The translations under genes and the position numbers were made by a program. The notes beneath the pieces are model-generated. The model did no database searches. It was not told the origin of the DNA and saw nothing but the letters and a program-made list of their open reading frames with translations. 64,000 nucleotides of DNA from an uncultured Candidatus Rokubacteria bacterium. Its GTDB lineage: Bacteria; Methylomirabilota; Methylomirabilia; Rokubacteriales; CSP1-6. The first letter of the stretch is position 1, and each line of letters opens with the position of its first letter. The DNA is taken from the NCBI GenBank assembly GCA_963840495.1, contig CAWIZN010000044.1, forward strand, positions 2,055-66,054, given 5' to 3'. This document shows, piece by piece, positions 1-64,000 of this stretch.

Positions 1-206
1 TCGTCGTTGACCTTCTTGAAGTAGGCGCCGAGAGCCTTGCCGATGGTGCCGTAGGCCGAGGCGGGGCCGCTGTACGGGTTGGTGTTGCCGATCTTGATCT
101 CGGTGGGGGTGACGCCGACGACCGTCTGGGCCGCCGTGCCGCCGGGAGCCGCCAGGGCGAACCCGACGGCGAGCAGCAGGGCCACGAACCGCGTGGAGAG
201 ACTCAT
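1..206 (-). CDS. Branched-chain amino-acid ABC transporter substrate-binding protein (LivJ/LivK-like), N-terminal part only; gene continues beyond window start
   Basis: Reverse-strand ATG at 206-204. My own translation is MSLSTRFVALLLAVGFALAAPGGTAAQTVVGVTPTEIKIGNTNPYSGPASAYGTIGKALGAYFKKVND, a signal peptide plus LivK-type N-terminus. It lies directly downstream of livM in the same orientation. Confidence 0.7.
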   Translation of the reverse strand, partial: MSLSTRFVALLLAVGFALAAPGGTAAQTVVGVTPTEIKIGNTNPYSGPASAYGTIGKALGAYFKKVND

Positions 207-268
207 GTGTGCCTCCTGTTCAGGTTGAGGATGGTGCACCGTGCCCGGGGCGCGAGATCGCCCGCGCC

Positions 269-1321
269 TCACCGGGGGTTCCCTCTAGGAACGCGTGGCC
301 GGGTCATCCGGATCCAGGCCAGGCGGCAGAAGCCGGCGATGCCCCGGGGCATCACGTACATGAACACGATGAGGAAGATGCCGAAGATGGCCCAGGGCGC
401 GGCCTTGGAGATGTCCTGGGCCCAGTTCGGCACGAACTGGATGAACAGCGCCCCGAAGATCGCCCCGGAGATCGTCGCGAGGCCGCCGATGACGATGCCG
501 GTCAGCAAGGTGATCGACAGGAAGACGTTGAACGAATCCGGGGCGACGAACGCGATGGCCACGGCGGAGAGCGCCCCCGCGACGCCCGTGTAGGCCGCGC
601 TCACCCCGAACACGGTCGACTTGTAGAGCGCGCTGTCGATCCCCATCGCCTCCGCGGCGATGTGGTTGTCGCGGATCGCCACGATCGCGCGCCCGCTGCG
701 TCCGCGCAGGAGGTTCCAGGCAAGGGCGAAGAGCACGAGAGCGACGCCCAGGGTGACGAAGTACAGCCACTGGTCCTCGGAAAGCCGGAGGCCGAAGGGC
801 GCCTTGGGCTTGCTCAGCACGATGCCTTGAGAGCCGCCCGTCCAGTGCTCGAAGTACTTCAAGATCTGCGGCACGGCGAGGGCGAGCGCGAACGTGGCGA
901 GCGCCAGGTAGAGTCCCTCGAGCCGAAGCGCGGGTCGCCCGAACAGGAAGCCCACCACGAGACAGACAATGCCGGCCACGGGAATGGTCCAGCCATACGC
1001 GATGTCCCACTTGTCGATCATGATCGCGGTGGTATAGGCGCCGATGGCGTAGAAGGCCCCGTGACCGAGGGAGATCTGCCCGTTGTAGCCGGTGAGCATG
1101 TTGAGGCCCAGCAACGCGATGGCGTAGATCAGGACCTGGGTGAACTGGAACAGGCGGAAGTTGCTCATCGTGAACGGCAGCGTCACCGCCACGACGAGGA
1201 AGACGACGAGCGCGGCGATCGGTGCGTACCGCGCGGCGAGCGCGGCCCATCCGGCCGGCGCCGCGCGGTCCACGCGCGGCGCCGCCTTCGTGGCCGTCCC
1301 TCCGCCCGCCGGGTACTCCAT
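269..1321 (-). CDS. livM: Branched-chain amino-acid ABC transporter permease LivM
   Basis: 350-aa ORF, multi-TM, with the LivM-type core NMLTGYNGQISLGHGAFYAIGAYTTA. Sits 4 nt downstream of livH. Confidence 0.85.
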   Translation of the reverse strand: MEYPAGGGTATKAAPRVDRAAPAGWAALAARYAPIAALVVFLVVAVTLPFTMSNFRLFQFTQVLIYAIALLGLNMLTGYNGQISLGHGAFYAIGAYTTAIMIDKWDIAYGWTIPVAGIVCLVVGFLFGRPALRLEGLYLALATFALALAVPQILKYFEHWTGGSQGIVLSKPKAPFGLRLSEDQWLYFVTLGVALVLFALAWNLLRGRSGRAIVAIRDNHIAAEAMGIDSALYKSTVFGVSAAYTGVAGALSAVAIAFVAPDSFNVFLSITLLTGIVIGGLATISGAIFGALFIQFVPNWAQDISKAAPWAIFGIFLIVFMYVMPRGIAGFCRLAWIRMTRPRVPRGNPR

Positions 1322-1325
1322 CGCG

Positions 1326-2207
1326 TTACACCCGCCGCACCGTCGTGCGGCCGAAGAGGCCGCTCGGCTTGACGAGCAGGACGATGATGATCATGGCGAG
1401 GGCGACGGTGAGCTTGAGCTCCGTCCCGATGAAGGACACGTAGGTGCCGACCAGGTTCTCGGTCACGCCCACGAGGAAGCCGCCGACCACGGCCCCGACC
1501 GGGCTCGTGAACCCGCCCACCGTCGCCGCCGCGAAGGCGTAGAGCTGGATCCCCCCCATCATGTTGGGCTCGAGGGTGAGATTGGGCGCGATCATGAGCC
1601 CCGCCACCGCGCCGAACACCGCGGCGAGCCCCCAGCCGAGGCCGAGCATCCAGCTCACGCGGATCCCGCAGAGGCGGCTCGACACAGGGTTCTGAGCGGC
1701 CGCCCGCATGGCGAGGCCGAGCGTCGTGTAGCGGAAGAAGAGGAAGAGCAGGAGGAGGCCGACCAGGGTGATGCCAATCTCGCCGAGGTCGTGGGCGCCG
1801 AAGAAGATATTGCCGAGCTTGATGGGCTTGCCCGGGAACGGGCTCGGGAAGGGCTTCTGGATATAGGAGTAGATCCAGCCGGCCATGCTGTTCAGGATCA
1901 CCAAGAGGCCGAGGGTGACGATGACGATGGTGAGGATGGGCGCGTCCTCGACGGGCCGGATCACCACGCGCTCGATGACGAGACCGCCCACGAAGGCGAT
2001 GGCGAGCGTGGCAAAGAACGCGAGCCAGTACGGCAGGCCCGCCTGCAGCATCGACCAGGCGAGGTAGGTGCTGAACATCGCCATCTCCCCCTGGGCGAAG
2101 TTCACCACGTCCGTCGCCTGGTAGATCATCACGAGGGCCAGGGCCAGGGCCGCGTAGATGCCGCCGGTCGCGAGACCCGAGACCACCTGCTGGATGAAGA
2201 TGTCCAT
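1326..2207 (-). CDS. livH: Branched-chain amino-acid ABC transporter permease LivH
   Basis: ATG at 2207-2205 within track ORF 1326..3464. Only the last 293 aa look coding (MDIFIQQVVSGLATGGIYAALALALVMIYQATDVVNFAQGEM...); upstream of that the ORF is Arg/Gly-rich noise overlapping livF/livG. Confidence 0.85.
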   Translation of the reverse strand: MDIFIQQVVSGLATGGIYAALALALVMIYQATDVVNFAQGEMAMFSTYLAWSMLQAGLPYWLAFFATLAIAFVGGLVIERVVIRPVEDAPILTIVIVTLGLLVILNSMAGWIYSYIQKPFPSPFPGKPIKLGNIFFGAHDLGEIGITLVGLLLLFLFFRYTTLGLAMRAAAQNPVSSRLCGIRVSWMLGLGWGLAAVFGAVAGLMIAPNLTLEPNMMGGIQLYAFAAATVGGFTSPVGAVVGGFLVGVTENLVGTYVSFIGTELKLTVALAMIIIVLLVKPSGLFGRTTVRRV

Positions 2208-2211
2208 TACG

Positions 2212-2300
2212 CTCGGAGGGGGGCTCCGCCCCCCTTCCGAAACCTCCCCCCTCCGCAGATTGCGCCGGCGAAGCCGGCGCTCGAAGCGGAACCTATCCGG
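2212..2300. repeat. GC-rich intergenic repeat family A, copy 1 (livF-livH spacer)
   Basis: CTCGGAGGGGGGCTCCGCCCCCCTTCCGAAACCTCCCCCCTCCGCAGATTGCGCCGGCGAAGCCGGCGCTCGAAGCGG. It aligns with 31974-32071 and with the reverse complement of 6027-6118. It contains two hairpins (GGAGGGGG..CCCCCTTCC and GCGCCGGC-GAA-GCCGGCGC). Confidence 0.8.
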
Positions 2301-2338
2301 CTCAGTGGTCGGCTCATGATGGTCTGTCACGGTCCTCC

Positions 2339-3052
2339 TCAGTAACCCAGGTACGAGCGCCGGATGGCGTCGTCCTTCTTGAGCTCGTCGGCCCGGCCCG
2401 ACATCACCACGCGGCCGGTCTCGAGCAGATACGCCTGGTCGGCCAGGTCGAGCGCCATGGCGGCATTCTGCTCCACGAGGAGCACGCTCACGCCCTCCTC
2501 GCGGTTGATCGTCCGCACGATGCGGAAGATGTCTCGCACGATCAGCGGCGCCAGACCGAGGGACGGCTCGTCGAGCAGGAGCAGGCGCGGGCCCGACATG
2601 AGCGCGCGGGCCACCGCGAGCATCTGCTGCTCGCCGCCGCTCAGGGTGCCGGCCTGCTGGCGCCGGCGCTCGGCGAGCACGGGGAAGTACTGGTACACCT
2701 TCTCGAAGGCGCCCCCGAGGCCCCACCGGTCGCGGCGGGCATACGCCCCGAGCCGCAGGTTCTCCTCGACGGTGAGGTCGACGAAGGTGCCGCGGCCCTC
2801 GGGCGTATGGGCGATGCCGAGGCGAACGATGTTCTCCGTCGTCTTCCCGTCGATCCGCTGGCCGTCGAAGCGCACCTCGCCGGAGGTCTTGACCATGGCG
2901 CAGACCGCGCGGAGCGTGGTCGTCTTGCCCGCGCCATTGGCGCCGAGGATGGTGGTGATGCCGCCCGCTTCCACGGCGAAGCGGAGCCCGTGGAGGACCT
3001 TGGTGCTGCCGTATTGCGCGTGGAGGTCGTCGGCCTCGAGGATCGCGGGCAC
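2339..3052 (-). CDS. livF: Branched-chain amino-acid ABC transporter ATP-binding protein LivF
   Basis: 237 aa with Walker A GANGAGKTT, signature LSGGEQQML and Walker B LLLLDEPS. Confidence 0.9.
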   Translation of the reverse strand: MPAILEADDLHAQYGSTKVLHGLRFAVEAGGITTILGANGAGKTTTLRAVCAMVKTSGEVRFDGQRIDGKTTENIVRLGIAHTPEGRGTFVDLTVEENLRLGAYARRDRWGLGGAFEKVYQYFPVLAERRRQQAGTLSGGEQQMLAVARALMSGPRLLLLDEPSLGLAPLIVRDIFRIVRTINREEGVSVLLVEQNAAMALDLADQAYLLETGRVVMSGRADELKKDDAIRRSYLGY

Positions 3053-3055
3053 GGA

Positions 3056-3838
3056 TCAGTTCTCGCTGCCGAGGTACGCGCGGATCACTTCGGGGTCGCG
3101 CTGCACCTCGGCGGGCGCGCCCTCGGCGATCTTCTTGCCGAAGTCGAGCACGACCACGCGGTCGGAGACCTGCATCACCAGGCTCATGTGGTGCTCGACG
3201 AGCAGCACGCTCACCCCTCGCCGCTCGCGGATCGAGCGCAGGATGGCGCCCACCGCGCCGACTTCCTCGTGGTTCAGGCCGCCCGCGGGCTCGTCCACGA
3301 GGAGGAGCTTGGGCTGACCCGCGAGGGCCCGCGCCAGCTCGACGCGCTTCAAGGTGCCGAACGGCAGGCCCGCCGCGGGATGCCCGGCGACGGCCTCCAG
3401 CTCGAGGAAGGCGATGATCTCCATGGCCGCCTCGCGCATGTGCCGCTCTTCCCGGGTGACCCACGGCAATCGCAGCGCATTGCTGAGGAAGTCGCTGTGC
3501 GTCCGCGCGTGCACGCCGACCATCACGTTCTGCAGCACGCTCAGCGTCGGGAAGAGCGCGAGGTTCTGGAAGGTGCGGCCGATGCCCAGCGCGGCCACGT
3601 GATGCGGGGTGTCCCTCACGATGGACTGCCCCTCGAAGAGGACGTCGCCCGCGCTCGGCGTGTAGAGCCGGCTCACGCAGTTGAACAGCGTGGTCTTGCC
3701 CGCGCCATTGGGGCCGATGAGGCCGACGATATGCCCCGGGGCCATGTCGAAGGACACCGCGTCGAGCGCCACGATGCCGCCGAAGCGCATCGAGACGTCG
3801 CGGACGGCCAGCAGCGGTGTGGATGCGAGCGGCCCCAT
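3056..3838 (-). CDS. livG: Branched-chain amino-acid ABC transporter ATP-binding protein LivG
   Basis: ATG at 3838-3836 inside track ORF 3056..4054 (an alternative start is 3880). Walker [13 protein letters not shown], Walker B LLLVDEPAGGL, and the LivG-type C-terminus PEVIRAYLG. Confidence 0.85.
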   Translation of the reverse strand: MGPLASTPLLAVRDVSMRFGGIVALDAVSFDMAPGHIVGLIGPNGAGKTTLFNCVSRLYTPSAGDVLFEGQSIVRDTPHHVAALGIGRTFQNLALFPTLSVLQNVMVGVHARTHSDFLSNALRLPWVTREERHMREAAMEIIAFLELEAVAGHPAAGLPFGTLKRVELARALAGQPKLLLVDEPAGGLNHEEVGAVGAILRSIRERRGVSVLLVEHHMSLVMQVSDRVVVLDFGKKIAEGAPAEVQRDPEVIRAYLGSEN

Positions 3839-3964
3839 TGCCCTCCAGATCTCCCCGACACGAGCGCTCCGAGGGAGCATGTCGGCGTGACGTACCTTTC
3901 GCGTGGCATCTAGTTTATAGAGAGTGGTCCCGTCTTTTGTCAATTCTAAAGAACACTTCCCCGG

Positions 3965-3970
3965 TATAAT
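3965..3970 (+). promoter_or_regulatory. Candidate -10 hexamer (TATAAT) in the AT-richer liv/ettA divergent spacer
   Basis: Perfect TATAAT about 80 nt upstream of the ettA ATG. The only TTGTCA-like -35 (3937-3942) is 22 nt away, which is too far, so this is weak. Confidence 0.2.
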
Positions 3971-4052
3971 CCCGGGATGGCAGGCCCGGTTCCCGGGTCG
4001 AGCCCAGGCCGCGTCGAGCACCGAACCCAACGCACCGAATTCGGGGAGATCC

Positions 4053-5732
4053 ATGGCTCATCAGTTCATCTTCACCATGAAGGACCTCAGAAAGATCGTT
4101 CCTCCCAAGCGGGAGATCTTGAAGGGCATCTGGCTTTCCTTCTATCCCGGCGCCAAGATCGGCGTGCTCGGCTCGAACGGGGCGGGCAAGAGCACGCTCC
4201 TGCGCATCATGGCGGGCGTGGACCAGGACTTCCTCGGCGAGGCGCGGCCGGCCGACGGCATCAAGATCGGCTATCTGCCCCAGGAGCCGCGCCTGGACCC
4301 CGCCAAGGACGTGCGCGGCAACGTCGAAGAAGGCGTGGGCGAGGTGCGGGGGCTCCTGACGCGCTTCGACGAGATCAATGCCCGCCTCGGCGAGCCGATG
4401 GACGGCGACCAGATGGAGAAGCTGCTCGAGGAGCAGGCCCGGGTGCAGGACGCCATCGAGGCCGCCAATGGCTGGGATCTGGACCGCACCGTCGAGATCG
4501 CCATGGACGCCCTGCGCGTTCCCCCGGGGGATGCCGACATCGCGACGCTGTCGGGCGGCGAGGTCCGCCGCGTGGCCCTGTGCCGCCTCTTGCTGCAGAA
4601 GCCGGACATGCTGCTCCTCGACGAGCCGACGAACCACCTGGACGCGGAATCCGTGGCCTGGCTCGAGCGCTACCTCAAGGAGTATCCGGGCACGGTCGTC
4701 GCCATCACCCATGATCGGTACTTCCTCGACAATGTCGCGGGCTGGATCCTCGAGCTGGACCGGGGGGCGGGCATCCCCTGGGAGGGGAACTACACCTCCT
4801 GGCTCGATCAGAAGCAGCAGCGGCTGGCCCAGGAGGACAAGCAGGACAAGGCGCGGCAGCGGACGCTCGAGCGGGAGCTCGAGTGGGTGCGGATGTCGCC
4901 GCGCGCGCGCCAGGCGAAGTCCAAGGCGCGGCTGGCCTCCTACGAGGAGCTGCTCGCCGAGGACCGGCGCGAGCGCGACGGCACGGCCGAGATCATCATC
5001 CCGACGCCTCCGCGCCTCGGCGACCTCGTGGTGCAGGCGGAGAACCTCGGCAAGGGCTACGGCGATCGGCTGCTCATCGATGACCTCACCTTCAGCCTGC
5101 CGCGGGGCGGCATCGTCGGCGTCATCGGCCCGAACGGCGCGGGCAAGACGACGCTGTTCCGCATGATCATCGGCCAGGAGAAGCCCGACAGCGGCGCGCT
5201 GCGCGTCGGCGAGTCGGTGAGCCTGTCCTACGTGGACCAGAGCCGGGATTCCCTCGATCCCGCCAAGAACGTGTGGGAGGAGATCTCGGGCGGCCAGGAG
5301 CAGCTCCAGCTCGGCACCCGGCAGATCGCCTCGCGCGCCTACGTCGCCTCGTTCAACTTCAAGGGCTCCGATCAGCAGAAGCGGGTGGGCGACCTCTCGG
5401 GCGGCGAGCGGAACCGCCTCCACCTCGCGGTGATGCTCAAGAGCGGGGGCAATCTCCTGCTCCTCGACGAGCCCACCAATGACCTCGACGTGGACACGCT
5501 GCGCGCGCTGGAAGACGCGCTGCTGGGCTTCGCGGGGTGCGCCGTCGTCATCAGCCACGACCGGTGGTTCCTCAACCGGATCGCGACGCACATGCTCGCC
5601 TTCGAGGGCGAGAGCCGGGTGGTGTGGTACGAGGGCAACTACGAGGACTACGAGGCCGACCGCAAGAAGCGCCTCGGCGCCGCCGCCGAGCAGCCCCACC
5701 GCATCCGCTACAAGCCGCTCACGCGTCGCTGA
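4053..5732 (+). CDS. ettA: ABC-F translation factor EttA (energy-dependent translational throttle)
   Basis: ATG 4053 inside track ORF 3924..5732, N-terminus [26 protein letters not shown]. Two ABC cassettes ([29 protein letters not shown] and [29 protein letters not shown]) and no TM segments. Confidence 0.9.
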
Positions 5733-5742
5733 CCGCGCGCTT

Positions 5743-5971
5743 GCCCGCATGATTCGCGAACGCGCAACGCGCGCGGCGGGCGGGTGACGCGGCGGGGGCC
5801 GGGGGATGGGTCCTCCGACCACCGCCGACTTCGTACCGGTCACCGGGGAGCCGTTCCCACTCCTCGGCCGCTGTGTCGTCGTGCGCGGTGCGGGAAGGGC
5901 TCTGAGGACCATCCCCGGCCCCGCCGCGTCACCCGCCCGGTCACCTCATGCGCATTCGCGATCATGCGGGC
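5743..5971. repeat. Long imperfect palindrome (about 70-bp arms, about 85-bp spacer) downstream of ettA
   Basis: The left arm GCCCGCATGATTCGCGAACGCGCA...GGGCGGGTGACGCGGCGGGGGCCGGGGGATGG (5743-5816) pairs with the right arm CCATCCCCGGCCCCGCCGCGTCACCCGCCC...TGCGCATTCGCGATCATGCGGGC (5903-5971). Confidence 0.75.
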
Positions 5972-6026
5972 GAGCGCCCACAGCGCGGGCCGTCGCGAGG
6001 CGGTTCGTTCGGAATAGTGAAGCCAG

Positions 6027-6118
6027 GTGTCGGAGTAACCGCTGTTCGAGCGCCGGCTTCGCCGGCGCAATCCGCTGTTCGGGGGAGGCATCGGAAGGGG
6101 GCGGAGCCCCCTCCGAGT
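6027..6118. repeat. Repeat family A, copy 2 (inverted orientation)
   Basis: The reverse complement reads ACTCGGAGGGGGCTCCGCCCCCTTCCGATGCCTCCCCCGAACAGCGGATTGCGCCGGCGAAGCCGGCGCTCGAACAGCGGTTACTCCGACAC. This is almost identical to 31974-32071. Confidence 0.85.
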
Positions 6119-6120
6119 TT

Positions 6121-6372
6121 CTAGAAGGTGAGGGCGCCGATTCGGTAGTAGCCGACCATCTGCCACAGCAAGCCCGCGATGAAGGCGGCGACGCCGACCG
6201 CGCGGAGCCCGCGCCAGGCCGTGGGCTTCGGCGTGCCGCGGAGCCACTGCTCTTCCGCGACGGACGACCAGACGCCTGCCACCAGCAAGAGGACGACGCC
6301 GCCCGCGGTGAGAAACCAGCCCGCGATGATGTTCGCGACGAATGACGGGTCGAAGAAGATTGGCGGGTGCAT
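6121..6372 (-). CDS. Small hypothetical membrane protein (2 predicted TM)
   Basis: 83-aa ORF with two hydrophobic stretches (IIAGWFLTAGGVVLLLVAGVW, AVGVAAFIAGLLWQMVGYY). No family recognised. Confidence 0.4.
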   Translation of the reverse strand: MHPPIFFDPSFVANIIAGWFLTAGGVVLLLVAGVWSSVAEEQWLRGTPKPTAWRGLRAVGVAAFIAGLLWQMVGYYRIGALTF

Positions 6373-6435
6373 CGGCTCCTCGTTCAGCCGGCGTGTTTGG
6401 CCGCGTGCGGGTTGGTCGTCATCGGGCTCGGTGTC

Positions 6436-7203
6436 TCAGCGCGGCTGCATGCGGATGGCGCCGTCGAGCCGGATCGTCTCGCCGTTCAGCATGGCGTTCT
6501 CCATGATGTGGGCGGCGAGGGCGGCGTACTCGGCGGGCTGGCCGAGCCGCGACGGGAAGGGCACCTGCTTGCCGAGCGACGCCCGCGCCGCCTCCGGCAA
6601 GCCGGCGAGCAGCGGCGTGTCGAAGAGCCCGGGCGCGATCGTGCACACGCGGATGCCGAGCTCGGCCAGGTCGCGCGCGATGGGCAGCGTCATGCCGACG
6701 ATGCCGCCCTTCGAGGCGGAATAGGCGGCCTGGCCGATCTGGCCGTCGAAGGCGGCCACCGAGGCGGTATTGACGATGACCCCGCGCTCGCCCTCGGCAT
6801 TCGGCGCATTCTCCGCCATCCGCGCGGCCGCGAGCCGGATGCAGTTGAACGTGCCGATCAGGTTGACCTGGATGACCCGCGTGAAGCCCGCGAGGTCGGC
6901 CGAGCCGCGCTTGCCGAAGGTCTTGTCGGCGGTGCCGATCCCCGCGCAGTTGACGAGGCCCTGGAGGCCCCCGAAGCGCTTGACCGCGGCCTCGAGCGCG
7001 GCGGATACGTCGTCGGCGCTGGTCACGTCCCCCGGCGCGAACAGGGCGCCCTCGCCGAGCGTGGCGGCCACGTCGGCACCGGGTGATTTCGCGAGGTCGA
7101 GGAGCACGACATTTCCGCCCGCCGCGCGGATCCGCTCCGCCGTGGCCCGCCCGAGCCCGGAGGCGCCGCCCGTGATGAGGGTGGTCGAGCCCGCGATCTT
7201 CAT
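6436..7203 (-). CDS. Short-chain dehydrogenase, 3-hydroxyacyl-CoA dehydrogenase type-2-like
   Basis: 255 aa with Rossmann [14 protein letters not shown] and catalytic YSASKGG. Confidence 0.8.
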
Positions 7204-7274
7204 GCTGCCTCCCGTGTGAGCAAGCGGTTTGCTGACGGATGTCGGCCGTCGGCGGCGTAGTATAACAGACCTCT

Positions 7275-8411
7275 ATGGACCTGCCCCGGTGGATCAAGAC
7301 GCCCGAGGAGATCGCCGCGCTGGCCGCCGCCCTCGAGGGCGCCGCCACCGTGGCCATCGACACCGAAGCCGACAGCCTGCACCACTATCCCGGCAAGCTC
7401 TGCCTCGTCCAGGTGGCGTCCGACCGCGGGCAGGCCCACCTGATCGATCCGCTCGCGCTGCCCTCGCTGCTGGCGCTCGGGCCGCTCTGCGCGGATCCCG
7501 CCACGGTCAAGGTGCTCCACGCGGCGGAGAACGATCTGGCCTATCTCAAGCGCCTCTACGGCTTCAGCTTCGTCTCGCTCTTCGACACCGCGCTCGCCGC
7601 GCGCTTGCTCGGCGTGGCCGCGCTCAGCCTCGACGGTCTGCTCGCCCAGTTCCTCGAGCTGACGCCGGTCAAGTCGCGGCAGAAGGACGACTGGTCGCGC
7701 CGGCCGCTCAGCGCCGAGCAGGAGGCCTACGCCCTGAACGACGTGCTCCACCTGGGCGACCTGCGCGCGCGGCTCATCGATGAGCTCGTCGCCAAGGGCC
7801 GCCTCGAGTGGGTCGAGGAGGAGTGCGCGGCGCTCGCGGCGTCGAGCCTGCCCGAGAGGGTCATCGACCCCGACGCCTATCTCAAGCTCAAGGGTGCGAA
7901 GGATCTCGACCAGCGCGGCTGGGGCGTCCTGCGCGAGCTGTATCAGATGCGCGAGGCCATGGCCCTTCGGCTCGATCGGCCGCCGTTCATGATCGTGGGC
8001 AATGAGAGCCTGGTCGCGCTGGCCGCCAAGCGTCCCCGAACGATGGAGGACGTGCTCGCCGTGCCCGGGTGCAGCCAGAGTGTCGTGCGCCGCGCCGGCG
8101 CCGCCATCCTCGACGCGGTGGCGCGGGGCGAGAGCCTCGCCGCCGACGAATTGCCCGTGCGCCGGCCCGCCCCTCGGCCCGTGTTCTCCGCGGCGGTGCG
8201 GCGGCGCGCGGAGGCGCTCCGGGTGTGGCGGGCCAAGGCGGCGCAGGACATCGCGCTCGATCCGGGCGTGCTCTTCCCCCAGCGGGTGATCGACCGGCTG
8301 GCCGCCGACCCGCCGCGCGACCTCGCCGGCCTCGAGCAGGTCGAAGGCGTCCGCCGCTGGCGCACCAAGCTCTTCGGCGGCGACCTCCTGAACGTCCTCG
8401 CGTCCGCCTAG
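7275..8411 (+). CDS. rnd: Ribonuclease D
   Basis: 378 aa with DEDD exonuclease motifs (VAIDTEADSLHHY, HAAENDL, YALNDVLHL) followed by an HRDC-like C-terminal region. Confidence 0.85.
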   Translation: MDLPRWIKTPEEIAALAAALEGAATVAIDTEADSLHHYPGKLCLVQVASDRGQAHLIDPLALPSLLALGPLCADPATVKVLHAAENDLAYLKRLYGFSFVSLFDTALAARLLGVAALSLDGLLAQFLELTPVKSRQKDDWSRRPLSAEQEAYALNDVLHLGDLRARLIDELVAKGRLEWVEEECAALAASSLPERVIDPDAYLKLKGAKDLDQRGWGVLRELYQMREAMALRLDRPPFMIVGNESLVALAAKRPRTMEDVLAVPGCSQSVVRRAGAAILDAVARGESLAADELPVRRPAPRPVFSAAVRRRAEALRVWRAKAAQDIALDPGVLFPQRVIDRLAADPPRDLAGLEQVEGVRRWRTKLFGGDLLNVLASA

Positions 8412-8747
8412 CAGCGCATGCAGGGCCCATCGGCGAAGCCGTGCTCGGCAGCCGTCGGGCGACGCCGGCTGGAGCGAGGAGATGGGTCTCCACGCTGCCG
8501 ACGTGCCGGTCACCCGGAGCGCCGCCTCGGCGCTGAGTCGTCGTCGCTCTGGCTGGAAGTTGAGTCCGACGCCGTCCGAGCGCGCGCCGCACCCCGCAGA
8601 TGGGCCCTTGCTCATCGCTGCGAGCGGAGCCTCGTCGCAGCGCGCCTTGCCTGCGCGCGCCTGCGGTGGTAGTCCGGAGATGTCGCCCCCGCATGGGCGC
8701 CAACGAGGCAGCGGGGCCCGGTCCGGCCCGCTGCAGAGGAGGGAGCT

Positions 8748-9701
8748 ATGACCTCCGATTCGCGCTACGTCCGCGAAGGCATCATCGCCGGGCTCATCGG
8801 AGCCGCCATCGTCGCCGTGTGGTTCCTGATCTATGACGCGGCCCGGGGCCGCCCGCTCCGAACGCCGGCACTCCTCGGCGCGGCGACCTTCCAGGGCGTG
8901 GCCGACCCCGCCGCCGTGCCGGTCACGACCAACCTCGTCGTGCAGTACTCGGTGCTCCACGGCGTGGTGTTCGCGATGATCGGCGTGCTCATCGCCTATC
9001 TGATCGTCTCGTCCCAGCGCGAGCCGAGCCGCCTGCTGATCATGTTCATCGCGCTCATGTGCTTCGAGGTCTTCTTCCTGGCCGTGCTCGTCTGGCTCGC
9101 CCGTCCCGTCCTCGGCGAGGTGGCCTGGTGGAGCATCCTCGGCGCCAATGCCCTCGCGGCGCTCGGCATGCTCGTGTATTTCTTCGTGGGCCATCGCGCC
9201 CTCGGGCGCGAGCTGCTCGGGCCGTGGACGCGCGTCGCCCGGGAAGGGGTGCTCGCGGGGCTGGCGGGCGCGGCCGCCGTCGCGGCGTGGTTCCTGCTCT
9301 ACGATCTCGCCGCCGGCTTGCCCTTCCGCACCCCGGCGCTCCTGGGCGCGGCGCTCTTCCACGGGCTGCGCGATCCGAGCGCGCTCGTGATCACGTGGAA
9401 AGGCGTGCTGCAGTACACGGTGGTCCACGTGCTGGCCTTCGCCATCTTCGGCTGGCTGGCCGCCGGCCTCCTCGCCCTCGCGGACCGCGAGCCCCGGCTC
9501 CTGTTCGGCTTCGTCATGCTCTTCTGCTGCTTCGAGGTGTTCTTCTTCGCGATGGTGGCCGCGCTGGCGGAATGGCTGTTCGCCTCCCTGGCGTGGTGGA
9601 CCATCCTCGCGGGCAACCTGCTCGCCGCCCTCGTGATGCTGGCCGTCTTCTTCCGCGGGCATCGCGTGGCCTGGCGCGAGTTCCTCGCCGCCCCTCGCTG
9701 A
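8748..9701 (+). CDS. Hypothetical 8-TM membrane protein made of two tandem homologous halves
   Basis: GGAGGGAG RBS before the ATG. Residues ~6-155 and ~160-310 align (REGIIAGLIGAAIVAVWFLIYDAARGRPLRTPALLGAA.. against REGVLAGLAGAAAVAAWFLLYDLAAGLPFRTPALLGAA..; ..CFEVFFLA.. against ..CFEVFFFA..). Confidence 0.7.
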   Translation: MTSDSRYVREGIIAGLIGAAIVAVWFLIYDAARGRPLRTPALLGAATFQGVADPAAVPVTTNLVVQYSVLHGVVFAMIGVLIAYLIVSSQREPSRLLIMFIALMCFEVFFLAVLVWLARPVLGEVAWWSILGANALAALGMLVYFFVGHRALGRELLGPWTRVAREGVLAGLAGAAAVAAWFLLYDLAAGLPFRTPALLGAALFHGLRDPSALVITWKGVLQYTVVHVLAFAIFGWLAAGLLALADREPRLLFGFVMLFCCFEVFFFAMVAALAEWLFASLAWWTILAGNLLAALVMLAVFFRGHRVAWREFLAAPR

Positions 9702-9743
9702 CGCCCGGCTTCCGCGCGCGCCGGTGTGGGTAGTTTGGCCACC

Positions 9744-9925
9744 GGCACTGGGGCAAGTTGCGAGTCAGGCGAGGCGCGAGCGGCCCGGCAGCCCGAGGCG
9801 TACGTGCGGTTGGGCGAGCCGCAGCCGTAGGCGAGGCGAGCGGATATGGAGCCGGGCGAGCGTGAGCGAGCCTCGTCGAGCCGGCGTCGAGTGGCAGTCT
9901 CGGCGAAGCAAATTGCCCCAGTGCC
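9744..9925. repeat. Intergenic repeat family B, full-length copy with terminal inverted repeats
   Basis: The ends are GGCACTGGGGCAAGTTGC and GCAAATTGCCCCAGTGCC. The GCGAG-rich interior is shared with 39960-40043 (reverse), 23979-24038 and, more loosely, 62048-62170. Confidence 0.7.
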
Positions 9926-9973
9926 TAGTGCGTTTGACAAGGGCCGCGGCGCGCACTATCCTCGCCGCCCGTC

Positions 9974-11472
9974 ATGATCCTCGCCCTCGACATCGGCAGC
10001 TCCTCGGCCCGCGCCACGCTCTACGACGATGCCGGCGCGGCGGTGGAGGGCGGCTCGCGGCAGGTCGAGTACCACGCGCGGGTCACCGCGGACGGCGGCG
10101 TGGAGCACGATGCGCAGCACCTGCTCGAGGCGGCGGCGGCGTGCATCGACGCGGTGCTCCCGGCGGCCCGCGACGTCGCGGCCGTCGGCATCTCCACGTT
10201 CTGGCACGGCCTCCTCGGCTTCGACGGGGCGGGGCGGCCCGCGACCCCGCTGTACATGTACTCGGACACGCGGAGCGCGGGCGAGGCCGAGGCGCTCGGC
10301 CGGCGGCTCGACGAGGCGGCCGTGCGGGCGCGCACCGGCTGCCCGCTGCACACGTCCTACTGGCCGGCCAAGCTCCGATGGCTCGCGGCGGGCCCGTCCA
10401 CGGTCCGCCCGGCGCGGTGGGGCTCCATCGGCGAGCTGCTCGCCGCCGAGTGGCTGGGCCGCGGCCGTCACCAGCATCTCGATGGCCTCGGCGACCGGCC
10501 TCTTCGATCAGGAGCGCCAGGACTGGGATCCCGAGATGCTCGACGCGGCCGGGCCTCGACGAGCGGCGGCTCTTCCCGCTCGCGGACCTCGATCAGGGCC
10601 TGACGCTCCGCGAGCCCTGGGCGAGCCGGTGGGCGAAGCTCAGGCGCGCGGTCTGGTATCCCGCCATCGGCGACGGCGCCGCGGGCAGTGTGGGCTCCGG
10701 CTGCACCGATCGCACGCGGGTGGCGATCAATGTCGGCACGTCGTCGGCGATGCGGCTGGTGACCGATGCGCCGCGGGCGGCGCCGCCGTGGGGGCTGTGG
10801 CGCTACCGGCTGGACGCCCGCCGCTCCGTCGTGGGCGGCTCCCTGTCCGAGGGGGGCAACGTGTACGCGTGGTGCGCCGGCACGCTCGACCTCGGCGAGC
10901 CCGACGCGATCGAGCGGGCGCTGATCGCCGACGCGGACACCGAGCACGGGCTGGCGGTGCTCCCGCTCCTCGCGGGCGAGCGCAGCCCGGGCTGGAGCGC
11001 GCGGGCTCGGGGCGCCATCACGGGGCTGTCGCTCGCCACCACGCCGATCGACATCCTGCGCGCGTCGCTCGAGAGCGTGGCCCTTCGGCTCGCCCTCATC
11101 TACGATCTCCTGGCGCCGCTCACCGCGCCGGGCCACGAGATCGTCGCCTCCGGCGGCGCGCTCGTCCGCTCGGCGGCCTGGGTCCAGATGATCGCCGATG
11201 CGCTCGGCCGACCGCTCGTGGTGGCGCGCGAGCGCGAGGCGTCGAGCCGCGGCGTGGCCCTGCTCGCCTCGGCCGCGCTCGGCCGGCTGGGCGATCTCGG
11301 GGCGGCGGCTCGCCAGGACGGCGTGCGCGTCGAGCCCGATGCGCGGCGCCACCAGCGCTACGGCGATCTCCGGGCGCGCCAGGCCCGGCTGTACGCCGCG
11401 CTCGTCGGCGACGGCCGCGCGCCGGCCGCCGGCCCCGCGCCGCCGCTTCCCAGGCCGGATCTTCCCGGGTAG
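9974..11472 (+). CDS. FGGY-family carbohydrate kinase (gluconokinase/xylulokinase-like), broken by two frameshifts as given
   Basis: The N-part MILALDIGSSSARATLYD.. is ORF 9974..10603. The middle SMASATGLFDQERQDWDPEMLDAAG is in the frame of ORF 10029... The C-part LDERRLFPL..VAINVGTSSAM..LLAGERSPGW..ASGGAL.. is in the frame of ORF 9724..11472. The breaks are near 10460 and 10550. Confidence 0.8.
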
Positions 11473-11543
11473 ACTTCTCGAATCATCCGATTCGAACCGA
11501 TTCGAGGCGCGGGGCCAGGCGGGCCCCGACAAGGGGGAGCGCA

Positions 11544-12327
11544 TTGGAGGTGACCGATCTCAAGCAGGCGTTCGATCTCGCCGGGCGCGTGGCGGTGGTG
11601 ACGGGCGGCAATGGCGGCATCGGCCTCGGCATGGCGCGCGGCATGGCCGCGGCGGGCGCCGCCATCGTGGTGGCGGGCAGGAATCGCGACAAGAGCCGGC
11701 GCGCGGTGGCAGAGCTTGGAAGGCCTCGGCGCCAAGGCCGTGGCGATCGAGGTCGACGTCACGGACGAAGCCTCCGTCGTGGCGCTCGTGGCCCAGACGG
11801 TGGAGCGGCTCGGCCGCCTGGACGTGCTCGTGAACAATGCCGGGATCAATATCCGGAAGCCGCCGCACGAGCTGGATCTTCGCGAATGGCGGCAGGTGAT
11901 CGACACCAATCTCACCAGCGCGTTCATGGCGAGCCACGCCGCGCATCCGGTGATGAAGAAGCAGGGCGGCGGGAAGATCATCAATATCGGCTCGATGATG
12001 TCCATCTTCGGCGCGGCCTTCGCGCCGGCCTACGCGGCCTCGAAGGGCGGCATCGTGCAGCTCACGCGCTCCATGGCCACGGCCTGGGCGCCCCACCACA
12101 TCCAGGTCAACGCCGTCCTGCCCGGGTGGATCGACACCGAGCTCACGACCAATGCCCGCCGCGAGGTGCCCGGCCTGCACGAGCGCGTGCTGTCGCGCAT
12201 CCCCGAAGGCCGGTGGGGCGCGGGCGATGACATGGCGGGCGTCGCGGTCTTCCTCGCCAGCCGCGCCTCGGACTACGTCACGGGGACGGCGATCCCGGTC
12301 GATGGCGGCTATTCGATCATGAGCTAG
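11544..12327 (+). CDS. SDR-family oxidoreductase (FabG/gluconate-5-dehydrogenase-like), one frameshift near 11717
   Basis: TTG 11544 after a GGGGGAG RBS. The N-part VTDLKQAFDLAGRVAVVTGGNGGIGLGMA is in the frame of ORF 10029.., and the remainder is ORF 11611..12327 (NNAGIN, YAASKGG, PVDGGYS). Confidence 0.8.
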
Positions 12328-12330
12328 GTC

Positions 12331-13108
12331 ATGCGCGCTGCTCGCCTGCTGCTCCTGCTCTCCGCTCTGATCCTGTTCGGCTGTGCATCGGTGCCGCCGA
12401 TCGACGCCGTCGCCGCGCGGCCCGCGCCGCCCGCGGCGATCCGCTTCGGGGTGGACACCTTCGCCTTTCCCAATGAGAGCCGGAGCAAGAACCGGGGCAA
12501 GCCCGACCTCTATGCCAACTACTGCTTCGTGATGGTGCGCGCGGTCACGCAGTTCCACCGCTTCGCGCGCTTCGATCCGGCCGGCGACGAAGCTCTCATC
12601 GGATGAATACGAGGCCCGCGTGGCCCGGGTCGTGTCGCGCTCGCCCTGGGCAGACCCGCTCCCCGCCGACGATCGCGTCGTCATCCCCGGCTACGCCTCG
12701 CTCTACGAGCTGTCGCGCGCCGAGGAGAAGGCGGTCAAGGCCGGCCTCGGCTCGGCGTTCTGGAGCTGGGTGCACTGGACGAACTGGCGCGTCGTGTTTC
12801 CGATGCCCGGCGCCCAGCAGGAGCGGGTGGCGCGGGAGACGCTGGCCGAGCTCGCCGCCGGGCGGCCCGTGCAGTTCCTCGTGACGAACTTCCCGACCTG
12901 GGAGCTGAATCACACGGTCCTGGCCTACGACTACCGGAGCGTCGACGACGGCGTGATCGAGCTCGTGGTCTACGATCCCAATGATCCGTCCGCGCCGGGC
13001 ATCATCGACTACGACCGCCGGGACCGCCGCTTCCTCGCCACGCGGCTCTACGACACGGACCCGGGCCCGATCCGCGCCTTCCGCATGTACTACCAGCCGC
13101 TGCTCTAG
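12331..13108 (+). CDS. Hypothetical lipoprotein, one frameshift near 12600
   Basis: Lipobox LILFGC in MRAARLLLLLSALILFGCAS (ORF 12331..12606). It continues as ..EYEARVARVVSRSPW.. in ORF 12620..13108. It starts 3 nt after the upstream SDR and ends 3 nt before the KS gene. Confidence 0.6.
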
Positions 13109-13111
13109 AGC

Positions 13112-14297
13112 ATGGCCGTGGCGATCGCCGAGCGGATTGTCATCGAGGCGGGCGGCGTCGTGACGCCCATCGGCCAGGATCTCGAGGCCTTCTGGTCGGC
13201 GCTGGTCACGGGCGCGTCGGGCATCTCGCAGATCGAGCGCTTCCCGGTCGGCGATCTCCGCGTGGGGCGCGGCGGCGAGATCAAGAAGCTCTCGCGGATC
13301 AAGGCGTGGGGCCGCGTGCCGGACTGCCGCGCCACGCGGCTCCTCGTGTCGGCCGCCGACGAGCTGGCCGCGCAGGGCGGGATTCGCTCGGTGGCGCCCG
13401 AGCGCCTGGCCGTGGTCGTCGGCACCGCGCTCGGCGGCGTCGAGGAGGGCGAGCGGGCGCTGGCCGGTGACGCGCGCCGCCGCCGCCTGCGCGATGCCCT
13501 CTACGATGCGCCCGCCCACAACCTCGCCCGATGGCTCGGCGCGCGAGGGCCGGTCATCACCGTGTCGACGGCGTGCGCCTCGGGGGCCACGGCCATGGCG
13601 CTCGGCGCCGATCTCCTCCGGTCGGACGAGGCGGATGCGGTGGTGGCGGGCGGGTACGACGTCCTCTGCCGCTTCGTGATGCGCGGCTTCGATGCGCTGA
13701 GGGCGCTGACCCGCGACGAGATCCGTCCCTTCGACCGCCGCCGGAGCGGGCTCTTGCTGGGCGAAGCCGCCGCCCTGGTCCTCCTGCGCCGCGAGCGCGA
13801 TGCGGCGGGGCCGCGGCTCGGCACGCTGCTCGGCTATGGCAGCGCCAGCGACGCCGCGCACATCTCGGCGCCCGATCCCGAGGGGCAGGGGCTCGAGCGC
13901 GCGGTCCGCGCCGCGCTCCGCGCCGCGGGAATTGGCCCCGATGCCGTCGACTTCGTCAGCGCCCACGGCACCGGCACCCCGCTCAACGACCCGATCGAGG
14001 CGGCGGTCCTCAGCGCGCGTGCTCGGGCCGCGCACCCCGACCGTGCCCGTCAACTCGATCAAGCCGAGCCTCGGCCACACCATGGGCGCCGCGGCCGTGC
14101 TCGAGGCGCTGATGTGCCTCTATGCCTTCCGCCGCGGCCTCATTCCGCCCACGCTCCACCTCGACGAGCCCGATCCCGCCTGCGCGCTCGACCACGTGCG
14201 CGGCGCCGCACGCGCGGCGCGCCCGCGGATCAGCCTCAGCACCTCGCTCGGCTTCGGCGGCTGCAATGCCGCGCTCGTGCTCGAGGGCGCGCCATGA
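13112..14297 (+). CDS. Beta-ketoacyl-ACP synthase (KAS I/II type, catalytic), one frameshift near 14020
   Basis: Cys-His-His motifs VSTACASGATAM, VSAHGTGTPLND and (in the frame of ORF 13800..14297) NSIKPSLGHTMGAAAVLE. The C-terminus is SLGFGGCNAALVLEG. Confidence 0.85.
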
Positions 14298-15106
14298 CGC
14301 GGGCGCCGGTCGTGCGCGGCCTGGGCGTGATCTCCGGATGGGGCCGGGGCGCCGCCGCGCTGCCGGAGGACGCGCGCGCCGCGGCGGCGGGACGCCCGGT
14401 GCTCTCCCTCGGCCGCCTCGCGCGCGACGGCGACGCGTGGCGGCGCACCACGCGCGAGGGCCTGATCGCCGTCGCCGCCGTGGAGGCGGCGCTCGACGAC
14501 GCGGGCGCGGGCCCGGGGGCCATCGCCGGCGCGCGCACGGCGCTCGTCTACGTGACCGCGGCCGCCTACGGCCCCTCCAACCGGCGCTTCATCGAGGGCC
14601 GGGGCGGCAGCATCCGCTTCGCGGAGACGGCCCCGGCCATCGTGCCCGCCGAGGTGGCCATCGCGCTCGGCGTGTGCGGCCCCTACGCCATCCTCCTCGG
14701 CGGTCCGCCCACGACGCTCCGGGCCATCCACCATGCCGCGGTCCTCCTCGAGTCCGGCGCGTGCGACCGCGCGCTGGTCCTGGCCGTCGAGATCTTCGAG
14801 GAATGCGCGGACCTCTACGCCCGCGCCGGTCGATTGACCGCCCATCCCCTGGTCGAAGCCGCCGCCTGCCTCTGGCTCGAGCCCGGCCGGGGCACGCTGC
14901 ATCTCGAGCCCGGCCCACCGCGCCGGCCCAATGCCGCCCTCCGCCGGAGACTCGGCGAGACCTTCTCCGTCGAGCCCCTCGCCGCGCTGGATTTCTGGCG
15001 TCAGAGCCCCACGCGAGGCACACTGGAGCTGGCCGCCCGCTGGCGCGGTCAATCCACCCGGCTGCTCTGGACCGAAGCAATGATGCCCTTCGCGGAGGCC
15101 GTGTGA
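14294..15106 (+). CDS. Short KS-fold protein without catalytic triad (chain-length-factor/ApeC-like partner)
   Basis: ATG 14294 overlaps the upstream TGA (ATGA). About 270 aa within track ORF 13112..15106 (MTRAPVVRGLGVISGWG...). It has a thiolase-like pattern but no CxSG or HGTGT motifs. Confidence 0.6.
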   Translation: MTRAPVVRGLGVISGWGRGAAALPEDARAAAAGRPVLSLGRLARDGDAWRRTTREGLIAVAAVEAALDDAGAGPGAIAGARTALVYVTAAAYGPSNRRFIEGRGGSIRFAETAPAIVPAEVAIALGVCGPYAILLGGPPTTLRAIHHAAVLLESGACDRALVLAVEIFEECADLYARAGRLTAHPLVEAAACLWLEPGRGTLHLEPGPPRRPNAALRRRLGETFSVEPLAALDFWRQSPTRGTLELAARWRGQSTRLLWTEAMMPFAEAV

Positions 15107-15378
15107 CTGAGAAGGAAGTCCTGGACGACCTGAAGACGATCATCGTCGAGCGGCTGCGCTTCGATCCGGCTCGCGCCGCCGAGATGACCCTCGACACCAC
15201 GCTGCCCAAGGGCGTCGACGGCTCGCTCGGGCTCGACTCCCTCGACTTCATCGAGCTGTCCGTGGGCATCGAGGAGCGCTTCGGCATCGTGATCGACGAG
15301 CGCGAAGATCTGAGCGACGAGTTCCTCTCCCTCGAGAGCCTGGCGCGCTTCGTCCTGTCCAAGTCCGCGAAGGGATGA
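15103..15378 (+). CDS. Acyl carrier protein
   Basis: GTG 15103 overlaps the upstream stop (GTGTGA). 91 aa, VTEKEVLDDLKTIIVERL...LGLDSLDFIELSVGIEERF, carrying the DSL phosphopantetheine motif. Confidence 0.85.
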   Translation: MTEKEVLDDLKTIIVERLRFDPARAAEMTLDTTLPKGVDGSLGLDSLDFIELSVGIEERFGIVIDEREDLSDEFLSLESLARFVLSKSAKG

Positions 15379-16587
15379 CCCGGGCCGCGTCGCCGCGCGT
15401 CGTCGTCAGCGGGCTCGGGGTCGTGAGCCCGTACGGCGCCGGCGTCAAGAGCCTGTGGACGGGCCTGTCCGCGGGCGCCTGCGCCATCCGCCCGGTCACC
15501 GCCATCGAGACGGAGGGGCTGCGCTCCCGCGTGGCCGCGGAGGTGCCCGCGGAGGTGCTGGTGGGGCTCGGGGCGTCGCGCCGGCGCTCGAGGGCCGACC
15601 GGCTCGCGCTCGCGGCGGCGGCCGAGGCGATGGCCGACGCGGGGCTCGAGCGGACGGGATCGGCGCCAGGCGGCCTGCCTCGTCGGGGCGGTGGGCGGCG
15701 GCATGCACGAGGCCGAGGCGTGGTACTGGGATGAGGTGCGGAGCGGGCGGCCCGCGCCCGGGCGCCGGCGCGCCCTTCGCTCCGTCCTGCCGCGCGCGCA
15801 CGCCGACGCGGTGGCCTTCCGTTTCGGGCTCGAGGGCCCGCGCGAGACGCTGGTGATGGCGTGCGCATCCGGCGCCGCCTCCATCGCGCTCGGCGCGGAC
15901 CTGATCCGCGACGGCGTGGTCGACGTGGCGCTGGTCGGCGGCGTCGACGCGCTCACGCGCATCTGCTTCATGGGCTTCAATGCGCTCAAGCTGCTCGCTC
16001 CCGAGCCGTGCCGGCCCTTCGACCGCGACCGCCGCGGCATGTCCATCGGCGAGGCCGCCGCGTTCCTCGTCCTCGAGGAAGCCGGGCGCTGTCGCGCGCG
16101 CGGGGGGCGCGCCCACGCCGAGCTGGCCGGCGCGGCGATGACGACGGACGCCCATCACGTGACCGCGCCGCATCCGGAAGGGGAGGGGATGATCCGCGCC
16201 ATGTCGCTGGCGCTCGGATCAGCAGCCATGGCGTCGGGCGAGATCGGCTACGTCAATGCCCACGGCACGGGCACCCCCCAGAACGACCGCATCGAGGCCC
16301 TCGCGCTCGCCCGCGTGTTCGGGGAGGGCCGGGTGCTGGTGAGCTCGTCGAAGTCGCTCGTGGGCCACACCATGGCCGCCGCGGGCAGCGTCGAGGCCAT
16401 CGCCACCATCCTCGCCCTCGAGCACGGCCTCGTGCCCCCGACCGCCAACCTGACCGAGATCGATCCCGCGGTGCCCTTCGACTGCGTGCCCGGCGCGGCC
16501 CGTCCGGCCGACCTGGGGGCGGCGCTGTCCAACTCGTTCGGCTTCGGGGGGCAGAACGTGAGTCTGATCTTCAGCCGGTTCGCTTGA
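15375..16587 (+). CDS. Beta-ketoacyl-ACP synthase (catalytic), one frameshift near 15670
   Basis: ATGA overlap with the ACP stop. The N-part is ORF 15375..15734 (VVVSGLGVVSPYG) and the remainder is ORF 15691..16587, with LVMACASGAASI, VNAHGTGTPQND, SLVGHTMAAAGSVE and SFGFGGQNVSLIF. Confidence 0.85.
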
Positions 16588-16588
16588 C

Positions 16589-18823
16589 ATGACGGGCTCG
16601 TCCGAGCCAACCTCTCCACCCGAGCGGCGGCGGGTGGTCATCACCGGGATGGGCACGGTCAATGCGCTCACCTCGGGGGGGAGATCTGCAGTGGCGGAGG
16701 CGCTCGCCCTCGGCCGATCGGGGATCGGGCCGCTTCGCGGCTTTGTCCCGGAGCCGGGCACGAGCGGGCTCGCGGCCGAGATCGACGACGCGCGGCTGGC
16801 CGCCCTCGTCGATCCGGCCGAGGCCCGCAGGCTCTCGCGGATCTGCCGCCTCACGGTGGCGGCGTGCCGCTTTGCGGTGGAGGATTCGGGGGTCGGATCC
16901 GGGCCCGGGCTCGCCATCGTCGTCGGCTCGGAGCACGGCGATTTCCGCTCGAGCGAGGAGTTCGCGAGGGGATATCTGCAGCGCGGGCTCGCGGGGCTCT
17001 CGCCGATGATCTTCCCCAATACCGTGATGAACACGATGGCCTCGGTGGCGGCCATCGCGGTGGGCGCGCGGGCACCCTCGGTCACGCTCAACCAGCCGAC
17101 CATCGTCGGCGACCTCGCGGTGGCCCGGGCGGCGGCGATCGTCGCGCGCGGAGATGCGGAGGCGGCGGTCGCCGGCGGCGTGGACGAGATCTGCGCCCTC
17201 GTCTATCGCCACCTCCGCGGTCTCGGGGCGCTGTCGCCGATGCGGGGCGGCGGGCCCGAGGGCTGCCGGCCCTATGCGGCGGATCACAATGGCCCGGTGC
17301 TCGGCGAGGGCGCGACGTTTCTCGTGCTCGAGAGCCTCGACGCCGCGCGCGCGCGGGGGGCGAGCATCGTCGCCGAGCTCGTGGACCAGGCCTGGGGGAA
17401 TGTGCCGGCGCCGGCGCACGCGGCGCGGCCGGGTCGGGCGGATCGCGGCTCGCCCGTCGGCCGCCTGCTCGCCGCGCACGCGGTCGCCGGCTTCCGCCGC
17501 GTGTACGGCGCCGGGAACGGCGACGCCGGCGTCGACGACTGGGAGCGCGGGCTGCTGGCGCGCGATCTCGGGCCGCGCGATGCCCCGCCGCTGTCCCTGG
17601 CGCCGCTCTTCGGCCAGCACGGAGGCCTGGGCGCGCTGCGCGTGGCCGCGGCGGCGCTGGACGCGGCGCGCGGCGTATCCCCCGTGCTCGTCCACGGGAT
17701 CGCGCGCGGCGGCTGTCGGACCGCGCTGATCGTCGCGGCCCTGGACCCTGTGACGGCCGGGACCATGAGTGATCACCTGATCGTCATCCCCGTCCACAAC
17801 GAGGCCGGCACCATCGGCGACGTGGTGCGGGGCGCCGCGCGCCACGGCGACGTCCTCGTCGTGGACGACGGCTCGACGGACGGCTCGAGCGAGGTGGCGG
17901 CGTCCGCAGGGGCCGACGTGATCCGGCTCGCGCGGCGGGGCGGCAAGGGGGCGGCGCTCCGCCGTGGGCTGACCGAGGCGCTCGCGCGCGACGCCCAGCG
18001 CGTCGTCACCATGGACGGCGATGGCCAGCACGATCCCGACGACCTCCCGCGGCTCCTCGCGGCGGCCGCCCAGGCGCCGGACGCGCTCGTCATCGGTGGG
18101 CGACTGGGCGGGATCGGGCAGCGCGCGGCGGAGTTGCCCCTTCCCTCCGGCCGGGTCGCGGCGATACGCGTGGCCGGATTCTTCATCAACTGGCTCACCG
18201 GCGCTGCCGTGTCCGACACGCAATCGGGGTTTCGCGTCTACCCCGCCGGCCTGATCGACGCCGTGCGCCCGCGCCGCGGAGGCTTCGTCCTCGAGTCGGA
18301 GATGCTGGTCGGCGCGGCCGCCCGCGGGTGGCGCCTCGTCGAGGTGCCGGTGGCGGCCATCCACTTCGCCGAGCGGCGCAGCCGCTTCCGTCCCGTCCGC
18401 GATGGCACCGCCGTCGGCACCTACCTGGCGGCGCGGATCGCGAGGCGCTGGTGCGGGGAGGCGTGGCTGATCGCCCGGGCGCTCTGCCGTCCCTTCACCG
18501 CGGCGCGGCGGCGGCCGCGGCATCGCGAGCTCGGCCGAGTTCACCGTCGTCCCACCGCCACCATCCGGCGGCGTGGGCGGCGGCGGTCGGGGTGTTCACG
18601 CGTGGACCGCACGCTCGCGACATGGCGGGATTGGCTGCGCGATCCGCGGGTGCGGCGCATGCGCGTGGCGGCGGTGGCGACGGCCGCCACGCCCGCGCTG
18701 CTGGCCCTGGCCCTCGCCACGCCGGCGCTGCGGCGCCTCGGCCTCGATCCCATTCCCGCCTTCGTCGACCGGTTCTACTCCCAGGAGCGCCTGGCCGGCG
18801 CCGCGGCCGAGCCATCTCCGTGA
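16589..18823 (+). CDS. Non-catalytic KS-like domain (active-site Cys replaced by Gln) fused in frame to a GT2 polyprenyl-phosphate-type glycosyltransferase with a hydrophobic tail
   Basis: Single 744-aa ORF. The KS fold has SVTLNQPTIVG where the neighbouring KS genes have TACASG. From ATG 17765 it reads MSDHLIVIPVHNEAGTI..VVDDGSTDGS..TMDGDGQHDP.., a GT2 domain. No stop lies between the two domains. Confidence 0.7.
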   Translation: MTGSSEPTSPPERRRVVITGMGTVNALTSGGRSAVAEALALGRSGIGPLRGFVPEPGTSGLAAEIDDARLAALVDPAEARRLSRICRLTVAACRFAVEDSGVGSGPGLAIVVGSEHGDFRSSEEFARGYLQRGLAGLSPMIFPNTVMNTMASVAAIAVGARAPSVTLNQPTIVGDLAVARAAAIVARGDAEAAVAGGVDEICALVYRHLRGLGALSPMRGGGPEGCRPYAADHNGPVLGEGATFLVLESLDAARARGASIVAELVDQAWGNVPAPAHAARPGRADRGSPVGRLLAAHAVAGFRRVYGAGNGDAGVDDWERGLLARDLGPRDAPPLSLAPLFGQHGGLGALRVAAAALDAARGVSPVLVHGIARGGCRTALIVAALDPVTAGTMSDHLIVIPVHNEAGTIGDVVRGAARHGDVLVVDDGSTDGSSEVAASAGADVIRLARRGGKGAALRRGLTEALARDAQRVVTMDGDGQHDPDDLPRLLAAAAQAPDALVIGGRLGGIGQRAAELPLPSGRVAAIRVAGFFINWLTGAAVSDTQSGFRVYPAGLIDAVRPRRGGFVLESEMLVGAAARGWRLVEVPVAAIHFAERRSRFRPVRDGTAVGTYLAARIARRWCGEAWLIARALCRPFTAARRRPRHRELGRVHRRPTATIRRRGRRRSGCSRVDRTLATWRDWLRDPRVRRMRVAAVATAATPALLALALATPALRRLGLDPIPAFVDRFYSQERLAGAAAEPSP

Positions 18824-19998
18824 GGAGGCTCCTGCCGCGCGGCTACCTGTTCACCGTGCTCGGCATCGCGGTGGGCGTGGCGGGGCTGGTGGCGCTCGGG
18901 GCGATGGCCGAGCGCATCTCGCGCTTCATCGAGGGCGGCGACCGCTTCGTCCTCGGCCAGATCTCGGTGGCCGGCGAGGGCATGGGGATGGGCGCGGGCT
19001 TCACCGCGGGCGGGCTGCTCCGCGCCGCCAAGATCGCCGAGATCGCCCGGGTCCCCGGCGTGGCGGCCGCCCAGCCGCAGGTGATGCTGCCGCTCAAGAC
19101 CACGACCTCGCAGTTCCTCACGCTCACCCAGGAATTGGTGCTGGGCACGGACATGAGCGTGCCCATGGTCAACCGGAACTACCGCGAGCTGCCCGTCCGG
19201 GCCGGCCGCTTTCTCCAGGCGGGCGACCGCGGCGTCGCGGTGCTGGGAACGGATTTCGCCGCCGCGCGCAAGCTCGGCGTGGGCGGCCGCCTCGAGGTGG
19301 CCGGCCTTTCGTGGAGGATCGTCGGCGTGCTCGACAAGACGCTGACGGCGCCGGACCGGTTTGCGATGGTGACGATCGAGGACGCGCGCGACCTCTGGCT
19401 GCGCCGCGATCCGCTCCTCGTCCAGCTCTTCGGGGCGGGCGGGCTCGGGCGCGGGGATCTGAACTCCGGGGCCGCGGTCGCCTGGCAGCCCGGCGAGGAT
19501 CCCGACGCCGTCGCGCGCCGCATCCAGGAGTCCGTGGCGGGCGTCAACGTCACGATTCCCGGCGAGGTGAGCCGGCTCCTCAAGGAGTCGACGGCGTTCT
19601 TCTCGGCGCTGCTCCTGGGCATCGGCGCGCTGGGCCTGGTGATCGGGGGGCTGTCGCTGTCGAACACGGTGACGGCCGCGGTGTTCGAGCGCATCCGCGA
19701 CTTCGGCATCAAGCGCGCGCTCGGGGCGACCGATCTGCACCTGCTGCGCGAGGTCCTGGGCGAGGCGCTCGGCGTGAGCCTCACCGGCGGGGCGGCGGGC
19801 GTCGCGATCGCGCTCGGCATCGGCTGGCTCGTGGATCTGCGCATCCTGCGCGACGGCCAGCAGGTCTTCCTGTTCTCGCCGCGCCTGCTGCTCTTCGCGC
19901 TCGTGTTCTCGGTCGTGCTCGGCGCGCTCGCCGCGGCCTATGCCACGCTGCGCATCGCGCATCTGTCGCCCGCGGAAGCCATCCGCCGCGGCACCTGA
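18820..19998 (+). CDS. ABC transporter permease, FtsX/MacB/LolC-type
   Basis: GTG 18820 overlaps the upstream TGA (GTGA). It has TM1 (LFTVLGIAVGVAGLVALGAM), a large periplasmic domain, then three C-terminal TMs with the FGIKRALGA motif. Confidence 0.8.
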   Translation: MRRLLPRGYLFTVLGIAVGVAGLVALGAMAERISRFIEGGDRFVLGQISVAGEGMGMGAGFTAGGLLRAAKIAEIARVPGVAAAQPQVMLPLKTTTSQFLTLTQELVLGTDMSVPMVNRNYRELPVRAGRFLQAGDRGVAVLGTDFAAARKLGVGGRLEVAGLSWRIVGVLDKTLTAPDRFAMVTIEDARDLWLRRDPLLVQLFGAGGLGRGDLNSGAAVAWQPGEDPDAVARRIQESVAGVNVTIPGEVSRLLKESTAFFSALLLGIGALGLVIGGLSLSNTVTAAVFERIRDFGIKRALGATDLHLLREVLGEALGVSLTGGAAGVAIALGIGWLVDLRILRDGQQVFLFSPRLLLFALVFSVVLGALAAAYATLRIAHLSPAEAIRRGT

Positions 19999-20001
19999 CG
20001 G

Positions 20002-20676
20002 ATGCTGGTCCGGGCCCGCGGGCTCGCCAAGTGCTATCGCGGGGCGGCCGGTCACCCCGTGCACGCGCTCCAGGCCGTCGACCTCGACGCCGTGCCCGGG
20101 GAGCTCGTCGCCGTCGTGGGCGCGTCGGGCTCGGGCAAGTCGACGCTCCTCAACCTGCTCGGACTGCTCGAGCCGCCCGACGCCGGCGAGATCTGGTTCG
20201 ACGACGTCCGCGTCAGCCACCTGTCCCGGCGCGCCCAGGCCCGGGTGCGCGGCACCCGCATCGGCTACGTCTTCCAGTCCTTCCTGCTCGTCTCCGGCCT
20301 CACCGCGATCGACAACGTCCTGCTCGCCGCGCGCTATGTCGGGCGCGACCGCGCGACCGCGCTGCGCGAGGCGATGGTCCTGATGGAGCGCCTCGGCGTG
20401 GCGGACCGCCGGGATCACTATCCCGCCGAGCTCTCCGGCGGCGAGCAGCAGCGGGTGGCCTATTGCCGCGCGGTGCTGAACGGTCCGCCGCTCGTGCTCG
20501 CCGACGAGCCCACGGGCAGCCTCGACGATGCCCACGCGCGGGTCATCCTGGGCGAGCTTCGCGGGCTGGTCCGCGAGCGCGGCACGTCGGTTATCCTGGT
20601 GACACACCGGGCCGAGGCGGCGGCGGAAGCGGACCGCGCGCTGCGGCTCGAGGCAGGACGCCTCGAACACGCATGA
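20002..20676 (+). CDS. ABC transporter ATP-binding protein, MacB/LolD-type
   Basis: 224 aa with GASGSGKSTLLN, LSGGEQQRVAYCRA and LVLADEPTGSLD. Confidence 0.9.
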   Translation: MLVRARGLAKCYRGAAGHPVHALQAVDLDAVPGELVAVVGASGSGKSTLLNLLGLLEPPDAGEIWFDDVRVSHLSRRAQARVRGTRIGYVFQSFLLVSGLTAIDNVLLAARYVGRDRATALREAMVLMERLGVADRRDHYPAELSGGEQQRVAYCRAVLNGPPLVLADEPTGSLDDAHARVILGELRGLVRERGTSVILVTHRAEAAAEADRALRLEAGRLEHA

Positions 20677-20708
20677 CGACTCGATTGCTGACATGAAGGA
20701 GACTCTCG

Positions 20709-21155
20709 ATGACGTGGCCAGTGATGCGATCTCTGGGATGGACGTTGGCGCTCGGACTTCTGATGGGCGCCGTCCTGGCGCCGACCCCTGCGGATGCCCA
20801 GGCCGACGAGCGGGTCCGGGTGTTCAATGCGCCGCTGGACCGCGTGTGGACCGTGACGCGCTCGACGCTCAAGAGCCTCGGGTGGGACATCGACAAGGAG
20901 GACCGCGAGGGCGGCTGGATCCGCACCGACTCGCGGCGCCTCGAGGGCGAGGACTTCGGCGTGTATGCCAAGGGCACGCGGCAGCGGCTGCGCGTCGCCA
21001 TGAAGGCGCTCGACCCGACCCGGACGCAGGTGACGGTCGAGCGGCGCGTCTGGAAGCAGGAGCGCATCCTGTGGATGGACAAGGAGGAGGATATCCAGGT
21101 GCCGGACCAGCTCGCCGAGAAGAAGGTCCTCGACGACATCGCCGCGGCGCTCTGA
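20709..21155 (+). CDS. Hypothetical secreted protein
   Basis: AAGGAG RBS before the ATG. Signal peptide MTWPVMRSLGWTLALGLLMGAVLAPTPADA. No family recognised. Confidence 0.55.
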   Translation: MTWPVMRSLGWTLALGLLMGAVLAPTPADAQADERVRVFNAPLDRVWTVTRSTLKSLGWDIDKEDREGGWIRTDSRRLEGEDFGVYAKGTRQRLRVAMKALDPTRTQVTVERRVWKQERILWMDKEEDIQVPDQLAEKKVLDDIAAAL

Positions 21156-21283
21156 TCCTCGGCCGGCCCAGGACGAAGGGCCCGTCGGCCACGCGCGATG
21201 CGCGGGGCCGCAGCAGTTGATGGTTGACAGTGAGGCGTGCTGCGGGAGACACTCCCGGCCGAGCCAGAATCGATGACGAGCCC

Positions 21284-22030
21284 ATGACCCAATCGACACC
21301 GCCCCACCCCGTCCTGGAGAAATACTACCCGAGCGACGCTGACCGACAGTCGTTCGTGGGTGCGCTGTTCGACGGCGCCGCCCGACACTACAACCGCATC
21401 GGCACAATGCTGGACCTGGGCTCGGGTCCCTGGTACCGCCGCTGGGCTCTTCGCCGCGCGGGCCTCCGTCCCGGGATGCGGCTGCTCGACGTCGCAACCG
21501 GCACGGGCTTGGTGGCGCGCGGCGCGGTGGGCATCCTCGGCGAACCCGGTCGGGTGATCGGCGTCGATCCGAGTCGCGGCATGCTGCGGGAAGCGCGAAA
21601 GGCGCTCGCCGGCCCCCTTGTCCAGGGCAGAGCCGAGGCGCTGCCGTTCCGCGACGACCTGTTCGACATGCTCAGCATGGGCTTCGCCTTGCGCCATGTG
21701 CCCGACCTCGAGGCGGCGTTCCGGGAGTACCGCCGCGTCTTGAAGCCGGGCGGGCGCCTGGTTCTCCTCGAGGTGTCCCGTCCACACTCGCCCGTCTCCC
21801 GCTGGCTGATCCGGGTCCATCTCCAGCACATCCTGCCCTTGATGGCGCGAATCAGCACGAGAAGCCAGCCGGCCCAGCTCCTCATGAAATATTACTGGGA
21901 CACGATCGACCGGTGTGTTCCGCCGGAGACGATCCTGGATGTCTTGCGGCGTGGTGGCTTCGTCGACGTCAACCGACGGACGCTCTTCGGATTCCTCAGC
22001 GAGTACTCGGCCGCGAAACCGTCGCCGTAG
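21284..22030 (+). CDS. Class I SAM-dependent methyltransferase (UbiE/MenG-like)
   Basis: Lies within ORF 21224..22030. Motif I is LLDVATGTGLVA, followed by FDMLSMGFALRHV and LKPGGRLVLLE. The start could be 21224 or 21284. Confidence 0.75.
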   Translation: MTQSTPPHPVLEKYYPSDADRQSFVGALFDGAARHYNRIGTMLDLGSGPWYRRWALRRAGLRPGMRLLDVATGTGLVARGAVGILGEPGRVIGVDPSRGMLREARKALAGPLVQGRAEALPFRDDLFDMLSMGFALRHVPDLEAAFREYRRVLKPGGRLVLLEVSRPHSPVSRWLIRVHLQHILPLMARISTRSQPAQLLMKYYWDTIDRCVPPETILDVLRRGGFVDVNRRTLFGFLSEYSAAKPSP

Positions 22031-22109
22031 AAGGCTGCCGGCTAGGAGCCTGTCGGAGAAGACCGGTAGAGCGAAGAGAAGGGTTCAGCTGCGCCGGTCT
22101 CGACGGGTG

Positions 22110-23882
22110 ATGGGCTCTCGCGGTTCGGGCGCCGCGGCCGCGATGGTGGCGTCGATCGCGCTCGCGCTCGTCTTGCTCCTGCCCGGTCTCGGCGCCGCGC
22201 CGTTCGACGATCCAGGGGAAGGCCAGCACGCGGAGATCGCCCGGGAGATCCGGGCGAGCGGCGACTGGCTCACGCTCAGGCTGAACGGCGTCCGCTATCT
22301 CGACAAGCCGCCCCTCCTCTACTGGCTTGCCGCGGGAGCCTTCGCGCTCTTCGGCGACGGCGAGTGGGCGGCTCGGCTCGTGCCGCTCGGGGGCGCGGTG
22401 CTCGCGGCAGCGGCGACGGCGCTCTTGGGCGCCCGCCTCCTCGGCCCCTGGGCGGGCCTCGGCGCGGCGGGCGCGCTCCTGTCGTCGGCGCTGTTCGTCG
22501 TCTTCGGCCGCTACGTGCGCCCGGAGACGCTCTTCGTCGCGGCCATTCAATGGGGCCTGGCGGGGCTCCTGCTGGGCCTGGCCGCCCCCGCGGAGAGCGG
22601 ACGGCGCCGCGTCTGGCTCCTCGTGGGCTGCGTCGGGCTCGCGCTCGCCTCGCTCGCCAAGGATCCGCTCGGGCTCATCGGCCCGCTCGGGGCCATCGCC
22701 CTGGCCCTGTCACTCGGCGGCCGACTCGCGGTCGGCGCGGCTGCCATGGGAGGGCGTGGCCGTCCTCATGATCCTGGGCTTCGGATGGTATCTCGTCGCG
22801 GCGATGCTGAGCCCCGGCTTCCTCTGGTACACGGTGGTCGACAACCACGTCCTGAACGCGCTCCGGCTGCGGCAGTTCCCCGACGAGGACGTCCCGCTCT
22901 CCTCCGCGGAGTTCCTCGCGGTGAGCGGGCTCGGCGCGTTTCCCTGGATCATCCCGGCCGGGCTCCAGGTGATCGCCCTCTGGCCGGCGGCGCGCGTGGC
23001 GCGATCCGGCGGAGACGGCGTGGGTGGCGCTCGCGCTGTGGACGACGGGACTGATCGCCCTCTTCGCGCTGTCTCCCTTCAAGCTGCCCCACTATGCGCT
23101 TCCCGCGTATCCGGCCATCGCGCTCCTCGCCGTTCGCTTCTGGAAGGAGCGCTCAGTCGGGTGGGCGGGCGCTCGTCGGCCTCCACCTGGCGCTCTTCGC
23201 CGCGCTCGCCGTCGGCGCCTTTCTCGTGGGGATGGGGGACGGCCGCGCCTTCGTGGACACCGTCTTCTCGGCGACGGATGTCTACACGCGGAAGGAGGCG
23301 GTGGTGGGCCAGGCCTCCCCGCTGCCCCCATGGTCTGCGCTCGGACCGCTGGTGACGCGCATGGCGATGATCTTCGGCGGGGGTGCGCTCGTCCTCGCGG
23401 GGGCGTTCGCGGCGCGGGCGGGGCGGCTCGGCTTCGCCGCGGTCCTCGCCACCATGCTCGCCGTGATGCCGCTCGCGACGGGGGCCGCCGCGCTCGTCGC
23501 CTCGGGGAGGGCGGTGGCGAGGATGGCCGAGGATCTCAAGCGGGAGATGGCGCCGGGCGATCTCCTCGTCCACGAGGGGCCGATCGAGAACTCCGGCGCG
23601 CTCGAGCTGTACTCGGGCCGGCGTCCTGCCCTCCTCGACGCCCGGCGAAGCGTCCTCGGCATCGGCGCCACCTATCCGGACGCGGCCGAGACGTTCTGGG
23701 ATGCGGGTGATCTGGCCCGCGCGTGGCAGTCCGGCCGCCGCGTCTTCCTCGTGACGCCGCGCGCGCCCGAGCAGAGCGCCGTCGCATCGTTGCCCCCCGG
23801 CACCGCGCATCTGCTGGAAGTCCGGAACGGCCGCTGGCTCTACAGCAACGTCGGCCGTCGGGGGCCTCAGCATGCGCGATAG
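22110..23882 (+). CDS. ArnT/PMT-family (GT39-like) membrane glycosyltransferase, three frameshifts as given
   Basis: DDPGEGQHAEIAREI..RYLDKPPLLYWL (ORF 21915..23054) is followed by FGWYLVAAMLSPGFLWYTVVDNHVLN (ORF 22327..), then ALFALSPFKLPHYALPAYPA (ORF 23024..), then the C-terminal part in ORF 23094..23882. The breaks are near 22735, 23000 and 23150. Confidence 0.7.
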
Positions 23883-23978
23883 CAATGTCGCCCGTCGGGT
23901 TGCGGGACCTTCGCGTTCTGCGCTACCGTGAGCCGGTGCATTCAACCGGTGAAGCGGTAGTGGATCAATCTGGGCTCT

Positions 23979-24038
23979 GGCACGGGGTACAGTTGCGAGC
24001 CAGCGAGCGTATGGGCGAAGTAAATTCGACCCAGTGCC
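23979..24038. repeat. Repeat family B, short copy, flanked by a 12-bp direct repeat
   Basis: GGCACGGGGTACAGTTGCGAGCCAGCGAGCG..GGCGAAGTAAATTCGACCCAGTGCC. The direct repeat CCGGTGAAGCGG occurs at 23946-23957 and 24037-24048. Confidence 0.6.
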
Positions 24039-24059
24039 GGTGAAGCGGGTCCGTTCCGG

Positions 24060-25481
24060 GTGACCGAGTACCTCCGCACGCTCTTCCTGCACCCGCCCTC
24101 GTTCGACGGCTTCGACGGGGGCGCCGGCTCACGGTACCAGGCCCGGCGGGAGATCCGATCGTTCTGGTACCCGACCTGGCTCGCCCAGCCGGCCGCGCTC
24201 GTGCCGGGCTCCCGCCTCGTCGACGCGCCGCCCGACGGCCTCTCGCTCGACGACGTGCGCCCGCTCGCCCGCGCCTACGATCTCTGCGTGATGCATACGA
24301 GCACGCCGTCCTTCGCCGCCGACGTGAAGGTCGCGGCGGCGTTGAAAGCCGAGAACCCGGGGCTGTCGATCGGCATGGTCGGCGCCGCGGTCGCGGTGGC
24401 GCCCGAGGCCTCGATGCGCAGCAACCCGGCGGTCGACTGGGTGGCGCGGGGCGAATTCGACCTGACCGTGCAGGAGATCGCCCAGGGGCGGCCGCTCGCG
24501 CGCGTCGCCGGGCTCGCGTACCGCGACGATGGCCGCGTCGCCTATACGCCCGATCGGCCGGTGCTCGAGGACATGGACCGGCTGCCCTTCGTCACACCCG
24601 TCTACAAGCGTGACCTCACCGTCGAGAACTACGCCATCGGGTATCTCCGCCACCCCTACGTGTCGCTCTACACCGGCCGCGGCTGCCGCTCGAAGTGCAC
24701 GTTCTGCCTGTGGCCGCAGACGGTGGGCGGGCAGCGGTATCGCACGCGCAGCGTCGGGCACGTGGCGGAGGAGATGGCCGAGGCGGTGCGGCTGTTTCCC
24801 CAGGTGCGCGAGTTCTTCTTCGACGACGACACCTTCACCGACGACCTGCCGCGGGCGGAGGCCATCGCCCGGCGGCTCGGGCCGCTCGGCATCACGTGGT
24901 CGGTGAACGCCAAGGCCACCGTGCCGCACGCGACGCTCAAGGTGCTGAAGGACAATGGCCTGCGCCTGCTCCTGGTGGGCTACGAGTCGGGGAGCCAGCA
25001 GATCCTGAACAACGTGAAGAAGGGCGTGCGGCTCGACGCGGCGCGCCGGTTCACGCGGGAGGCGAAGGCGCTCGGCATCACCATCCACGGGACGTTCATC
25101 CTGGGGCTGCCCGGGGAGACGCGCGAGACCATCGCCGAGACCATCCGCTTCGCGCGCGAGATCGATCCCGACACGATCCAGGTCTCCCTCGCCGCGCCGT
25201 ACCCCGGGACCGCGCTCTACGAGGAGGCGCAGCGGAACGGCTGGCTCGAGGACGACGGCGGCCTCGTGGACGGGGCGGGCGTCCAGCAGAGCGCCCTGGG
25301 CTATCCTCATCTCCCGCGGACCGAGATCTTCCGATCGCTCGACGAATTCTACCGCCGCTTCTACTTCCGGCCGCGCAAGATGATCTCGCTCGCCGCGGAG
25401 ATGCTGGGGGACCGCCACGTGATGCGGCGGCGGCTCCGCGAGGGGCGCGACTTCCTCCGCTTCCTCCGCGCCCGCCGGTAG
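24060..25481 (+). CDS. B12-binding-domain radical SAM enzyme, HpnJ-like
   Basis: Intact 473-aa ORF with a GTG start. LFLHPPSFDGFDGGAGSRYQARREIRSFWYPTWLAQP, radical-SAM cluster GRGCRSKCTFCLWP, and IQVSLAAPYPGT. From memory the overall pattern matches the HpnJ family. Confidence 0.75.
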   Translation: MTEYLRTLFLHPPSFDGFDGGAGSRYQARREIRSFWYPTWLAQPAALVPGSRLVDAPPDGLSLDDVRPLARAYDLCVMHTSTPSFAADVKVAAALKAENPGLSIGMVGAAVAVAPEASMRSNPAVDWVARGEFDLTVQEIAQGRPLARVAGLAYRDDGRVAYTPDRPVLEDMDRLPFVTPVYKRDLTVENYAIGYLRHPYVSLYTGRGCRSKCTFCLWPQTVGGQRYRTRSVGHVAEEMAEAVRLFPQVREFFFDDDTFTDDLPRAEAIARRLGPLGITWSVNAKATVPHATLKVLKDNGLRLLLVGYESGSQQILNNVKKGVRLDAARRFTREAKALGITIHGTFILGLPGETRETIAETIRFAREIDPDTIQVSLAAPYPGTALYEEAQRNGWLEDDGGLVDGAGVQQSALGYPHLPRTEIFRSLDEFYRRFYFRPRKMISLAAEMLGDRHVMRRRLREGRDFLRFLRARR

Positions 25482-25500
25482 CGCGCTGCGGGGTCCGTCC

Positions 25501-26244
25501 ATGAGCCTGCTCACCGGCCGGGTCGCCCTCGTGACGGGGGCGTCGCGCGGCATCGGCCGCGCCTGCGCCATCAAGCTCGCCACCCTCGGCGCCGCCGTCG
25601 TCGTGAACTTCAATACGAGCGCGACGGCGGCGCAAGGCGTGGTCGAGGAGATCCGGGCGGGTGGGGGAGACGCCCGAGCCGTGCAGGGCGACGTGAGCCG
25701 GCTCGCCGCCGCCCAGGGCGTGGTCAAAGCCGCCATCGACGCCTACCGCCGGCTCGACATCCTCGTGAACAATGCGGGAACGACGCGCGACGGGCTGCTC
25801 GCCGCCATGAGCGAAGAGGACTTCGACGGCGTCATCCAGCAGAACCTCAAGAGCGTCTTCAACTGCAGCAAGGCCGTCCTGCGGCAGATGATGAAGCAGC
25901 GCTACGGGCGCATCGTCAACGTGACGTCGATCGCCGGCGTGGTCGGCAACCCGGGCCAGACCAACTACTCGGCGGCGAAGGCCGGCATCATCGGCTTCAC
26001 CAAGGCGATGGCCAAGGAGTACGGGGCGCGCAACATCGCGGTCAATGCCGTCGCGCCCGGCTATGTCCCCACCGCGCTCACCAGCGGCGTGCCGCCGGAC
26101 ATCGCGGCGGGCATCGTCCGGCTCACCGCCCTCGGCCGGATGGGGACGGCGGCGGAGGTCGCCGCGGTGGTCGCCTTTCTCGCCTCCGACGAGGCGAGCT
26201 ACGTCACCGGCCAGGTCGTGGCGGTTGACGGGGGACTCACGTAG
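25501..26244 (+). CDS. fabG: 3-oxoacyl-ACP reductase
   Basis: 247 aa with VTGASRGIGRA, NNAGTTRD, YSAAKAG and VDGGL. Confidence 0.85.
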   Translation: MSLLTGRVALVTGASRGIGRACAIKLATLGAAVVVNFNTSATAAQGVVEEIRAGGGDARAVQGDVSRLAAAQGVVKAAIDAYRRLDILVNNAGTTRDGLLAAMSEEDFDGVIQQNLKSVFNCSKAVLRQMMKQRYGRIVNVTSIAGVVGNPGQTNYSAAKAGIIGFTKAMAKEYGARNIAVNAVAPGYVPTALTSGVPPDIAAGIVRLTALGRMGTAAEVAAVVAFLASDEASYVTGQVVAVDGGLT

Positions 26245-26259
26245 CAGGCTGCTGCTAGA

Positions 26260-27174
26260 GTGGAGTGCATGCCGCTGTCACTGACGCCCGAGCACGCGGT
26301 CCCGCGACCGCGCTGGCACTCGCACGCCTATAACCGCGCCGATCTCTACCGGCTCGCGGGGGCCCTCGGGTGGCTGCCGCGACGCGCGAGGCTCGCCCTG
26401 GCGCGGCGCATCGGACGGATGATGCCGCGGCTCATGCCCGCCGAGGAAGGGATCGTCCGGCGCACGCTCGCGCGCGTGACCGGCGCCACCGGCTCCCGGC
26501 TCGACGCGCTCACCGTCGGGACCTTCACGGACTTCGCGATGTGCTTCAGCGATCTCGTGTCCACGAATCGTCAGCCCGCGGCGCGCCTGCACTCCTACGT
26601 GGCGCGCGTGGAAGGCGCCGAGCGTGTCGCGCATCTCCAGGGTGGGCTCATCTCGCTCACCGCCCACGTGGGCAACTGGGAGCTGGCCGGTCGTCTCCTC
26701 GCGGGCCGCGCGGGCCGGACCACGCACGTGGTCGTGGCCGAGGACGAGGCCCGCGATCTCGGGCGCTGGGTTCGGCGTGACGGCGAGGGCGTGCGCTTCG
26801 TGTCCCGGTCGCGCCCGACCGTCTCCCTCGAGCTGGTGGCGGCGCTCCGGCGCGGGGAGGTGGTCGCCGTGCAGGGCGACCGGGCGCTCGGCACGCGCGG
26901 CGACGTCCTCCTCCCCTTCTTCGGAGCGCCCGCGCCATTCCCGCTCGGGCCATTCGTCCTCGCCCGTGCCGTCGGGGTGCCACTCGTCCCCGCGTTCTGC
27001 GTGCTCGATGAGAGCTACCGGTACACCGTGACGGTGACCGAGCCGCTGACCGTTGCGCGCGGTGGCGAGGAAGAGGCGGCTCGCACCTGGGTGGCCGCCC
27101 TCGAGCGGATCGTGGGCGAGCGCCCGACCCAGTGGTTCAACTTCTTCGACGTGTGGAGCCCGCCCGCCGCGTGA
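26260..27174 (+). CDS. LpxL/HtrB-family (lysophospholipid/lipid A type) acyltransferase
   Basis: 304 aa with the HX4E-type motif TAHVGNWELAG and, downstream, VAVQGDRA..PFFG. Confidence 0.7.
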   Translation: MECMPLSLTPEHAVPRPRWHSHAYNRADLYRLAGALGWLPRRARLALARRIGRMMPRLMPAEEGIVRRTLARVTGATGSRLDALTVGTFTDFAMCFSDLVSTNRQPAARLHSYVARVEGAERVAHLQGGLISLTAHVGNWELAGRLLAGRAGRTTHVVVAEDEARDLGRWVRRDGEGVRFVSRSRPTVSLELVAALRRGEVVAVQGDRALGTRGDVLLPFFGAPAPFPLGPFVLARAVGVPLVPAFCVLDESYRYTVTVTEPLTVARGGEEEAARTWVAALERIVGERPTQWFNFFDVWSPPAA

Positions 27175-28403
27175 CGACCGGCGGCGAGGCGGCGGAGGCG
27201 CTCGGCGCCCTCGGCCGGGAGGAGGCGGCCCGGAGCGCGGCGTTTCTGCGCGGGGCATTGCCCGGTCCGCTCCGACCCGCGTTCGGCGAAGCCTTCATCC
27301 GCTCGCATATCCTGTACGGCGAGTTCGTCTGCCGGCTCGTCCTCGGAATCGCGCGGGAGTGCGGGATGGCCACGGCGCTCGGCGCGCCGGGCGACGCCGG
27401 GGAGATCGCGGCGCGCGCAGGACTCGAGGCTCCGCAGGCGCGGGTGCCGGTCGATTGGATGCTTCGATTTCTCGCCGCGCGCGGGTGGGTCGCGGAGATC
27501 CCGGGCGGGGCAAATCGCCGGTATCGGTCGCGCGGCGAGCTGCCGCTGCTCGACGCGTTGCCGGTGCGGCAGGAGCAGCAGCGCTGGGACCCGTCGTGGA
27601 TGCCGGCGTATGTGCTGGCGGAGACGGTTGCGCGGGACTACCCGGCCTTCCTGCGCGGCGAGGTGGCGGGCGAGGACGTGCTGTTCGCTCCGCGCCGGCT
27701 CCGGCTCTGGGTCGACTACTTCTCGAACGACAATGGCCTCTACGCGGTCAATAACCGCGTCGGTGCCGTCGCCGTCGCGGATTGGCTGCCCGGGCCCGGC
27801 AGCTCGATTCTCGAGCTGGGCGGCGGGCTCGCCAGCGGCGCGCTCGCGCTGCTGGCGGAGCTCGAGGCGAGGGACCGTCTCCGCGACGTCCGGGGCTACC
27901 GCTTCACCGAGCCCGTGTCGGCGTTCCTGCGCCGAGGAGAGCAGACGCTGCGCGATCGGTACCCGGCATTGGGAGGCCTGAGCTTCGGCGCGCTCGACAT
28001 GAACCAGGGGTTCGGCGAGCAAGGGGTGGCGCCCGCGAGCGTGTCCGTCGTCTACGCGGTGAATACGCTGCACGCCGCACGTGATCTCGGGTTCACGTTG
28101 GAGGAAGTGCACCGGGCGCTGTCGCCCGGCGGCCGGCTCGTCATCTCCGAATGCGTGCCACCGCCCGAGCCCATCTATGCGGACTTCGTCTTCAATCTGA
28201 CAGAGGCATTTCGGTCTCCGCGGCTCGATCCGCGGCAGCGCCTGGGCGGCGGGTTCCTCGGGCTCGAAGACTGGACGGCGGTCCTGGAGGCGGCGGGATT
28301 CGAGGACGTCCGCGTCCTGCCCGACGTCGCGGCCATCCGCGCCGAGGTGCCTGATTTCAGCGTCGCGGCGATCGGCGGCGTGCGGTCCGGCGGAAAGCGG
28401 TGA
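27171..28403 (+). CDS. SAM-dependent methyltransferase with N-terminal dimerisation/substrate domain
   Basis: GTG 27171 overlaps the upstream TGA (GTGA). Motif I is SILELGGGLASGA, followed by LSPGGRLVISE. Lies within track ORF 27132..28403. Confidence 0.65.
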   Translation: MTTGGEAAEALGALGREEAARSAAFLRGALPGPLRPAFGEAFIRSHILYGEFVCRLVLGIARECGMATALGAPGDAGEIAARAGLEAPQARVPVDWMLRFLAARGWVAEIPGGANRRYRSRGELPLLDALPVRQEQQRWDPSWMPAYVLAETVARDYPAFLRGEVAGEDVLFAPRRLRLWVDYFSNDNGLYAVNNRVGAVAVADWLPGPGSSILELGGGLASGALALLAELEARDRLRDVRGYRFTEPVSAFLRRGEQTLRDRYPALGGLSFGALDMNQGFGEQGVAPASVSVVYAVNTLHAARDLGFTLEEVHRALSPGGRLVISECVPPPEPIYADFVFNLTEAFRSPRLDPRQRLGGGFLGLEDWTAVLEAAGFEDVRVLPDVAAIRAEVPDFSVAAIGGVRSGGKR

Positions 28404-28428
28404 TGAGACCGTGTGCTAGTATCGTCCC

Positions 28429-30021
28429 ATGCGAGTGCTGGTGATCGGCGCCATCGCGCCCGAGGGCGTCGCCTATCTGCGCGAGCGCGGAATCGAGGTC
28501 GACGAGGTGCCGGACACGCTCGCGAAGGGCGAGCTGTACGGGCGGCTCGGCGACTACGACGGCGTCATCACGCGCTCCTCGACCGCGGTCACCTCCGAGT
28601 TCCTGGCCCGTGCGAACAAGCTGCGCATCCTCGGGCGCGCCGGCGTGGGCGTGGACAATATCGACGTCGACGCGTGCTCGCATCAGGGCGTGATCGTCGT
28701 CAACGCGCCCTACGGCAACGTGGTCTCGGCGGCCGAGCACACCGTGGGCATGCTGCTCGCGCTGCTGCGCAAGATCCCGGTGGCCAATGACGCGCTCAAG
28801 CGGCTCGAATGGGACCGGCGCATCTACGGGTCGGAGCTGTATCGGAAGACGGTGGGGGTCCTCGGCCTCGGCAAGGTCGGCTCGCGCGTCGCCACGCGGC
28901 TGCGCGCCTTCGACATGAGCGTCCTCGTCTACGATCCGTATATTCCGGAGAGCCGCGCCCGCGAGCTCGGCGTGCGGCTCACGGACCTGCGCACCGTGCT
29001 CGCCGAGGCCGACGTCATCACCGTGCACGTGCCGCTGTCCGACGAGACGGAGAGCCTGCTCGGGGCCCGCGAGATCGCCCTGATGAAGCCGGGGGTGCGC
29101 ATCGTCAACTGCGCGCGCGGCGGCATCGTCCACGAGGGCGATCTGCTGGCCGCCCTCGAGTCGGGACACGTGGCGGGCGCCGCGGTCGACGTGTGGAGCG
29201 AGGAGCCGCCCGTCTCCGATCTCGTCAAGCGCCTCATCAGGCATCCGCAGGTGGTGGTGACCCCGCATCTCGGCGCCAATACGCACGAGGCGCAGATCAA
29301 CGTGGCGGTCGACGTGGCGCGAGAGCTCGTGGCCTTCCGGGACGGCGAGCTGGTCGAGCACGCCGTCAATGTCCCGGTGGGCGACCGGGAGAGCATGGCG
29401 GCGCAACGGCCCTTCCTGGCCCTCGCGGAGATGCTCGGACGGTTCTGCGTGCAGCTCGAGCCGGACAACGTCGAGCGCGTGGACGTGGTGGTGGCCGGCC
29501 AGGTCGCCCGCCGCGACCCCGAGCTGATCGCCCGCGCGGTGCTGAAGGGCCTGCTCGAGCCCGTGACGGCGCAGGCCGTCAATCTCGTCAACGCGCACCT
29601 GGTGGCGCGGGAGCGCGGCCTCGAGATCGCCGTGCACACCGACGAGGAGGCCGGCTCGGGGTATACCAACCTGATCACGGTGACGACCCAGGCGGGCGCG
29701 GCGAAGAAGATCCTCGCGGGCACGGTGTTCGACGGCGTCCCGCGCATCGTCCGGCTGAAGGATCTGCACATCGAGTTCATTCCCGAGGGGCATATCCTCG
29801 TGCTCTCCTACGAGGACCGGCCGGGCGTGGTGGGCAAGATCGGCTCCATCCTCGGCCGCCACAACGTCAATATCGCCTCCATGCACGTGGGGCGCCGGAC
29901 CAAGCGGGGCCGGGCCATCGTCGTGCTGCTGCTGGACGAGAACGTGCCCGACGAGGTGATGGAGGAGGTCGAAAAGGCCGTGGAAGCCGATTTCGCGCGC
30001 ATCGTCCGGTTGGGACCATGA
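28429..30021 (+). CDS. serA: D-3-phosphoglycerate dehydrogenase (long form with ACT domain)
   Basis: 530 aa with GRAGVGVDNID, GLGKVGSRVA, NCARGGIV, PHLGA and a C-terminal ACT-like domain (LVLSYEDRPGVVGKIGSILG). Confidence 0.9.
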   Translation: MRVLVIGAIAPEGVAYLRERGIEVDEVPDTLAKGELYGRLGDYDGVITRSSTAVTSEFLARANKLRILGRAGVGVDNIDVDACSHQGVIVVNAPYGNVVSAAEHTVGMLLALLRKIPVANDALKRLEWDRRIYGSELYRKTVGVLGLGKVGSRVATRLRAFDMSVLVYDPYIPESRARELGVRLTDLRTVLAEADVITVHVPLSDETESLLGAREIALMKPGVRIVNCARGGIVHEGDLLAALESGHVAGAAVDVWSEEPPVSDLVKRLIRHPQVVVTPHLGANTHEAQINVAVDVARELVAFRDGELVEHAVNVPVGDRESMAAQRPFLALAEMLGRFCVQLEPDNVERVDVVVAGQVARRDPELIARAVLKGLLEPVTAQAVNLVNAHLVARERGLEIAVHTDEEAGSGYTNLITVTTQAGAAKKILAGTVFDGVPRIVRLKDLHIEFIPEGHILVLSYEDRPGVVGKIGSILGRHNVNIASMHVGRRTKRGRAIVVLLLDENVPDEVMEEVEKAVEADFARIVRLGP

Positions 30022-30515
30022 AGCCCGCGTCTCTGGATGCCGAGGCGCACGGGTTCGTGACGCGCCCGTGGGGCGGCTTCGAGACGATCGAGGAAGGCCC
30101 GGGGTACAAGGTCAAGCGCCTCGTCGTGGAGCCCGGCGGGCGCCTGAGCCTGCAGCGGCATCGGCTTCGCGCCGAGAGCTGGATCGTGGTCAGCGGTGCA
30201 CCGCGCGTCATCGTCTCGGGGCGCGCGCGGCGGGTCCAGGCACGGGAGATGGTCACCGTGCCCAAGGGCGCGTGGCACCGGATCGAAAACCACGGACGGG
30301 CCCAGGTGGTCATCATCGAGGTCCAGCATGGGCCGTATCTCGGCGAGGACGATATCATCCGCCGCCAGGACGACTATGGGCGCGCCGGTGGAGCGGCGTC
30401 ACCACCTCGCCGCGGTACCACTGGACGCTCGTCGACTCCGGCGGGGGCGGCGGCGACCTCCACGCAATCCCGGGGCCGGCGCGGCGCGCCCGGATCGGGC
30501 GCTCGCCGCCAGTAG
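30018..30515 (+). CDS. Cupin-domain protein (mannose-6-phosphate isomerase type II C-terminal-like)
   Basis: ATGA overlap with the serA stop. RPWGGFETIEEGPGYKVKRLVVEPGGRLSLQRHRLRAESWIVVSG..AWHRIEN..GEDDIIRRQDDYGR. The Arg/Ala-rich tail after about residue 120 may be non-native. Confidence 0.7.
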   Translation: MKPASLDAEAHGFVTRPWGGFETIEEGPGYKVKRLVVEPGGRLSLQRHRLRAESWIVVSGAPRVIVSGRARRVQAREMVTVPKGAWHRIENHGRAQVVIIEVQHGPYLGEDDIIRRQDDYGRAGGAASPPRRGTTGRSSTPAGAAATSTQSRGRRGAPGSGARRQ

Positions 30516-30707
30516 CGCGCCGCGGACGAGATTCCATCGTCCGGGGCGAAGGTCCGCCCCGGGGGAACCGTCACTCGTGAGCGCGCCTCGGGTGGTTTCC
30601 GCCCGCCGAACGCCGGGGAATCAGGTGAGGTAGAATGCCGTTGGGGTCAAGAGAGACGAGCTTGCGAACGAGGCACCTGAGCTTTCGCGCCGGGTCCGAT
30701 CCGACCC

Positions 30708-31478
30708 ATGCGCTCCCGGCGATGCCCGCTCGCCGCTCAGGTGGATCACGCGACGCCAGCCATGCCCGATAGTCCCGGCAAGAGCGAGTCGACCCCGCTC
30801 GTGATGATCGCCAGCGCGGTGGCCGGTCTGCGCAAGCGGTGCCGGCAGGCCCTCTCCAACGGCTACAGCATCCACGAGAGCGCCGATCGCGGGGATCTCG
30901 AGCGCGGCATCGTCGGCCACCGGCCCGCGGCCGTGCTGCTCGACATCACACTGCCCGGCCTCGGGGGGGCGAGCGGGATCGCGTCCATCCAGAAGCTTCG
31001 GGCCGCCGCCAGGATCATCGTGCTGACCGAGGCCCCCGACGAGCGCGAAGGCATCGCGATTCTCAAGGCCGGCGCTCGCGGCTACTGTCATCGGGACATC
31101 GATATCGTGCTCCTCGAGAAGGCCACCCACGTGGTCTTGAAGGGGGAGATCTGGGTCGGCCGCAAGCTCATCCCGCACCTGCTCGAGGAGCTCACGGTGC
31201 TGACCGAGCAGCGGCGGCGGGACGCGCCGGGCAGAAGCGACGAGCGGCTCGAGCGTGTCACCCCGCGCGAGCGGCAGATCGTCGACCTGCTGAGCGTGGG
31301 GGCGAGCAACAAGGAGATCGCCAAGCGCTTGAACGTGACGGAGCGCACCGTCAAGGCTCACCTCACGGCCATCTTCCGCAAGCTCGGGCTCTCGGGGCGG
31401 CTTCAGCTCGCCCTGTTCGCGCTCGAGCATGGGCGGTCTGTCCGTGAACCCGAGGCTATTGGACCAAAGTTCAATTGA
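30708..31478 (+). CDS. NarL/LuxR-family response regulator with atypical receiver domain
   Basis: The receiver has LLDITLPG (Asp), IIVLTE and ILKAGARGY, but beta1 reads LVMIASAVAG with no acidic pair. The C-terminal LuxR HTH is TPRERQIVDLLSVGASNKEIAKRLNVTERTVKAHL. Alternative starts are 30762 and 30804. Confidence 0.75.
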   Translation: MRSRRCPLAAQVDHATPAMPDSPGKSESTPLVMIASAVAGLRKRCRQALSNGYSIHESADRGDLERGIVGHRPAAVLLDITLPGLGGASGIASIQKLRAAARIIVLTEAPDEREGIAILKAGARGYCHRDIDIVLLEKATHVVLKGEIWVGRKLIPHLLEELTVLTEQRRRDAPGRSDERLERVTPRERQIVDLLSVGASNKEIAKRLNVTERTVKAHLTAIFRKLGLSGRLQLALFALEHGRSVREPEAIGPKFN

Positions 31479-31969
31479 CGCCGAGGGCAAAAGGGACGAC
31501 GGTTGTAGAAGTCATGTCCTTACAGATCACGGTCGTCATCGCCGAGCACCAGGTTGCCGATCGAGCGGCCTGCCTCCGGCTCCTCGAGGCGGAGAGCGGC
31601 ATTCGGGTGGTCGGCGAGGCCAAGAGCGGGCTCGAGGCGATCACCTCCACGGCGCGGCTCCGGCCGCGGATTCTGCTGCTCGACCTGGCATTGGCCCGCG
31701 CGCAGCGCATGCCGCTCATTCCCGCCCTGCGGCAGAAATCGCCGCAAACCAAGGTGATTCTCTTGACCGACGGGGCGAGCGAGGCCCGCACGCTGGAGGC
31801 GCTGTCTCACGGCGCGCGCGGCTACCTCGACAAGGCTCTCCTGACGACGTTCCTGGCAAGAGCCGTCCGCGTCGTCGACGCGGGAGAAGCATGGGTCCCG
31901 CGCAAGATGGTCGCCAAGATCATGGACCGCCTCGCGGGTCTGACGATCTGGGCGGGGAAGACCGCCTAG
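31475..31969 (+). CDS. Stand-alone atypical receiver-domain protein (no output domain)
   Basis: TTG 31475 overlaps the upstream TGA (TTGA); an alternative ATG is at 31514. VVIAEHQ, LLLDLALA, VILLTDGA, ALSHGARGYL, GEAWVPRK. It is a paralogue of the receivers at 30708 and 43667. Confidence 0.65.
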   Translation: MTPRAKGTTVVEVMSLQITVVIAEHQVADRAACLRLLEAESGIRVVGEAKSGLEAITSTARLRPRILLLDLALARAQRMPLIPALRQKSPQTKVILLTDGASEARTLEALSHGARGYLDKALLTTFLARAVRVVDAGEAWVPRKMVAKIMDRLAGLTIWAGKTA

Positions 31970-31973
31970 GTAC

Positions 31974-32071
31974 ACTCGGAGGGGGGCCTCGACGCGCCCC
32001 CTTCCGATGCCTCCCCCGAACAGCGGATTGCGCCGGCGAAGCCGGCGCTCGAACGGCGGTTACTCCGACAC
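31974..32071. repeat. Repeat family A, copy 3
   Basis: ACTCGGAGGGGGGCCTCGACGCGCCCCCTTCCGATGCCTCCCCCGAACAGCGGATTGCGCCGGCGAAGCCGGCGCTCGAACGGCGGTTACTCCGACAC. It sits between two convergent gene ends. Confidence 0.85.
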
Positions 32072-32110
32072 GCTCCTAGCAGCGTCCGAAGGCGGAACCC
32101 CTCGCTGCCG

Positions 32111-34607
32111 CTACGGCTTGGTGGCGGGCGGCTTGTACGACGGGTAGGGGAACGGCTTCTCCCTGATCGCGTCCCGGCGCTCCGGTGTCAGGTTCCGCAT
32201 CTGGTCGGTGACGCGCGCCGCATCGATCGCCGTGCCGATCACGCGAGGCGTGATCAACAGGATCAGCTCCGTCTTCTGGATCTGCTCCAACGTGCTTCCG
32301 AAGAGATAGCCGAACACCGGAATACTGTACAGGAACGGGATACCAACCTTGACGACGCTTCGGCGGTTCTGGATGAGCCCACCGAGGACGAGCGTCTGGT
32401 TGTTCAAGAGCACGACCGAGGTCTCGGCCTCGCGCTTGAGGAACTCGGGGGACCCCGTCGGCTGCGTGGCGGGGCCCACGTCGTTGAACTCCTGCTTGAC
32501 GTCGAGAGCGACGGTGCCTTGCTCGCCGATGCGGGGCGTCACGGTGAGGATGATGCCGGCGTCCTTGTACTCCACGCGTCTGGGAGCCTACGATCGCGGT
32601 CGACTGTCCCGCGCCCGTTGTCGTGGTGCCGCCGACCGGAGTCTGCTGGGAGGTCACGATCGGCACCGATCGAGAGACGTTGATCACCGCTTTCTTGTTC
32701 TCGGCGGTCATGATCGACGGGCTCGACAGCACGTTGACCTTGTTGTCCGAAGCCAATGCATTGATGGCGGCCAGGAACTCGCCGGCGGCGAAGGTGAAGA
32801 AGTTGAATCCGGACAATGCACCCAGCGACGGTTCCGAATGGGGGGATGAGATCGGGCGGCTTGGTTGGGAGGTTAGCTCCCGGCGGGTTGGTCAGGCTTG
32901 CGGAGAAGCGCCCGTGCTGGATCGCCCACTGCAGCCCGAGCCTCGTGCTGTCGTCGAGCGTGACCTCGGCGGCGAGCACCTCGATCAGGACCTGACGGGG
33001 CATCCGGTCGAGCTTCTTGATGATGCCCTCGACCTCGGTCCAGACCCGCGGGTAGGTCGTGACGATGATCGAGTTCGTCACCTCGTCGGGGATGAAGCGA
33101 GTCTCTCCGACCGGGCCGCCGTCCTCGAGGAAGCTCGGGCCCCGACCGGCGCCGCCCGTCGAGCCGATGGGCGGGGTCCGTGATCCCGCGATGCTCGACT
33201 GGCTCGGCAAGCCCGGCGAGCCCGTCGTCGTCGGCCGGGTCGTCGGAGTCGTGGTGCTCGTGGAGGAGGTCGATCCCGAGCCGCGCCCGAAGATGGCGTC
33301 GAGCGTGGCCGCGAGATCCTTCGCCTTGGTGTTCTCGGCGAAGTAGAAGAAGACGCGTTGCCCGCCGTAGATGTCCGCGTCGAGCTTCTCGACGAGGCGA
33401 GCGATGGTTTCCATCTCCTGTTTGCGCGCGTAGACGATGAGGGAGTTCGACCGCCGCTCCGGCACGATGAGCGGAGCGCGATCGGCGGCGCCCTGGTCCG
33501 CACTCGTCGGCGGCTGACCTCGGGCGGCGGGGGCGCGCCCGGCGCGCCGGGCGGCGCCACCGGTGGCGCGATTCCGGCGGGGAGCTGGGCACCGGACGGG
33601 CGGAAGCGGCCGCTCGCGAAGAGCTGGGTCAGGATCTGCGCGACTTCCTGGGCATCGGCGTTCTTCAGCGGGAGGATCTGGAGCTCGTTCAACGCCACGT
33701 CGACGTCCACCAGCTTCAGGATGTCCAGGAGCCGCCGGATATTCGCCGCGGCGTCGGTGACCACCAGGAGATTGGTGTCGCGGGTGGCGGTGATCGAGCC
33801 CTGCGGCGGCACGAACGGCCGCAACAGGTTCAGCACGTCGGTCGCGCTGGTGAACTGCAGCGGGATGAGCTGGGTGATCACCTCGTCCCCCGGCACACCG
33901 GGGTCGAGCTGGGGGCCGACGATGGTCCGCGTCGATGTCTGGACCGCGCCCTCCTTGGGGATGATCCGCCACACGTTGCCGGACTTCACGGCGGCAAGAC
34001 CGTTGACGTCGAGGATCGTGAGGAGGACGGGGAAGATGTCGTCCACCGGAATGCGCCCGGTGGTCTGGACGGTCACCTTCTTGCCCCGCGCTCCCGGAGC
34101 CAAGACGTAGTTGAAGACCAGCAGCTCGCTCGTGGCCTGCAGGACGATCTCGATGTCGGCATTGTCGAAGTTGAAGACGACGAGCCGGCCCGGCGACTGG
34201 GGTGTGGGTTGACCGGCGGGAGCCGCCTGGGCCTGGCGGATGCGCACCACCGGCTGAGTGCCGCGATCGGGCGCCGCGGCGGCGGGATCCGACGTCGCGC
34301 CCGCGATGGCCTTCGGGCTCTTGTCGCTGCCGGGAGGCGGCGTCGCGGACGGTGCGGGAATGACGACGACCGGCCCGGGAGCCGGGGCCGGAGGGGCCTT
34401 GACAGCGGGCGCAGGGGCCGGCTCGGGCTTCTGCGCCGGTGGCGGAGTCGGGGCCGCGGGAGGCGCGTCCTCGGTCTTCACCGTCATCTTGTAGTCCGTG
34501 GGGAGCGGCGGCGTCTTCGCCGCCTTGGTGCTCGAGCAGGCGCAGAGGGACAGCATCAGCAGCGCTTGAGCGAATGCGATCGGCTTGCGGGAACCGAAAT
34601 GGGCCAA
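32111..34607 (-). CDS. gspD: Type II secretion system secretin GspD with lipoprotein-type signal and Pro/Ala-rich linker; three frameshifts as given
   Basis: TTG 34607, then MAHFGSRKPIAFAQALLMLSLCACSS. N-domains are in the frame of ORF 33078..35258 (VVFNFDNADIEIVLQ, ILPLKNADAQEVAQIL) and in ORF 32539..33972 (RSNSLIVYARKQEM). The secretin domain is in ORFs 32076..32816 and 32111..32575 (VNVLSSPSIMTAENKKAVINV, LVLGGLI..IPFLYSIPVFGYLFG). The breaks are near 33510, 32820 and 32580. Confidence 0.85.
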
Positions 34608-34612
34608 TGCTG

Positions 34613-35258
34613 CTACTGATCCGATGACGACTGCTCTACAGGCACTCGGCGGAGCGACCGTGGCGGAATGGGCGGGCGCCCGGGCACACCGGGCGGCGCC
34701 GCGGGAGGACTGTCCACACGCGCCGGGGGCGGTGCGCCTGGCGCGCCGGGCGGAGCCGCCTGGACCGGCGCGGGCGGTCGAGGCTTGCTCGGGTCGCGGA
34801 GCATGACGTCCATCACGCCATCGGAGCGGGAGATCTGAATGCGGTCGTCCGTGATCTTCTCCAGCTTGCCGCCCTGCCACGCTATCGCCTACCTGATAGC
34901 CGAACACGCGCTTGGTCGAGGGATCCTCGAGATACGCCCGGCTCGCCGGCCCATCGACCACCACGCCGAGCAGGATGGGCTTGGGAGGCAGCGGCACAAC
35001 CGGCTTTGCGACTTCCGGTGCGCCCTCGGTCCTGGAGGGGCTGAACAGGTACTTGGCCACTATGACGTTATAAGCGGTAAGTCGGTCCTGGGCCGCGTTT
35101 TCTGGAGCGGCGTCCTCGGTCCCGGCGACGCTCGCCGCCTTCCGCGCGACGGGTGACGGCAGCGGGCGGGTGGCGGCGAGATCCCGCACGAGCCAGATGG
35201 CGAGGAACACCGCCACTCCGGCCAAGGCCACATTCAGCACGAGTATCTTCTTCGACAA
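34613..35258 (-). CDS. GspC/PilP-like inner-membrane T2SS component, one frameshift near 34860
   Basis: TTG 35258, then MSKKILVLNVALAGVAVFLAIWLV (one TM) and ..LLGVVVDGPASRAYLEDPSTKRVFGYQVGDSVAG. It continues in ORF 34613..34816 with a Pro-rich tail. Confidence 0.55.
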
Positions 35259-35265
35259 CGGAGCC

Positions 35266-35868
35266 TTACCCCTTGGGTGCGCCCGACGCCGTGCCGCCAG
35301 CCGTCGGGGGATGAGTGCTCGGGAGGAGATAGCCAGACACGTTAAACGTCGTGAGCAGGTCGCGGGGCTGGCCGACGGCGACCACTCTAACCTTCACGTC
35401 CTGCACCGTCAAGATCTTGGTCGTGTGCTCCAGATCGTGGAGGAGGCGCACCGTCTCCCGCAGCCCTCCGGCCACGGTGATCTCGATCGGCACTTCTTGC
35501 AGGCCGCTCCGGTCGACCAGCGGGAGGATGCGCTCGCTGCGGACTTCGACGCCCGCCTTGAGGGCCACGTCCTTGACCAGCGTCTGAAGCTCGGAGGCGG
35601 CCAGCGGGGGGGTCGGGCCCTGCAGCCACCGCGGCGCCCGGGTCTGCAGCTGTTGGTTGAGCTTCTCCAATTCCGCCGTGAGGGCGGGTCGCTGAGCGAC
35701 GACGAGCCGGCGCCGCTCGAGCTGGGCCTCGCGGCTCGGAATCATCTCGGCGCCGGACTGCCGCCACTCCTGCAGCGGCTCGACCCCATAAAAATAGACG
35801 ATGAGGCCGAGGCCCACGAGCAGGGCGGCCCCGATCAGTCTTCGCTCGCGCTTGTTGATGGTCATCAT
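35266..35868 (-). CDS. gspM: Type II secretion system protein GspM (PilO-like)
   Basis: ATGATG at 35868, overlapping the gspL stop. MMTINKRERRLIGAALLVGLGLIVYFYGVEPL (single TM) plus a periplasmic domain. Its position between gspL and the gspC/D genes supports the call. Confidence 0.65.
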   Translation of the reverse strand: MMTINKRERRLIGAALLVGLGLIVYFYGVEPLQEWRQSGAEMIPSREAQLERRRLVVAQRPALTAELEKLNQQLQTRAPRWLQGPTPPLAASELQTLVKDVALKAGVEVRSERILPLVDRSGLQEVPIEITVAGGLRETVRLLHDLEHTTKILTVQDVKVRVVAVGQPRDLLTTFNVSGYLLPSTHPPTAGGTASGAPKG

Positions 35869-37295
35869 GATGTCAGCGCCCCTGCGCGGCGCCCGGGGCG
35901 CCGCCCCGCAGGCGCGGGCGGTTTGGCCCCCGCCGGTGGAGTCGGTTGAGGTGTCTCCGGTGGCGCGGCCGATTTCCACGCCGCCTTGATCCGGAACTGC
36001 TCTTTGTCTCCCGCTTTCGTCACCGGCGCCGTGAACTCGACCCGGGCCAGCGAGGGGGAGCTCTCGAGCAGCGGGATGAGCTGATTGGCGGCGGCGGCCT
36101 GACCCGTGATCTCGAGGCCCTGCTTGTCCATGCTGAAGGTGCGCAGCCACGCGTCCTGAGGCAGCCGCTCCGTCAGCTCCCGCATGATCGGCAGCGGCCG
36201 CACATCGGCCTTCTCGATGGACCGGATGGTTTCGAGCAAGCGCCTCTTCTGGGCCATCTCGGCGGACAGGCGCTCGACCGCTTTGACGTCGGGGTCGAGC
36301 TTGCGGAGGGCGTCGGAGAGCTGCGTGGCGTAGCGCTGCTGCTTGTAGCCCTGACCGACCACGAGCCCGGCCCCGAGCGCCACGGTGATGGCGACCATTG
36401 CCGCCGTGACGAGCTGACCGGAGGAGAACGTCCGGGGGCGGGTCTCGACGGGCAGAAGATTGAGCACAGGCCGCTGAGAGCCGAGCGCGACCGCGAGCGC
36501 CAACGTCGCGCGCCCCTGGTCGTCGGCGGGCAAGCCCGGCAGCATGGCTTCGACCGCCGGACTCCAGGGGGGGGCCGTCACCGAAGCGGCAAGCTGTTCC
36601 AGCGCGGGTGAGGCGAGCAGCGCGTCGGCGCCGTCACCGGACGCCCAGATCGCGTCGCACTCCGTCCAGCCGAGCAGCGAAAGCGTCGCGGCGACGTCGG
36701 CGGCGAGCGCTTCGCCGTCGCCCGCGGGGACCGTGCGGCTGAGGTGGATTCGCCGCTGGCCCAGGCAGACGAGGTCGATCGATTCGCCCGTCCGGTGCGC
36801 CCAGACCGCCGTGCGCACCTTCGACCGTCGGGCGAGCAGCGCGGGCAAGTCATGACACGCGACGGTGAGGGCGGCCGGCTTGATCCGCGGCTCCTCCAGG
36901 AGTCGAAGGGCTCCCTCCACGGTACGGCGCTCTGCGGCGACCACGAGGATCCGCACGGGGCCTTTGGCCGTGCCGGTCAGCGTCGTCCAGTCGAAGCGCA
37001 TGTCCTCCGGCGTGAACGGCACGTGACGCTCGAGCTCGAAGGCGACCATCTCGGCGAACTGGCCGCCCTCCGCGCGCGGCAGCTCGAGGGCCTTCACGGT
37101 GACGAGCGGGCGCGCCAGGCCGAGCCGGATGCGCCTCAGCCGGAGCTGACGGGCGTCCAGCTCGGTCTTGAGATGAGCGCCGGGAAGATCCTCCAGCTCC
37201 ACGGTGAAGCATTGCACCCCGCCCCGGCGGGCGACGACCGCCACCGTGAGCCGGTCGCCTCCCAGGTAGATTCCCGCCCGAACCCCCATGTTCAT
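35865..37295 (-). CDS. gspL: Type II secretion system protein GspL (actin-like cytoplasmic domain, TM and PilN-like periplasmic domain)
   Basis: ATG 37295 forms an ATGA overlap with the gspK stop. It is the last 476 aa of track ORF 35865..40496 (MNMGVRAGIYLGGDRLTVAVV...LVTAAMVAITVALGAGLVV...). Confidence 0.7.
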   Translation of the reverse strand: MNMGVRAGIYLGGDRLTVAVVARRGGVQCFTVELEDLPGAHLKTELDARQLRLRRIRLGLARPLVTVKALELPRAEGGQFAEMVAFELERHVPFTPEDMRFDWTTLTGTAKGPVRILVVAAERRTVEGALRLLEEPRIKPAALTVACHDLPALLARRSKVRTAVWAHRTGESIDLVCLGQRRIHLSRTVPAGDGEALAADVAATLSLLGWTECDAIWASGDGADALLASPALEQLAASVTAPPWSPAVEAMLPGLPADDQGRATLALAVALGSQRPVLNLLPVETRPRTFSSGQLVTAAMVAITVALGAGLVVGQGYKQQRYATQLSDALRKLDPDVKAVERLSAEMAQKRRLLETIRSIEKADVRPLPIMRELTERLPQDAWLRTFSMDKQGLEITGQAAAANQLIPLLESSPSLARVEFTAPVTKAGDKEQFRIKAAWKSAAPPETPQPTPPAGAKPPAPAGRRPGRRAGALTS

Positions 37296-38288
37296 GACTT
37301 GCCCGATTCCTTCTTCGCGGGGCTGCGCAGCGGCATGGGCCGCCAGGACACCACGGTGACCGTCGGCGGGGTGCCCGGGCCCCCGGCTGACTTCTGGACG
37401 ATCGCGACGATGCGCGCCTTGGGCTCGCCCCCCACGATCCCTTCCGCATCGATCCGGAACGTCGTGCTTCCGACGGTCACCCGGCGTCCACCGAACCGAC
37501 CCGGCACCGTCGGATAGGGGTTGTTCGTGCGCGCCTGGACGATATCGCTGATCTCGGCATCGGACAGGCCCAGTGCAGAGAGCACCGGCGCCGGCGCGGT
37601 ATTGATGTTGACGGTGCCGCGGCTGCGCGCGGTGAGCACCTCGGCGAGGGGGGGCTTGTCCTCGTGGCCCCAATACATCTCCGGCGTGATCCCCTTGACC
37701 TGGAGCAGCTCGTCGGTGTCCTGGAAGTTCCCGTTGCGGGCGCGGTAGGGGACCGGCAGCTTGAGAGTAGTCGTCGCTCTCGGCGCCATTGGTCCGCGTG
37801 GTGTCGTTCGCATCCCGCCAGTCCTCGATCGCGTCGACGATCGAGTCGCGCTCGATCTTGTCCACGCCGATCGCGGTCAAGAGCCGCTGCATGCGGTCGG
37901 CCACACCCCCGTTGACATTCAGCCGCCCCTCCTCGTCGCTGATGCGATAGGAGAAGGCGCCCGCGCCGAGCGGCACCTGGGTTCGCTCGAGCGACGGCAG
38001 CCGCTTGAGCGCGGTGCTGCCCGCCGGCACCGTGTAGAAGGCGACCTGGCCGCTTTCGTCGAGGCCGTGGACATTGGCGTCGCTCAGGATTTCCCGGATC
38101 GCCTGCTGGATCCCCGCCTCCGCGAGGTTGCGCGCGAGCACGCCGTCCCGGTAGGCGCGGACCATGCTGGCCTCGAGGCGCATCGAGAAGGCGAACTCGG
38201 TGACCACCACCGCCAAGAGCGTCATCACGAGGATCACGGCGAGCAGGGCGAAGCCGCGCTCGTCTCGCGCCAGCCGGCGCGGGCTCAT
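37292..38288 (-). CDS. gspK: Type II secretion minor pseudopilin GspK, one frameshift near 37790
   Basis: ATG 38288 forms an ATGA overlap with the gspJ stop. MSPRRLARDERGFALLAVILVMTLLAVVVTEFAFSMRLE is followed by ..ISDEEGRLNVN..DWRD. The C-part is ORF 37292..37813 (LLQVKGITPEMY..VNINTAPAPVLSALGLSDAE). Confidence 0.8.
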
Positions 38289-38902
38289 GGCGAGGTGACC
38301 CGGATGGACACGCTGACGGGCGGCTGCTCGACGGGCTGGCCGCCCACCATGGTCGTGAGGGTGACCTCGACGGCGCGGGGAACGGCGCGCTCCTGGGCTC
38401 CATCCCAGCTCTCTTCCCAGGAGCCCTCGGTGTCGCGCAGGTAGCGGAAGCGCACGGCGGTGAACGACGGATCGACGACGATCGGCGCCACGTCCTCGAA
38501 GGGGTCGTCGTTGGGCAGCGCCTTCTCGCGGATGGCCAGGCCCGGCTTGTCCCCCTCGTCGATCGACAGGGTCACGGCCGTGAAGGCGATCGGAGCGGGA
38601 AGTGGGAATGGCGCGGACACCGTCACGAACGACAGCCTGTCGGGCGCGCCCTGGAAGAGGACCTCGGGCTGGACCCCGGCAGGTGCGGGGCCGAGGTAGG
38701 CCGCCGTGCCGCCCAGCGATAGCGCGAGGAGCGCATTCAGGCTGCGCGCGTGCTGCTGTGACTCGGTGCGCTCCTCGCCGCGCTGCCAGGCGCGAACGCC
38801 GACGCGAAGGCCGCCGAAGACGATGGCCAGCATGGCCGCGACGATGGAGAGCGCCAGCACCAGCTCGAGCAGCGTGAAGCCCCGCTGACCGCGCCGCTTC
38901 AT
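38285..38902 (-). CDS. gspJ: Type II secretion minor pseudopilin GspJ
   Basis: ATG 38902 inside ORF 38285..39148. The prepilin leader is MKRRGQRG/FTLLELVLALSIVAAML. Confidence 0.75.
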   Translation of the reverse strand: MKRRGQRGFTLLELVLALSIVAAMLAIVFGGLRVGVRAWQRGEERTESQQHARSLNALLALSLGGTAAYLGPAPAGVQPEVLFQGAPDRLSFVTVSAPFPLPAPIAFTAVTLSIDEGDKPGLAIREKALPNDDPFEDVAPIVVDPSFTAVRFRYLRDTEGSWEESWDGAQERAVPRAVEVTLTTMVGGQPVEQPPVSVSIRVTSP

Positions 38903-39491
38903 CGCGCGGGTGTCCGTGTGGTGCCGCTGCCGGAGCTGCTGCTCGTGCCGAACGGCCCGGTCTGGCTCCGGCCCGGTGTCGCCGGAGCTGCCCGAACCGG
39001 CGGCGCCCCCCGGAATCGCCCCGCCCTGGCCGCGTCTGCCCTTGCTGGTCGGCGGGGTTGGTCGCGGGCACGGTGGCCGGACCGGTCGGCGCGCGCAGCG
39101 TGGCCACCTCCACCATGTGGTTGCGGCCCCATCGCACGGCCACCGCAACCGCGTAGAGGCCGGGCACTTCCTTGCCGGGGACGGGCGTCTTGGGCTCCAG
39201 CTCCTCCGGCAGCGCGATTCGGGTCACCCGGCGCTCCCAGGCGAAGGCACCCTCTTCGCCGGTCTCGACCGTGGCCTCGCTCGTCACCTCCTCCGCGTTG
39301 ACCTGGGTATCCCTGGCGAGCCGGTCTGCGATCTGCACGGCCTGCTGGTGATCGCCGGACACCTTGAGGAGCCGCAGGCCCTGGGAGGTGAGCTCGATCA
39401 GGCTGACCACGCCCACCGCGAGGATGGTGAAGGCGATGAGCACTTCGAGCAGCGTGAAGCCGCCGCGGTCACCGAGGGTGCCACGCGCCAT
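38899..39491 (-). CDS. gspI: Type II secretion minor pseudopilin GspI; 3' end uncertain (probable frameshift in low-complexity tail)
   Basis: ATG 39491 overlaps the gspH TGA. The leader is MARGTLGDRGG/FTLLEVLIAFTILAVGVVSL. The only stop that gives the usual ATGA junction with gspJ (38899-38902) is in another frame (ORF 38899..39132). Confidence 0.65.
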
Positions 39492-39955
39492 CAGGAATCG
39501 GCCAGGCGGCTCGACACGCGCCCGGTCAGGGGATCGACGGTCACGAGGTAGTGGCGATTCCCAGGGGCGAGGATGCGGTACGTGGCCCCGTTCGAGAACC
39601 CGAGCGGGGCGAACGTGACCGCCAGGGCCTCCGGCGGATCCGACTCGATGCGCATCAGGTACGTGAAGGTCCGCGAGGATCGCACGGCGTCCGAGCCCGC
39701 GGCCGTGATCACGAGCGAGCGCGTCTCGGGATCGAGGCGCACGGACTGGGCTTCGCCGCGCGTGATGGCTTGCTCGCGCGCGGCCCGAAGGTAGGCCGCG
39801 AAGCCCGAGATCTCCGCGCGCGCGCGCACGCTCCCGATGCTCCTGCCGATGCCGGGTACGACCACCGCCGCCGCGAGCGAGAGGACCAGCAGCGTCACCG
39901 CCAGCTCGATCAGCGTGAACCCGCGTGACCACTGGGTCATTGCTTCGCCCATCAC
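39491..39955 (-). CDS. gspH: Type II secretion minor pseudopilin GspH
   Basis: 154-aa ORF with leader ..MTQWSRG/FTLIELAVTLLVLSLAAAVVVPG and a GspH-like body (ISGFAAYLRAAREQAITRG). Confidence 0.75.
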   Translation of the reverse strand: MMGEAMTQWSRGFTLIELAVTLLVLSLAAAVVVPGIGRSIGSVRARAEISGFAAYLRAAREQAITRGEAQSVRLDPETRSLVITAAGSDAVRSSRTFTYLMRIESDPPEALAVTFAPLGFSNGATYRILAPGNRHYLVTVDPLTGRVSSRLADS

Positions 39956-39959
39956 TGCC

Positions 39960-40043
39960 CTCGCCTCGCAGCCCGCTGCTCAGCTCGCTCAGACCTCGGG
40001 CTGCCAGGCGCTCGCGCCTCGTCTCGCTCGCAACTTGCCCCAG
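39960..40043. repeat. Repeat family B, partial copy in the gspG-gspH junction
   Basis: The reverse complement CTGGGGCAAGTTGCGAGCGAGACGAGGCGCGAGCGCCTGGCAGCCCGAGGTCTGAGCG aligns with 9749-9810. Confidence 0.65.
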
Positions 40044-40058
40044 AGCGGCTGCCAGCGT

Positions 40059-40496
40059 CCACGAAGCGATGTCGGCGCTCTCCCCCTCGCCGCCGGGCTT
40101 GCCGTCCGCGCCGTCGCTCCAGAGATCGTACTCTCCGTGGTCCCCGGGACAGCACTTGTACTGATAGGGATTGCCCCAGGGATCGGCGGGGATGACGTTC
40201 TTCTTGAGATACGGGCCGTTCCAGGCGGCGATGTTCGGATTCCGCACGAGCGCTTCGAGGCCGACCGACGAGGGTGGATAGGTGCCCACGTCGAGGCTGT
40301 ACTGATCGAGGGCGGCGCCCAGGAGCTCGATCTGCGCGCGGGCGGCCACCATCTTGGACTGCCCGACACGGCCGAACAGCCGTGGGCCGACCAGGCCGGC
40401 GAGCAGGCCGAGAATGATCACGACCACGATCATCTCGATGAGGGTGAAGCCGCGATGGTCTTTCCAGACCCTCGCGAGCAGACGGGCGCGGGTCAT
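40059..40496 (-). CDS. gspG: Type II secretion major pseudopilin GspG (conserved core; no in-frame stop as given)
   Basis: ATG 40496 forms an ATGA overlap with the gspF stop. MTRARLLARVWKDHRG/FTLIEMIVVVIILGLLAGLVGP..DPWGNPYQY..DLWSDGADGKPGGEGESADIASW. The frame then runs on through the repeat and the downstream genes (track ORF 35865..40496). Confidence 0.8.
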
Positions 40497-41717
40497 AGGG
40501 CGACCTCCGTCAGGGAGAAGATGGCCATCAAGAGGGCGACCACGATGAAGCCGACGATGAGTCCCATGATCAGGATGATGGCCGGCTCGAGCAGTCCCAT
40601 GAGCCGTTTGACGAGCCGGCGGACTTCTGATTCAAAATCGCTCGCCACCTTGAGCAGCATGTCTTCCAGCCGGCCCGTCTCTTCGCCGACGCGGACCATG
40701 TGCACGGCCATGGCCGGGAAGGTCTGGGCCTCCCGGATGGGAACCGCGATCCCGGCGCCCCGCCGAACGCCCTCGCTCACGCGCTCGATGGCCCGCGCGA
40801 GCACCTGGTTGCCCGCGAGCTCGCGGACGACGCCGAGGGCCGTCAGGACGGGGACGCCGCTCTTGAGGAGCGTGCCGAGCACGCGCGTGAATCGCGCCGT
40901 CTCGCTTTTCAAGATCGACGTCGCCGACCAATGGCAGCCGCAGCACGATCCGGTCCCATTGATCGCGCCCGCCCTCCGTCGACAACCAGACGCGGACGGC
41001 GAAGACGATGGCGAGTATCCCGAGCGCGAGCAGCCACCAGTACTGCTGCAGGCCCGTGCTGAGCGAGAGGAGGATCTGCGTCACCAGGGGGAGGGACTGG
41101 CCGAGGTCTCGAAAGATCTCGACGAAGCGGGGGATGACGAAGGTGAGCAGGAACACCACGGCCGCCGTGCCCGCCAGCGTGAGCATGATGGGATAGATGA
41201 GGGCGGAGACGAGCGTCTCCTTGAACGCCTGCGTTTCCTCGAGCAGCTCGGCGAGCCGCTTGAGCGTGGGCTCGAGCACGCCTCCCTTTTCGCCCGCGCG
41301 CACCATGTTGACGGCCAGGCGCGAGAAGGGGCGGGGCTGGTGCTTGGCCATGGCCTCGGCGAGCGAGCTGCCGCCGCGGATGCTCTTCAAGAGGTCGCTG
41401 ACGATGACTCGTAGGCGCGGGCTGGGGGCCAGTTCCTCGAGGATGACGAGCGCGCGATCGAGCGGCAGCCCGGCCTCGATCAAGGTCGCGAGCTGCTGGA
41501 ACAGCGTGAGGACTTCGACGCGGGTGATCCGGCCCCGGCCGAGGGACGGCAGCGTCAACCCGAATGCGGACCGGCCCTCCTCCTGCGCCTTGACGTGGAT
41601 GGGGAAGTAGGAGTCCCGCTGCAGGCGCTCGACGACCCCGCGCGCGTCGGGTGCCTCCATGACGCCGTCGATGGTCTGGCCCTGCCGGTCCGCGGCCCGG
41701 TATGCGAAAGTCGGCAT
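40493..41717 (-). CDS. gspF: Type II secretion inner-membrane platform protein GspF, one frameshift near 40915
   Basis: ORF 40632..41717 (MPTFAYRAADRQGQTIDGVMEA..LFQQLATLIEAGLPLDRAL) joins ORF 40493..40912 (ETARFTRVLGTLLKSGVPVLTAL..EPAIILIMGLIVGFIV). Confidence 0.85.
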
Positions 41718-41724
41718 GCCGGCG

Positions 41725-43427
41725 TCAGTCTTCCTGAGTGACGCGCAGGATCTCCTCGACCGTGGTCTGACCCGCCTGCGCCTTGGCCCAGCCGTCCTCT
41801 CGGATCGTGACCATGCCGCACTCCATCGCGTGGCGGCGGATCTCGCTGGTGGACGCCTTGCGCAGGATGAGGCTTCGGATCTCCTCGCTGATCAGGAAGA
41901 GCTCGTAGATGCCCACCCGGCCCTTGTAACCCGTCTTCCGGCAGGCCTCGCACCCCTGGCCCCGGTACAGCTCGGCGCCGCCCCCATCGGCCACGCCGAT
42001 CGCGAGCAGATCGGCGGGATCGGCCACGTGACGAACCCGGCAGCTCTGGCAGATCCGCCTCACGAGCCGTTGGGCGAGGACGCCGCTCAGGACGGAGGCG
42101 AGGAGATAGGGCTCGACACCCATATCTTGAAGACGGGTGATCGATCCCGGCGCGTCATTGGTGTGGAGCGTGGAGAACACCAGGTGGCCCGTCAGGGCCG
42201 CGTGAATGGAGATCTCCGCCGTCTCGAGATCGCGGATCTCGCCGACCATGATGACGTCCGGATCCTGCCGGACGATGGAGCGCAGTCCGCTGGCGAACGT
42301 CAGTCCGATCTTCGGCCGGACGGCGATCTGGTTGACGCCTTTGAGCTGGTATTCGACGGGGTCTTCGATCGTGATGATCTTCTTCTCCGCCACATTGATC
42401 TTGTCGAGCGCGGCGTAGAGGGTGGTCGTCTTCCCCGAACCGGTGGGCCCGGTGACGAGCACGATGCGGTTGGGCTGGTTGATGAGGCGGTCGAAGACCG
42501 AGCCGATGGCCGGGCTGAACCCGAGCTTGTCGAACGGCATGAATACGGAAGACCGGTCCAGCAACCGCATGACGATCGACTCGCCGTAGATGGTGGGCAC
42601 GCTCGACACGCGAATGTCGATCCGCCGGGTGTTCAAGGTCATGCGAATGCGGCCGTCCTGGGGCAGGCGGCGCTCGGCGATGTTCAACTCGGCCATCAGC
42701 TTGATGCGCGAGGTGACGGCGGCCTGCAGGCGCCGGGGGGTGCCTCCAGATCGTAGAGGATGCCGTCGATGCGATAGCGCACCCGCAAGGTGTCTTCGGA
42801 GGGCTCGATGTGGATGTCCGAGGCTTCGGAGGCGACGGCCTCCTCGATGAGGAGGTTGACCAGCCGGACGACCGGGGCCTCGAAGGCCATATCGCGAAGC
42901 TGGGTGATGTCCTCTTCGCGGTCGCCGTCGCCGTCCGTGGGCGCCATGCCCTCGACGATCTTCTGCAGCGCGGTGGAGGCGCCGTAGGTGCGCTCGATGG
43001 CCTCGAGGATGGCCTGGCGCGGCGCGACGCAGAGCGTGATGTTGAGCGCCAGGGTCTGGCGCAGCTCGTCGACGAGGAGCGGATTGGTGGGGTCGGCGGT
43101 CGCGACGGTCAGGGTCGAGCCTTCGAGGGTGATGGGGCATGCCGCGTATTGCCGCAGGTACTTGGGGGAGAGGTTCTTCAGCACCGGGGGCGAGAAGGGC
43201 AGCTCCTCGGCGGAGAGGAACTCGAGCCCGCGCTGGGCGGCGAGCGCCCGGAGGACATCGTCCTCGGAGGCGGCGCCCAGCTCGACCAGGGCATCGCCGA
43301 TCCGCTCACGGGCATCGCCCGCGCGCGCCTCGGCGAGCGCCAGCATCTCGGGGGTGATGACTCCGGCCTCGAGCAGCGTCTCTCCGAGATTCTTCGAAGA
43401 GACCGGGACCGCCCTGTGTATCGCCAT
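41725..43427 (-). CDS. gspE: Type II secretion ATPase GspE with N-terminal MshEN/GSPII domain, one frameshift near 42740
   Basis: ORF 42696..43427 ([23 protein letters not shown]) joins the frame of ORF 41725..43140. That frame carries Walker [34 protein letters not shown] and a tetracysteine ([17 protein letters not shown]). Confidence 0.9.
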
Positions 43428-43666
43428 AACAGGTGGATTATGCGCGCCGCCCCAGAGGGCGTCAAGAAACGGGAGACCGAACGCCGGCCAGCCGGTGTGC
43501 CGGTGCCCGGCCGCTTGCCCTGAGGCGCGCGGTCGTCTATTCTTCTCCAGCCCAATGTCTCGGGAAGACCGGCGATCGCGACCGGCCTCTGCAGTCCCGG
43601 GTCAGGCGGGGCGATGGCGGGTTAACCAGACCAGCAGGCTCGGATCGGGGGTCTTTCCGAAACCGA

Positions 43667-44407
43667 ATGAGCACCACGCAGTGCGCCGATCTGCACACCG
43701 CCCTCCTGGCGGCCTCGAGCGCGGTCCTGCGCCGTCGCTGGGCGGCCGGGCTGGAGGGCTGGCCTGCTCCCGTCGAAGCCGCTGACCGCGTCGAGCTCGA
43801 GGAGCGCATGCTCGCGAATCGTCCCGCCGTCGTCTTTCTGGACCTGGCGCTGCCGGGCCTCAGCGGCCTGGACGGCGTGCCGGACATCCAGCGGCTGAAT
43901 CCCGGCGCGCGACTCGTCCTGCTGGCCTCGTCCCCGAGTGAGCGGCAAGCCGTGTTCGCCCTGGTGGCGGGCGCCCGAGGCTACTGCGATCGAAACATCG
44001 CCCCCTCGCAGGTCAAGAAGGCCGTCGAGGTCGTGCAGCGGGGCGAGATCTGGATCGGCCGGCACGTCGTGCCGCACCTGCTCCGGCGGATCACCTCGCT
44101 GACCCCGGCCGGTCCGGACGCGGGGCCGGGAGGGCGCTTGCCGAGGAGGTTCGACTTCCTCGCCCCGCGCGAGCGCGAGATCGCGCTCCTCGTGGGCTCG
44201 GGAGCGAACAACCGAGAGATTGCGGAGCGGCTCAGCATCACCGAGTCGACGGTGAAGGCGCATCTCACCTCCGTCTTCCGCAAGCTCGACGTCCCGGACC
44301 GGCTGCGCCTGGCTCTCTTCGTGCGGCGTCAGCGAGCGCCGACGGCCGCTCGCCGCGCTCCGTCGCGGGCGCCGCGCCGGTCGACCTCGCGCCCGGCCGA
44401 CGCGTGA
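43667..44407 (+). CDS. NarL/LuxR-family response regulator with atypical receiver domain, divergent from gspE
   Basis: ATG 43667 inside ORF 43433..44407. ALLAASSAVL (no acidic pair), VFLDLALPG, LVLLASS, ALVAGARGY (Lys position is Val), GEIWIGRH. The LuxR HTH is APREREIALLVGSGANNREIAERLSITESTVKAHL. Confidence 0.75.
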   Translation: MSTTQCADLHTALLAASSAVLRRRWAAGLEGWPAPVEAADRVELEERMLANRPAVVFLDLALPGLSGLDGVPDIQRLNPGARLVLLASSPSERQAVFALVAGARGYCDRNIAPSQVKKAVEVVQRGEIWIGRHVVPHLLRRITSLTPAGPDAGPGGRLPRRFDFLAPREREIALLVGSGANNREIAERLSITESTVKAHLTSVFRKLDVPDRLRLALFVRRQRAPTAARRAPSRAPRRSTSRPADA

Positions 44408-44949
44408 TCCGGTAAGAACAGCGTGCGCCGATTCGTTAGCCTCGATTTTCGCGCGTGCCAATTGCGAGAACAGCGACGCTCGGCCCCCGGCGGATGCGCT
44501 CAGGAGTCGGAGCGTCACAAGCCATGGTATGGCGGCTCAAGACAACACCAGCTGTGGATCCCCGAGAGTCCAGGGTTGCCGCCCGTGGTTGGTCCCGCTT
44601 CCCGACCCTCGACTCTCGCGCCGACCTTCACCCAGGTCGGTTTCTCGGCCGAGCGCCCCGCGTGACGGCTGATTCCAGGTGCCCTGCGGCGGCGCACGCC
44701 CATGCACGACGGCGGAGCGAGAGCGTGTCCTTACACGGCAGGAACGGCAGAGGGAACGCAGTTCCAGATTCAGGAACAGATTTGCGCAGCGACCGCCGGG
44801 AGGCTCCGGCCGCGTATAGTACCAAGGTCCAATTGATCTTTCCTCGGCGCAGCCCTCAATCTGATCCCGTGAAGTTCGGAGCATCCTTCGCTATGGGGTC
44901 ATAGGTGTCGGAGACGCGCGCACCATCCTGGGGGCCGACGCCGAGTCTC

Positions 44950-45166
44950 GCCAACATCGCGAGCGCGGCCACGGGCACCAGGCTCAAGAGCAACCAGGCG
45001 AGCGCCGGCAGCAACGAGGAGAACGGCCTGGCCGAGTCCCGACTGAACGCCATGGCGACCAACGGCGGCGGCAACAAGGGGGACAACAAGCGCATTCCGG
45101 CGGTCGAGCATTCCGGCGGCGGGGAAGTGTCCGACGTTTCCGAACGCGGGGACGGTCGGCGAGTAG
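44950..45166 (+). pseudogene. Orphan 3' remnant of a third beta-helix protein gene copy
   Basis: Aligns with 47950-48161 of copy 1 (..LNAMATNGGGNKGDNKRIP.. against ..LNAAVTNGGGNKADKLSIP..; the ends are GTVGE-TAG against GTVCE-TAG). It is followed by the same spacer, AGCGAGCGATCGCTGGCAGG. No upstream gene body is present. Confidence 0.65.
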
Positions 45167-45216
45167 GCGCGGAGAGAAAGAGCGAGCGATCGCTGGCAGG
45201 GAGTTCGTCCAAAGCA

Positions 45217-45251
45217 CCCGGGGAGCCCCGAAGAGATGGGGGCTTCCCGGG
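45217..45251 (+). promoter_or_regulatory. Conserved stem-loop in the spacer/leader before beta-helix gene copy 1
   Basis: CCCGGGGAGCCCC-GAAGAGAT-GGGGGCTTCCCGGG lies about 25 nt upstream of the AAGGGAGA RBS and ATG 45276. The same structure occurs at 48206-48240. Confidence 0.55.
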
Positions 45252-45275
45252 TTATCCGTCGAAAGGGAGACCAAC

Positions 45276-48161
45276 ATGGAACGACTCAGGCAGATCGTGG
45301 GGAAGGTAGGGCCAGCAGCGGGGGTCGTCCTGGCGCTGCTCCTGGTACTGGGGGCGTCGACGAGGGCCCTGGCGGCGACCGATCCAGGGTGCACGGTGCT
45401 GAACGGGGATGACGCCAGCGGGACGTGCGTGCTCACGGGTGTCGGTGACGATTGCCGGGACGGTGACGGTGCATGAGCCGGTGCACATGATGCCGGCGGC
45501 GTCCAGCATCATCGTGGCGGCGGCCCGGCGGGCGGCCTCACGCTGAACATCACGGGCGATTTTGTGATGGAGAGCGGGAGCCTGATCGACGGCAACGCGC
45601 CGTGCGTGGGGACCGCGACGATCGGGCGCAAGATCACGGTGGCTGTGACGGGGGGGAACGTCGATGTGAAGACGGGCGCGACCATCCGTTCGAACTCGTG
45701 TATGGGTGGGTTCATCGAGATCACCACGGCGGCGCCGGGGACGATCAACATCGACGGGACGGTCGAGTCGGTGGGCAGCAACACGGGCGGCTCGCCGGGG
45801 AACCAGCCGGCGGGCGGCGGGCCGATCACGATCAAGGCCGGCTGCGACCTCATCGATCAGTGATACGGGGGTGGTGAGCAGCCTGGGGTCGGATCCCGGG
45901 CGCCGACCTGGTGCACCTGGAGGGCTGCATCGTGACCGTCTTTGGGTTAGTGCAGTCGACGGGGCCGGGGCACTCGATTCCGAACAACCCGCCCAATAGC
46001 TGTTCGAATGTGACGCCGCTGTCCCCGCGCCGCAATCCGGTGACGCGGCCGGGCAAGCCGCTGAACTCGACGGGGTGCGTGGAGATCTGGTCGGGGACCA
46101 CGGTGTTGATTGACAGCACGGGCACACACAAGGGCGAGGTCAACGCCGACATTGGCTTCCAGGGTGGGGCCCAGGGGCGGGGGTGGATCGATATCCTCGC
46201 CAACGGGAACATCGAGATCCGGGACGGAACCGGGAACGACCACAACAAGGTGTGCGGTGGCGCTCTGGTGCCGACCACCTTTGCGGTGCACGCCAATGGG
46301 GGGCTGTGCCAGAACGAGGACGACGGCGGGTTGATTCTGATCCAGACGTATCTGGGGGATGTCATCGCCAGCGGTAACGCCATCCAGGCCGACGCGATCA
46401 CGCAGGGGCTCAGCAGCGGCGGAGAGATTCGCGTCGAAGCGCAGAGCGACATCAACTTCAGCCCGCTCAACCTCCCGGGCGCCAACATCTTCGCCCGGGG
46501 CGATTTCACTGCGCAGGAGGGTTCGGGTCCGGGGGCCAGATCGGGCCGACGATCTCGTCGGAGCCGCTGCCGCTCACCAATCCGGCGCCGATCCGGGCGT
46601 TCACCGGGTCGCTGACCTGGACGGCGGGGATCGGCGACGCGAGGCCGGTTGGGGGCCCGTTCCCGTCGCCCAGTGGGGGGAGATCAACCTGCAGGCGTGC
46701 ACTGCCGTGAACACGGTGGGCGCTTGGCGTTCCCGACCGAACGGGGCCACCGGGCTGGCGTATCCGAACGTGCTCCCCGTGGGGACGTGCGTTGGCGCCC
46801 CGACAAAGCCGGCCTAGTGTGGCGGGCTTTCCGTCGGGGACGTGCATCACGCTGTGCGGGCCGCCACCGCGGGCAACAAGAGTGGCGTGAAGTTCAACGA
46901 CCTGAACAAGAACGGGATCAGGGACGCGGGCGAGCCCGGGCTGGCCGGCTGGGAGATCCACGTATTCAACAATGCGGTCCCTCCCGTTCCACGCGCACAC
47001 GTCACGAACGCGGCCGGCGAGTATTCTTTCACCCTGGCGCCGGGGACCTACACGGTGTGCGAGACGCAGAAGACGGGGTGGACACAGACGGCCCCGTGCG
47101 TCCCGGGATCCCAGCCACCTGTGTCGGCTCGCCGATTCCGCTGGGCGAGACGATTGCGAACTGCACGACGCACACTGAAGGGGCTGGCGGCGCCGCATCA
47201 CTCCGGGGCCCCGCGGCTATACCTTCACCATCGTCGGCGCCGAGGCGAAGAATGGACAACGACTTCGGCAACTTCACGACTCCGGTGGTGTGCCCCGAGG
47301 ATCTGCCCCGGGCGCGCGATGCTGACCAGAGTCGTGGATGAGACGGGCGCGGCCCACGGAGGGCTTCCCGTGCACACGACAGTGCAAGCCGCATACAACG
47401 CGGCGCTCGCGAGCGGTAACCCGAACGAAGTCATCGGCCTGTTCAGCAAGACGACGGAAAATGTCGTGCTCGATGGCAGCAAGAACCTGACAATCACCCA
47501 GTGCACGAACGCGCGGGTCACCGCGGCAGACAGCAACTCGCCGGCGTGGACCATCAGCGGCAGTGGGAAGCTCTTGATCATCGGCCCTGACGCTGTCGGC
47601 GGCACGGTCGGCTGGCTGATCCAGAGCAGTGGGCACGAGGTGAAGAGCCTTCGGGCCAGCGGAGCCAGCGTGGCCGGCATCCAGGTCACCGGCAACAACA
47701 ACAAGGTGGGCTGGAACTCGTCGAACAGCAACGCCGTCGGCATCAGCGTGTCGGGTGACCTCAACACACTCAAGGGCAGCGAGGTAAAATTGAACTCCGG
47801 CGTCGGCGTGCATCTGACGGCCTCGGCCAACAACAACACGCTCAGCGTCACCAAGGTCTTCGAGAACGGCGACGACGGCATTCGCGTGGACGGAAGCAAC
47901 AACACCCTGAGCAGCACCAAGGTCTACCAGAACCTCGGCGACGGCGTCGAGATCAACGGTGCGGGCAATACGCTGAAGAGCGTCGAGAGCAACATCGGGA
48001 ACCCGGATAGTGCGACCGAGAACGGCGGTGCCGAATTCAGGCTCAATGCGGCCGTGACCAACGGCGGCGGCAACAAGGCGGACAAACTGAGCATTCCGTC
48101 GGCGGGAAAGTGCGGGATACTCCCGAACATATTCCCGCTCCTGGGCACGGTCTGCGAGTAG
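45276..48161 (+). CDS. Large secreted beta-helix protein, copy 1 (Cys-containing beta-helix N-part, SdrD-B/Cna-B-like module, PbH1 parallel beta-helix repeats); multiple frame breaks as given
   Basis: Signal peptide MERLRQIVGKVGPAAGVVLALLLVLGASTRALA. The pieces are ORFs 45276..45476, 45564..45863, 45911..46615, 46359..46817 and 46842..48161. The SdrD-B-like module is VKFNDLNKNGIRDAGEPGLAGWEIHVFNN..GEYSFTLAPGTYTVCETQKTGWTQTAP. The PbH1-like repeats include NNNKVGWNSSNSNAVGISVSGDLNTLKG... The A and B parts join into one ORF when copy 2 is used as a guide. Confidence 0.65.
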
Positions 48162-48205
48162 GCACGGAAGAGCGAGCGATCGCTGGCAGGTAGTTCGTCC
48201 AGACG

Positions 48206-48240
48206 CCCGGGGAGCCCCGAAGAGATGGGGGCTTCCCGGG
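48206..48240 (+). promoter_or_regulatory. Conserved stem-loop before beta-helix gene copy 2
   Basis: Same sequence as 45217-45251, and the same distance to the RBS and ATG 48267. Confidence 0.55.
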
Positions 48241-48266
48241 TCTCACCCGTCGAAAGGGAGACCAAC

Positions 48267-51200
48267 ATGGAAGGACTCAGGCAGCTCGTGGGGAAGGTAG
48301 GGCCAGCCGCGGGGGTCGTCCTGGCGCTGCTCCTGGTACTGGGGGCGTCGACGAGGGCCCTGGCGGCGACCGATCAAGGGTGCACGGATCTGCTCGGGGA
48401 TGACGCCAGCGGGACGTGCGTGCTCACGGTGTCGGTGACGATTGCCGGGACGGTGACGGTGAATGAGCCGGTGCACATGATGCCCGGCTCCAGCATCATC
48501 GTGGCGGCGGCACCGGCGGGCGGCCTCACGCTGAACATCACGGGCGATTTTGTGATGGAGAGCGGGAGCCTGATCGACGGCAACGCGCCGTGCGTGGGGA
48601 CCGCGACGATCGGGCGCAAGATCACGGTGGCTGTGACGGGGGGAACGTCGATGTGAAGACCGGCGCGACCATCCGTTCCAACTCGTGTATGGGTGGCTTC
48701 ATCGAGATCACCACGGCGGCGCCGGGGACGATCAACATCGACGGGACGGTCGAGTCGGTGGGCAGCAACACGGGCGGCTCGCCGGGGAACCAGCCGGCGG
48801 GCGGCGGGCCGATCACGATCAAGGCCGGCTGCGACCTCATGATCAGTGATACGGGGGTGGTGAGCAGCCGGGGTCGGATCCGGGCGCCGACCTGGTGCAC
48901 CTGGAGGGCTGCGTCGTGACCGTCTTTGGGTTAGTGCAGTCGACGGGGCCGGGGCACTCGATTCCGAACAACCCGCCCAATAGCTGTTCGAATGTGACGC
49001 CGCTGTCCCCGCGCCGCAACCCGGTGACGCGGCCGGGCAAGCCGCTGAACTCGACGGGGTGCGTGGAGATCTGGTCGGGGACCACGGTGTTGATTGACAG
49101 CACGGGCACACACAAGGGCGAGGTCAACGCCGACATTGGCTTCCAGGGTGGGGCCGACGGGGCGGGGGTGGATCGATATCCTCGCCAACGGGAACATCGA
49201 GATCCGGGACGGGCCGGGAACGACCGCAACAAGGTGTGCGGTGGCGCTCTGGTGCCGACCACCTTTGCGGTGCACGCCAATGGCGGGCTGTGCCAGAACG
49301 AGGACGACGGGGGGTTGATTCTGATCCAGACGTATCGTGGGGGATGTCATCGCCAGCGGTGACGCCATCCAGGCCGACGCGATCACGCAGGGGCTCAGCA
49401 GCGGCGGAGAGATTCGCGTCGAAGCGCAGAGCGACATCAACTTCAGCCCGCTCAACCTCCCGGGCGCCAACATTTTCGCCCGCGGCGATTTCACTCGCAG
49501 CGAGGCTTCGGGTCCGGGGGCCAGATCGGGCCGACGATCTCGTCGGAGCCGCCGCCGCTCGCCAGTCTGGCGCCGATCCGGGCGTTCAACGGCGCGCTGA
49601 CCTGGACGGCGGGGATCGGCGACGCGAGGCCGGTGGGGCGACCGTCCCGCTCGCCCAGTGGGGGGAGATCAACCTGCAGGCGTGCACTGCGTGTGAGCAC
49701 GGTGGGCGCCGCGTTCCCGACGAACGGGGCCCACCGTCGCTGGCCGTATCCGAACGTTCTCGCGCTGCGGACGTGCGTCGGCGCCCCGACAAAGCCGGCC
49801 TATGCTGTGACGGGCTTCCCGTCGGGGACGTGCATCACGCTGTGCGTGGCCGCCACCGCCGGGCAACAAGAGTGGCGTGAAGTTCAACGACCTGAACCAG
49901 AACGGGACGAAGGACGCGGGGCGAGCCCGGGCTGGCCGGCTGGGAGATCCACGTATTCAACAATGGCGAGTCCCTCGCCGTGCCACGCGCACACGGTAAC
50001 GAACGCGGCCGGCGGGTATCTACTTTCACCCTGGCGCCGGGGACCTACACGGTGTGCGAGACGCAGACAGGCGGGGTGGACACAGACGGCCCCGTGCGTC
50101 GACGGCGGACCCCAGCGACCGTGCCGGCCGCCGATTCCGCCGGGGAGACGCATGGCCAACTGCACGGGGCACACTAGGGGCTGGCGGCGCCGTCATCACG
50201 CCGGGGCCCCGCGGCTATACCTTCACCATCGTCGGCACCGAGGCTGCTGATGAACAACGACTTCGGCAACTTCGCACTGCCAGGCTGTGCCCGAAGTTCC
50301 CCGGCCTGGTCCCGACCACGACGGTGACGCTCGATCCGTCGAAGCGCGAACCAGATCCAGACGGTGATCGACAATGCCGTCGACCAATGACGTCATTCTG
50401 CTCATGCCGCTCAACGGCACGAAGAGCGAGAACATCGTCGATCAACAAGAAGATCCAGCTCATCGGGTGCAGCGTCACGCTGACCGCAGCCGATGCCGGC
50501 TCTCCCGTCGTCACGATCACCTCGGGCGCGAACGGGGGGCTGACCAAGGACGTGCACGCGACCGGCAGCGCGGTGGCTGGCTACAAGATCGAGGGCTCCA
50601 GCCACACGATCCAGAACGTTCGCTCCTTCGGCAACGCGATCGGCTTCTGGATCACGGGAAACTCCAACTCGCTGAAGGGCACGCTCGGCACGACCAACAA
50701 CGGCACCGGCTTCAAGATCGATGGCAACGGCAATATGCTCGACACGAACAACGGCGTCAGCGAACAACACCGGCGACGGCGTCGTGATCAGCGGGCGGCA
50801 GCCTGAACATGGTGAAGAAGTTCACGGTCAAGGGCAACGGCGGCAACGGCATCAAGGTCGAGGCCGGGGCGGCCAACACCACGCTGTCCGAGAACAAGGC
50901 CTACTCGAATGGCCTGAACGGCTACCTGATCCTCGGGACGAACACGCCGATGTCGAAGAACATCGCCGGTGATATCGGGACCGGGAACGCGGGGGACGGC
51001 ATCCGGGTCGTTGGAAACGGCGGCGCGATCTCGGAAAATACAGCCAAGTCGAACAGCCTCGTCGGCATCCGGGTGACGGGGACCACGCACACGCTGACGA
51101 AGAACAAGAGCGGTGGCACGGCGAACCAGAACAACAGCTCCTGCCAGTACGTCGTGGGCGCGTCGAACAGCAACGGCGGCTCGAACACGTCGAGCAACAG

Positions 51201-51274
51201 CGCGACCTTCACATTCACCGCTGCCGGCGCGCAACTCGCCGGCGGGCTGCGTGCCGGCCCCGCCGACACCGTAG
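48267..51274 (+). CDS. Large secreted beta-helix protein, copy 2 (5' ~2 kb near-identical to copy 1, 3' ~1 kb divergent); multiple frame breaks as given
   Basis: ATG 48267 inside ORF 48225..48656 (MEGLRQLVGKVGPAAGVVLALLLVLGASTRALA). The pieces are ORFs 48590.., 48895.., 49633.., 50054..50806 and 50809..51489. The PbH1-like repeats include GNSNSLKGTLGTTNNGTGFKIDGNGNML and NGGNGIKVEAGAANTTLSENKAYSNG. The likely true stop is TAG 51272-51274 (..AGCVPAPPTP), just before the terminator; ORF 50809..51489 otherwise reads through the hairpin. Confidence 0.6.
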
Positions 51275-51301
51275 GCGCGGATGGTGGCGTAGGCGCAGGG
51301 T

Positions 51302-51335
51302 CAAAGGGGCGGCGGGGAGATCCGCCGCCCCTTTG
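51302..51335. terminator. Bidirectional intrinsic-terminator-like hairpin between convergent genes
   Basis: Perfect 14-bp stem CAAAGGGGCGGCGG / CCGCCGCCCCTTTG with loop GGAGAT, followed by TTG on the plus strand. Confidence 0.7.
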
Positions 51336-51422
51336 TTGGGGTCCGCAGACGTGGCGGGACTTCCGCCACTCGCCCGGTGCGCGTGTCGCCGCCGACAAAC
51401 GCGCGGCCCTGACAGTCGCCGC

Positions 51423-53715
51423 TTACTGCGCCGTCGACGGTGAAGTTATCGGTCCGGTGAGAGGCGGCGGTCGAGCCGGCGACCTTTGACTTGATCGGTA
51501 GCCGACACTGCCAGGTCGTGAAGCTCGGATTGCTCGACCGAGGCCTACGTCATGCCGTCGATGCGGACGTCAGAGGCTGCCGCTCGCCTGGCAGGAGAGC
51601 GTGGAGAAGGCGTTCACGGCGGGATTCGGGATCCCGGCGGACTTGAGAAGGTCTCCACGCCGTTCTGGACCTTGGCGATCCGAAGGGCGCTCGACCCGCC
51701 GGTCTGCCGGTAGCACACGTAGTAGTTCTGGGGGTTCTGGTAGCGCAGCACCACGCCGAAGCGCGGCGAGGTATTGTTATTGGTCGAGGCGAAGCTGGCC
51801 GCCACCATCTGCGTCGCGCCCGCCAGGCCGGGCTGGACGGCCAGGCTGAACGGCTGGTCGGCTGTGTTGCGGGCCTCCCCGGACTGGATCATGCAGGCTT
51901 CCTGTCACCACCGACCAGCCATTGCCCAGCACGGCGCGAATCGGGCCGATCGAAGTTGTCCGTGAACGTCCCCGGTGTTCCGCGTCCGGCGCCAGCCGAG
52001 GCGACGTTGTAGAGCATGGGGGCCGAGTCGGAGAGCGTCGAGTCCGTGGTGCTGGTCGCGGCGCCGACGATGGTGTAGGACCCGGCCGGCACGGTCGGGG
52101 GACGTGATCTGCAGGGTCGTGGAGGCCGTCGCGCCGGGGATCATGGTGACGCTGGAGGCGCCGAAGCTCTTCTGCCAGCCGTGGGGGAGCCGTCGCTTGG
52201 AGCGCGAAGGTGGAGGCGGAGCATCCGGCGCTGTCGGTATTGGTGACGGAGACGTTGTACGTCACGGCGGTTCCGGACTGGACGTCGGGGCTCTGGCCTG
52301 GCGAGGCGGTGACGGTCGGCGCCGACCGGGTGCACGAGCGGCGCCCCATGTCGACCATGATCGTGGCGCTGGTGCTGCTCACCGACAGCGTCGTGATCGT
52401 GACGCCCGAGACCGGGTCCGTGAAGCTCTTGCCCACGTCCAGGAACGCGTCATCCGAGAGGGGAGACGTCGCCGGGGTCATGTCGAGAAGGTAGCTGCTG
52501 TCGGTCGGTGTCGGTGGCCAAGTGGAGAAGACGCCGGTCCGGAACAGATAGGTGTCCCAGCCCACATTGCGCCGGAACTCGACGAAGAACGACTGGCCGG
52601 TCGTGCCGCGAGGGATTGCAGGGCTTTGGGGCCCGCGCCGGGAAATTCGTAGGCGTCGATGGTGTAGGTCGCCGCTGGTCAGCACCGTCGTGATGGGCGG
52701 GGACACGTTGTAGTCGAGCCAGCCCGAGACGCTGCTTCTGGAAGGCGTTGTAGTGGCCGGTGCCGCCGCCCATGGTGTCGGTGGTATCGCCGTACTCGAC
52801 GATGGAGCAGGGCGGGGTCACGACGCTGGGGTGACAGTTGAGCGCGTGCGAATGATAGAGCCCGAAGGTGTGGCCGAACTCATGGGCGAAGGTGCCCGTG
52901 TCGTACTGGCCGTTGATCCACACGCTCGACGGGTTGCCGCCGACCGTCGCCAGGCCCGCGAACTGGCAGGCGGCAGTTGAACGGGAAGACGATAGACGTG
53001 GCGCACGTACGTCGAGAGGTTGACGCCGGCGGCGGTCGCGGCTTGTCGCGCGTAGGTCTTGATAGTGGCGTAGTCGCAGCAGGCGTTGGTGATCGGCATC
53101 GTGTACCAGCCGACGACGTCGATGGCGAGCGACGTCTGCTGGTACGAGACTTCTCGGAAGAAGTCGTCGAGTCACCGCCATACGCCCGTTTCGCCTGGGC
53201 GACAGTGTAGGGCTGGGACGGATCGTTCGAGAAGTTCACGAGGATCACCAGGGTCTTCTGCGAGCCAAACGTGTTCGGCGGTGGCGGCGGCCAAGACCTC
53301 GAGACGCCGGTGGAGCTGGACTCGGTGCCGCTCGCCTGCTTCAAGAGCATGGCGGTCTGCGGACCGGCGGCCTCTGGTGCGGACGAGGTCCCCGGTCAGC
53401 AGGTCCTGGCCAACGTCATGCCGTCCAGCGACAGCCGCGTTCCGTCGCGGGTCAACAGGATATGGTGATATCGGCTGCTGCCGTCGATCCCGGTCCTCGT
53501 GCATGATTTCCAGCGTCCCTCCACGTCGACCTCGACTCACCGGCGGGCTTGGCACTCGGCGCGGTGGTCGTGGGGGTGGTCGAGCGCAGTGCTTCATGGG
53601 CAAAGACCGCGCGGCTCGGCAGGAGGACAGGCGCAAACAGGGTCAGGGCGGCGACGGCGCCAATCTGCAAGCCGGCGCAAAGCCGGCGAGTGCTACTCCA
53701 TGGGCGTGGGAACAT
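51423..53715 (-). CDS. Secreted zinc metallopeptidase (HEXXH; gametolysin/M11-like by eye) with C-terminal LamG/jelly-roll-like module; at least five frame breaks as given, 3' end approximate
   Basis: The signal peptide is in ORF 53452..53715 (MFPRPWSSTRRLCAGLQIGAVAALTLFAPVLLPSRAVFA). KTLVILVNFSNDPSQPYT is in ORF 52880... The catalytic motif GTFAHEFGHTFGLYHSH is in ORF 52450..53181. The middle part is in ORF 51777..52706, and the C-module is in ORFs 51889..52092 and 51614..51892. Confidence 0.6.
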
Positions 53716-54223
53716 GGGAACTCTCCTTGAACTGAATTATGGAAAGATCCCGTCCCCTGAACCGTTTCCTTCGGTAACCCGGCCATCCCGGCTTGTGCCG
53801 GGATCCGTGGCTTTGCGTCCCCCGATTACTCGGGGTTTGCCTTTATCGGGAAGAGATCCACTGAGCCGACGGGTAGCAACTCTATGCCGGCGAAACGCCG
53901 CGGGCATGCCGCTCCGCAAGTCCACGATGTGCCACGCGATCATCGTTCACTGATGGGTGCGACGTTCCTCGCCGCGCGTGCTGACAGCGGTCCTGATCCC
54001 AGTTTTCGTCACTCCGCGGCGACTTCTCAGGGCACCGTCGGGAGTGCGCGCCCAGTGCGCCGATGTTCGCGCGCACGCCGACGCTGGAGGTGAGGCGGAC
54101 TCTTTCATCCTTCACACATGAAGCCGGCCAGGCTAGCTCGTTTCTGTGTCGCAATCAGGAGGAGCCCGCGGGTCGCGTAGTAGTCTTCGAGCCGGCCGCG
54201 GTGGCGGCGATCTTCCAGGCCAC

Positions 54224-55138
54224 TCAGGGCCTGCCCCGCAAAATTGTCGATGGACTCCGAAAAACGCGGGAATCTGATCTGCGTCGGAGACATGGCCGGC
54301 GACTTGCGCGGTCTAGAGCCGGCTGGCCACCCCGAAGCGGCGAGGCCTCGTCGCGTGTTGGTGCCAGCCCCCCGCGAGGGACTGGCGTGCTGTTCTTTTC
54401 CGCGTCGGGGCGGCCCGCCACCTTCAGGTGGGCTACTTCCGGAGCCCACCGATGTTGCGAAAGTGGCAGTACGGGCTTCCCCTGCGCGCGCGCGAAGGAG
54501 TGAAAGGCAGAGTTCCAGAAGATGTCGTCAGCCAACAGGATTCCACTCGACCGCAGATGCGGCCATACCGTCTTGAACTCCCATTCCATGTGTTCGAACG
54601 TGTGCAAGCTGTCATGCAGGAAGATATCCACTTCCCCGATCCGCTGCAGCAGGCGGGGAAGTTCGACACGCGCGTCACCGAATGTCAGGTCATAGCGATC
54701 CCGGAGGTATCCCGGAACGAGCCAGCCCGGGTCGCAGTCCTTGGGAAGCGTCCCTTCCACCATGCGATCCGTCGACCCCTCGATCGAGTTCCGGGCCGGA
54801 AGATCGATCGAGTACAGCCGACCTCGACCATTGTCGGCGAACGCCTTGAGGATCATTGCGCTCGAGATCCCGTCGAAGACCCCGGTCTCGACGACCACCT
54901 CCGGCCGCTGAAAGCGGACAATCAAGTAGAGTAGTTCGCCCCAGCGGATCTGCCAGACTCGGCGGTCACGTTTCTCGACCATCTGCTCGTTCAGCTCGTG
55001 GAAGAATCGATGGTCGGTGATGAAGTCGTGGTGGAACTGACGATGGCGCGCCCTCACGTCTGGGGTAGCACCGAACAGGAACTCGAGATACTCTGCGGGG
55101 GGCGATGCGGGCGGCTTTTGCAGCTTCGTGAGCAGCAT
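54224..55138 (-). CDS. Class I SAM-dependent methyltransferase-like protein (Methyltransf_24/O-methyltransferase-like); last ~80 codons doubtful
   Basis: ATG 55138 inside ORF 54224..55576. MLLTKLQKPPASPPAEYLEFL..VVETGVFDGISSAMILKAF..IFLHDSLHTFEHMEWEF..GILLADDIFWNSAF. The ORF part upstream of 55138 and the Arg/Pro-rich tail look non-coding. Confidence 0.5.
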   Translation of the reverse strand: MLLTKLQKPPASPPAEYLEFLFGATPDVRARHRQFHHDFITDHRFFHELNEQMVEKRDRRVWQIRWGELLYLIVRFQRPEVVVETGVFDGISSAMILKAFADNGRGRLYSIDLPARNSIEGSTDRMVEGTLPKDCDPGWLVPGYLRDRYDLTFGDARVELPRLLQRIGEVDIFLHDSLHTFEHMEWEFKTVWPHLRSSGILLADDIFWNSAFHSFARAQGKPVLPLSQHRWAPEVAHLKVAGRPDAEKNSTPVPRGGLAPTRDEASPLRGGQPALDRASRRPCLRRRSDSRVFRSPSTILRGRP

Positions 55139-55982
55139 CTGCGGTCGAGCGAGCGCACGGAAAACCAGCCGGGGCGAGACGGCAAAAGCCGACTGAGGAT
55201 GCTGAGTCCGCGGCTTCGCCGACCTGTTTCGATTAGCGGAGGATCCAGGAGAGTCGTTGGGTTGGGGCGGCAGGGTCCGCTGACCTTGCTGACGCCGTCC
55301 TTTGAGGGAGCCAGGACGAATCGTGTCATTATTTCGGCGAGTGCCACGAAGCGTGCCTGTTGCGTCCGAATTCACGATGGCTTCCCTTTCGCGAGATCGA
55401 GCTGACCCAGCGCTCGGCCTCGATCGACCTGTGTCGACGGTCCTGGCGAGCCGACCAGCGGCTGGCCGATGGCCCGTGACAGGGTTCGCGACGTCCGCAT
55501 CGCCGAGGACACGGTTGGAGTGTTTCGTTACTCCCGACTCTCTCGCACCGACGTCACTCGCGCGACGCCTGGACAATCAAGCTTGGGTTCTTTTCTCGTG
55601 CCTTCCGTGAGCCTAAGTATCCTAGAGCAAGAACCAAGCCAGGCAGCCTGGAGTTGAGTCCCGGACAAGGCGGCAGGCCCTCCGTCGACGCCGGGGCGCC
55701 ATCGAACCCTCACAAGACGTCCGGCACCGAGCGCCTGGAGGATCGTGCACGGGCGCAGGCTCGCCGTCAAGAATCTGCGACGAGGCCAGGCCGGGGCCGG
55801 AGTGTGGTAGCCCGCGGGCATCGCGAGCAGACCACGAGTGCTCCTGGCGGGCCGGCATTTGTCTAAATTGTGGATCTTTGTTCTCAAAGGTCCCTGACAC
55901 GATTCACTGGCGTCCTGACCGTGGCCAGCGAGCCGCGAAATCCCGCGCGGAGATTGTGGGGATATGTGGCGCCCTGGTCGGC

Positions 55983-57094
55983 ATGCATGTTGCAGCGCTC
56001 ACGCAGCTACCCCACGGGGAGAACGCTGGAACATTGGGAGCCCGACGAAATTTGGCCAAGCCATTTCGCCTTGCGATAGTGGGAACGGGAAAGATCGCGG
56101 CGAGCGCGCATTTGCCGGCCGCGCTCGCGGCGCCGGGCATCGACGTCGTGGCGCTGGTGGACCCGGTGCTCGGCCGCGCCCGCGCGCTGGCGCAGCACTA
56201 CGGGATCGCGCCGCGCCTGGCCGCCAGCGTCAGCGAGGTGGTCGGCGACATCGACGGAGCGGTGATCGCCACGCCGAACAACAGCCACTGTCAGATCGCG
56301 GTCGAATGCTGCCGCGCCGGCGTGTCGACCCTGATCGAGAAGCCCCTGGCGGTCTCCGTGCGGGAAGGGGAAGCGATCGCCCGGGCCGCCAAGGAGGCGG
56401 GCGTGGTGGTCGCGGTCGGCTACGTCACGCGATTCTACGACGGGGTGGGCCTCCTGGCCGATCTCATCGCGACCGGGTACTTCGGCCGGGTCCACCGGTT
56501 CGCGTATCAGTCGGGCAGCGCGGGCCGATGGGCGCCGCTGTCGGGCTACACGCTCGACCGGGCCGCCACCGGGGGGGGCGTGCTCGTGGTGACGGGGACG
56601 CACTTTCTCGACCGGATGCTGTATTGGTTCGGCTATCCCGACGGGGTCGAGTACCAGGATGATTCGCTCGGGGGCCCGGAGGCCAACGTCCTGGCGCGCT
56701 TCCGGTATGCGGCGGCGGGGGGGAGGGCTTCGAGGGGCGCGTGCGGTTCTCCAAGACCGTGCCCTTGCGCAACGGGTTCGTGATGGAGACGGACGCCGGG
56801 ATGGTCGTGCTGCGGGAGGAGGCGCAGGCCCCGGTGCTGCTGCGTCCGCAGCGCCGACCGAATCTCGAGGTGATCGTGCAGCGGCCGGGGCCCGCCGGGC
56901 CCGGGGGCGGCAAGCGGCACTTTCAGCTCCAGCTGGAGGATTTCGTGGAGGCCTGCGACACGGGGCGGCTTCCGATGGCGCCGGTGGAGCACGGCCTGGA
57001 CTCCCTGAGACTCATCGAGACTCTCTACGCGTCCCGTTCGCCGATGGTCACCGACTGGTATCCGTCGCTGGGCACAGCTCGGCCGGCGCCATGA
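55983..57094 (+). CDS. Gfo/Idh/MocA-family oxidoreductase, one frameshift near 56735
   Basis: FRLAIVGTGKIAASAHLPA, TPNNSHCQIAVECCRAGVSTLIEKPLA (ORF 55878..56783), then RFSKTVPLRNGFVMETDAG.. (ORF 56741..57094). The start is uncertain. Confidence 0.7.
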
Positions 57095-58293
57095 CTAGAA
57101 TCGCCGTCTTCGGAGCCTCCGGCTTTGTCGGCGCCACGGTCGTGGAGCGCCTTCTCGCCCGCGGGCACTCCGTGCGACCCCTGATCCACAGCACCGCCAG
57201 CGCGTGGCGGCTCGGGCGATACGGCATCGATCTCCGCCCAGTGGAGCTGCTCAACGCCGGAGAGGTTCGGACCGCCCTCGAGGGCTGCACGCACGTGGTG
57301 AACTGCTCGCGCGGCCCGCGTGCCGTCATGTTCCAGGGTCTCCGCAACCTGCTCGAGGCCAGCCGCGAGCTCGGCATCAGGCGCTTCGTCCACCTGAGCA
57401 GCGTGGCCGTGTATGGGGATCAGCCTCCCCCAGAGAGCAGCCATGAAGACGCCCCTACGAAGCCTGTACCGGACAGCTACGGCTGGACCAAGCTCGAGCA
57501 GGACGGCATGGTCCAAGCCGCGTGCCGCCGCGGCTTGCCCAGCGTGATTCTCTGCCCGCCGTACATTGCCGGCGCGTATTCGAACTTCGTGCTGCGTGTG
57601 CTCGATGGCATCCAGGCGGGCAGCTTCGCGCTGGTGGACGCGGGGACCCTGCCGAGCAACCTCATCGACGTGCAGAATCTCGCCCAGGCCGCCGAGCTGG
57701 CCTTGTTCTGCGAGGAGGCCGATGGCGCGCGCATTTTCGTCACCAACGACGAGGACACCCGCTGGCGCGACGTGGCCGAGGCGCTGCTGCCCTTGGTGGG
57801 ACGTCCGGTGTCCCTCGACACGGTTCGGGCAGAGGACGCCCGCCGCCTGGTCGGCTCCGCCGCCACGCCGAAACCGTCCACGATCCGGACCTTCAAACGC
57901 CTCATCTCCTCGCGAGAGGTGCTGAACATCCTCCGCGAAGACCCGTTGCTCCAGCGCTCGTACCTCCTGGCCCAGCGGTTGGGCGGCATCGTTTCCCCCG
58001 CGCTCGTCCGCCGCCTGAAAGCCCAGGTCAGTCCGCCGCCCCGCATCGCCCGCCAGAGCCCGTCGCCTCGATACGACAAGCACCTCGTCAGTCTTCAGCT
58101 ACGGGGTGTCCGGCACACGTGTGACCGCGCGCGGGCGGTGCTGAACTATACGCCTGAGCTCAGCTTCGCCGCGAGCATGCAGGCGTTTGCGACCTGGTAT
58201 CGCCGTACCCACGGCTGGGGCGAGGACTACGCTCCGCTCTTCGGCGAGCTCAACCGCGGGGTCGCCGCGAAAGCTGAGGTCGAGGCCGTCTAG
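57091..58293 (+). CDS. NAD-dependent epimerase/dehydratase-family protein with long C-terminal extension
   Basis: ATGA overlap with the upstream stop. MTRIAVFGASGFVGATVVERLLARGH with a downstream YGWTK catalytic-type motif. Lies inside track ORF 56659..58293. Confidence 0.75.
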   Translation: MTRIAVFGASGFVGATVVERLLARGHSVRPLIHSTASAWRLGRYGIDLRPVELLNAGEVRTALEGCTHVVNCSRGPRAVMFQGLRNLLEASRELGIRRFVHLSSVAVYGDQPPPESSHEDAPTKPVPDSYGWTKLEQDGMVQAACRRGLPSVILCPPYIAGAYSNFVLRVLDGIQAGSFALVDAGTLPSNLIDVQNLAQAAELALFCEEADGARIFVTNDEDTRWRDVAEALLPLVGRPVSLDTVRAEDARRLVGSAATPKPSTIRTFKRLISSREVLNILREDPLLQRSYLLAQRLGGIVSPALVRRLKAQVSPPPRIARQSPSPRYDKHLVSLQLRGVRHTCDRARAVLNYTPELSFAASMQAFATWYRRTHGWGEDYAPLFGELNRGVAAKAEVEAV

Positions 58294-58449
58294 CCTTTGG
58301 CATCATCTAGTGCGTGAAGAGTACGGTCGTGTGGGGGCGGATCGTTCAGCTCGCGAGTCGAGCGCCCCTTCGCGTTGCGTCCGAACCAGCGCCGCTGAGC
58401 GCAGAACCGTAAGACCATCCTTCCAACCAGATTCAAGGAGGCAGTCGCA

Positions 58450-60717
58450 ATGAGAGTGCCGCCGTCAGCGTCTCGAATCGCGGTCGCGCTGCTGTTCAGC
58501 GCCGGGGTATTGCTCGTGCTGAGCGGACCGGCTCGGGCCCAGCTCGCCGGGGGACCGCAGCCAATGTTCCAGCACGACCTGCGCCACAGCGGTCAGAGCC
58601 AGTACCTTGGCCCACTGTTCCCATTGGGCGCCCCGGCCGCGGAGAACGTGAAGGTCTGGCACGGCTCCGACCGGATCCGCGTCTCCCCGGTCCTCAGCAA
58701 GGATGGGAAGACCGTCTACACCTCGATGGGGTTCTATCTGTGCGCGATCGATACCGCGACCATGGCCACGAACTGGTGCCACAGGCTCCTGTACCAGAAT
58801 CGGCTGGCCACTCCGTCCGACGCGTCCCCGGCCATCGCCAAGGACGGCACCCTGTATTTCGGCGACCGGGAGAACAACCTCAGCGCGTTCAGGCCGAGGC
58901 CGAACGACGACCCGGACTTCCCCGGCGTTGATGTCAAGTGGATCTACAACCGCGGGTTCGAGGGCGACATCTGGACCGCGCCGGCCATCACGACGTGCAT
59001 CGGGACGGGCTGTACTCCAAGCACCCCCCCTACCCAAAAGAAAAACGTCATCTATTTCGCCCACGATCAGAGCCTGGACGGGATCGGTGTCGTCACCGCC
59101 CTCATCGACAACGGGCCCGACGTGCCGCCGACGGTCAAGTGGAAGTACACCATCGGAACCTTCGTCAGAACCTCCTCTCCGGCCGTCGACAAGAACGGGA
59201 TCATCTACATCGGGGATCTCGCAGGATATGTCCACGCCTTCAAGGACCTCGGCGGTCACAACGTCACCCGGCTCTGGAAGAAGAAGTTCGGCGACGCCCC
59301 CGGCATTACCGCGTCTCCCGTCATCTCCGCTGATTCGACGACGCTGTACATCGGCTCCACCACGGGCCTCACCGCGGTGGACCTCACGAAGCCAGCGGCC
59401 TGCCTCAACGATCCCAGCTGCGATTCTGTCCGGTGGACGTTCACCACACTGGGCCGAGTGGACCGGACCCCTGCGCTCGGCAGCGACGGGACGCTGTTCG
59501 TGCCCGCCTACGCCATCGGCAGCCTGGGCAAGACGGTGTATGCCCTCGACGCCAATAACAATGGCGCGTTCAAGTGGAAATTCGGTCCGATGCAAACCGC
59601 GGTGGAGTCCAGCGCTTACATCACCGTTGGTGCCGACGGCGTCGCCTACGTGGGCATGAACTACAGCGTCTACGCCCTCGGGCTCAACGGCACCGTGCTC
59701 TGGAGCTACAAGACGGCCAATTTCATCGAGTCCGCTCCGGCCATTGGCACGTTTACGGATGATATTTCCGGCGGCGGGGGGACGGCAGTCTTGTACCTGG
59801 CCTCCCGGGATTGGAACGTCTACAAGATCTCGAGTCACCGGGGCCCCGTCGGGACGAACCAGCCGCCGATTGCCAACGCCGGCGCCGATCAAACCGGGGC
59901 GGTCGGGGCGCCCGTCACGTTCAACGGTTTAGGCAGCAGCGACCCAGATCTCGACCCCCTTACGTTCGAATGGGCCTTCGGGGACGGAGGGCTCGGCACC
60001 GGACCCAGCCCCAGCCACACGTATTCCGACCCGAGCCCAGTCGGCGGTTACACGGCGACCCTGACCGTCAGCGACGGGCAGGCGACCCGCACCGACACGG
60101 TCAAGGTCACGGTACTCGGGACCCCCGTCAGCACCAGCACGTTCTTCGACAACTTCAAACGCTTCGACAGCGAGATCCTTGGCGGTCCGGGTGCGGGGGG
60201 GAGCGGGCCGCAGTGGGAGGAAGGCCCGCCGGCCAGCAATATGGCCATCAGCGGAAACAAGCTCATTAATGTCGCCCGAGGCGCCAACATCGCCATCTTG
60301 CCGGCGCTGAGCAGCGCGGATCAGACCGCCGAGGCTGACTTCACCTCCGCAAGCGCCAGCGCCAGTCCCCAGCTCGGGGTCCTGCTGCGTTACGTGGATT
60401 TCAAGAACCACTATCGAATCTATCGGAGCGCGGGCGGGACGACGGCGCTGCGCATTTCCAAGCTCGAGAACGGGATAGAGAAGGTACTCAAGCAGGTGCC
60501 GATCGCGCAGCCCGTCGCGACCTTCCATCTCAAGGGGAGCGCGATCGGCAACACGCTGACGCTGGCCCTCAACGGAGTGGACATGTTCAGCGTCGTTGAC
60601 ACGACCTTCACGAGCGGAGTGCCCGGCGTTCTCCTGCACACGGGCCCTGCCGCGTCGCATTCCGCGGACAACTTCTGTGCGCGCCTCGGTGGCGGTGGCG
60701 GCACCACCTGCCCGTAG
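58450..60717 (+). CDS. Secreted PQQ-like beta-propeller repeat protein with PKD domain and C-terminal LamG/jelly-roll-like module
   Basis: AAGGAGG RBS. Signal peptide MRVPPSASRIAVALLFSAGVLLVLSGPARA, followed by repeated propeller blades (GTLYFGD, GIIYIGD, TLYIGS, GVAYVG). The PKD domain is PIANAGADQTGAVGAPVTFNGLGSSDPDLDPLTFEWAFGDG. The intact 755-aa ORF has no frame break. Confidence 0.8.
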   Translation: MRVPPSASRIAVALLFSAGVLLVLSGPARAQLAGGPQPMFQHDLRHSGQSQYLGPLFPLGAPAAENVKVWHGSDRIRVSPVLSKDGKTVYTSMGFYLCAIDTATMATNWCHRLLYQNRLATPSDASPAIAKDGTLYFGDRENNLSAFRPRPNDDPDFPGVDVKWIYNRGFEGDIWTAPAITTCIGTGCTPSTPPTQKKNVIYFAHDQSLDGIGVVTALIDNGPDVPPTVKWKYTIGTFVRTSSPAVDKNGIIYIGDLAGYVHAFKDLGGHNVTRLWKKKFGDAPGITASPVISADSTTLYIGSTTGLTAVDLTKPAACLNDPSCDSVRWTFTTLGRVDRTPALGSDGTLFVPAYAIGSLGKTVYALDANNNGAFKWKFGPMQTAVESSAYITVGADGVAYVGMNYSVYALGLNGTVLWSYKTANFIESAPAIGTFTDDISGGGGTAVLYLASRDWNVYKISSHRGPVGTNQPPIANAGADQTGAVGAPVTFNGLGSSDPDLDPLTFEWAFGDGGLGTGPSPSHTYSDPSPVGGYTATLTVSDGQATRTDTVKVTVLGTPVSTSTFFDNFKRFDSEILGGPGAGGSGPQWEEGPPASNMAISGNKLINVARGANIAILPALSSADQTAEADFTSASASASPQLGVLLRYVDFKNHYRIYRSAGGTTALRISKLENGIEKVLKQVPIAQPVATFHLKGSAIGNTLTLALNGVDMFSVVDTTFTSGVPGVLLHTGPAASHSADNFCARLGGGGGTTCP

Positions 60718-60753
60718 CTGACCGCCCCTGATCTACCCCTGTCTCGTTCCCGT

Positions 60754-60788
60754 GGCGCGCATCCGGCGCAAGCGTCCGGATGCGCGCC
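60754..60788 (+). terminator. Terminator-like hairpin after the propeller gene
   Basis: Perfect 13-bp stem GGCGCGCATCCGG / CCGGATGCGCGCC with a 9-nt loop, 37 nt after the stop. There is no clear T-tract. Confidence 0.5.
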
Positions 60789-60942
60789 CGCAACTCCAGC
60801 ATCATGGGGAACGTAGCTTGAGAACGACGAGGCCCTGCTTCGACCGGGCTCATGCGGGACAAACGTTGGGCCGTATGGGATACTGTGCGAGCACGAACAA
60901 GCTGGCGGGTCGGCACGCGAACCCGAGAAGAGGATAAATGCC

Positions 60943-61993
60943 ATGAGAGGTGCGAGGCGGATCATCGGGTTGGCGCTGGCGGCCTTGGCGCTGGGCATCG
61001 GGGCGGGAACGGCCGTGGCGCAAAAAGATCCGGCCAAGAGTCCGGCGCCGGCGGCGCGGGTGGGCGACGAGGTCATCACGCTCGAGGAAGTGGAGCAGGG
61101 CGGTCAAGCCCCAGCTCGCCAAGCTCGAGGAGCAGCGCTACGAGATCCTCGATCAGCGGCTCGACCAGCTCATCGGCGAGCGGCTCCTGGCGCAGGAGGC
61201 CAAGCGGCGCAATGTCTCGGTGGAGCAGCTCCTCAAGACCGAGGTGTTCGCCAAGGCGCCCGATGTCCCGGACAGCGAGGTGACGGCGTTCATCAATCAG
61301 AACCGGGGCCGCCTGCCCAAGATGGACGACAAGGAGCTCCGGCTCAAGGTGTGGGACCACCTGCGGTCGCAGAAGGTGAACGAGCAGCGGCAGAGCTACG
61401 TGCAGGGCCTGCGGGGCCAGAGCAAGGTCACCGTCCTGCTCCAGGAGCCGACCTCGGCCCGGTACGACGTGAGCGGGGACCGGGGATTCTCGCGGGGGCC
61501 GAAGGACGCGCCCGTCACCATCGTGGAGTTCTCCGACTTCCAGTGCCCGTTCTGCAAGACGGCGAACGCCACCGTCAAGCAGGTGCTCGACAAGTATCCC
61601 GGCAAGGTGCGCCTGGTCTTTCGCGACTATCCGCTCGCCAGCATCCACCCGCAGGCGCCGAAGGCGCATGAGGCGGCCCGCTGCGCCGGCGACCAGGCGA
61701 AGTTCTGGGAGTACCACGACGTGCTCTTCGAGCGCTCGCCCAAGATGTCGCCTCAGGACTTGAAGCAGTACGCCCAGGATCTCAAGCTGGACGCCGCCGC
61801 CTTCGACCAATGCCTCGACAGCGGAAAGTATGCGGCCGAGGTGGACAAGGACTTCCAGGAGGGCGTGGGCCTGGGCCTGACGGGCACGCCGAGCTTCTTC
61901 ATCAATGGCAAGCAGATCGTGGGCGCGCAGCCGCTCGCCGCGTTCCAGAAGATCGTCGACGGAGAGCTCGCGAAGGTAGCCGCCAAGAAGTAG
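60943..61993 (+). CDS. DsbA-family thiol:disulfide oxidoreductase with N-terminal SurA-N-like helical region, one frameshift near 61095
   Basis: GAGGA RBS. The signal peptide MRGARRIIGLALAALALGIGAGTAVA is in ORF 60943... The remainder is ORF 60950..61993, with the thioredoxin motif FSDFQCPFC and ..GTPSFFINGK. Confidence 0.8.
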
Positions 61994-62012
61994 CCGGCCT
62001 GCCAGCTCATCT

Positions 62013-62031
62013 GGAGGGGCGCTGCCCCTCC
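62013..62031 (+). terminator. Short GC hairpin after the dsbA-like gene
   Basis: GGAGGGGC-GCT-GCCCCTCC, 20 nt after the stop codon. Confidence 0.4.
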
Positions 62032-62047
62032 GGACTGCGGAGACCCG

Positions 62048-62170
62048 GCTAGAGCGATGAGAAGGGTCCAGCTGCGAGGCGGCGCCCGAAGGCAGCCGCG
62101 AGGCGTACTTCTGTACGTTGAGCCGGCTGTCGAGGGCGCCAACGAAGCAGATGGCCTTTCTCGCTCTAGC
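62048..62170. repeat. Inverted-repeat-bounded intergenic element related to repeat family B
   Basis: The 10-bp perfect termini are GCTAGAGCGA (62048-62057) and TCGCTCTAGC (62161-62170). The interior GCGAGGCGGCGCCCGAAGGCAGCCGCGAGGCGTAC.. resembles 9770-9815. Confidence 0.5.
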
Positions 62171-62813
62171 GGAACAGGTGGGAGATGCCGAGGGCGATGA
62201 CGAGATGCCCGAGGTACTCGTGCAGCACCGACTCCGCCGCCCGCCGGTTCCGCCACCAGTTCTCGAAGGGGAAGGGCTCCCGCGCCGGCACCACGATCGC
62301 CTCCGGTCCTCCGGGCGCCTGTCTCGACCAGACGATCTTGACCCGCCGCGTATGCTCGGGTGAGCTGACGAGGATCAACCGCCGATAGCCGCGGGCCTGG
62401 GCGGCATCGCGGACGAGCGCCAGCTCGGGCTCGGTGGTCCGGGAGATGTCCGGTATCGCGATGATCTGGTCGGGCGGGACGCCGTAGGTCTCCAGCGCCT
62501 TCCGCGACTCCCCTTGCAGGTCGAACCGGCGAATTCCCAGATCGATCAGCTCGCGGAGGTCGGGGCGCTCGAGCGGCCGCGAGATGATGATGCGGGGCGC
62601 CCAGCCCTCCTTCCACAGCGCGGCCGCGGTGGCCTCCCGGCGGGGTGTGCCGCCCGCGAGGACCACGATGGCATCGGCGCGCTCGAGCCGATCCTCGACC
62701 CGAAGCCAGGTGCCCATCGCGCGCAGAAGCGGTGCGTGCCACACCCCGAGGGCGAGGGCCAGCGCGGCCACCGCGATGGCGAGACCGGGCAGGAGCCGCC
62801 TCATCCGCCGCAA
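62166..62813 (-). CDS. YdcF/ElyC-family (DUF218) protein
   Basis: 215 aa with an N-terminal TM, then ADAIVVLAGGTPRRE..LILVSSPEHTRR, typical of DUF218. Confidence 0.7.
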   Translation of the reverse strand: MRRMRRLLPGLAIAVAALALALGVWHAPLLRAMGTWLRVEDRLERADAIVVLAGGTPRREATAAALWKEGWAPRIIISRPLERPDLRELIDLGIRRFDLQGESRKALETYGVPPDQIIAIPDISRTTEPELALVRDAAQARGYRRLILVSSPEHTRRVKIVWSRQAPGGPEAIVVPAREPFPFENWWRNRRAAESVLHEYLGHLVIALGISHLFR

Positions 62814-62867
62814 AAGCTTGGCCCTCCCTCGAAGCGACGATACGATGACGGCGAGGAGGTATCACCC

Positions 62868-63278
62868 ATGCGGCGTTATGTCTTGCTGTCCGTCATCGCC
62901 TTGAGCCTCGCGGCCTGCGCGTCGTCTCCGCCGAAGCAGGCGCGCAGTGAGTTCGAGGACATCCCGGTTCCCACGGGGTTGACGCTCGATTGGAACAAGT
63001 CGACGGTGATCGAATCGCCCTCGCTGAAAGCCGCCCGCCTCGTCTACAAAGGGCGGGTCGAGCCGGACAGCCTCGGGGTCGTGTACCGGACCACGCTCGA
63101 GGCCAATGGCTGGCACCACCTGACCTCGACGACCAGCTCAGAGAAGGGTACCACGCAGGTCTACGAGAAATCGGGCAACTCGCTGCAGGTGCTGATCTAC
63201 GAGGGCATCTACTACACCTGGGTCGAGGTATCGGCCACGCGCCTCGTCACTCCCGCGACGACGTCCCAGGTCCGCTGA
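62868..63278 (+). CDS. Hypothetical lipoprotein
   Basis: GAGGAGG RBS. MRRYVLLSVIALSLAACASS carries the lipobox. Lies inside track ORF 62514..63278. Confidence 0.6.
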   Translation: MRRYVLLSVIALSLAACASSPPKQARSEFEDIPVPTGLTLDWNKSTVIESPSLKAARLVYKGRVEPDSLGVVYRTTLEANGWHHLTSTTSSEKGTTQVYEKSGNSLQVLIYEGIYYTWVEVSATRLVTPATTSQVR

Positions 63279-63351
63279 CCCGCGCGCTCGTCGGCTCGCC
63301 GAGGGCAGTCCGCCGCCGGCCGGTCATCCCGCCCGGCGACGGCCTCGCGCC

Positions 63352-63690
63352 TCATCGATGGAAGTTTCCGTGGTCGCGATGCCGCTCTTCATGGGTGAGG
63401 CAGTCGGCATCGCCCTCGGAGCAGACGATGATGTGGCGCACGGTGTGGCACCCCATCACCCGACCGATGCGCATCGTGCGGGTGTCGGCGGAGGCCAGCC
63501 GGCCCTCCGCAAGGGCGACATCCCCGCCGAGCGTCGCACAGAAGTTCCGGCTCACGTTGGTGTTCCGTGCGAGGACGTACAGCGTGTCGCCCGACGGGGA
63601 CAGCTTGAGATCGTGGACGCTGAAGGCGGCCGCGCCACACCCTGACAGCGCAAGCGCCAGCAGGGCCGTGACCATAGATCGGAAGAGCAT
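63352..63690 (-). CDS. Hypothetical Cys-containing lipoprotein
   Basis: MLFRSMVTALLALALSGCGAA carries the lipobox. 112 aa with five further Cys residues. Confidence 0.5.
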   Translation of the reverse strand: MLFRSMVTALLALALSGCGAAAFSVHDLKLSPSGDTLYVLARNTNVSRNFCATLGGDVALAEGRLASADTRTMRIGRVMGCHTVRHIIVCSEGDADCLTHEERHRDHGNFHR

Positions 63691-64000
63691 GTCGAGGTCC
63701 CCTTTCGCGGAGACCCGATGCCTTCACCCGTCGCTATTCGCCGGAGGAGTCTCTGCTGCCACCCGACGTGAGTGCAACCTCGCTGCCACCGCCACGGCTC
63801 GCGCGGGTTTCGCAGGACGGCAGAGAAATCAAGTATGGTGTACCGTGCAGCGGCCGCGGCGGTCGAGCTGGCAGCCGTCTCTGTCACGAGGGCTGCCAAA
63901 AATTGGCAGGGACGGTTGATTCGAGGCGGGCGAGCAGGCGCGCAGGGCAAAGGCGAGGAAAGGCGACAATGGCGAGTGATGAGAGCGGTGGACGGCGCCC

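Follow-up and report, generated by a model that had tools for sequence, protein, structure and literature searches.

Stripped down and re-equipped: a conserved gene cluster in uncultured soil Rokubacteria that is related to aryl-polyene and xanthomonadin pigment-lipid clusters

For ApeJ of the aryl-polyene pathway two successive reactions have been proposed, transfer of GalNAc to a lipid phosphate and acylation of the product with the ApeE-bound chain (10.1101/2020.12.19.423268), and the xanthomonadin clusters are marked by a conserved KS/CLF-Dpm-synthase-halogenase neighbourhood (PMC3691225). We compared these and further systems with a gene cluster at positions 11544-28403 of a 64,000-nt stretch of DNA (the window) from an uncultured Candidatus Rokubacteria bacterium. 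An initial annotation had held that this locus fits neither the aryl-polyene nor the rhizobial AcpXL paradigm. The cluster is indeed neither a canonical Ape nor a canonical AcpXL cluster, but it is not equidistant from both: its ketosynthases group with ApeO, its ACP is nearest to ApeE, its GT2 and acyltransferase match the two halves of ApeJ, and the halogenase of its relatives is xanthomonadin-like. It is related to the aryl-polyene/xanthomonadin pigment-lipid clusters, though stripped down and re-equipped, and our leading, still tentative reading is that it represents a Rokubacteria-specific variant of their 'type II PKS plus lipid anchor' pathway.

Pfam and NCBIfam scans, of the kind that the annotation had proposed as a check, gave 17 genes, all on one strand (Table 1): two Cys-His-His ketosynthases, each with a Cys-less partner, one ACP, two SDRs, an LpxL-family acyltransferase, a Dpm1-like GT2, an ArnT-like GT-C, a MacB-type ABC pair, two methyltransferases, HpnJ, a DUF8321/8322 lipoprotein and a small secreted protein. 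All functions named earlier were found at or near their original positions, while the DUF8321/8322 lipoprotein, the PKS-type C-methyltransferase character of the large methyltransferase and at least nine frame breaks had been overlooked. Every start/stop junction listed before is present (stop 13108/ATG 13112, ATGA 14294, GTGA 15103, ATGA 15375, TGACATG 16587/16589, GTGA 18820 and GTGA 27171) and the genes do share one strand. Tight spacing is not cluster-specific, as the housekeeping gene serA lies only 25 nt from the last gene of the cluster. Dehydratase, thioesterase, starter ligase, LolA and MMPL genes were, in line with the absences noted earlier, not detected in the window by Pfam/NCBIfam scans or tblastn, and neither was a malonyl transferase gene. 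In tblastn searches ApeA-D, ApeG-I, ApeK-N, ApeP and a FabA-like protein had no match across the 64 kb and ten related loci.

Table 1. Genes of the Rokubacterial cluster, with positions in the window
Feature	Position	Strand	Basis and remarks
SDR oxidoreductase	11544..12327	+	Pfam adh_short_C2 1.7e-57, from profile position 37
DUF8321/DUF8322 periplasmic lipoprotein, lipobox LFGC	12331..13108	+	Pfam PF26995, PF26997; break near 12.6 kb
KS1, catalytic Cys-His-His ketosynthase	13112..14297	+	Pfam, motifs; frame break 14014/14016
KSl1, KS-fold partner lacking the active-site Cys; highly diverged and truncated (270 aa)	14294..15106	+	
Acyl carrier protein, dedicated, GLDSLD motif	15103..15378	+	PF00550 30.2 bits
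KS2, catalytic Cys-His-His ketosynthase	15375..16587	+	Pfam, motifs; frame break near 15650
KSl2, full-length KS-fold partner, Thr replacing active-site Cys	16589..17740 (end approximate)	+	
Dpm1/PpgS/ArnC-like GT2, DGDGQHD motif	17762..18823	+	PF00535
FtsX/MacB-type permease, periplasmic MacB_PCD domain	18820..19998	+	PF12704, PF02687
ABC ATPase, LolD/MacB/DevA type	20002..20676	+	PF00005
Small secreted protein, signal peptide, about 115 aa mature, no family	20709..21155	+	
UbiE/MenG-like methyltransferase, accessory	21284..22030	+	PF01209 5.9e-31; start codon from L089
ArnT/PMT_2-like GT-C glycosyltransferase, about 590 aa	22110..23882	+	PF13231, PF02366
HpnJ, B12-binding radical-SAM enzyme	24060..25481	+	TIGR03471 761.6 bits vs 577.6 cut-off
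FabG-type 3-oxoacyl-ACP reductase	25501..26244	+	TIGR01830 298.0 bits vs 297.75 cut-off
LpxL/LPLAT-family acyltransferase ('type B' paralog, paired with C-MT)	26260..27174	+	PF03279 5.5e-27
Stand-alone PKS-type C-methyltransferase (C-MT), 410 aa	27171..28403	+	profile vs PDB, fold

KS1 carries the motifs TACASG, HGTGT and LGHTMG and KS2 the motifs MACASG, HGTGT and VGHTMAAAG, so that Cys-His-His is retained in both, and each is followed by a KS-fold partner without the Cys, as had been described. KSl1 scores 30.7 bits against Pfam ketoacyl-synt (copy of the related locus L003) and has no NCBIfam match; its similarity to ApeC is not detectable by hhalign, which we count against an Ape-type reading. 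KSl2 runs through into the GT2 in the window and is a separate gene in all relatives; the resulting 744-aa KS-like+GT2 ORF was rejected as a single protein, being a run-on of two genes that lie in different frames in every relative. The ACP is, as claimed, the sole PP-binding protein within the window; its best NCBIfam match is an AmcB-type ACP (43 bits, below cut-off) and it is closest to ApeE (33% identical). Tree placement relative to the E. coli references is, like gene content and catalytic motifs, a direct observation: in a small NJ tree KS1 and KS2 share a clade with ApeO and the ketosynthases of xanthomonadin loci, from which E. coli-type FabF is excluded (98.5% bootstrap); a clustering with housekeeping FabF/FabB had been the alternative raised by the annotation. 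KS1 joins ApeO and the Xanthomonadales KS at 89% bootstrap and KS2 joins GT2-adjacent deltaproteobacterial KS at 81%. The raw scores of KS2, 290 bits for Thermus FabF and about 180 bits for ApeO structures, again count against an Ape-type reading.

The GT2 is 31% identical to the N-terminal half of ApeJ and the acyltransferase 30% identical to its C-terminal half (E 2e-19). NCBIfam matches of the GT2 to PpgS (94.8 bits) and AglJ (92.9 bits) are both below cut-off, and its C-terminal ~90 aa appear garbled in the window. The FabG-type reductase is 47% identical to E. coli FabG and 41% to ApeQ. The other SDR was rejected as a FabG, as the intact L003 copy best matches KduD, gluconate-5-dehydrogenase and glucose-1-dehydrogenase (NCBIfam); its N-terminal Rossmann motif TGGNGGIG lies in another frame (break near 11.6-11.7 kb), and it is found 5' of the cluster in one subclade only, being absent from L007 and L008. 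The UbiE/MenG-like methyltransferase scores 131 bits in NCBIfam, below cut-off; both the window and L089 have it, L088 does not, and in the window it is an insertion relative to L088. Profile comparison of the C-MT with the PDB retrieved the CurJ C-MT (2.1e-22), DisA (1.2e-20), AprA MT2 and LovB CMeT, and an AF2 model (pLDDT 88) gave AprA MT2 and the CurJ, DszA and PksCT C-MTs as top Foldseek matches (E 1e-18 to 1e-15, TM 0.64-0.74). This connects the large methyltransferase with the chain on the ACP, not with an unspecified 'methylated lipid'.

With the aryl-polyene lipid (APEL) clusters apeA-R of E. coli CFT073 and Xenorhabdus doucetiae the Rokubacterial cluster shares a type II PKS-like KS with non-catalytic partner, a dedicated ACP, a FabG-type ketoreductase, a methyltransferase and an export system of its own for the envelope. 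It differs in having two KS heterodimers, whereas Ape has one heterodimer plus ApeR, and it lacks the ApeH ligase, the ApeI/ApeP dehydratases, the ApeK thioesterase, an ApeR-type KS and a second ACP, as well as ApeL (LolA), ApeM (MMPL), ApeN, ApeG and ApeA. Its methyltransferase is a PKS C-MT and not ApeB, its predicted export system consists of a MacB-type ABC pair and the DUF8321/8322 lipoprotein, and the ArnT-like GT-C and HpnJ are extra. In the xanthomonadin-type loci of Xanthomonas and Lysobacter (L015, L026) the KS is likewise followed by an unusual CLF-like protein, a Dpm-synthase-like GT2 and, often, a halogenase (PMC3691225), and the Rokubacterial GT2 is 40-44% identical to theirs. 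In most relatives of the window the GT2 is fused to a flavin-dependent halogenase (779-782 aa in L081/L090, with GxGxxG and WxWxIP) that is 39-42% identical to the halogenase of Xanthomonadales APE/xanthomonadin loci; the window itself lacks it. The xanthomonadin-type loci also contain two dehydratases of FabA/FabZ type, an aryl-acid ligase, LolA and MMPL, none of which occurs in the Rokubacterial block.

Among the envelope genes, 12331-13108 was rejected as separate ORFs, since it is one gene split by a frame break whose halves share a frame in L002-L004. Its product may be a papain-like Cys-His enzyme because Cys64 and His193 are invariant; the AF2 model (pLDDT 78) gave nothing significant in Foldseek, and the top weak matches were all papain-fold. 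The DUF8321/8322 family also occurs elsewhere in unrelated contexts, a point against an Ape-type reading. The permease has weak NCBIfam matches only, to ADOP and MacB, and the ATPase scores 186.8 bits for LolD, below the cut-off of 307.75. The small secreted protein is located 3' of the ABC genes in all lineages and is conserved in L007, L008, L088, L089 and L090.

The cluster is genuine and conserved among uncultured soil Rokubacteria. Its gene order was directly observed in at least 12 independent Methylomirabilota/Rokubacteria contigs, a recurrence beyond chance, and protein identity of the block across Rokubacteria ranges from 45 to 97%; as all examples come from one phylum, the conserved order may partly reflect shared ancestry. 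The syntenic core is lipoprotein-(LpxL)-KS-KSl-ACP-KS-KSl-GT2-FtsX-ABC-small periplasmic protein, with GT-C and HpnJ mostly following, and the order is kept in L007 despite unrelated flanks. Lineages differ in the halogenase, the methyltransferases, FabG and an adenylation/carrier cassette: the closest relative of the window has an inserted adenylating enzyme, second carrier protein and halogenase with no counterpart at that place in the window, and an AMP-binding enzyme, carrier protein and halogenase are carried by L089 and L087. We count the coming and going of halogenase, methyltransferases and cassette as probable support for a specialised-metabolite locus. The 'supercluster' of the annotation is better described as a conserved core surrounded by swappable parts, L008 even having the core without GT-C and HpnJ.

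These last two genes bear on whether the locus has a single product. What had been called a GT39 is ArnT-like but forms one GT-C gene that is read in four frame segments and absorbs ORFs 22327-23355 and 23094-23882; it is a single 589-646-aa ORF in L003, L007 and L089, and its sole PDB relative is ArnT (5ezm, 1.2e-24). The radical-SAM enzyme is not merely HpnJ-like; its score above the NCBIfam cut-off identifies it as a genuine ortholog of the hopanoid cyclitol-ether enzyme, and its role may lie in hopanoid metabolism instead of the acyl-chain pathway. The locus might therefore be composite, with an acyl-chain/GT2/ABC module separate from a GT-C and HpnJ envelope module that serves hopanoid side-chain or lipid A/protein glycosylation and is a neighbour through lineage-specific synteny only. 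We consider this rather unlikely, though much is consistent with it: the core of L008, a GT-C to HpnJ gap of 177 nt that is the largest intergenic distance in the window (588 nt in L003), two opposite-strand genes between them in L006, the close spacing of serA, and 64% identity to the Mycetohabitans (Burkholderiales) HpnJ, itself in an hpnI-J-K context. The HpnJ domain has moreover been reported solely in genomes with SHC and HpnH, and hopanoid genes are present in Rokubacteria (PMC12324291). Yet hpnI, hpnK and hpnL were not found within 10 kb in any locus, whereas in Mycetohabitans the HpnI glycosyltransferase, HpnK deacetylase and HpnL flank hpnJ; its neighbours here are GT-C, FabG, acyltransferase and C-MT. 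In L007 HpnJ begins at the GT-C stop and the block is intact amid unrelated flanks. The window, L088, L089 and L090 all have FabG, acyltransferase and C-MT beyond GT-C and HpnJ, so that pathway genes flank the pair.

A role in lipid A remodelling appears improbable. In this case the dedicated ACP and KS pairs would supply a secondary acyl chain of unusual kind (long or branched), installed by an LpxXL-like acyltransferase, and an ArnC/ArnT-like pair would glycosylate lipid A, much as if Ara4N modification were added to the rhizobial AcpXL/LpxXL system. Compared by gene content and families, the rhizobial acpXL-fabZXL-fabF2XL-fabF1XL-adh-lpxXL locus likewise unites a dedicated ACP, paired FabF-like genes and an acyltransferase of the lipid A family (PF03279), and the Dpm1/ArnC-like GT2 next to an ArnT/PMT-like GT-C, for which ArnT is also the sole NCBIfam relative, recalls the two-step periplasmic glycosylation of ArnC/ArnT and PpgS/GT-C via polyprenyl-phosphate sugars. 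On the lipid A of Bradyrhizobium, very-long-chain fatty acids are reported to be covalently bound to a hopanoid (PMC5613085), a link that would give a reason for the neighbourhood of HpnJ. Against this, the locus has no FabZXL-type dehydratase, none of the components compared with the rhizobial cluster reaches an NCBIfam equivalog, and all equivalogs for the acyltransferase, every LpxL-family model included, are far below cut-off (best a PIM acyltransferase, 70 bits). Both glycosyltransferases are likewise far below equivalog cut-offs, and genes for sugar-nucleotide modification or a flippase are absent from the cluster. The grouping of the ketosynthases with ApeO-type KS and the alignment of the acyltransferase with the C-terminal half of ApeJ also speak against lipid A, and the halogenase, PKS C-MT and adenylation/carrier cassette are natural-product features.

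A true aryl-polyene/xanthomonadin-like pigment is quite improbable; its starter ligase, dehydratases and thioesterase would have to come from other parts of the genome or, in relatives, from the inserted cassette. The KS tree and the homology of GT2 and halogenase to xanthomonadin loci would fit, the halogenase/methyltransferase swap resembles brominated xanthomonadins versus methylated APEs, L089 and L087 have the cassette, and a benzoate-CoA-ligase-family gene adjoins the block in L007 (TIGR02262, 589 bits). This ligase is convergent and may be catabolic, however, no ApeI/ApeP or FabA/FabZ-like gene was found within ±10 kb in about 12 loci, ApeH, XanB2, ApeK, ApeL and ApeM are all absent, and the methyltransferase is a chain C-MT rather than an aryl methyltransferase like ApeB.

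In the assembly, no fewer than nine reading frames of the cluster and its immediate surroundings are broken relative to intact orthologs, including those of the SDR, KS1, KS2 and a neighbouring FGGY kinase, and the breaks look like long-read assembly indels; in the GT-C they map, against L089, as -5 at 22727, +1 at 22981 and +1 at 23153. That the breaks are real and the organism makes nothing from a decaying pseudogene cluster is very improbable despite their number and a 5-nt deletion atypical for homopolymer error, given third-position GC of 0.85-1.0 and ortholog identity of 55-77% either side of each break, the broken unrelated kinase, fragmented ORFs through the remainder of the window, sibling contigs with long-read-style names (ERZ250395xx 'contig_N') broken at other positions, and GT-C indels adding up to -3.

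For the preferred variant of the aryl-polyene/xanthomonadin pathway we infer every chemical step from homology. Besides the points on KSl1, KS2 and the DUF8321/8322 family, this reading has against it the missing dehydratase, thioesterase, starter ligase and malonyl transferase genes, the lack of GT-C and HpnJ in L008, the strict orthology of HpnJ to a hopanoid enzyme, the origin of all examples from a single phylum and the broken frames. The KS1/KSl1 and KS2/KSl2 heterodimers would lengthen a chain on the dedicated ACP, the C-MT would methylate the beta-ketoacyl-ACP intermediates and FabG would reduce them, while dehydration and enoyl reduction would be left undone or borrowed from housekeeping FAS. 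The Dpm1-like GT2 could add a hexose or hexosamine to a lipid phosphate, and the LpxL-family acyltransferase could transfer the ACP-bound chain to this glycolipid, as proposed for the ApeJ halves in aryl-polyene lipids. The MacB-type ABC pair, the DUF8321/8322 lipoprotein and the small secreted protein may extract the product from the inner membrane in place of ApeM/ApeL/ApeN, and the ArnT-like GT-C and HpnJ may alter the head group or a second acceptor. The exported, glycosylated and methylated acyl lipid predicted at the outset is still the best guess by homology: most likely, the cluster serves to make an acyl chain with methyl branches, to couple it to a membrane lipid that carries a sugar, and to export it.

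After frame correction, the region 11544-28403 comprises 17 genes on the same strand (see table), and we regard the cluster as real and the initial annotation of it as largely correct. Every start/stop overlap that it claimed is present, KS1 and KS2 keep the Cys-His-His triad of catalytic ketosynthases, their KS-fold partners KSl1 and KSl2 lack the Cys, and the window contains one ACP. Housekeeping genes flank the cluster: RNase D and an 8-TM protein come before it, serA and a LuxR-type regulator after it. Rfam gave no match within the cluster, and the promoter/terminator scan found no convincing terminator inside it, the sole match falling within the GT-C gene. Because the G+C content is 70-75% across the cluster, raw ORF lists consist mostly of spurious frames; genes in the window were called from third-position GC and homology. 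The frame plot showed that several cluster genes switch coding frame internally, and the breaks were placed by comparing the window with intact orthologs on related contigs.

Genes, frame breaks and other features (window coordinates unless a locus is named; identities from direct protein comparison)
Feature	Location	Frame break	Identity to reference
Gene 1, SDR, KduD/gluconate-dehydrogenase-like		near 11.6-11.7 kb	
Gene 2, lipoprotein, DUF8321/8322		near 12.6 kb	
Gene 3, KS1		14014/14016	ApeO 34%, FabF 32%
Gene 4, KSl1, 270 aa			
Gene 5, ACP			ApeE 33-34%
Gene 6, KS2		near 15650	FabF 36%, ApeO 33%
Gene 7, KSl2		KSl2/GT2 junction: one 744-aa run-on ORF here, split into two genes of different frame in all relatives	
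Gene 8, GT2, Dpm1/PpgS-like		probable, C-terminus	ApeJ N-terminal half (residues 9-163) 31%
Gene 9, permease, FtsX/MacB			
Gene 10, ATPase, LolD/MacB-like			
Gene 11, secreted protein, 148 aa			
Gene 12, methyltransferase, UbiE-like			
Gene 13, GT-C, ArnT/PMT_2-like	22110-23882	three: 5-nt deletion 22727, +1 22981, +1 23153 (sum -3)	
Gene 14, HpnJ			
Gene 15, FabG	25501-26244		E. coli FabG 47%, ApeQ 41%
Gene 16, acyltransferase, LpxL-family (type B)	26260-27174		ApeJ C-terminal half (residues 363-552) 30%, E 2e-19
Gene 17, methyltransferase, 410 aa (C-MT)	27171-28403		
GT2-halogenase fusion	L081 16426-18765; L090 3296-5644; L003 11158-13554		
Inserted cassette	L089 2298-7936 (-); partly L087 1-3423		
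Benzoate-CoA-ligase-family gene	L007 20820-22475 (-)		
Mini-module, deltaproteobacterial MAG	L030 9533-13330		
8-TM protein	8748-9701 (+)		
18-nt inverted-repeat pair	9744-9761 / 9908-9925		
Third copy of 18-nt repeat	40030-40047		
Promoter-like TTGACA-17-TATCCT	9934-9962		
FGGY kinase	9974-11472	frame-broken	
Intergenic stretch, ~250 nt	5722-5974; L087 3981-4217		
Riboswitch aptamer (RF03167)	53769-53850 (-)		
Region syntenic with L087-L090	~32100-38450		

With the KSl2 and GT2 ORF as query and one genome per species, full-length matches came from Methylomirabilota/Rokubacteria MAGs only, besides a few evidently mis-binned contigs, and as far as can be seen the cluster is restricted to Rokubacteria. 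Gene order in the relatives was taken from tblastn mapping and from gene calls with precomputed Pfam matches. A search for syntenic clusters had been proposed in the initial annotation, and the gene set is indeed co-conserved in a shared order in related Methylomirabilota/Rokubacteria loci: [SDR]-lipoprotein-[LpxL type A]-KS1-KSl1-ACP-KS2-KSl2-GT2 (halogenase-fused) in the first half and GT2-FtsX-ABC-small secreted protein-GT-C-HpnJ-serA in the second. Two divergent lineages set the limits of this block: L007 (KS ~68% identical) kept lipoprotein through HpnJ between unrelated flanks, with the HpnJ start at the GT-C stop, and L008 kept only lipoprotein through small secreted protein and has neither GT-C nor HpnJ. 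Where the L007 block ends, two genes face HpnJ in convergent orientation, one of the benzoate-CoA-ligase family (TIGR02262, 589 bits vs a cut-off of 375) and one for an aspartate-oxidase-like flavoprotein. In the subclade of the window (L088, L089 and L090, 78-97% identity) HpnJ is followed by FabG, found only in this subclade, a 102-aa protein, the acyltransferase paralog LpxL type B and the methyltransferase, and GT-C and HpnJ are therefore flanked by pathway genes. Three elements of its closest relatives are missing from the window: the halogenase domain, the gene for the 102-aa protein (about 400 bp) and, between UbiE and GT-C, a divergent cassette of 5.8 kb. The locus thus combines a core that is conserved with tailoring genes that are exchangeable.

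In most Rokubacterial relatives GT2 and a flavin-dependent halogenase form one ORF of 779-798 aa with the motifs GGGPGG and WFWYIP (GxGxxG and WxWxIP), a fusion of which we found no description in the literature searched. The five genes of the L089 cassette encode a carrier protein, an FAD oxidoreductase, a FadD/MenE-like adenylating enzyme, a 104-aa protein and a 602-aa halogenase-like flavoprotein, the latter being a second halogenase beside the GT2-fused one. L087 was considered as proof that the KS module and the module from GT-C to C-MT are unlinked; this was rejected, as the apparent breakpoint is the cassette inserted in L089, where UbiE/ABC still lie upstream of it.

The 8-TM protein (317 aa, built from two repeats of ~155 aa, with about 8 TM helices) is conserved, has no Pfam or NCBIfam family and is encoded directly upstream of the SDR in relatives, 50 nt away in L081; in the window the FGGY kinase, missing at this position in all relatives, lies in between. 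A promoter-like element precedes the kinase, and just upstream of the kinase gene 146 nt are enclosed by a pair of 18-nt inverted repeats (GGCACTGGGGCAAGTTGC). A third copy with 2 mismatches lies elsewhere in the window (0.01 expected by chance), and the arrangement may represent a repeated element or the scar of an insertion. An intergenic stretch located 3' of an ABC-F gene in the window and just 5' of the GT-C gene in L087 (74% identical) may likewise be a dispersed repeat. Downstream of the cluster lies a region of fragmented ORFs whose counterpart in L087-L090 encodes type II secretion/pilus proteins (secretin, PilN, T2SSK, T2SSJ) on the opposite strand, and far from the cluster we noted a c-di-GMP-I-GGC riboswitch aptamer (71.7 bits vs a gathering score of 59).

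For comparison with aryl-polyene (APE) clusters, the annotated ape cluster of E. coli CFT073 and the E. coli fab genes served as references. In a small, distance-based neighbour-joining tree (200 bootstraps, without Rokubacterial housekeeping FabF), KS1 grouped with ApeO and the Xanthomonadales cluster KS (89%) and KS2 with a GT2-adjacent deltaproteobacterial KS (81%); both groups were joined at 98.5%, and E. coli-type FabF/FabB fell outside, which answers the KS phylogeny called for in the initial annotation as far as the E. coli-type enzymes are concerned. The ApeO type is assigned from this grouping, identity to ApeO being just 33-34%, and by raw score against the PDB KS2 matches Thermus FabF (290 bits) better than ApeO (about 180 bits). 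None of the cluster KS groups in the tree with the second ketosynthase ApeR (28-29% identity in the trimmed alignment, 30-37% over local blastp segments). KSl1 was ruled out as an ApeC homolog, as hhalign detected no profile similarity (probability 0.2%), and KSl2 scores 23.4 bits against the ApeC-type chain-length factor family PF13723, under the cut-off of 25; non-catalytic KS-fold partners are present, yet not as ApeC homologs at a detectable level. Tandem ACPs like ApeE/ApeF were not found in the window, and a second carrier protein occurs only in the L089 cassette. In PDB entry 9s5h, a recent deposition in which two '3-oxoacyl-ACP synthases' of 412-413 aa form a heterodimer, chain B ranks second among the PDB matches of KS2 (279 bits) and chain C is one of the top three of KSl2 (112 bits); a literature search on the entry returned nothing relevant. 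The closest non-Rokubacterial relative of KS2 lies in the L030 mini-module, whose four genes (a weak FabA-like hot-dog protein, GT2, KS and a KS partner without Cys) stand between metG and a UvrD helicase gene; this locus was dismissed as a clue to the product, being just four genes amid housekeeping genes.

GT2 and the LPLAT-family acyltransferase correspond to the two halves of ApeJ and provide the pair used for anchoring by ApeJ/ApeD. Xanthomonadin clusters have a conserved neighbourhood of KS, an unusual CLF, a Dpm-synthase-like GT2 and a halogenase (PMC3691225). Xanthomonadales loci from the same scan encode a GT2 and a halogenase 40-44% and 39-42% identical to the Rokubacterial counterparts and also carry ApeH-, ApeC-, ApeQ-, ApeM-, ApeL- and ApeE-like genes. 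By tblastn, neither the 64-kb window nor any of ten related loci yielded a homolog of ApeA/B/C/D/G/H/I/K/L/M/N/P or of a FabA-like dehydratase, in line with the dehydratase, ligase, thioesterase, LolA and MMPL genes that the initial annotation had reported missing. Set against these missing genes, the KS tree, the ApeJ and ApeE matches and the xanthomonadin-like GT2/halogenase argue that the locus is, judged by sequence, related by descent to the APE/xanthomonadin family but, lacking most of its defining genes, not a canonical member. The earlier statement that it fits neither the aryl-polyene nor the rhizobial very-long-chain lipid A paradigm holds for the gene content, most APE-defining genes and FabZXL being missing, and has to be amended for this ancestry. 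Literature on Rokubacteria and aryl polyenes and surveys of Methylomirabilota BGCs gave only incidental co-mentions.

Where APE clusters have ApeM with ApeL/ApeN, the Rokubacterial cluster carries an ABC pair of the MacB/LolCDE type (type VII), identified by PF12704 and PF02687 (MacB periplasmic core, FtsX permease) together with PF00005; the ATPase matches LolD and MacB best, under their equivalog cut-offs. Neither the MMPL transporter ApeM nor LolA/LolB-like ApeL/ApeN had a match in the window, and the cluster encodes no MacA/TolC-type fusion or outer-membrane partner and no LolA-type acceptor. Its only periplasmic or secreted proteins are the 148-aa protein, which has no family in Pfam or NCBIfam, and the DUF8321/8322 lipoprotein. 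The latter belongs to a family of 431 clusters at 50% identity and was rejected as a marker common to all clusters of this type, because distant members sit in unrelated neighbourhoods. Its predicted model (pLDDT 78) gave no significant Foldseek match in the PDB (best E 0.1); the best weak matches are all papain-fold enzymes, and two residues are invariant, Cys64, with which a long helix begins, and His193, which a strand carries; this hints at a periplasmic Cys-His hydrolase or transacylase of papain-like fold.

The profile of the 410-aa methyltransferase matches the CurJ C-methyltransferase domain (5thy, 2.1e-22 over query residues 93-399) and those of DisA, AprA MT2, LovB, PsoF and PksCT. 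Its predicted model (pLDDT 88) retrieves 6d6y, 5thy, 6cca and 5mpt with Foldseek (E 1e-18 to 1e-15, TM 0.64-0.74), so that similarity to the CurJ/DisA/AprA/LovB domains is full-length and includes the N-terminal helical subdomain. PKS C-MT domains methylate the alpha-carbon of ACP-bound beta-keto or malonyl intermediates. Since this chemistry takes place on ACP-bound chains, the enzyme would connect the KS/ACP genes with the opposite end of the locus, and a chain with methyl branches is predicted.

Our tentative preference, short of even odds, is that the cluster follows the aryl-polyene lipid type of pathway and may produce an exported, methyl-branched, lipid-anchored chain. In that pathway, as proposed from the product structure of X. 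doucetiae, ApeJ adds GalNAc to lipid phosphate, and the sugar is then acylated with the ApeE-bound chain (10.1101/2020.12.19.423268). By analogy, a methyl-branched chain, reduced at least in part, would be built by the two KS heterodimers with ACP, C-MT and FabG; the two ApeJ-like steps would fall to GT2 and the LpxL-family enzyme, export of the product to the MacB-type system and its periplasmic proteins, and a change of the head group or of a second acceptor to GT-C and HpnJ. We infer this chemistry throughout from the gene content, motifs, conservation and tree placement observed. A composite locus is a possible but clearly less probable explanation; the lack of GT-C and HpnJ in L008 speaks for it, and the position of pathway genes around GT-C and HpnJ against it.

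HpnJ is assigned as an equivalog (TIGR03471, 761.6 bits vs a cut-off of 577.6, full length) and is 64% identical to Mycetohabitans HpnJ, which is encoded in the order hpnI-hpnJ-hpnK-hpnL. Mycetohabitans HpnI, HpnK and HpnL had no tblastn match at 1e-3 in the window and ten loci, and GT2 was ruled out as HpnI on this ground and by its just weak match to HpnB. In Burkholderia HpnJ is needed for the bacteriohopanetetrol cyclitol ether and is thought to contract the glucosamine ring (PMC13459092). The HpnJ domain has been reported only in genomes having SHC and HpnH, and hopanoid genes (hpnP) are reported for Methylomirabilota/Rokubacteria (PMC12324291). HpnJ may serve hopanoids, the polyketide-lipid pathway or both. 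We consider it rather unlikely that both HpnJ and the ArnT-like GT-C function within the pathway, with a hopanoid-polyketide or cyclitol-acyl conjugate of the outer membrane as product. One possible form would be a non-hopanoid cyclitol lipid, in which HpnJ contracts a hexosamine placed by GT2 to an aminocyclitol; in another, the methyl-branched acyl chain, possibly halogenated in relatives, would be joined covalently to the cyclitol/glucosamine head group of a bacteriohopanepolyol.

Slightly less likely again is a lipid A remodelling system. In its favour, ArnT is the only PDB/NCBIfam relative of GT-C; against it, no FabZXL-type dehydratase lies in or near the cluster, whose ACP, KS pair and acyltransferase reach none of the NCBIfam equivalog cut-offs. 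That the cluster makes a true aryl polyene, with the missing genes elsewhere, would agree with the tree and seems improbable, a little more so than lipid A remodelling: ApeI/ApeP/FabA-like dehydratases had no real match at E<=0.05 in the window and ten Rokubacterial loci (tblastn), Pfam found no hot-dog domain among the cluster ORFs, the aryl-acid ligase ApeH and thioesterase ApeK had no match in the window, and the FadD/MenE-like AMP-binding enzyme of L087 and L089 is unrelated to ApeH. A decayed copy, which the frame breaks might suggest, is very improbable: codon bias and 55-77% ortholog identity hold on either side of each break, the FGGY kinase, unrelated to the cluster, and ORFs across the remainder of the window are broken too, and the nearest public relatives (ENA contigs named 'contig_N') are fragmented at other positions. 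We accordingly regard the breaks as indels of the assembly and keep true decay as a minor alternative.

The core logic of the locus is that of a known cluster family, to which a conserved association with HpnJ is added. The Rokubacterial version keeps the 'type II PKS plus lipid anchor' design of aryl-polyene/xanthomonadin clusters without a dehydratase, ligase, thioesterase or MMPL/LolA export of its own, and has in their place a MacB-type exporter, a PKS C-methyltransferase or GT2-fused halogenase, GT-C and HpnJ. Rokubacteria/Methylomirabilota are abundant uncultured soil bacteria, and to our knowledge their envelope lipids are essentially unknown; the cluster offers a concrete gene set and a well-defined target for lipid discovery in this uncultured phylum, and a test case for HpnJ function outside the canonical hpnI-J-K context. 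If HpnJ and GT-C act in the pathway, the conjugate would be one not previously described, and methyl-branched or halogenated glycolipids of the phylum could be environmental biomarkers.

Follow-up and report, generated by a model that had tools for sequence, protein, structure and literature searches.

An hpnJ gene within a conserved lipid gene cluster of Rokubacteria lacking hpnI and hpnK

Cyclitol-ether hopanoids are used as biomarkers, and genome surveys predict them from the trio of hpnI, hpnJ, and hpnK. In this pathway, HpnI is the GlcNAc transferase and HpnK is the deacetylase. In Burkholderia cenocepacia, genetics assigned to HpnJ the step in which glucosamine, as the head group of bacteriohopanetetrol, becomes a five-membered cyclitol ether (PMC13459092), and a review of 2026 still termed the enzyme putative. 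Bacteriohopanetetrol cyclitol ether is reported with an [M+H]+ of m/z 708.54 (PMC8560942). The 64-kb stretch of Rokubacterial DNA analyzed in this study (hereafter the window) carries an hpnJ gene, which the initial annotation took as either a displaced hopanoid gene or the same sugar-rearranging chemistry recruited to a different lipid. We here ask which of the two readings accounts better for the gene.

HpnJ and the hopanoid core locus of the host genome

The hpnJ gene, for a radical SAM enzyme with a B12-binding domain, occupies positions 24060..25481 on the forward strand and encodes 473 aa from a GTG start with no internal stop codon; both TIGR03471 and Pfam contributed to its assignment. 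The features on which the initial annotation relied, namely the intact ORF, the CRSKCTFC radical SAM cluster (residues 209–216 of the translation), and the two HpnJ signatures LFLHPPSFDGFDGGAGSRYQARREIRSFWYPTWLAQP and IQVSLAAPYPGT, were all recovered. The family assignment was borne out as well, since the score of 761.6 bits against TIGR03471 (the HpnJ equivalog) exceeded the curated cut-off of 577.6 by 184 bits, in agreement with the six-frame search of the genome. Residues 6–473 aligned to positions 2–471 of the 472 in the model, and the next best family reached 115 bits. Pfam Radical_SAM matched with 71.2 bits, while Pfam B12-binding scored 25.2 bits, below the gathering score of 32.1, for a region that also aligns to the HpnJ model. 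The product shared 83–84% identity with the copies of other Rokubacteria and 63–72% with the proteobacterial HpnJ of hpnI-linked operons, for which we verified hpnI-hpnJ-hpnK in Gluconobacter and hpnJ-hpnI-hpnL in Paraburkholderia as comparison operons. The pairwise dN/dS ranged from 0.17 to 0.28. By these comparisons, the ORF is a genuine and intact HpnJ orthologue under purifying selection.

The searches of the window yielded no match for shc, hpnH, hpnI, or hpnK, as had been claimed for this stretch. The host genome, a MAG of Rokubacteria/Methylomirabilota (completeness of 79.7%, 83 contigs), nevertheless possesses a hopanoid core locus on the same contig (C44), approximately 110–125 kb downstream of hpnJ. 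This locus comprises hpnN, ino1, hpnM-like, mlaF-like, shc, cruF-like, hpnH, hpnG-like, and hpnA genes, with shc, hpnH, the hpnG-like gene, hpnA, and hpnN being found at C44:137702-150620, 71–85 kb past the end of the window. The shc gene scored 770.1 bits (C44:144546-146435), and hpnH was detected as three frame pieces that summed to ~505 bits (C44:147338-148353). The core locus contains no hpnJ. In five relatives (G002, G004, G005, G007, and L021), on the other hand, hpnJ directly adjoins hpnN, in or at the hopanoid locus. Because the core locus lacks hpnJ and the sister genomes keep hpnJ beside hpnN, the hpnJ gene in the window is best regarded as a displaced hopanoid gene. Of the two options offered initially, displacement was thus upheld, and the different-lipid option was ranked second.

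Absence of hpnI and hpnK across the order

In the genome-wide search proposed in the initial annotation, shc and hpnH were found and hpnI and hpnK were not. The best six-frame HMM match for hpnI in the host genome reached 36.9 bits (cut-off of 310), and that for hpnK was a generic YdjC domain with 78.6 bits (cut-off of 232.6). Likewise, tblastn of the same genome with the verified HpnI and HpnK returned nothing above 55 bits. Among the 41 genomes of the order, HpnJ passed its profile cut-off in 26, SHC in 38, HpnI in three, and HpnK in none. Outside the Rokubacteria, hpnI was located within 2 kb of hpnJ for 58 of the 72 copies. Alphaproteobacteria are reported to have either the complete set of hpnI, hpnJ, and hpnK or none of the three (PMC12583986). 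We found no description of hpnJ in the absence of hpnI and hpnK for Rokubacteria in the literature.

The incompleteness of the MAG, its 83 contigs, and its frameshift errors could be taken to indicate an ordinary displaced hpnJ, with hpnI and hpnK missed in a genome that is ~80% complete. Nevertheless, neither gene was recovered by the frameshift-tolerant six-frame HMM and tblastn searches, and both were also missing from relatives that are 98–100% complete and assembled into 10–30 contigs (G004, G006, G007, G034, G036, and G040). On the latter ground, the incompleteness of the MAG was rejected as the cause, and we hold the explanation as highly improbable. The initial annotation had foreseen a canonical hpn cluster that simply lacks its own hpnJ. 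Half of this was found: the core locus without hpnJ exists, but hpnI and hpnK are missing from the genome as well. The displacement of hpnJ is therefore not an ordinary one, as hpnI and hpnK are missing across nearly the whole order.

A YdjC-like gene on another contig (C76) was considered as a substitute for HpnK and rejected. It matched positions 2–149 of the HpnK model only (i.e., the N-terminal half), had no supporting context, and was present in 37 of the 41 genomes with or without hpnJ. No candidate deacetylase was found in the lipid gene cluster around hpnJ.

Gene contexts and sequence variation of hpnJ

In the window, hpnJ is co-directional with and tightly spaced between the genes of a lipid gene cluster, all on the forward strand. 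The left edge is an SDR/ketoreductase gene (11611..12327; Pfam adh_short_C2, 195 bits, and the NCBIfam scan), followed by a gene for a conserved protein with no assigned function, unk275 (12379..13105), which matched no Pfam or NCBIfam family and showed 60–66% identity to a 275-aa gene beside the LpxL-like gene in G006. The 91-aa ORF at 12331-12606 was considered as ACP and rejected, because it forms the N-terminal part of unk275, which is frame-split here; an ACP gene was found upstream of the KS gene in the G006 cluster. Two genes for beta-ketoacyl-ACP synthases (KS; 13133..14282 and 15159..16584, with frame changes in the assembly near 14011-14043 and 15643-15650, respectively) precede that for a KS-like protein of the chain-length-factor (CLF) type (16625..17746), which bears the ketoacyl-synthase N-terminal domain only and is 48% identical to the CLF-like gene of G006. 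The GT2 gene, 5 kb upstream of hpnJ (17780..18820; Pfam Glycos_transf_2, 75.5 bits), is of the polyprenyl-phosphate-sugar-synthase type (PpgS/AglJ/ArnC-like), with NCBIfam scores of 94.8 bits for PpgS and 92.9 bits for AglJ, both below the cut-offs, and 50% identity to the GT2 of G006. This gene and the preceding CLF-like KS gene read as a single ORF (16589-18823).

The next genes encode a MacB/FtsX-type ABC permease (18814..19998; Pfam MacB_PCD and FtsX), which is 79% identical to the permease of L015 and has an orthologue in 30 of the 41 relatives, and a LolD/MacB-type ABC ATPase (20002..20676; Pfam and NCBIfam). They are followed by a small conserved protein without assigned function, unk166 (20709..21155), for which the profile scans gave no family match and which is conserved between the ATPase and the GT-C in the family including the window (f1), and a UbiE-like SAM methyltransferase (21224..22030) with a 61% identical homologue in the G021 cluster. 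Directly upstream of hpnJ is an ArnT/PMT_2-like GT-C glycosyltransferase gene (22191..23882; Pfam PMT_2 and PMT), which scored 58 bits against the ArnT model NF009784 (90 bits for the intact orthologue of G006). The gap between the two genes, 37–66 bp in relatives, is widened here to 177 bp by a short insert (23946..24048) flanked by a 12-bp direct repeat, CCGGTGAAGCGG.

Downstream of hpnJ, the gaps are 15–19 bp. A FabG-type 3-oxoacyl-ACP reductase gene (25501..26244) starts 19 bp past the stop codon of hpnJ, with 298.0 bits against TIGR01830 (cut-off of 297.75) and 252.8 bits against FlxB_rubin_SDR, below the cut-off of the latter. An LpxL/PIM-acyltransferase-like gene follows (26260..27174; Pfam Lip_A_acyltrans, 95 bits); its best NCBIfam match, phosphatidylinositol mannoside acyltransferase, stayed below the cut-off at 70 bits, and its orthologues reside within the same cluster in G006, G033, G040, and G021. 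With it travels a gene for a 423-aa protein with a weak match to the methyltransferase fold in Pfam (27132..28403), with orthologues of 61% identity in G033, beside the LpxL-like gene, and 57% in G021. The right boundary is serA, the phosphoglycerate dehydrogenase gene (28429..30021; TIGR01327, 626.8 bits), which directly follows hpnJ in L015-L019. The scan of 20500-30500 for promoters and terminators gave nothing useful. The GT39, FabG, LpxL-type acyltransferase, and upstream GT2 named by the initial annotation are thus present, the GT39 being the PMT_2/ArnT-like GT-C.

One correction to that list of neighbors concerns reading frames, across which the GT-C and several KS genes are broken. Against the intact orthologues of 602–610 aa in L015 and L017, blastx displayed the frame changes of the GT-C gene, which lies in four segments (~22191-22688, 22741-22971, 22985-23152, and 23145-23861). 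Likewise, unk275 is broken into two ORFs (91 and 162 aa), and hpnH, hpnN, the cruF-like gene, and rpoB are also split in this assembly. As rpoB, an essential gene, is split too, we do not favor pseudogene decay and regard the splits as most likely indel or sequencing errors in the assembly (probably so for the GT-C gene).

As to the conservation of the neighborhood, which the initial annotation had proposed to inspect, the lipid gene cluster is retained beside hpnJ in two families. The neighbor of hpnJ in both f1 and f4 is a conserved cluster with genes for KS/CLF, ACP, a polyprenyl-phosphate-sugar-type GT2, a MacB ABC exporter, and an LpxL-like acyltransferase, and hpnJ adjoins the ABC genes of the cluster in at least 18 genomes. 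In f1, hpnJ directly follows the ArnT-like GT-C gene, an adjacency seen in at least 12 related loci. In f4, it directly follows a pair of CDP-alcohol-transferase-like and HpnL-like genes (44 bits for the PIP-synthase model, and 126.8 bits for the HpnL model against a cut-off of 195.65), and the hpnJ ORF, taken from the first in-frame start, overlaps the 3' end of the HpnL-like ORF. The GT-C and hpnJ are separable, because the former remains with the cluster and the latter lies beside hpnN in G002, G004, and G005. In a clade labelled as Actinomycetota, a GT28-like transferase takes the position of hpnI. Thus, with hpnI replaced by a GT28-like gene, a GT-C gene, or the CDP-alcohol-transferase-like/HpnL-like pair, the sugar-installing partner of HpnJ appears to have been swapped between lineages.

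These contexts bear on the possibility that the surrounding cluster makes a non-hopanoid lipid and that HpnJ contracts its hexosamine head group. KS/CLF, ACP, and KR would then supply an acyl or polyenoyl chain, the LpxL/PatA-like protein would be the acyltransferase, and the sugar would come from GT2 and GT-C. The MacB ABC proteins would export the product, a bacterial counterpart of the archaeal calditol lipids such as a phospho- or acyl-linked aminocyclitol lipid. The embedding of hpnJ in the cluster, with genes on both sides at gaps of 15–19 bp, and its adjacency to the ABC genes in two families favor this possibility, and in G021 hpnJ likewise precedes LpxL-like and methyltransferase-like genes. 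Furthermore, the GT beside hpnJ in the Actinomycetota-labelled clade resembles diacylglycerol glycosyltransferases, with no shc within 10 kb. Nevertheless, the five genomes with hpnJ beside hpnN keep the cluster elsewhere, the HpnL-like and hpnN neighbors link the hpnJ copies of f4 and G021 with hopanoids, and SHC is so nearly universal in the order that its presence or absence cannot discriminate between the lipids. HpnJ and the cluster permease were both present in 27 of the 41 genomes, both absent in nine, and discordant in five (naive Fisher test, p = 2.9e-5). Nonetheless, the joint absences were in MAGs of 72–97% completeness, where one missing contig can explain the loss of linked genes, and the sign test on independent pairs gave p = 0.06–0.6. 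In the discordant genomes, four of the five had the genes on contigs of 7 kb or shorter, and in three of these (G013, G022, and G028) the cluster was cut at a contig end. Given the physical linkage, the incomplete MAGs, and the weak sign test, the co-occurrence was discounted as proof of a functional link between hpnJ and the cluster. Altogether, we rank the different-lipid reading second behind the hopanoid reading and consider it rather unlikely.

In the HpnJ phylogeny, all copies formed one tight family in which those adjoining hpnN, hpnI, or the lipid cluster interleave, and no deep split separated the hpnI-linked copies from the others. This sequence continuity between cluster-linked and hpnI-linked HpnJ also speaks against the different-lipid reading. 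A paralogous subfamily specific to the cluster was rejected, given the interleaved tree and only a single column that tells the groups apart.

The Rokubacterial HpnJ sequences without hpnI kept 175 of the 189 near-invariant columns (93%). The subclade including the HpnJ of the window bears C282V, by which TWSCNAKANVP loses its otherwise invariant Cys, and H225Q as a second change, both at positions invariant in 59 of 59 hpnI-linked copies; N287T is found in the HpnJ of the window alone. C282V and H225Q may alter the chemistry of the enzyme, and offer natural variants for the study of the HpnJ mechanism. The sequence matches in PDB (9ccb, 68.9 bits; AprD4, 6fd2, 61 bits) gave no clue to the role of C282.

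The two substitutions would fit a different job for HpnJ, a reaction other than the contraction of GlcN to a cyclitol within a hopanoid-linked head-group route of the CDP-alcohol/inositol type that involves ino1 and the CDP-alcohol phosphatidyltransferase-like and HpnL-like genes. Consistently, ino1 lies between the hpnM-like gene and hpnN in both the host genome and G004, hpnJ directly follows the gene pair in f4, and in G021 and G009 this pair is found next to hpnI-hpnJ. On the other hand, the 93% of near-invariant positions kept and the identity of 63–72% to HpnJ of characterized context argue against a different job. The coexistence of the pair with hpnI in G021 and G009 marks the pair as added to the canonical module, not substituted for part of it, and the weak homologues of the pair in the host genome (C30:22286-26030 and C44:131654-132283) are not near hpnJ. 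We thus consider a different job improbable.

G021 possesses two hpnJ copies. One is in the order hpnI-hpnJ-CDP-OH-transferase-like-HpnL-like-hpnN, and the other, linked to the lipid cluster, is truncated to the C-terminal part; the pattern is consistent with one function shared by both copies. This truncation, along with the absence of the canonical substrate-forming genes, could be read as a sign that orphan hpnJ genes are functionless relics left after the loss of hpnI and hpnK. We give this explanation very little credence, as the ORF in the window is intact despite the frequent frame errors in the assembly, its dN/dS is low, 26 of the 41 genomes have an HpnJ above the cut-off, and the operon position of the gene is conserved.

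Proposed route and comparison with known systems

Weighing the above, we put at about even the chance that HpnJ performs the same ring contraction on a hexosamine installed by a route other than HpnI, probably on a hopanoid. With comparable, middling confidence, we propose that hpnJ has been uncoupled from hpnI and hpnK in this order and coupled instead to other genes that install the head group. For the host, we infer as follows how the sugar is supplied, which lipid accepts it, and what HpnJ catalyzes. The pair of GT2 and GT-C, like ArnC/ArnT or FlmF2/FlmK, would transfer an amino sugar to a membrane lipid, most probably to the side chain of a hopanoid. HpnJ would then contract the ring by a radical mechanism, in which H abstraction at C-5 is followed by ring opening and closure between C-1 and C-5, to yield a head group of the cyclitol-ether type. 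GT-C enzymes work at the outer face of the inner membrane and radical SAM enzymes are cytoplasmic, and therefore either the glycolipid would need to be flipped back or the steps occur in another order than proposed. To our knowledge, there is no biochemical or in vitro study of any HpnJ. Counting against the proposed route are the lack of a deacetylase in the cluster, the separability of GT-C and hpnJ, C282V and H225Q, and the frame-split GT-C gene.

A soil-dominant order that retains a conserved and selected hpnJ without hpnI and hpnK points to either an unrecognized head-group route or HpnJ chemistry on another lipid. If the former is the case, the gene-based prediction of the organisms producing cyclitol-ether hopanoids is incomplete. 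The swapped genes beside hpnJ are testable candidates for alternative sugar-installing enzymes.

The host shares with the HpnI-HpnK-HpnJ pathway, known from B. cenocepacia and Alphaproteobacteria (e.g., Gluconobacter and relatives of Methylobacterium), an HpnJ of 63–72% identity with the same layout of B12-binding and radical SAM domains and one CxxxCxxC motif, as well as shc, hpnH, hpnG-like, and hpnN genes. The host differs in lacking hpnI and hpnK, in the ArnT-like GT-C, FabG, and LpxL-like genes flanking hpnJ, and in the C282V and H225Q of its HpnJ subclade. We found no description of acylated cyclitol-ether hopanoids in the literature.

ArnC/ArnT of E. coli, FlmF2/NaxD/FlmK of Francisella, and PpgS/Rv3779 of Mycobacterium transfer amino sugars to lipids, and where a polyprenyl-phosphate-sugar GT2 is paired with a GT-C, an amino sugar is typically transferred to a membrane lipid or an envelope polymer. 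The cluster in the window resembles them in having GT2 and the ArnT/PMT_2-like GT-C in one co-directional array, which is syntenic in f1. In contrast, the scores fall far short of the equivalog cut-offs (94.8 vs. 370 bits for PpgS, and 58–90 vs. 567 bits for ArnT), and no deformylase, deacetylase, or ArnE/F-type flippase was recognized in the cluster of the window. We know of no radical SAM enzyme in the ArnC/ArnT-type systems.

The clusters for aryl polyenes (APE) and flexirubin share a type II KS, a CLF-like KS, ACP, a ketoreductase, a SAM methyltransferase, an LpxL-family acyltransferase, GT2, and a dedicated exporter with the Rokubacterial cluster, and a flavin halogenase-like gene is found in relatives as well. 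APE lipids carry a GalNAc-phosphate-glycerol head group built via a GT2, which favors the different-lipid reading, and the core set for their synthesis consists of KS, CLF, ACP, DH, KR, and the RND transporter ApeM (10.1101/2020.12.19.423268). Of this set, KS, CLF-like, KR, and ACP (in G006) genes were found and those for a dehydratase and an RND transporter were not, so that the cluster falls short of the APE core set. Neither an ApeH-type adenylating enzyme, a hot-dog dehydratase, a thioesterase, a LolA-like protein, DUF3261, nor an RND (ApeM) gene was recognized in the cluster, and the exporter is of the MacB-type ABC family instead. Conversely, GT-C and HpnJ are absent from APE clusters.

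The calditol synthase Cds of Sulfolobus acidocaldarius is a radical SAM enzyme for which the contraction of a lipid-linked hexose to a cyclopentane polyol head group in ether linkage has been proposed (PMC13459092). Cds thus provides a precedent for ring contraction on a non-hopanoid lipid, in favor of the different-lipid reading, albeit in an archaeon and on GDGT lipids; the HpnJ studied here is likened to Cds by the proposed reaction. HpnJ could be a general enzyme that turns lipid-linked hexosamines into aminocyclitol head groups, with the lipid being set by the neighboring sugar-installing partner (HpnI, a GT28-like transferase, an ArnT-like GT-C, or a CDP-alcohol transferase together with an HpnL-like protein). 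Here, HpnJ, the ArnC/ArnT-like pair, and the KS/ACP/LpxL-like/MacB cluster would together make and export an aminocyclitol envelope lipid, either non-hopanoid or a composite of hopanoid and acyl parts. We regard this broader view as rather unlikely; if true, such a lipid would represent a class undescribed in bacteria and parallel to the calditol lipids of archaea.

The hpnJ gene and the hopanoid loci

The gene at 24060-25481 on the forward strand starts with GTG and encodes 473 amino acid residues with no internal stop. The initial annotation had likened this intact ORF, with its CRSKCTFC motif (HpnJ residues 209-216), to the HpnJ family by two further signatures, all of which were found in the translation, and the assignment was confirmed by TIGR03471, the NCBIfam equivalog model of HpnJ (761.6 bits against a curated cut-off of 577.6; model positions 2-471 of 472 aligned). 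The second-best NCBIfam family scored 115 bits, and Pfam detected Radical_SAM and a weak B12-binding domain. The closest copies, sharing 83-84% identity, were all from MAGs, most of them labelled Rokubacteria or Methylomirabilota; we take two labelled Acidoferrum and Deferrimicrobiaceae to be mislabelled.

In the maximum-likelihood tree of 105 HpnJ copies, all sequences formed one tight family with the Rokubacterial copies at the base, and the hpnI-, hpnN- and cluster-linked copies interleaved. The Rokubacterial set lacking hpnI kept 175 of the 189 columns that were at least 97% conserved in hpnI-linked HpnJ, and a single column separated the two groups. Pairwise dN/dS of hpnJ ranged from 0.17 to 0.28. 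The interleaved tree, the conserved columns and the dN/dS values speak against a distinct enzyme in Rokubacteria. The exception is a subclade comprising the window copy, loci L015-L019 and genome G005, in which the Cys of TWSCNAKANVP and a His, both otherwise invariant, are replaced by Val and Gln, respectively; the relatives in PDB were too distant to place these two residues.

Among shc, hpnH, hpnI and hpnK, the first two were found on C44, the contig of which the window covers 2055-66054, and the latter two were not found in the genome. The shc gene (C44:144546-146435; 770 bits) is surrounded by hpnN, inositol-3-phosphate synthase (ino1), hpnM-like, mlaF-like, cruF-like, hpnH, hpnG-like (partial, 117 bits) and hpnA genes; this arrangement matches that of the sister genome G004, of which each gene was identified with NCBIfam. 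In G002, G004 and G007, hpnJ is convergent and directly follows hpnN, and the two genes also adjoin in G005 and locus L021. Since hpnJ sits beside hpnN in the core locus of some relatives, the window hpnJ is a hopanoid-family gene displaced by approximately 110 kb from the core locus, as one of the two options in the initial annotation had it.

Three side observations concern these loci. The ino1 gene lies between the hpnM-like gene and hpnN (C44:140607-141710; L117:7807-8970 in G004; likewise in sister genomes), so that inositol or a cyclitol may be tied to the head groups or the transport of hopanoids. A second hopanoid-linked locus (C30:22286-26036) carries genes for a CDP-alcohol-transferase-like protein, the C-3 methylase HpnR (794 bits, cut-off 650), an HpnM-like protein and an HpnL-like fragment. 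A second triterpene cyclase (C53:44403-46328; 905 bits with the 2,3-oxidosqualene cyclase model TIGR03463, cut-off 851) and, approximately 8 kb away, an HpnA/SdmB-like SDR (C53:35561-36598; 38% identity to HpnA) suggest a capacity for sterol-type cyclisation besides hopanoids.

The array around hpnJ

hpnJ lies inside a co-directional array spanning approximately 11.6-28.4 kb of the window, with serA at the right edge. The array comprises, in order, an SDR/ketoreductase, a conserved unknown (unk275), two KS, a CLF-like KS, a GT2 of the polyprenyl-phosphate-sugar-synthase type, a MacB permease, an ABC ATPase, a small unknown (unk166), a UbiE-like methyltransferase, an ArnT/PMT_2-like GT-C, hpnJ, FabG (starting 19 bp 3' of hpnJ), an LpxL/PIM-acyltransferase-like gene and a methyltransferase-fold unknown. 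The neighbours noted earlier (FabG, an LpxL-type acyltransferase, a GT2 and a GT39, here the GT-C) are thus all present. The gap between GT-C and hpnJ is 177 bp as opposed to 37-66 bp in relatives, because of a short insert (23946-24048) just 5' of the hpnJ start, flanked by the 12-bp direct repeat CCGGTGAAGCGG occurring twice, 91 bp apart.

The assembly (4.83 Mb, 83 contigs, 70% G+C, estimated 79.7% complete) contains many frame breaks compared with short-read relatives. In 12379-23882, two KS genes and unk275 are split and the ArnT-like gene falls into four frame segments; elsewhere in the genome, hpnH is broken into three parts, and hpnN and the cruF-like gene into two each. As the essential rpoB is also split over two frames (C60:37239-41190), we treat the breaks as assembly indel errors rather than pseudogenes; they affect the gene calls and completeness estimate of this MAG. 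The CLF-like KS and GT2 form a single 744-aa ORF (16589-18823) in the window and were called separately in G006 and G040, and in L015 the GT2 ORF instead extends into a halogenase-like gene. Both fusions may be spurious, produced by high G+C or indels.

Partners of hpnJ across the order

Neither HpnI (best match 36.9 bits, cut-off 310) nor HpnK (78.6 bits, cut-off 232.6) was detected in the genome, the best HpnK match being a generic YdjC-like gene whose alignment is confined to the N-terminal half of the HpnK model, and tblastn with verified HpnI and HpnK of Gluconobacter and Paraburkholderia gave no match. Among the 41 genomes of the order, SHC exceeded the curated cut-off in 38, HpnJ in 26, HpnI in three and HpnK in none. 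HpnJ without HpnI or HpnK also occurs in genomes with 98-100% completeness or with 10-30 contigs; these near-complete relatives lacking both show that MAG incompleteness is not the cause. All three HpnI genes adjoin an hpnJ, and of 72 hpnJ copies from outside the order, 58 have hpnI no more than 2 kb away, often together with hpnK.

The clean relative G006 possesses the same cluster plus ACP and a flavin halogenase-like gene. In family f1 (G006, G016, G018, G019, G020 and L023, among others), hpnJ follows GT-C at the short spacing. In family f4, hpnJ comes after the ABC genes, separated from them by a gene for a CDP-alcohol-phosphatidyltransferase-like protein and then one for an HpnL-like protein (126.8 bits, below the cut-off). 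Called from its first in-frame start, the hpnJ ORF overlaps the HpnL-like ORF at the latter's end. This CDP-alcohol-like/HpnL-like gene pair also borders hpnI-hpnJ in G009 and G021. The latter genome carries a complete locus (hpnI, hpnJ, CDP-OH-transferase-like, HpnL-like, hpnN) and, on a different contig, a cluster-linked C-terminal remnant of a second hpnJ directly after GT-C (L139:7300-7827, G021:C86; residues ~277-463, 59% identity). Eight loci of Actinomycetota-labelled MAGs have a GT28/diglucosyl-diacylglycerol-synthase-like transferase in the hpnI position (e.g., L049:8732-9934, L032:8724-9857 and L066:8094-10001), and no shc was found within 10 kb of hpnJ in these loci. Altogether, the gene beside hpnJ nearly always encodes a head-group-installing enzyme, of a type that varies between lineages.

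Candidate substrates of HpnJ

Pairs of GT2 and GT-C, ArnC/ArnT among them, transfer amino sugars onto membrane lipids. By analogy, an amino-sugar lipid made by the pair in the array would be the kind of substrate that HpnJ needs. We rank as the most likely reading, at about an even chance, that a route other than HpnI installs a hexosamine on the hopanoid side chain, on which HpnJ would act with its chemistry unchanged. That chemistry, suggested by Burkholderia cenocepacia genetics and by parallels to QueE and calditol synthase, would start with abstraction of H from C-5, after which the ring would open and close again between C-1 and C-5 (PMC13459092). Three problems bear on the route: GT-C acts outside the inner membrane and radical SAM enzymes inside, no deacetylase was recognisable for it, and GT-C and hpnJ are separable in G002, G004 and G005.

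The second option of the initial annotation, another lipid, survives as the main rival, namely that HpnJ acts on a sugar-bearing product of the surrounding cluster. Aryl-polyene lipids bearing GalNAc-phosphate-glycerol and calditol synthase, which acts on a non-hopanoid lipid, are precedents, and we regard this rival as rather unlikely. HpnJ and the cluster permease were both present in 27 genomes, both absent in 9 and discordant in 5; four of the discordant cases were on contigs of at most 7 kb, and three (G013, G022 and G028) showed the cluster cut at a contig end. We put little weight on this co-occurrence as evidence of a functional link, because the two genes are physically linked, the joint absences, scattered on the SHC tree, fall in incomplete MAGs, and the independent-pairs test was weak (p ~0.06-0.6).

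The window hpnJ, for which we favour a hopanoid hexosamine as the substrate, is a known-family member in a new, lineage-wide context. The literature search returned no account of hpnJ without hpnI and hpnK in Rokubacteria, nor of partner swapping. In Alphaproteobacteria, hpnI, hpnJ and hpnK have been reported as all present or all absent (PMC12583986), and in Acidobacteria of subdivisions 1 and 3, hpnK alone of the trio is absent (PMC5462960).

Follow-up and report, generated by a model that had tools for sequence, protein, structure and literature searches.

The locus described here lies in a window of 64,000 nucleotides (the whole stretch of DNA analysed) and raises the question of how two neighbouring genes can be nearly identical in their 5' parts and differ widely in their 3' parts, and whether the frameshifts found in both belong to the organism or to its assembly. 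The tandem duplication of about 3 kb on which the original prediction was built is real: a repeat search found 16 repeat families spaced 2984-2999 nt apart, and local alignment matches 45019-47295 with 48018-50292 at about 96% identity over aligned bases. The match is not "base for base" as first described, the alignment of the two copies (A and B) containing 75 substitutions and 51 indel events and their offset drifting from 2983 to 3001; the repeat does not start at 45181, its left end lying further upstream at 45019 and thus including the tail of the preceding gene; and the genes, at about 960-1000 codons each, are not "giant". The content proposed for the repeat is borne out: a spacer with its 14-bp hairpin and RBS, followed by the signal peptide, N-terminal module and SdrD_B domain, is common to both copies.

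Pairwise alignment yields an identity profile that is far from uniform along the gene. Taken over 150 nt, A/B identity stays at 95-99% and falls right after GACTTCGGCAACTTC (D-F-G-N-F) to 56-70%, i.e., the background level, in agreement with the collapse of similarity first noted at this shared motif. The motif was found exactly twice, at 47261-47275 and 50259-50273 (chance expectation 0), and the densities of substitutions and of indels both climb towards this DFGN junction, a rise that true divergence would give as well. Beyond it, the C-terminal parts of A and B do differ as first described, being 29% identical to each other.

Copy A (45276-48161, on the forward strand like the rest of the array) consists of the shared N-module (45276..47275: signal peptide, N-terminal beta-helix and SdrD_B, ending in DFGNF) and an A-type C-module (47276..48161: PbH1/Beta_helix by Pfam, within the open reading frame 46842-48161, its tail containing GGNKADKLSIPSAGKC and closing with GTVCE and the stop). 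Copy B (48267-51274) carries the shared N-module at 48267..50273 and a B-type C-module at 50274..51274, a PbH1 beta-helix ending in FTAAGAQ.PAGCVPAPPTP and the stop. Each copy follows a spacer: spacer 1 (45167..45275) contains the palindrome AGCGATCGCT, a 14-bp GC-rich hairpin at 45216-45252 and the RBS AAGGGAG, and spacer 2 (48162..48266), which aligns to it, has the same palindrome, a hairpin at 48205-48241 and an RBS. The hairpin of spacer 1 (fold energy -50.2 kcal/mol, z = -3.1) is kept in two related loci, L001 and L009. A terminator-like hairpin lies 3' of copy B on the forward strand (51302..51335; 15-bp stem then UUUGUU; -43.2 kcal/mol for 51268-51345), and further on a reverse-strand gene, convergent with copy B, matches Pfam Peptidase_M11 and encodes an M11 (gametolysin-like) zinc metallopeptidase (51570..53359, about 11 frameshifts). 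A scan of 44.3-51.7 kb for sigma-70 promoters gave nothing above chance (1 site against 0.5 expected).

Once their frames are repaired, both copies are full-length (about 961 aa for A and about 1001 aa for B) and show the same architecture, i.e., signal peptide, N-terminal beta-helix, SdrD_B domain and C-terminal PbH1 beta-helix. The 248 homologs (best E 3.5e-279, 55% identical over 96% of the query) belong to an uncharacterised family of double beta-helix proteins of about 950 aa (P0001-P0120), whose intact members, 880-1010 aa long, are colinear with the repaired proteins, including the C-terminal CE. An end-to-end alignment of 16 family sequences has 130 invariant columns, and the C-terminal consensus of the family is GGNKAD..IP…KCPTFPAxGTxCE. 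SdrD_B (PF17210) matches repaired copy A at 39.3 bits, above the gathering cutoff of 29.7, and copy B at only 23.2 bits, since ten insertions sit in the domain; Beta_helix (PF13229, gathering cutoff 25.9 bits) is found in the C-module of both (34.0 bits in A, 33.9 in B), where NosD Pfam models match as well. No Pfam or NCBIfam model matches the N-terminal beta-helix of about 500 residues (motifs GADLVHLEGC and GGGPITIKAGC), NCBIfam covers the family only with a generic beta-helix repeat model, and a literature search on the domain combination returned nothing relevant. A profile search of 1.84 billion representatives gave 49,739 matches at E<=0.001, which are uninformative on family size because giant proteins with many SdrD_B repeats dominate them.

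The AlphaFold2 model of a syntenic homolog (P0010; pLDDT 88) comprises two beta-helices and an SdrD_B domain, and its top Foldseek matches are the B domains of SdrD and UafA. It also matches PL6 lyases and the AlgE4 A-module, the latter with a target-length-normalised TM-score of 0.55-0.59 (E 1e-5) at an identity of 9-15%. On the model, the family would share with the AlgE4 A-module, AlgG, PL6 alginate lyases and NosD-like CASH domains a right-handed beta-helix, a likeness of fold only at that identity, and it differs from the AlgE4/PL6/NosD group by the N-terminal beta-helix that lacks a Pfam or NCBIfam model. Its SdrD_B domain resembles the CnaB-type B-domain stalks of the Gram-positive adhesins SdrD and UafA, which are repeated and LPXTG-anchored, whereas in the family a single copy links two beta-helices in a protein of Sec/T2SS context. 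The family proteins are probably secreted and probably bind or modify polysaccharide. A Sec-type signal peptide, about 15 conserved cysteines and the T2SS and DsbA genes nearby in the window and in L002 are circumstantial signs that they may be type II secretion substrates.

The 51 indel events leave neither copy with an open frame; what had been described as mere scattered indels destroys both reading frames, and comparable frameshifts are spread over the entire window. At least 12 repairs are required to open the frame of copy A, all of them before 47316, from where a single frame runs to the stop; for copy B the minimum is 18, of which at least 12 fall in its N-module. Alignments of homologs pass through frames 3, 1, 2, 1 and 3 in copy A, and through frames 3, 2, 1 and onwards in copy B; in copy B, ten 1-base insertions are crowded into about 150 nt (49965-50106), and its C-module has six net +1 insertions relative to an intact, 85%-identical ortholog in L001. 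The difference spectrum is unusual: 46 of the 51 A/B indels are of 1 bp and only six lie in homopolymers of 3 or more, the ts/tv ratio is 31/44, i.e., 0.7, with C<->G as the commonest class, substitutions fall on the three codon positions as 19:13:20 (no bias), the indel to substitution ratio is about 0.7, and +1 insertions come in runs, one every 10-25 nt. The small share of indels in homopolymers led to the rejection of slipped-strand phase variation as their origin, and the dozens of shifts per gene to that of programmed frameshifting.

Frame changes with ortholog or Pfam continuity are also present in GspE, GspF, GspK, the GspD secretin (1-3 frameshifts in each of these four), an FGGY kinase, a PMT-like transferase and the M11 peptidase, where the Pfam match runs through the predicted shifts of the gene. 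The related locus L009, which comes from a Nanopore-only MAG catalogue (PMC12313526), has the same type of noise in the same genes, with 108 gap opens in 2 kb. The density of frameshifts is uneven, at about 1 per 165 nt in the 5' part of copy A, in copy B and in the M11 gene, about 1 per 2 kb elsewhere, and none in 846 nt of the copy A C-module. Uniform low coverage would not give this pattern; one has to suppose in addition that, for example, polishing failed where the DNA is repeated or varies between strains.

Judged by this mutation spectrum, the frameshifts are most likely assembly error. The 1-base indels, and probably the greater part of the scattered substitutions, would be errors in the consensus of an error-prone assembly, with a density about ten times higher in 45.2-53.4 kb, and both genes are probably intact in the organism. 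The frameshifts could instead be real, the whole secretion island (T2SS, beta-helix cargo genes and M11 peptidase) decaying with the cargo hit first and hardest and the two copies drifting neutrally since conversion last acted on them. Such decay would fit the heavy disruption of both copies and of the adjoining M11 gene together with the lighter damage in GspD/E/F/K, the lack of codon-position bias, the way indel and substitution densities co-vary along the gene, and the occurrence of dead copies in the family (a third copy with an in-frame stop in L004, a split gene 2 in L001). It would also fit the A/B dN/dS of about 0.8, a quantity that the original prediction had proposed to follow and that imperfect frame repair inflates here; stretches left out of frame also confounded a test of whether copy-specific changes spare the family-invariant residues. 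Examined as a pseudogene pair, the locus has both frames disrupted, but its mutation spectrum is error-like and shifts extend to unrelated, distant genes such as the FGGY kinase and the PMT-like transferase. With 90% of the indels of 1 bp and mostly outside homopolymers, this spectrum is unlike natural mutation, and the broken T2SS genes are about 69-92% identical in amino acids to intact orthologs, with clean similarity on both sides of the shifts. Decay is unlikely, and assembly error is retained as the more probable source of the frameshifts. Because the window comes from an error-prone assembly, claims on this locus that rest on reading frames or dN/dS are unsafe until it is re-sequenced.

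The duplication may itself be an artefact of assembly, two strain variants having been joined head to tail or a repeat mis-resolved. Noise is higher here than anywhere else in the window, assemblers have difficulty with near-identical 2-kb repeats, and scans of genomes and metagenome contigs for the same species in another assembly, or for a near relative, gave nothing closer than 55% amino acid identity. Against this, the order A-type gene, B-type gene, M11 peptidase recurs in two independent assemblies, L001 (where the peptidase ortholog is intact) and L009 (where it is fragmented), and C-modules that are 29% identical cannot be strain variants of one gene. Comparison of copy number among relatives, suggested at the outset, showed that family genes often stand in tandem arrays of 2-4 copies (L003, L004, L008 and L021). 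An artefactual array is highly improbable, and the tandem pair can be taken as genuine.

How old the pair is can be read from the comparison of its two modules with those of other genomes. The N-modules of A and B are 84% identical in amino acids (about 96-97% in nucleotides) but reach just 62-64% amino acid identity with the orthologous N-modules of L001, whereas C-modules group by A or B type across genomes: that of copy A is 43-52% identical in amino acids to the A-type C-modules of L001, L002, L003, L004, L005 and L008, and that of copy B is 80-81% identical to gene 2 of L001 and about 74% to gene 2 of L009. With 80% and 74% against 62-64%, the copy B C-module is more conserved between genomes than the N-module. 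A dS of 0.40 for the copy B C-module and 0.68-0.80 for the N-module in the comparison with L001 points the same way, although imperfect frame repair makes these values comparative only. The C-termini are hence conserved types and not rapidly diversifying, contrary to the idea of an exposed C-terminal beta-helix under diversification; each C-module is of an old type.

The 5' homogenisation by duplication or gene conversion proposed in the original prediction is supported, since N-modules are closer within the genome than between genomes and the tract of high identity ends at DFGN. A shared tract ends at this same junction in four loci. The clearest case is L008, a Solirubrobacterales MAG, whose paralogs have 3 mismatches in 2,240 nt from the ATG to exactly GNDFGN, with N-modules 100% identical; the N-modules of the L001 paralogs are 70% identical. 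The signature is not universal, as it fails in the L003 and L004 arrays, where the N-modules of tandem copies are only 37-47% identical in amino acids and so not homogenised. These data point to gene conversion as the mechanism. The array would be an old pair of one A-type and one B-type gene, in which homologous recombination between tandem paralogs (gene conversion and/or unequal crossing-over) may keep the first ~2.0 kb and the upstream spacer nearly identical, the homogenised tract stopping at DFGN because the C-modules beyond it (29% amino acid identity) would be too different to recombine. Overall, it is probable that the locus is such an old A/B pair with its 5' module homogenised by conversion, its frameshifts introduced in assembly and its genes intact in the organism.

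Partial gene conversion results in concerted evolution of tandem or dispersed paralogs, as in bacterial tufA/tufB and in mosaic outer-surface gene families. The array resembles the tufA/tufB type in that the paralogs are closer within a genome over one segment only, with a sharp boundary, and in that the rest of each gene keeps an old divergence; it differs in that homogenisation takes in an entire two-domain module together with the spacer before it, that the boundary lies at a module junction which recurs in distant lineages, and that the protein family is uncharacterised. The mechanism is an ordinary one in evolution. If this reading is right, the locus would be a clean example of segment-limited concerted evolution with the same breakpoint in distant bacteria, in which copying between neighbours acts on the shared module and leaves two old C-terminal modules distinct.

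The third 3' end reported upstream, with the same stop context and downstream spacer, is also real. It is what remains of an A-type family gene, its last ~68 codons, at about 44962..45166 on the forward strand, reading ATGTRLKSNQ, then NGGGNKGDNKRIPA and GKCPTFPNAGTVGE before the stop TAG at 45164-45166, with one internal frameshift near 45136 and no gene body upstream. The remnant fits the C-terminal consensus of the family; block by block, it is 72-97% identical in nucleotides to the copy A tail, and a near-identical displaced tail is found in L001 between genes 1 and 2, directly after the stop of gene 1. In tblastn no family similarity was detected upstream of the remnant, the 64 kb containing only two full genes and this one tail. 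It may be the leftover of a third, A-type copy (A0): unequal crossover between N-modules would give the order [A0][A][B], and a later deletion would have removed the body of A0.

The displaced tails could alternatively reflect modular exchange of C-termini at DFGN, a constant N-module having recombined with alternative C-modules and left tails behind, in a CdiA-CT/Rhs-like or cassette-like manner. In four loci of different lineages similarity breaks off at one and the same conserved short motif, displaced A-type tails occur both in the window and in L001, and the C-terminal types and tail variants of the family number at least two or three. The DFGN boundary is, however, expected in any case because nucleotide homology ends there, and only two main C-module types are seen, which are conserved across genomes and not hypervariable. 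The remnant lacks DFGN and covers the conserved tail, not the variable region, so that it cannot be a donor for module exchange. Nor are there immunity-like small ORFs, toxin domains or silent-cassette arrays: at the locus the C-modules have no toxin domain and are followed by a hairpin spacer of 105-109 nt and the next paralog, or by the terminator, with no small ORF. Modular exchange of this kind is very unlikely, and the orphan-cassette or variable-surface layout suggested earlier reduces to a single 68-codon tail placed upstream, in a locus that lacks both an immunity-like ORF and an array of silent copies.

The likeness to CdiA-CT/Rhs systems lies in a short conserved motif (DFGN here; VENN or PxxxxDPxGL in those systems) at which a conserved N-terminal body continues into alternative C-terminal parts, and in displaced C-terminal remnants beside full genes. 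Those systems have a toxin domain and an immunity gene, both lacking in the window, where the C-modules are two conserved PbH1 types, and their orphan modules keep the junction motif and a complete alternative C-terminus, whereas the window remnant is 68 codons long, has no junction and lies upstream. The pilE/pilS, vlsE and msp2 systems, for their part, combine one expression site with several promoterless cassettes of the variable region, as opposed to two genes and one tail remnant here. By analogy, the family might still be a non-toxin counterpart of CdiA/Rhs under LuxR-type regulation, in which a fast-evolving, lineage-specific N-module is kept identical among tandem copies and conserved C-modules are swapped at DFGN with displaced tails, a distinctly unlikely scheme. 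Concerted evolution of an old pair remains the preferred reading of the array.

Directly upstream of the array, Pfam identifies a LuxR/NarL-type response regulator (Response_reg and GerE; 43433..44404, forward strand), whose true start is probably near 43760. A homologous regulator is found upstream of family genes in nine loci (L002, L003, L004, L005, L010, L012, L013, L014 and L027), and that of the window is 60% identical to the one preceding the single family gene in the syntenic L002, where the order T2SS, regulator, family gene, DsbA is like the flanks of the window and the T2SS proteins are about 69-92% identical to those of the window. Family genes are linked to T2SS in just two cases, the window, where a type II secretion operon adjoins the array, and L002. 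A 1543-aa ORF at 35865-40496 on the reverse strand was discarded as a fused T2SS gene, being an open frame across separate genes that owes part of its length to frameshifts. The analysis flags a large family of secreted double beta-helix proteins, for which the regulator partner and, in this lineage, the T2SS/DsbA neighbourhood would be a starting point for function; the DsbA gene lies about 10 kb downstream of the array in the window and immediately downstream of the family gene in L002.

A direct-repeat search of the window recovers 16 families with a start-to-start spacing of 2984–2999, and local alignment pairs 45019–47295 with 48018–50292; the 3-kb repeat is far above chance. The tandem repeat with a sharp end of similarity put forward in the original prediction is therefore borne out by the search, the alignment and the identity profile, in which 150-nt windows remain at 90–99% as far as the motif GACTTCGGCAACTTC (present exactly twice, at 47261–47275 and 50259–50273) and lie at 56–70% beyond it, i.e., the background level when GC-rich DNA is globally aligned. 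The copies do not match base for base, as had been claimed: of the 2,160 alignment columns in the ~2.1 kb from spacer to junction, 75 hold substitutions and 59 hold gaps (aligned bases are ~96% identical), with 51 indel events and an inter-copy offset varying from 2983 to 3001. The repeat starts upstream of the genes, taking in ~150 nt from the 3′ end of the coding sequence before them (72–97% identity per block) and a ~105-nt spacer (88–97% identity in the local alignment). Each spacer carries a ribosome-binding site (AAGGGAG) and a 14-bp hairpin (45216–45252 and 48205–48241), with the conserved 10-bp palindrome AGCGATCGCT upstream of it (45183–45192 and 48173–48182), which could be an operator for the adjoining LuxR-type regulator. 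A different, terminator-like hairpin follows the second gene (51302–51335).

In both genes, copy A (A-type, 45276–48161) and copy B (B-type, 48267–51274), the coding signal jumps between frames in three-frame translation. Dynamic programming on codon usage, with frameshifts allowed, has to correct copy A at least 12 times, in every case before 47316, and copy B at least 18 times. Frame changes in tblastn with the intact homologous proteins P0001 and P0010 (frames 3, 1, 2, 1, 3 in copy A; 3, 2, 1 and onward in copy B) confirm that both copies lack a continuous reading frame. The repaired products (~961 and ~1001 residues, respectively) both start with a Sec-type signal peptide and ~500 N-terminal residues that no Pfam model matches, followed by an SdrD_B domain and, at the C-terminus, a Beta_helix/PbH1 region; the parts before and after the DFGN junction are referred to here as the N-module and C-module.

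These proteins belong to an uncharacterised, widespread family for which NCBIfam has no model. Repaired copy A has 248 homologs, the best of them 55% identical across 96% of the query, and lengths of 880–1010 residues are seen among intact members. Sixteen aligned sequences are colinear from the signal peptide through the C-terminal …CE, with ~15 cysteines conserved among them, together with the motifs GGGPITIKAGC, GADLVHLEGC, STGCVEIW, FAVHANGG and GNDFGN. The AlphaFold2 model of P0010, a syntenic relative (pLDDT 88), predicts two right-handed beta-helices with an SdrD_B/CnaB-type domain between them, and its Foldseek matches include SdrD/UafA B domains, PL6 alginate lyases, phage tailspikes and the AlgE4 mannuronan epimerase A-module (TM-score normalised to target length, 0.55–0.59). 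Judged by fold, a secreted polysaccharide-binding or -modifying protein therefore appears most likely.

The frameshifts themselves are probably not real, since they extend well beyond the repeat. Frame changes occur in GspE (~42738), GspF (~40916) and GspK (~37766), across which intact orthologs from the related locus L002 align, with 69–92% similarity carrying on either side of each shift, while Pfam domains span predicted shifts in the GspD secretin (32576, 32808 and 33509), an FGGY kinase (~10457 and 10551), a PMT-like glycosyltransferase (22740–23168) and an M11 peptidase. About one single-base frameshift per 2 kb in well-conserved genes throughout the window points to an error-prone assembly. 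The mutational spectrum likewise appears unlike natural mutation: 46 of the 51 indels between the copies are of 1 bp and only six lie in homopolymers of three or more, transitions and transversions number 31 and 44 with C<->G the most frequent class, and substitutions distribute 19:13:20 over codon positions 1, 2 and 3. Furthermore, the copy B C-module has six net +1 insertions relative to an intact, 85%-identical ortholog in locus L001, and the SdrD_B region of copy B has ten 1-base insertions in ~150 nt. Comparable noise is seen at locus L009 (108 gap opens in 2 kb, copy versus copy), which its record title assigns to the Microflora Danica long-read catalogue, a Nanopore-only resource assembled with Flye and polished with a single round of Medaka (PMC12313526). 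Two features nevertheless qualify this reading, although real pseudogenisation is judged unlikely: frameshift density is very uneven, reaching ~1 per 165 nt in copy B, in the M11 gene and in the 5′ part of copy A, yet falling to zero over the final 846 nt of copy A and to ~1 per 2 kb in the remaining sequence; and indels and substitutions densify jointly towards the junction. The unevenness could stem from polishing having failed where the DNA is repeated or varies between strains. Elsewhere in the family, a third copy in the Acidobacteriota MAG locus L004 (15768–17378) has an in-frame stop inside the conserved GADLVHLEGC motif (…DP*ANLVSLTGGC) and is likely a genuine pseudogene.

The duplication is unlikely to be an assembly artefact in its turn, as the order A-type gene, B-type gene, M11 peptidase is found again in independent assemblies (L001 and L009) and the C-modules differ too much for strain variation within one gene. 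The M11 (gametolysin-like) zinc metallopeptidase (51570–53359, minus strand; HEFGHTFGLYH motif, NPCBM_assoc domain, ~11 frameshifts) is a conserved neighbour, intact orthologs lying 3′ of the pair in L001. The flanks correspond to those of L002, an 838-kb contig carrying, in this order, the T2SS operon (GspE to GspM, minus strand), a LuxR-type response regulator, P0010 as single family gene and a DsbA-like gene (T2SS proteins ~69–92%, regulator 60% and DsbA 80% identical). Unlike in L002, the regulator-to-DsbA interval of the window holds an orphan tail, copies A and B, the M11 peptidase and further genes. In nine loci, whose record titles name Acidobacteriota, Thermoanaerobaculia, Nitrospiria and Methylomirabilis MAGs, family genes are directly preceded by a homologous regulator, and arrays of two to four tandem copies are common (L003, L004, L008 and L021). 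The locus is thus a real tandem pair, with a 5′ module apparently homogenised by recombination, in a noisy assembly.

The B-type C-module is 80% and 74% identical (amino acids) to those of gene 2 in L001 and L009, but only 29% to the adjoining A-type module, which is itself 43–52% identical to A-type modules of six other loci. The N-modules behave inversely: those of copies A and B share 96–97% of nucleotides (84% of amino acids, after imperfect repair) versus only 62–64% of amino acids with either L001 gene, as expected from the predicted homogenisation of the 5′ part. The C-terminus, proposed as the diversifying part, is instead the more conserved one between genomes. Between gene 1 and gene 2, N-modules are 70% identical in L001 and 100% in L008 (a Solirubrobacterales MAG), where the paralogs differ by 3 mismatches in 2,240 nt, from 2 bases before the ATG to exactly …GGGAACGACTTTGGGAAC (GNDFGN), and diverge beyond; in L001 and L009, paralog similarity stops within ~10–20 nt of DFGN. 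Between window and L001, synonymous divergence (dS) is 0.40 for the B-type C-module and 0.68–0.80 for N-modules, which fits the N-module having been replaced by the sister paralog's version in at least one of the two lineages. These comparisons suggest an old A/B pair whose 5′ module is in concerted evolution, the probable signature of segment-limited gene conversion or repeated unequal crossing-over, with the homogenised tract presumably ending where nucleotide homology ends. The pattern has exceptions in L003 and L004, whose N-modules are only 37–47% identical. The proposed mechanism, ordinary concerted evolution of tandem paralogs, is already known; the repeated occurrence of the DFGN breakpoint is a neat detail.

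The orphan (44962–45166) encodes …ATGTRLKSNQ…NGGGNKGDNKRIPA… and, past one frameshift, GKCPTFPNAGTVGE*, in agreement with the A-type tail consensus, and tblastn of the window finds no family resemblance upstream of it. Unequal crossover between the N-modules of an ancestral A0–B pair may have produced A0–A–B, duplicating tail and spacer, with the body of A0, a presumed third copy of A-type, then deleted. In L001, a nearly identical displaced A-type tail (GKCPTFPNAGTVCE*, 5943–6060) directly follows the gene 1 stop codon and precedes the conserved hairpin spacer; tail remnants therefore recur in the family. The tail of L001 gene 1 itself (…KRYATGCYE) is a different one, suggesting that the 3′ end of this gene was replaced in the past. 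Lacking both junction motif and variable region, the window remnant is unable to serve as the donor cassette once envisaged. The locus resembles polymorphic-toxin loci in its constant body, alternative C-termini at a short motif and displaced remnants, but it has neither toxin domain nor immunity gene and its remnant carries no junction; silent-cassette antigenic variation does not describe it either.

Among other observations, a 1543-aa ORF (35865–40496, minus strand) places T2SSG, T2SSK and PilN domains in a single frame yet does not represent a fused protein: the true genes from GspG to GspL switch between frames, and high GC together with frameshifts accounts for the length of the ORF. The region 53400–56000, which includes a Methyltransf_24 gene (~54.3–55.1 kb, minus strand), combines a weak coding signal with reduced GC (63%), and may be foreign DNA or noisier sequence. 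A plus-strand cluster (13100–19000) comprises ketoacyl synthases, an ACP-like ORF and a 744-aa ORF combining ketoacyl-synthase and GT2 glycosyltransferase domains, whose fusion may be genuine or may result artificially from a frameshift or the loss of a stop codon. Finally, giant genes with long arrays of ~330-nt tandem repeats (93–98% identity) lie on either side of the L008 pair (5991–8538 and 18664–23945).
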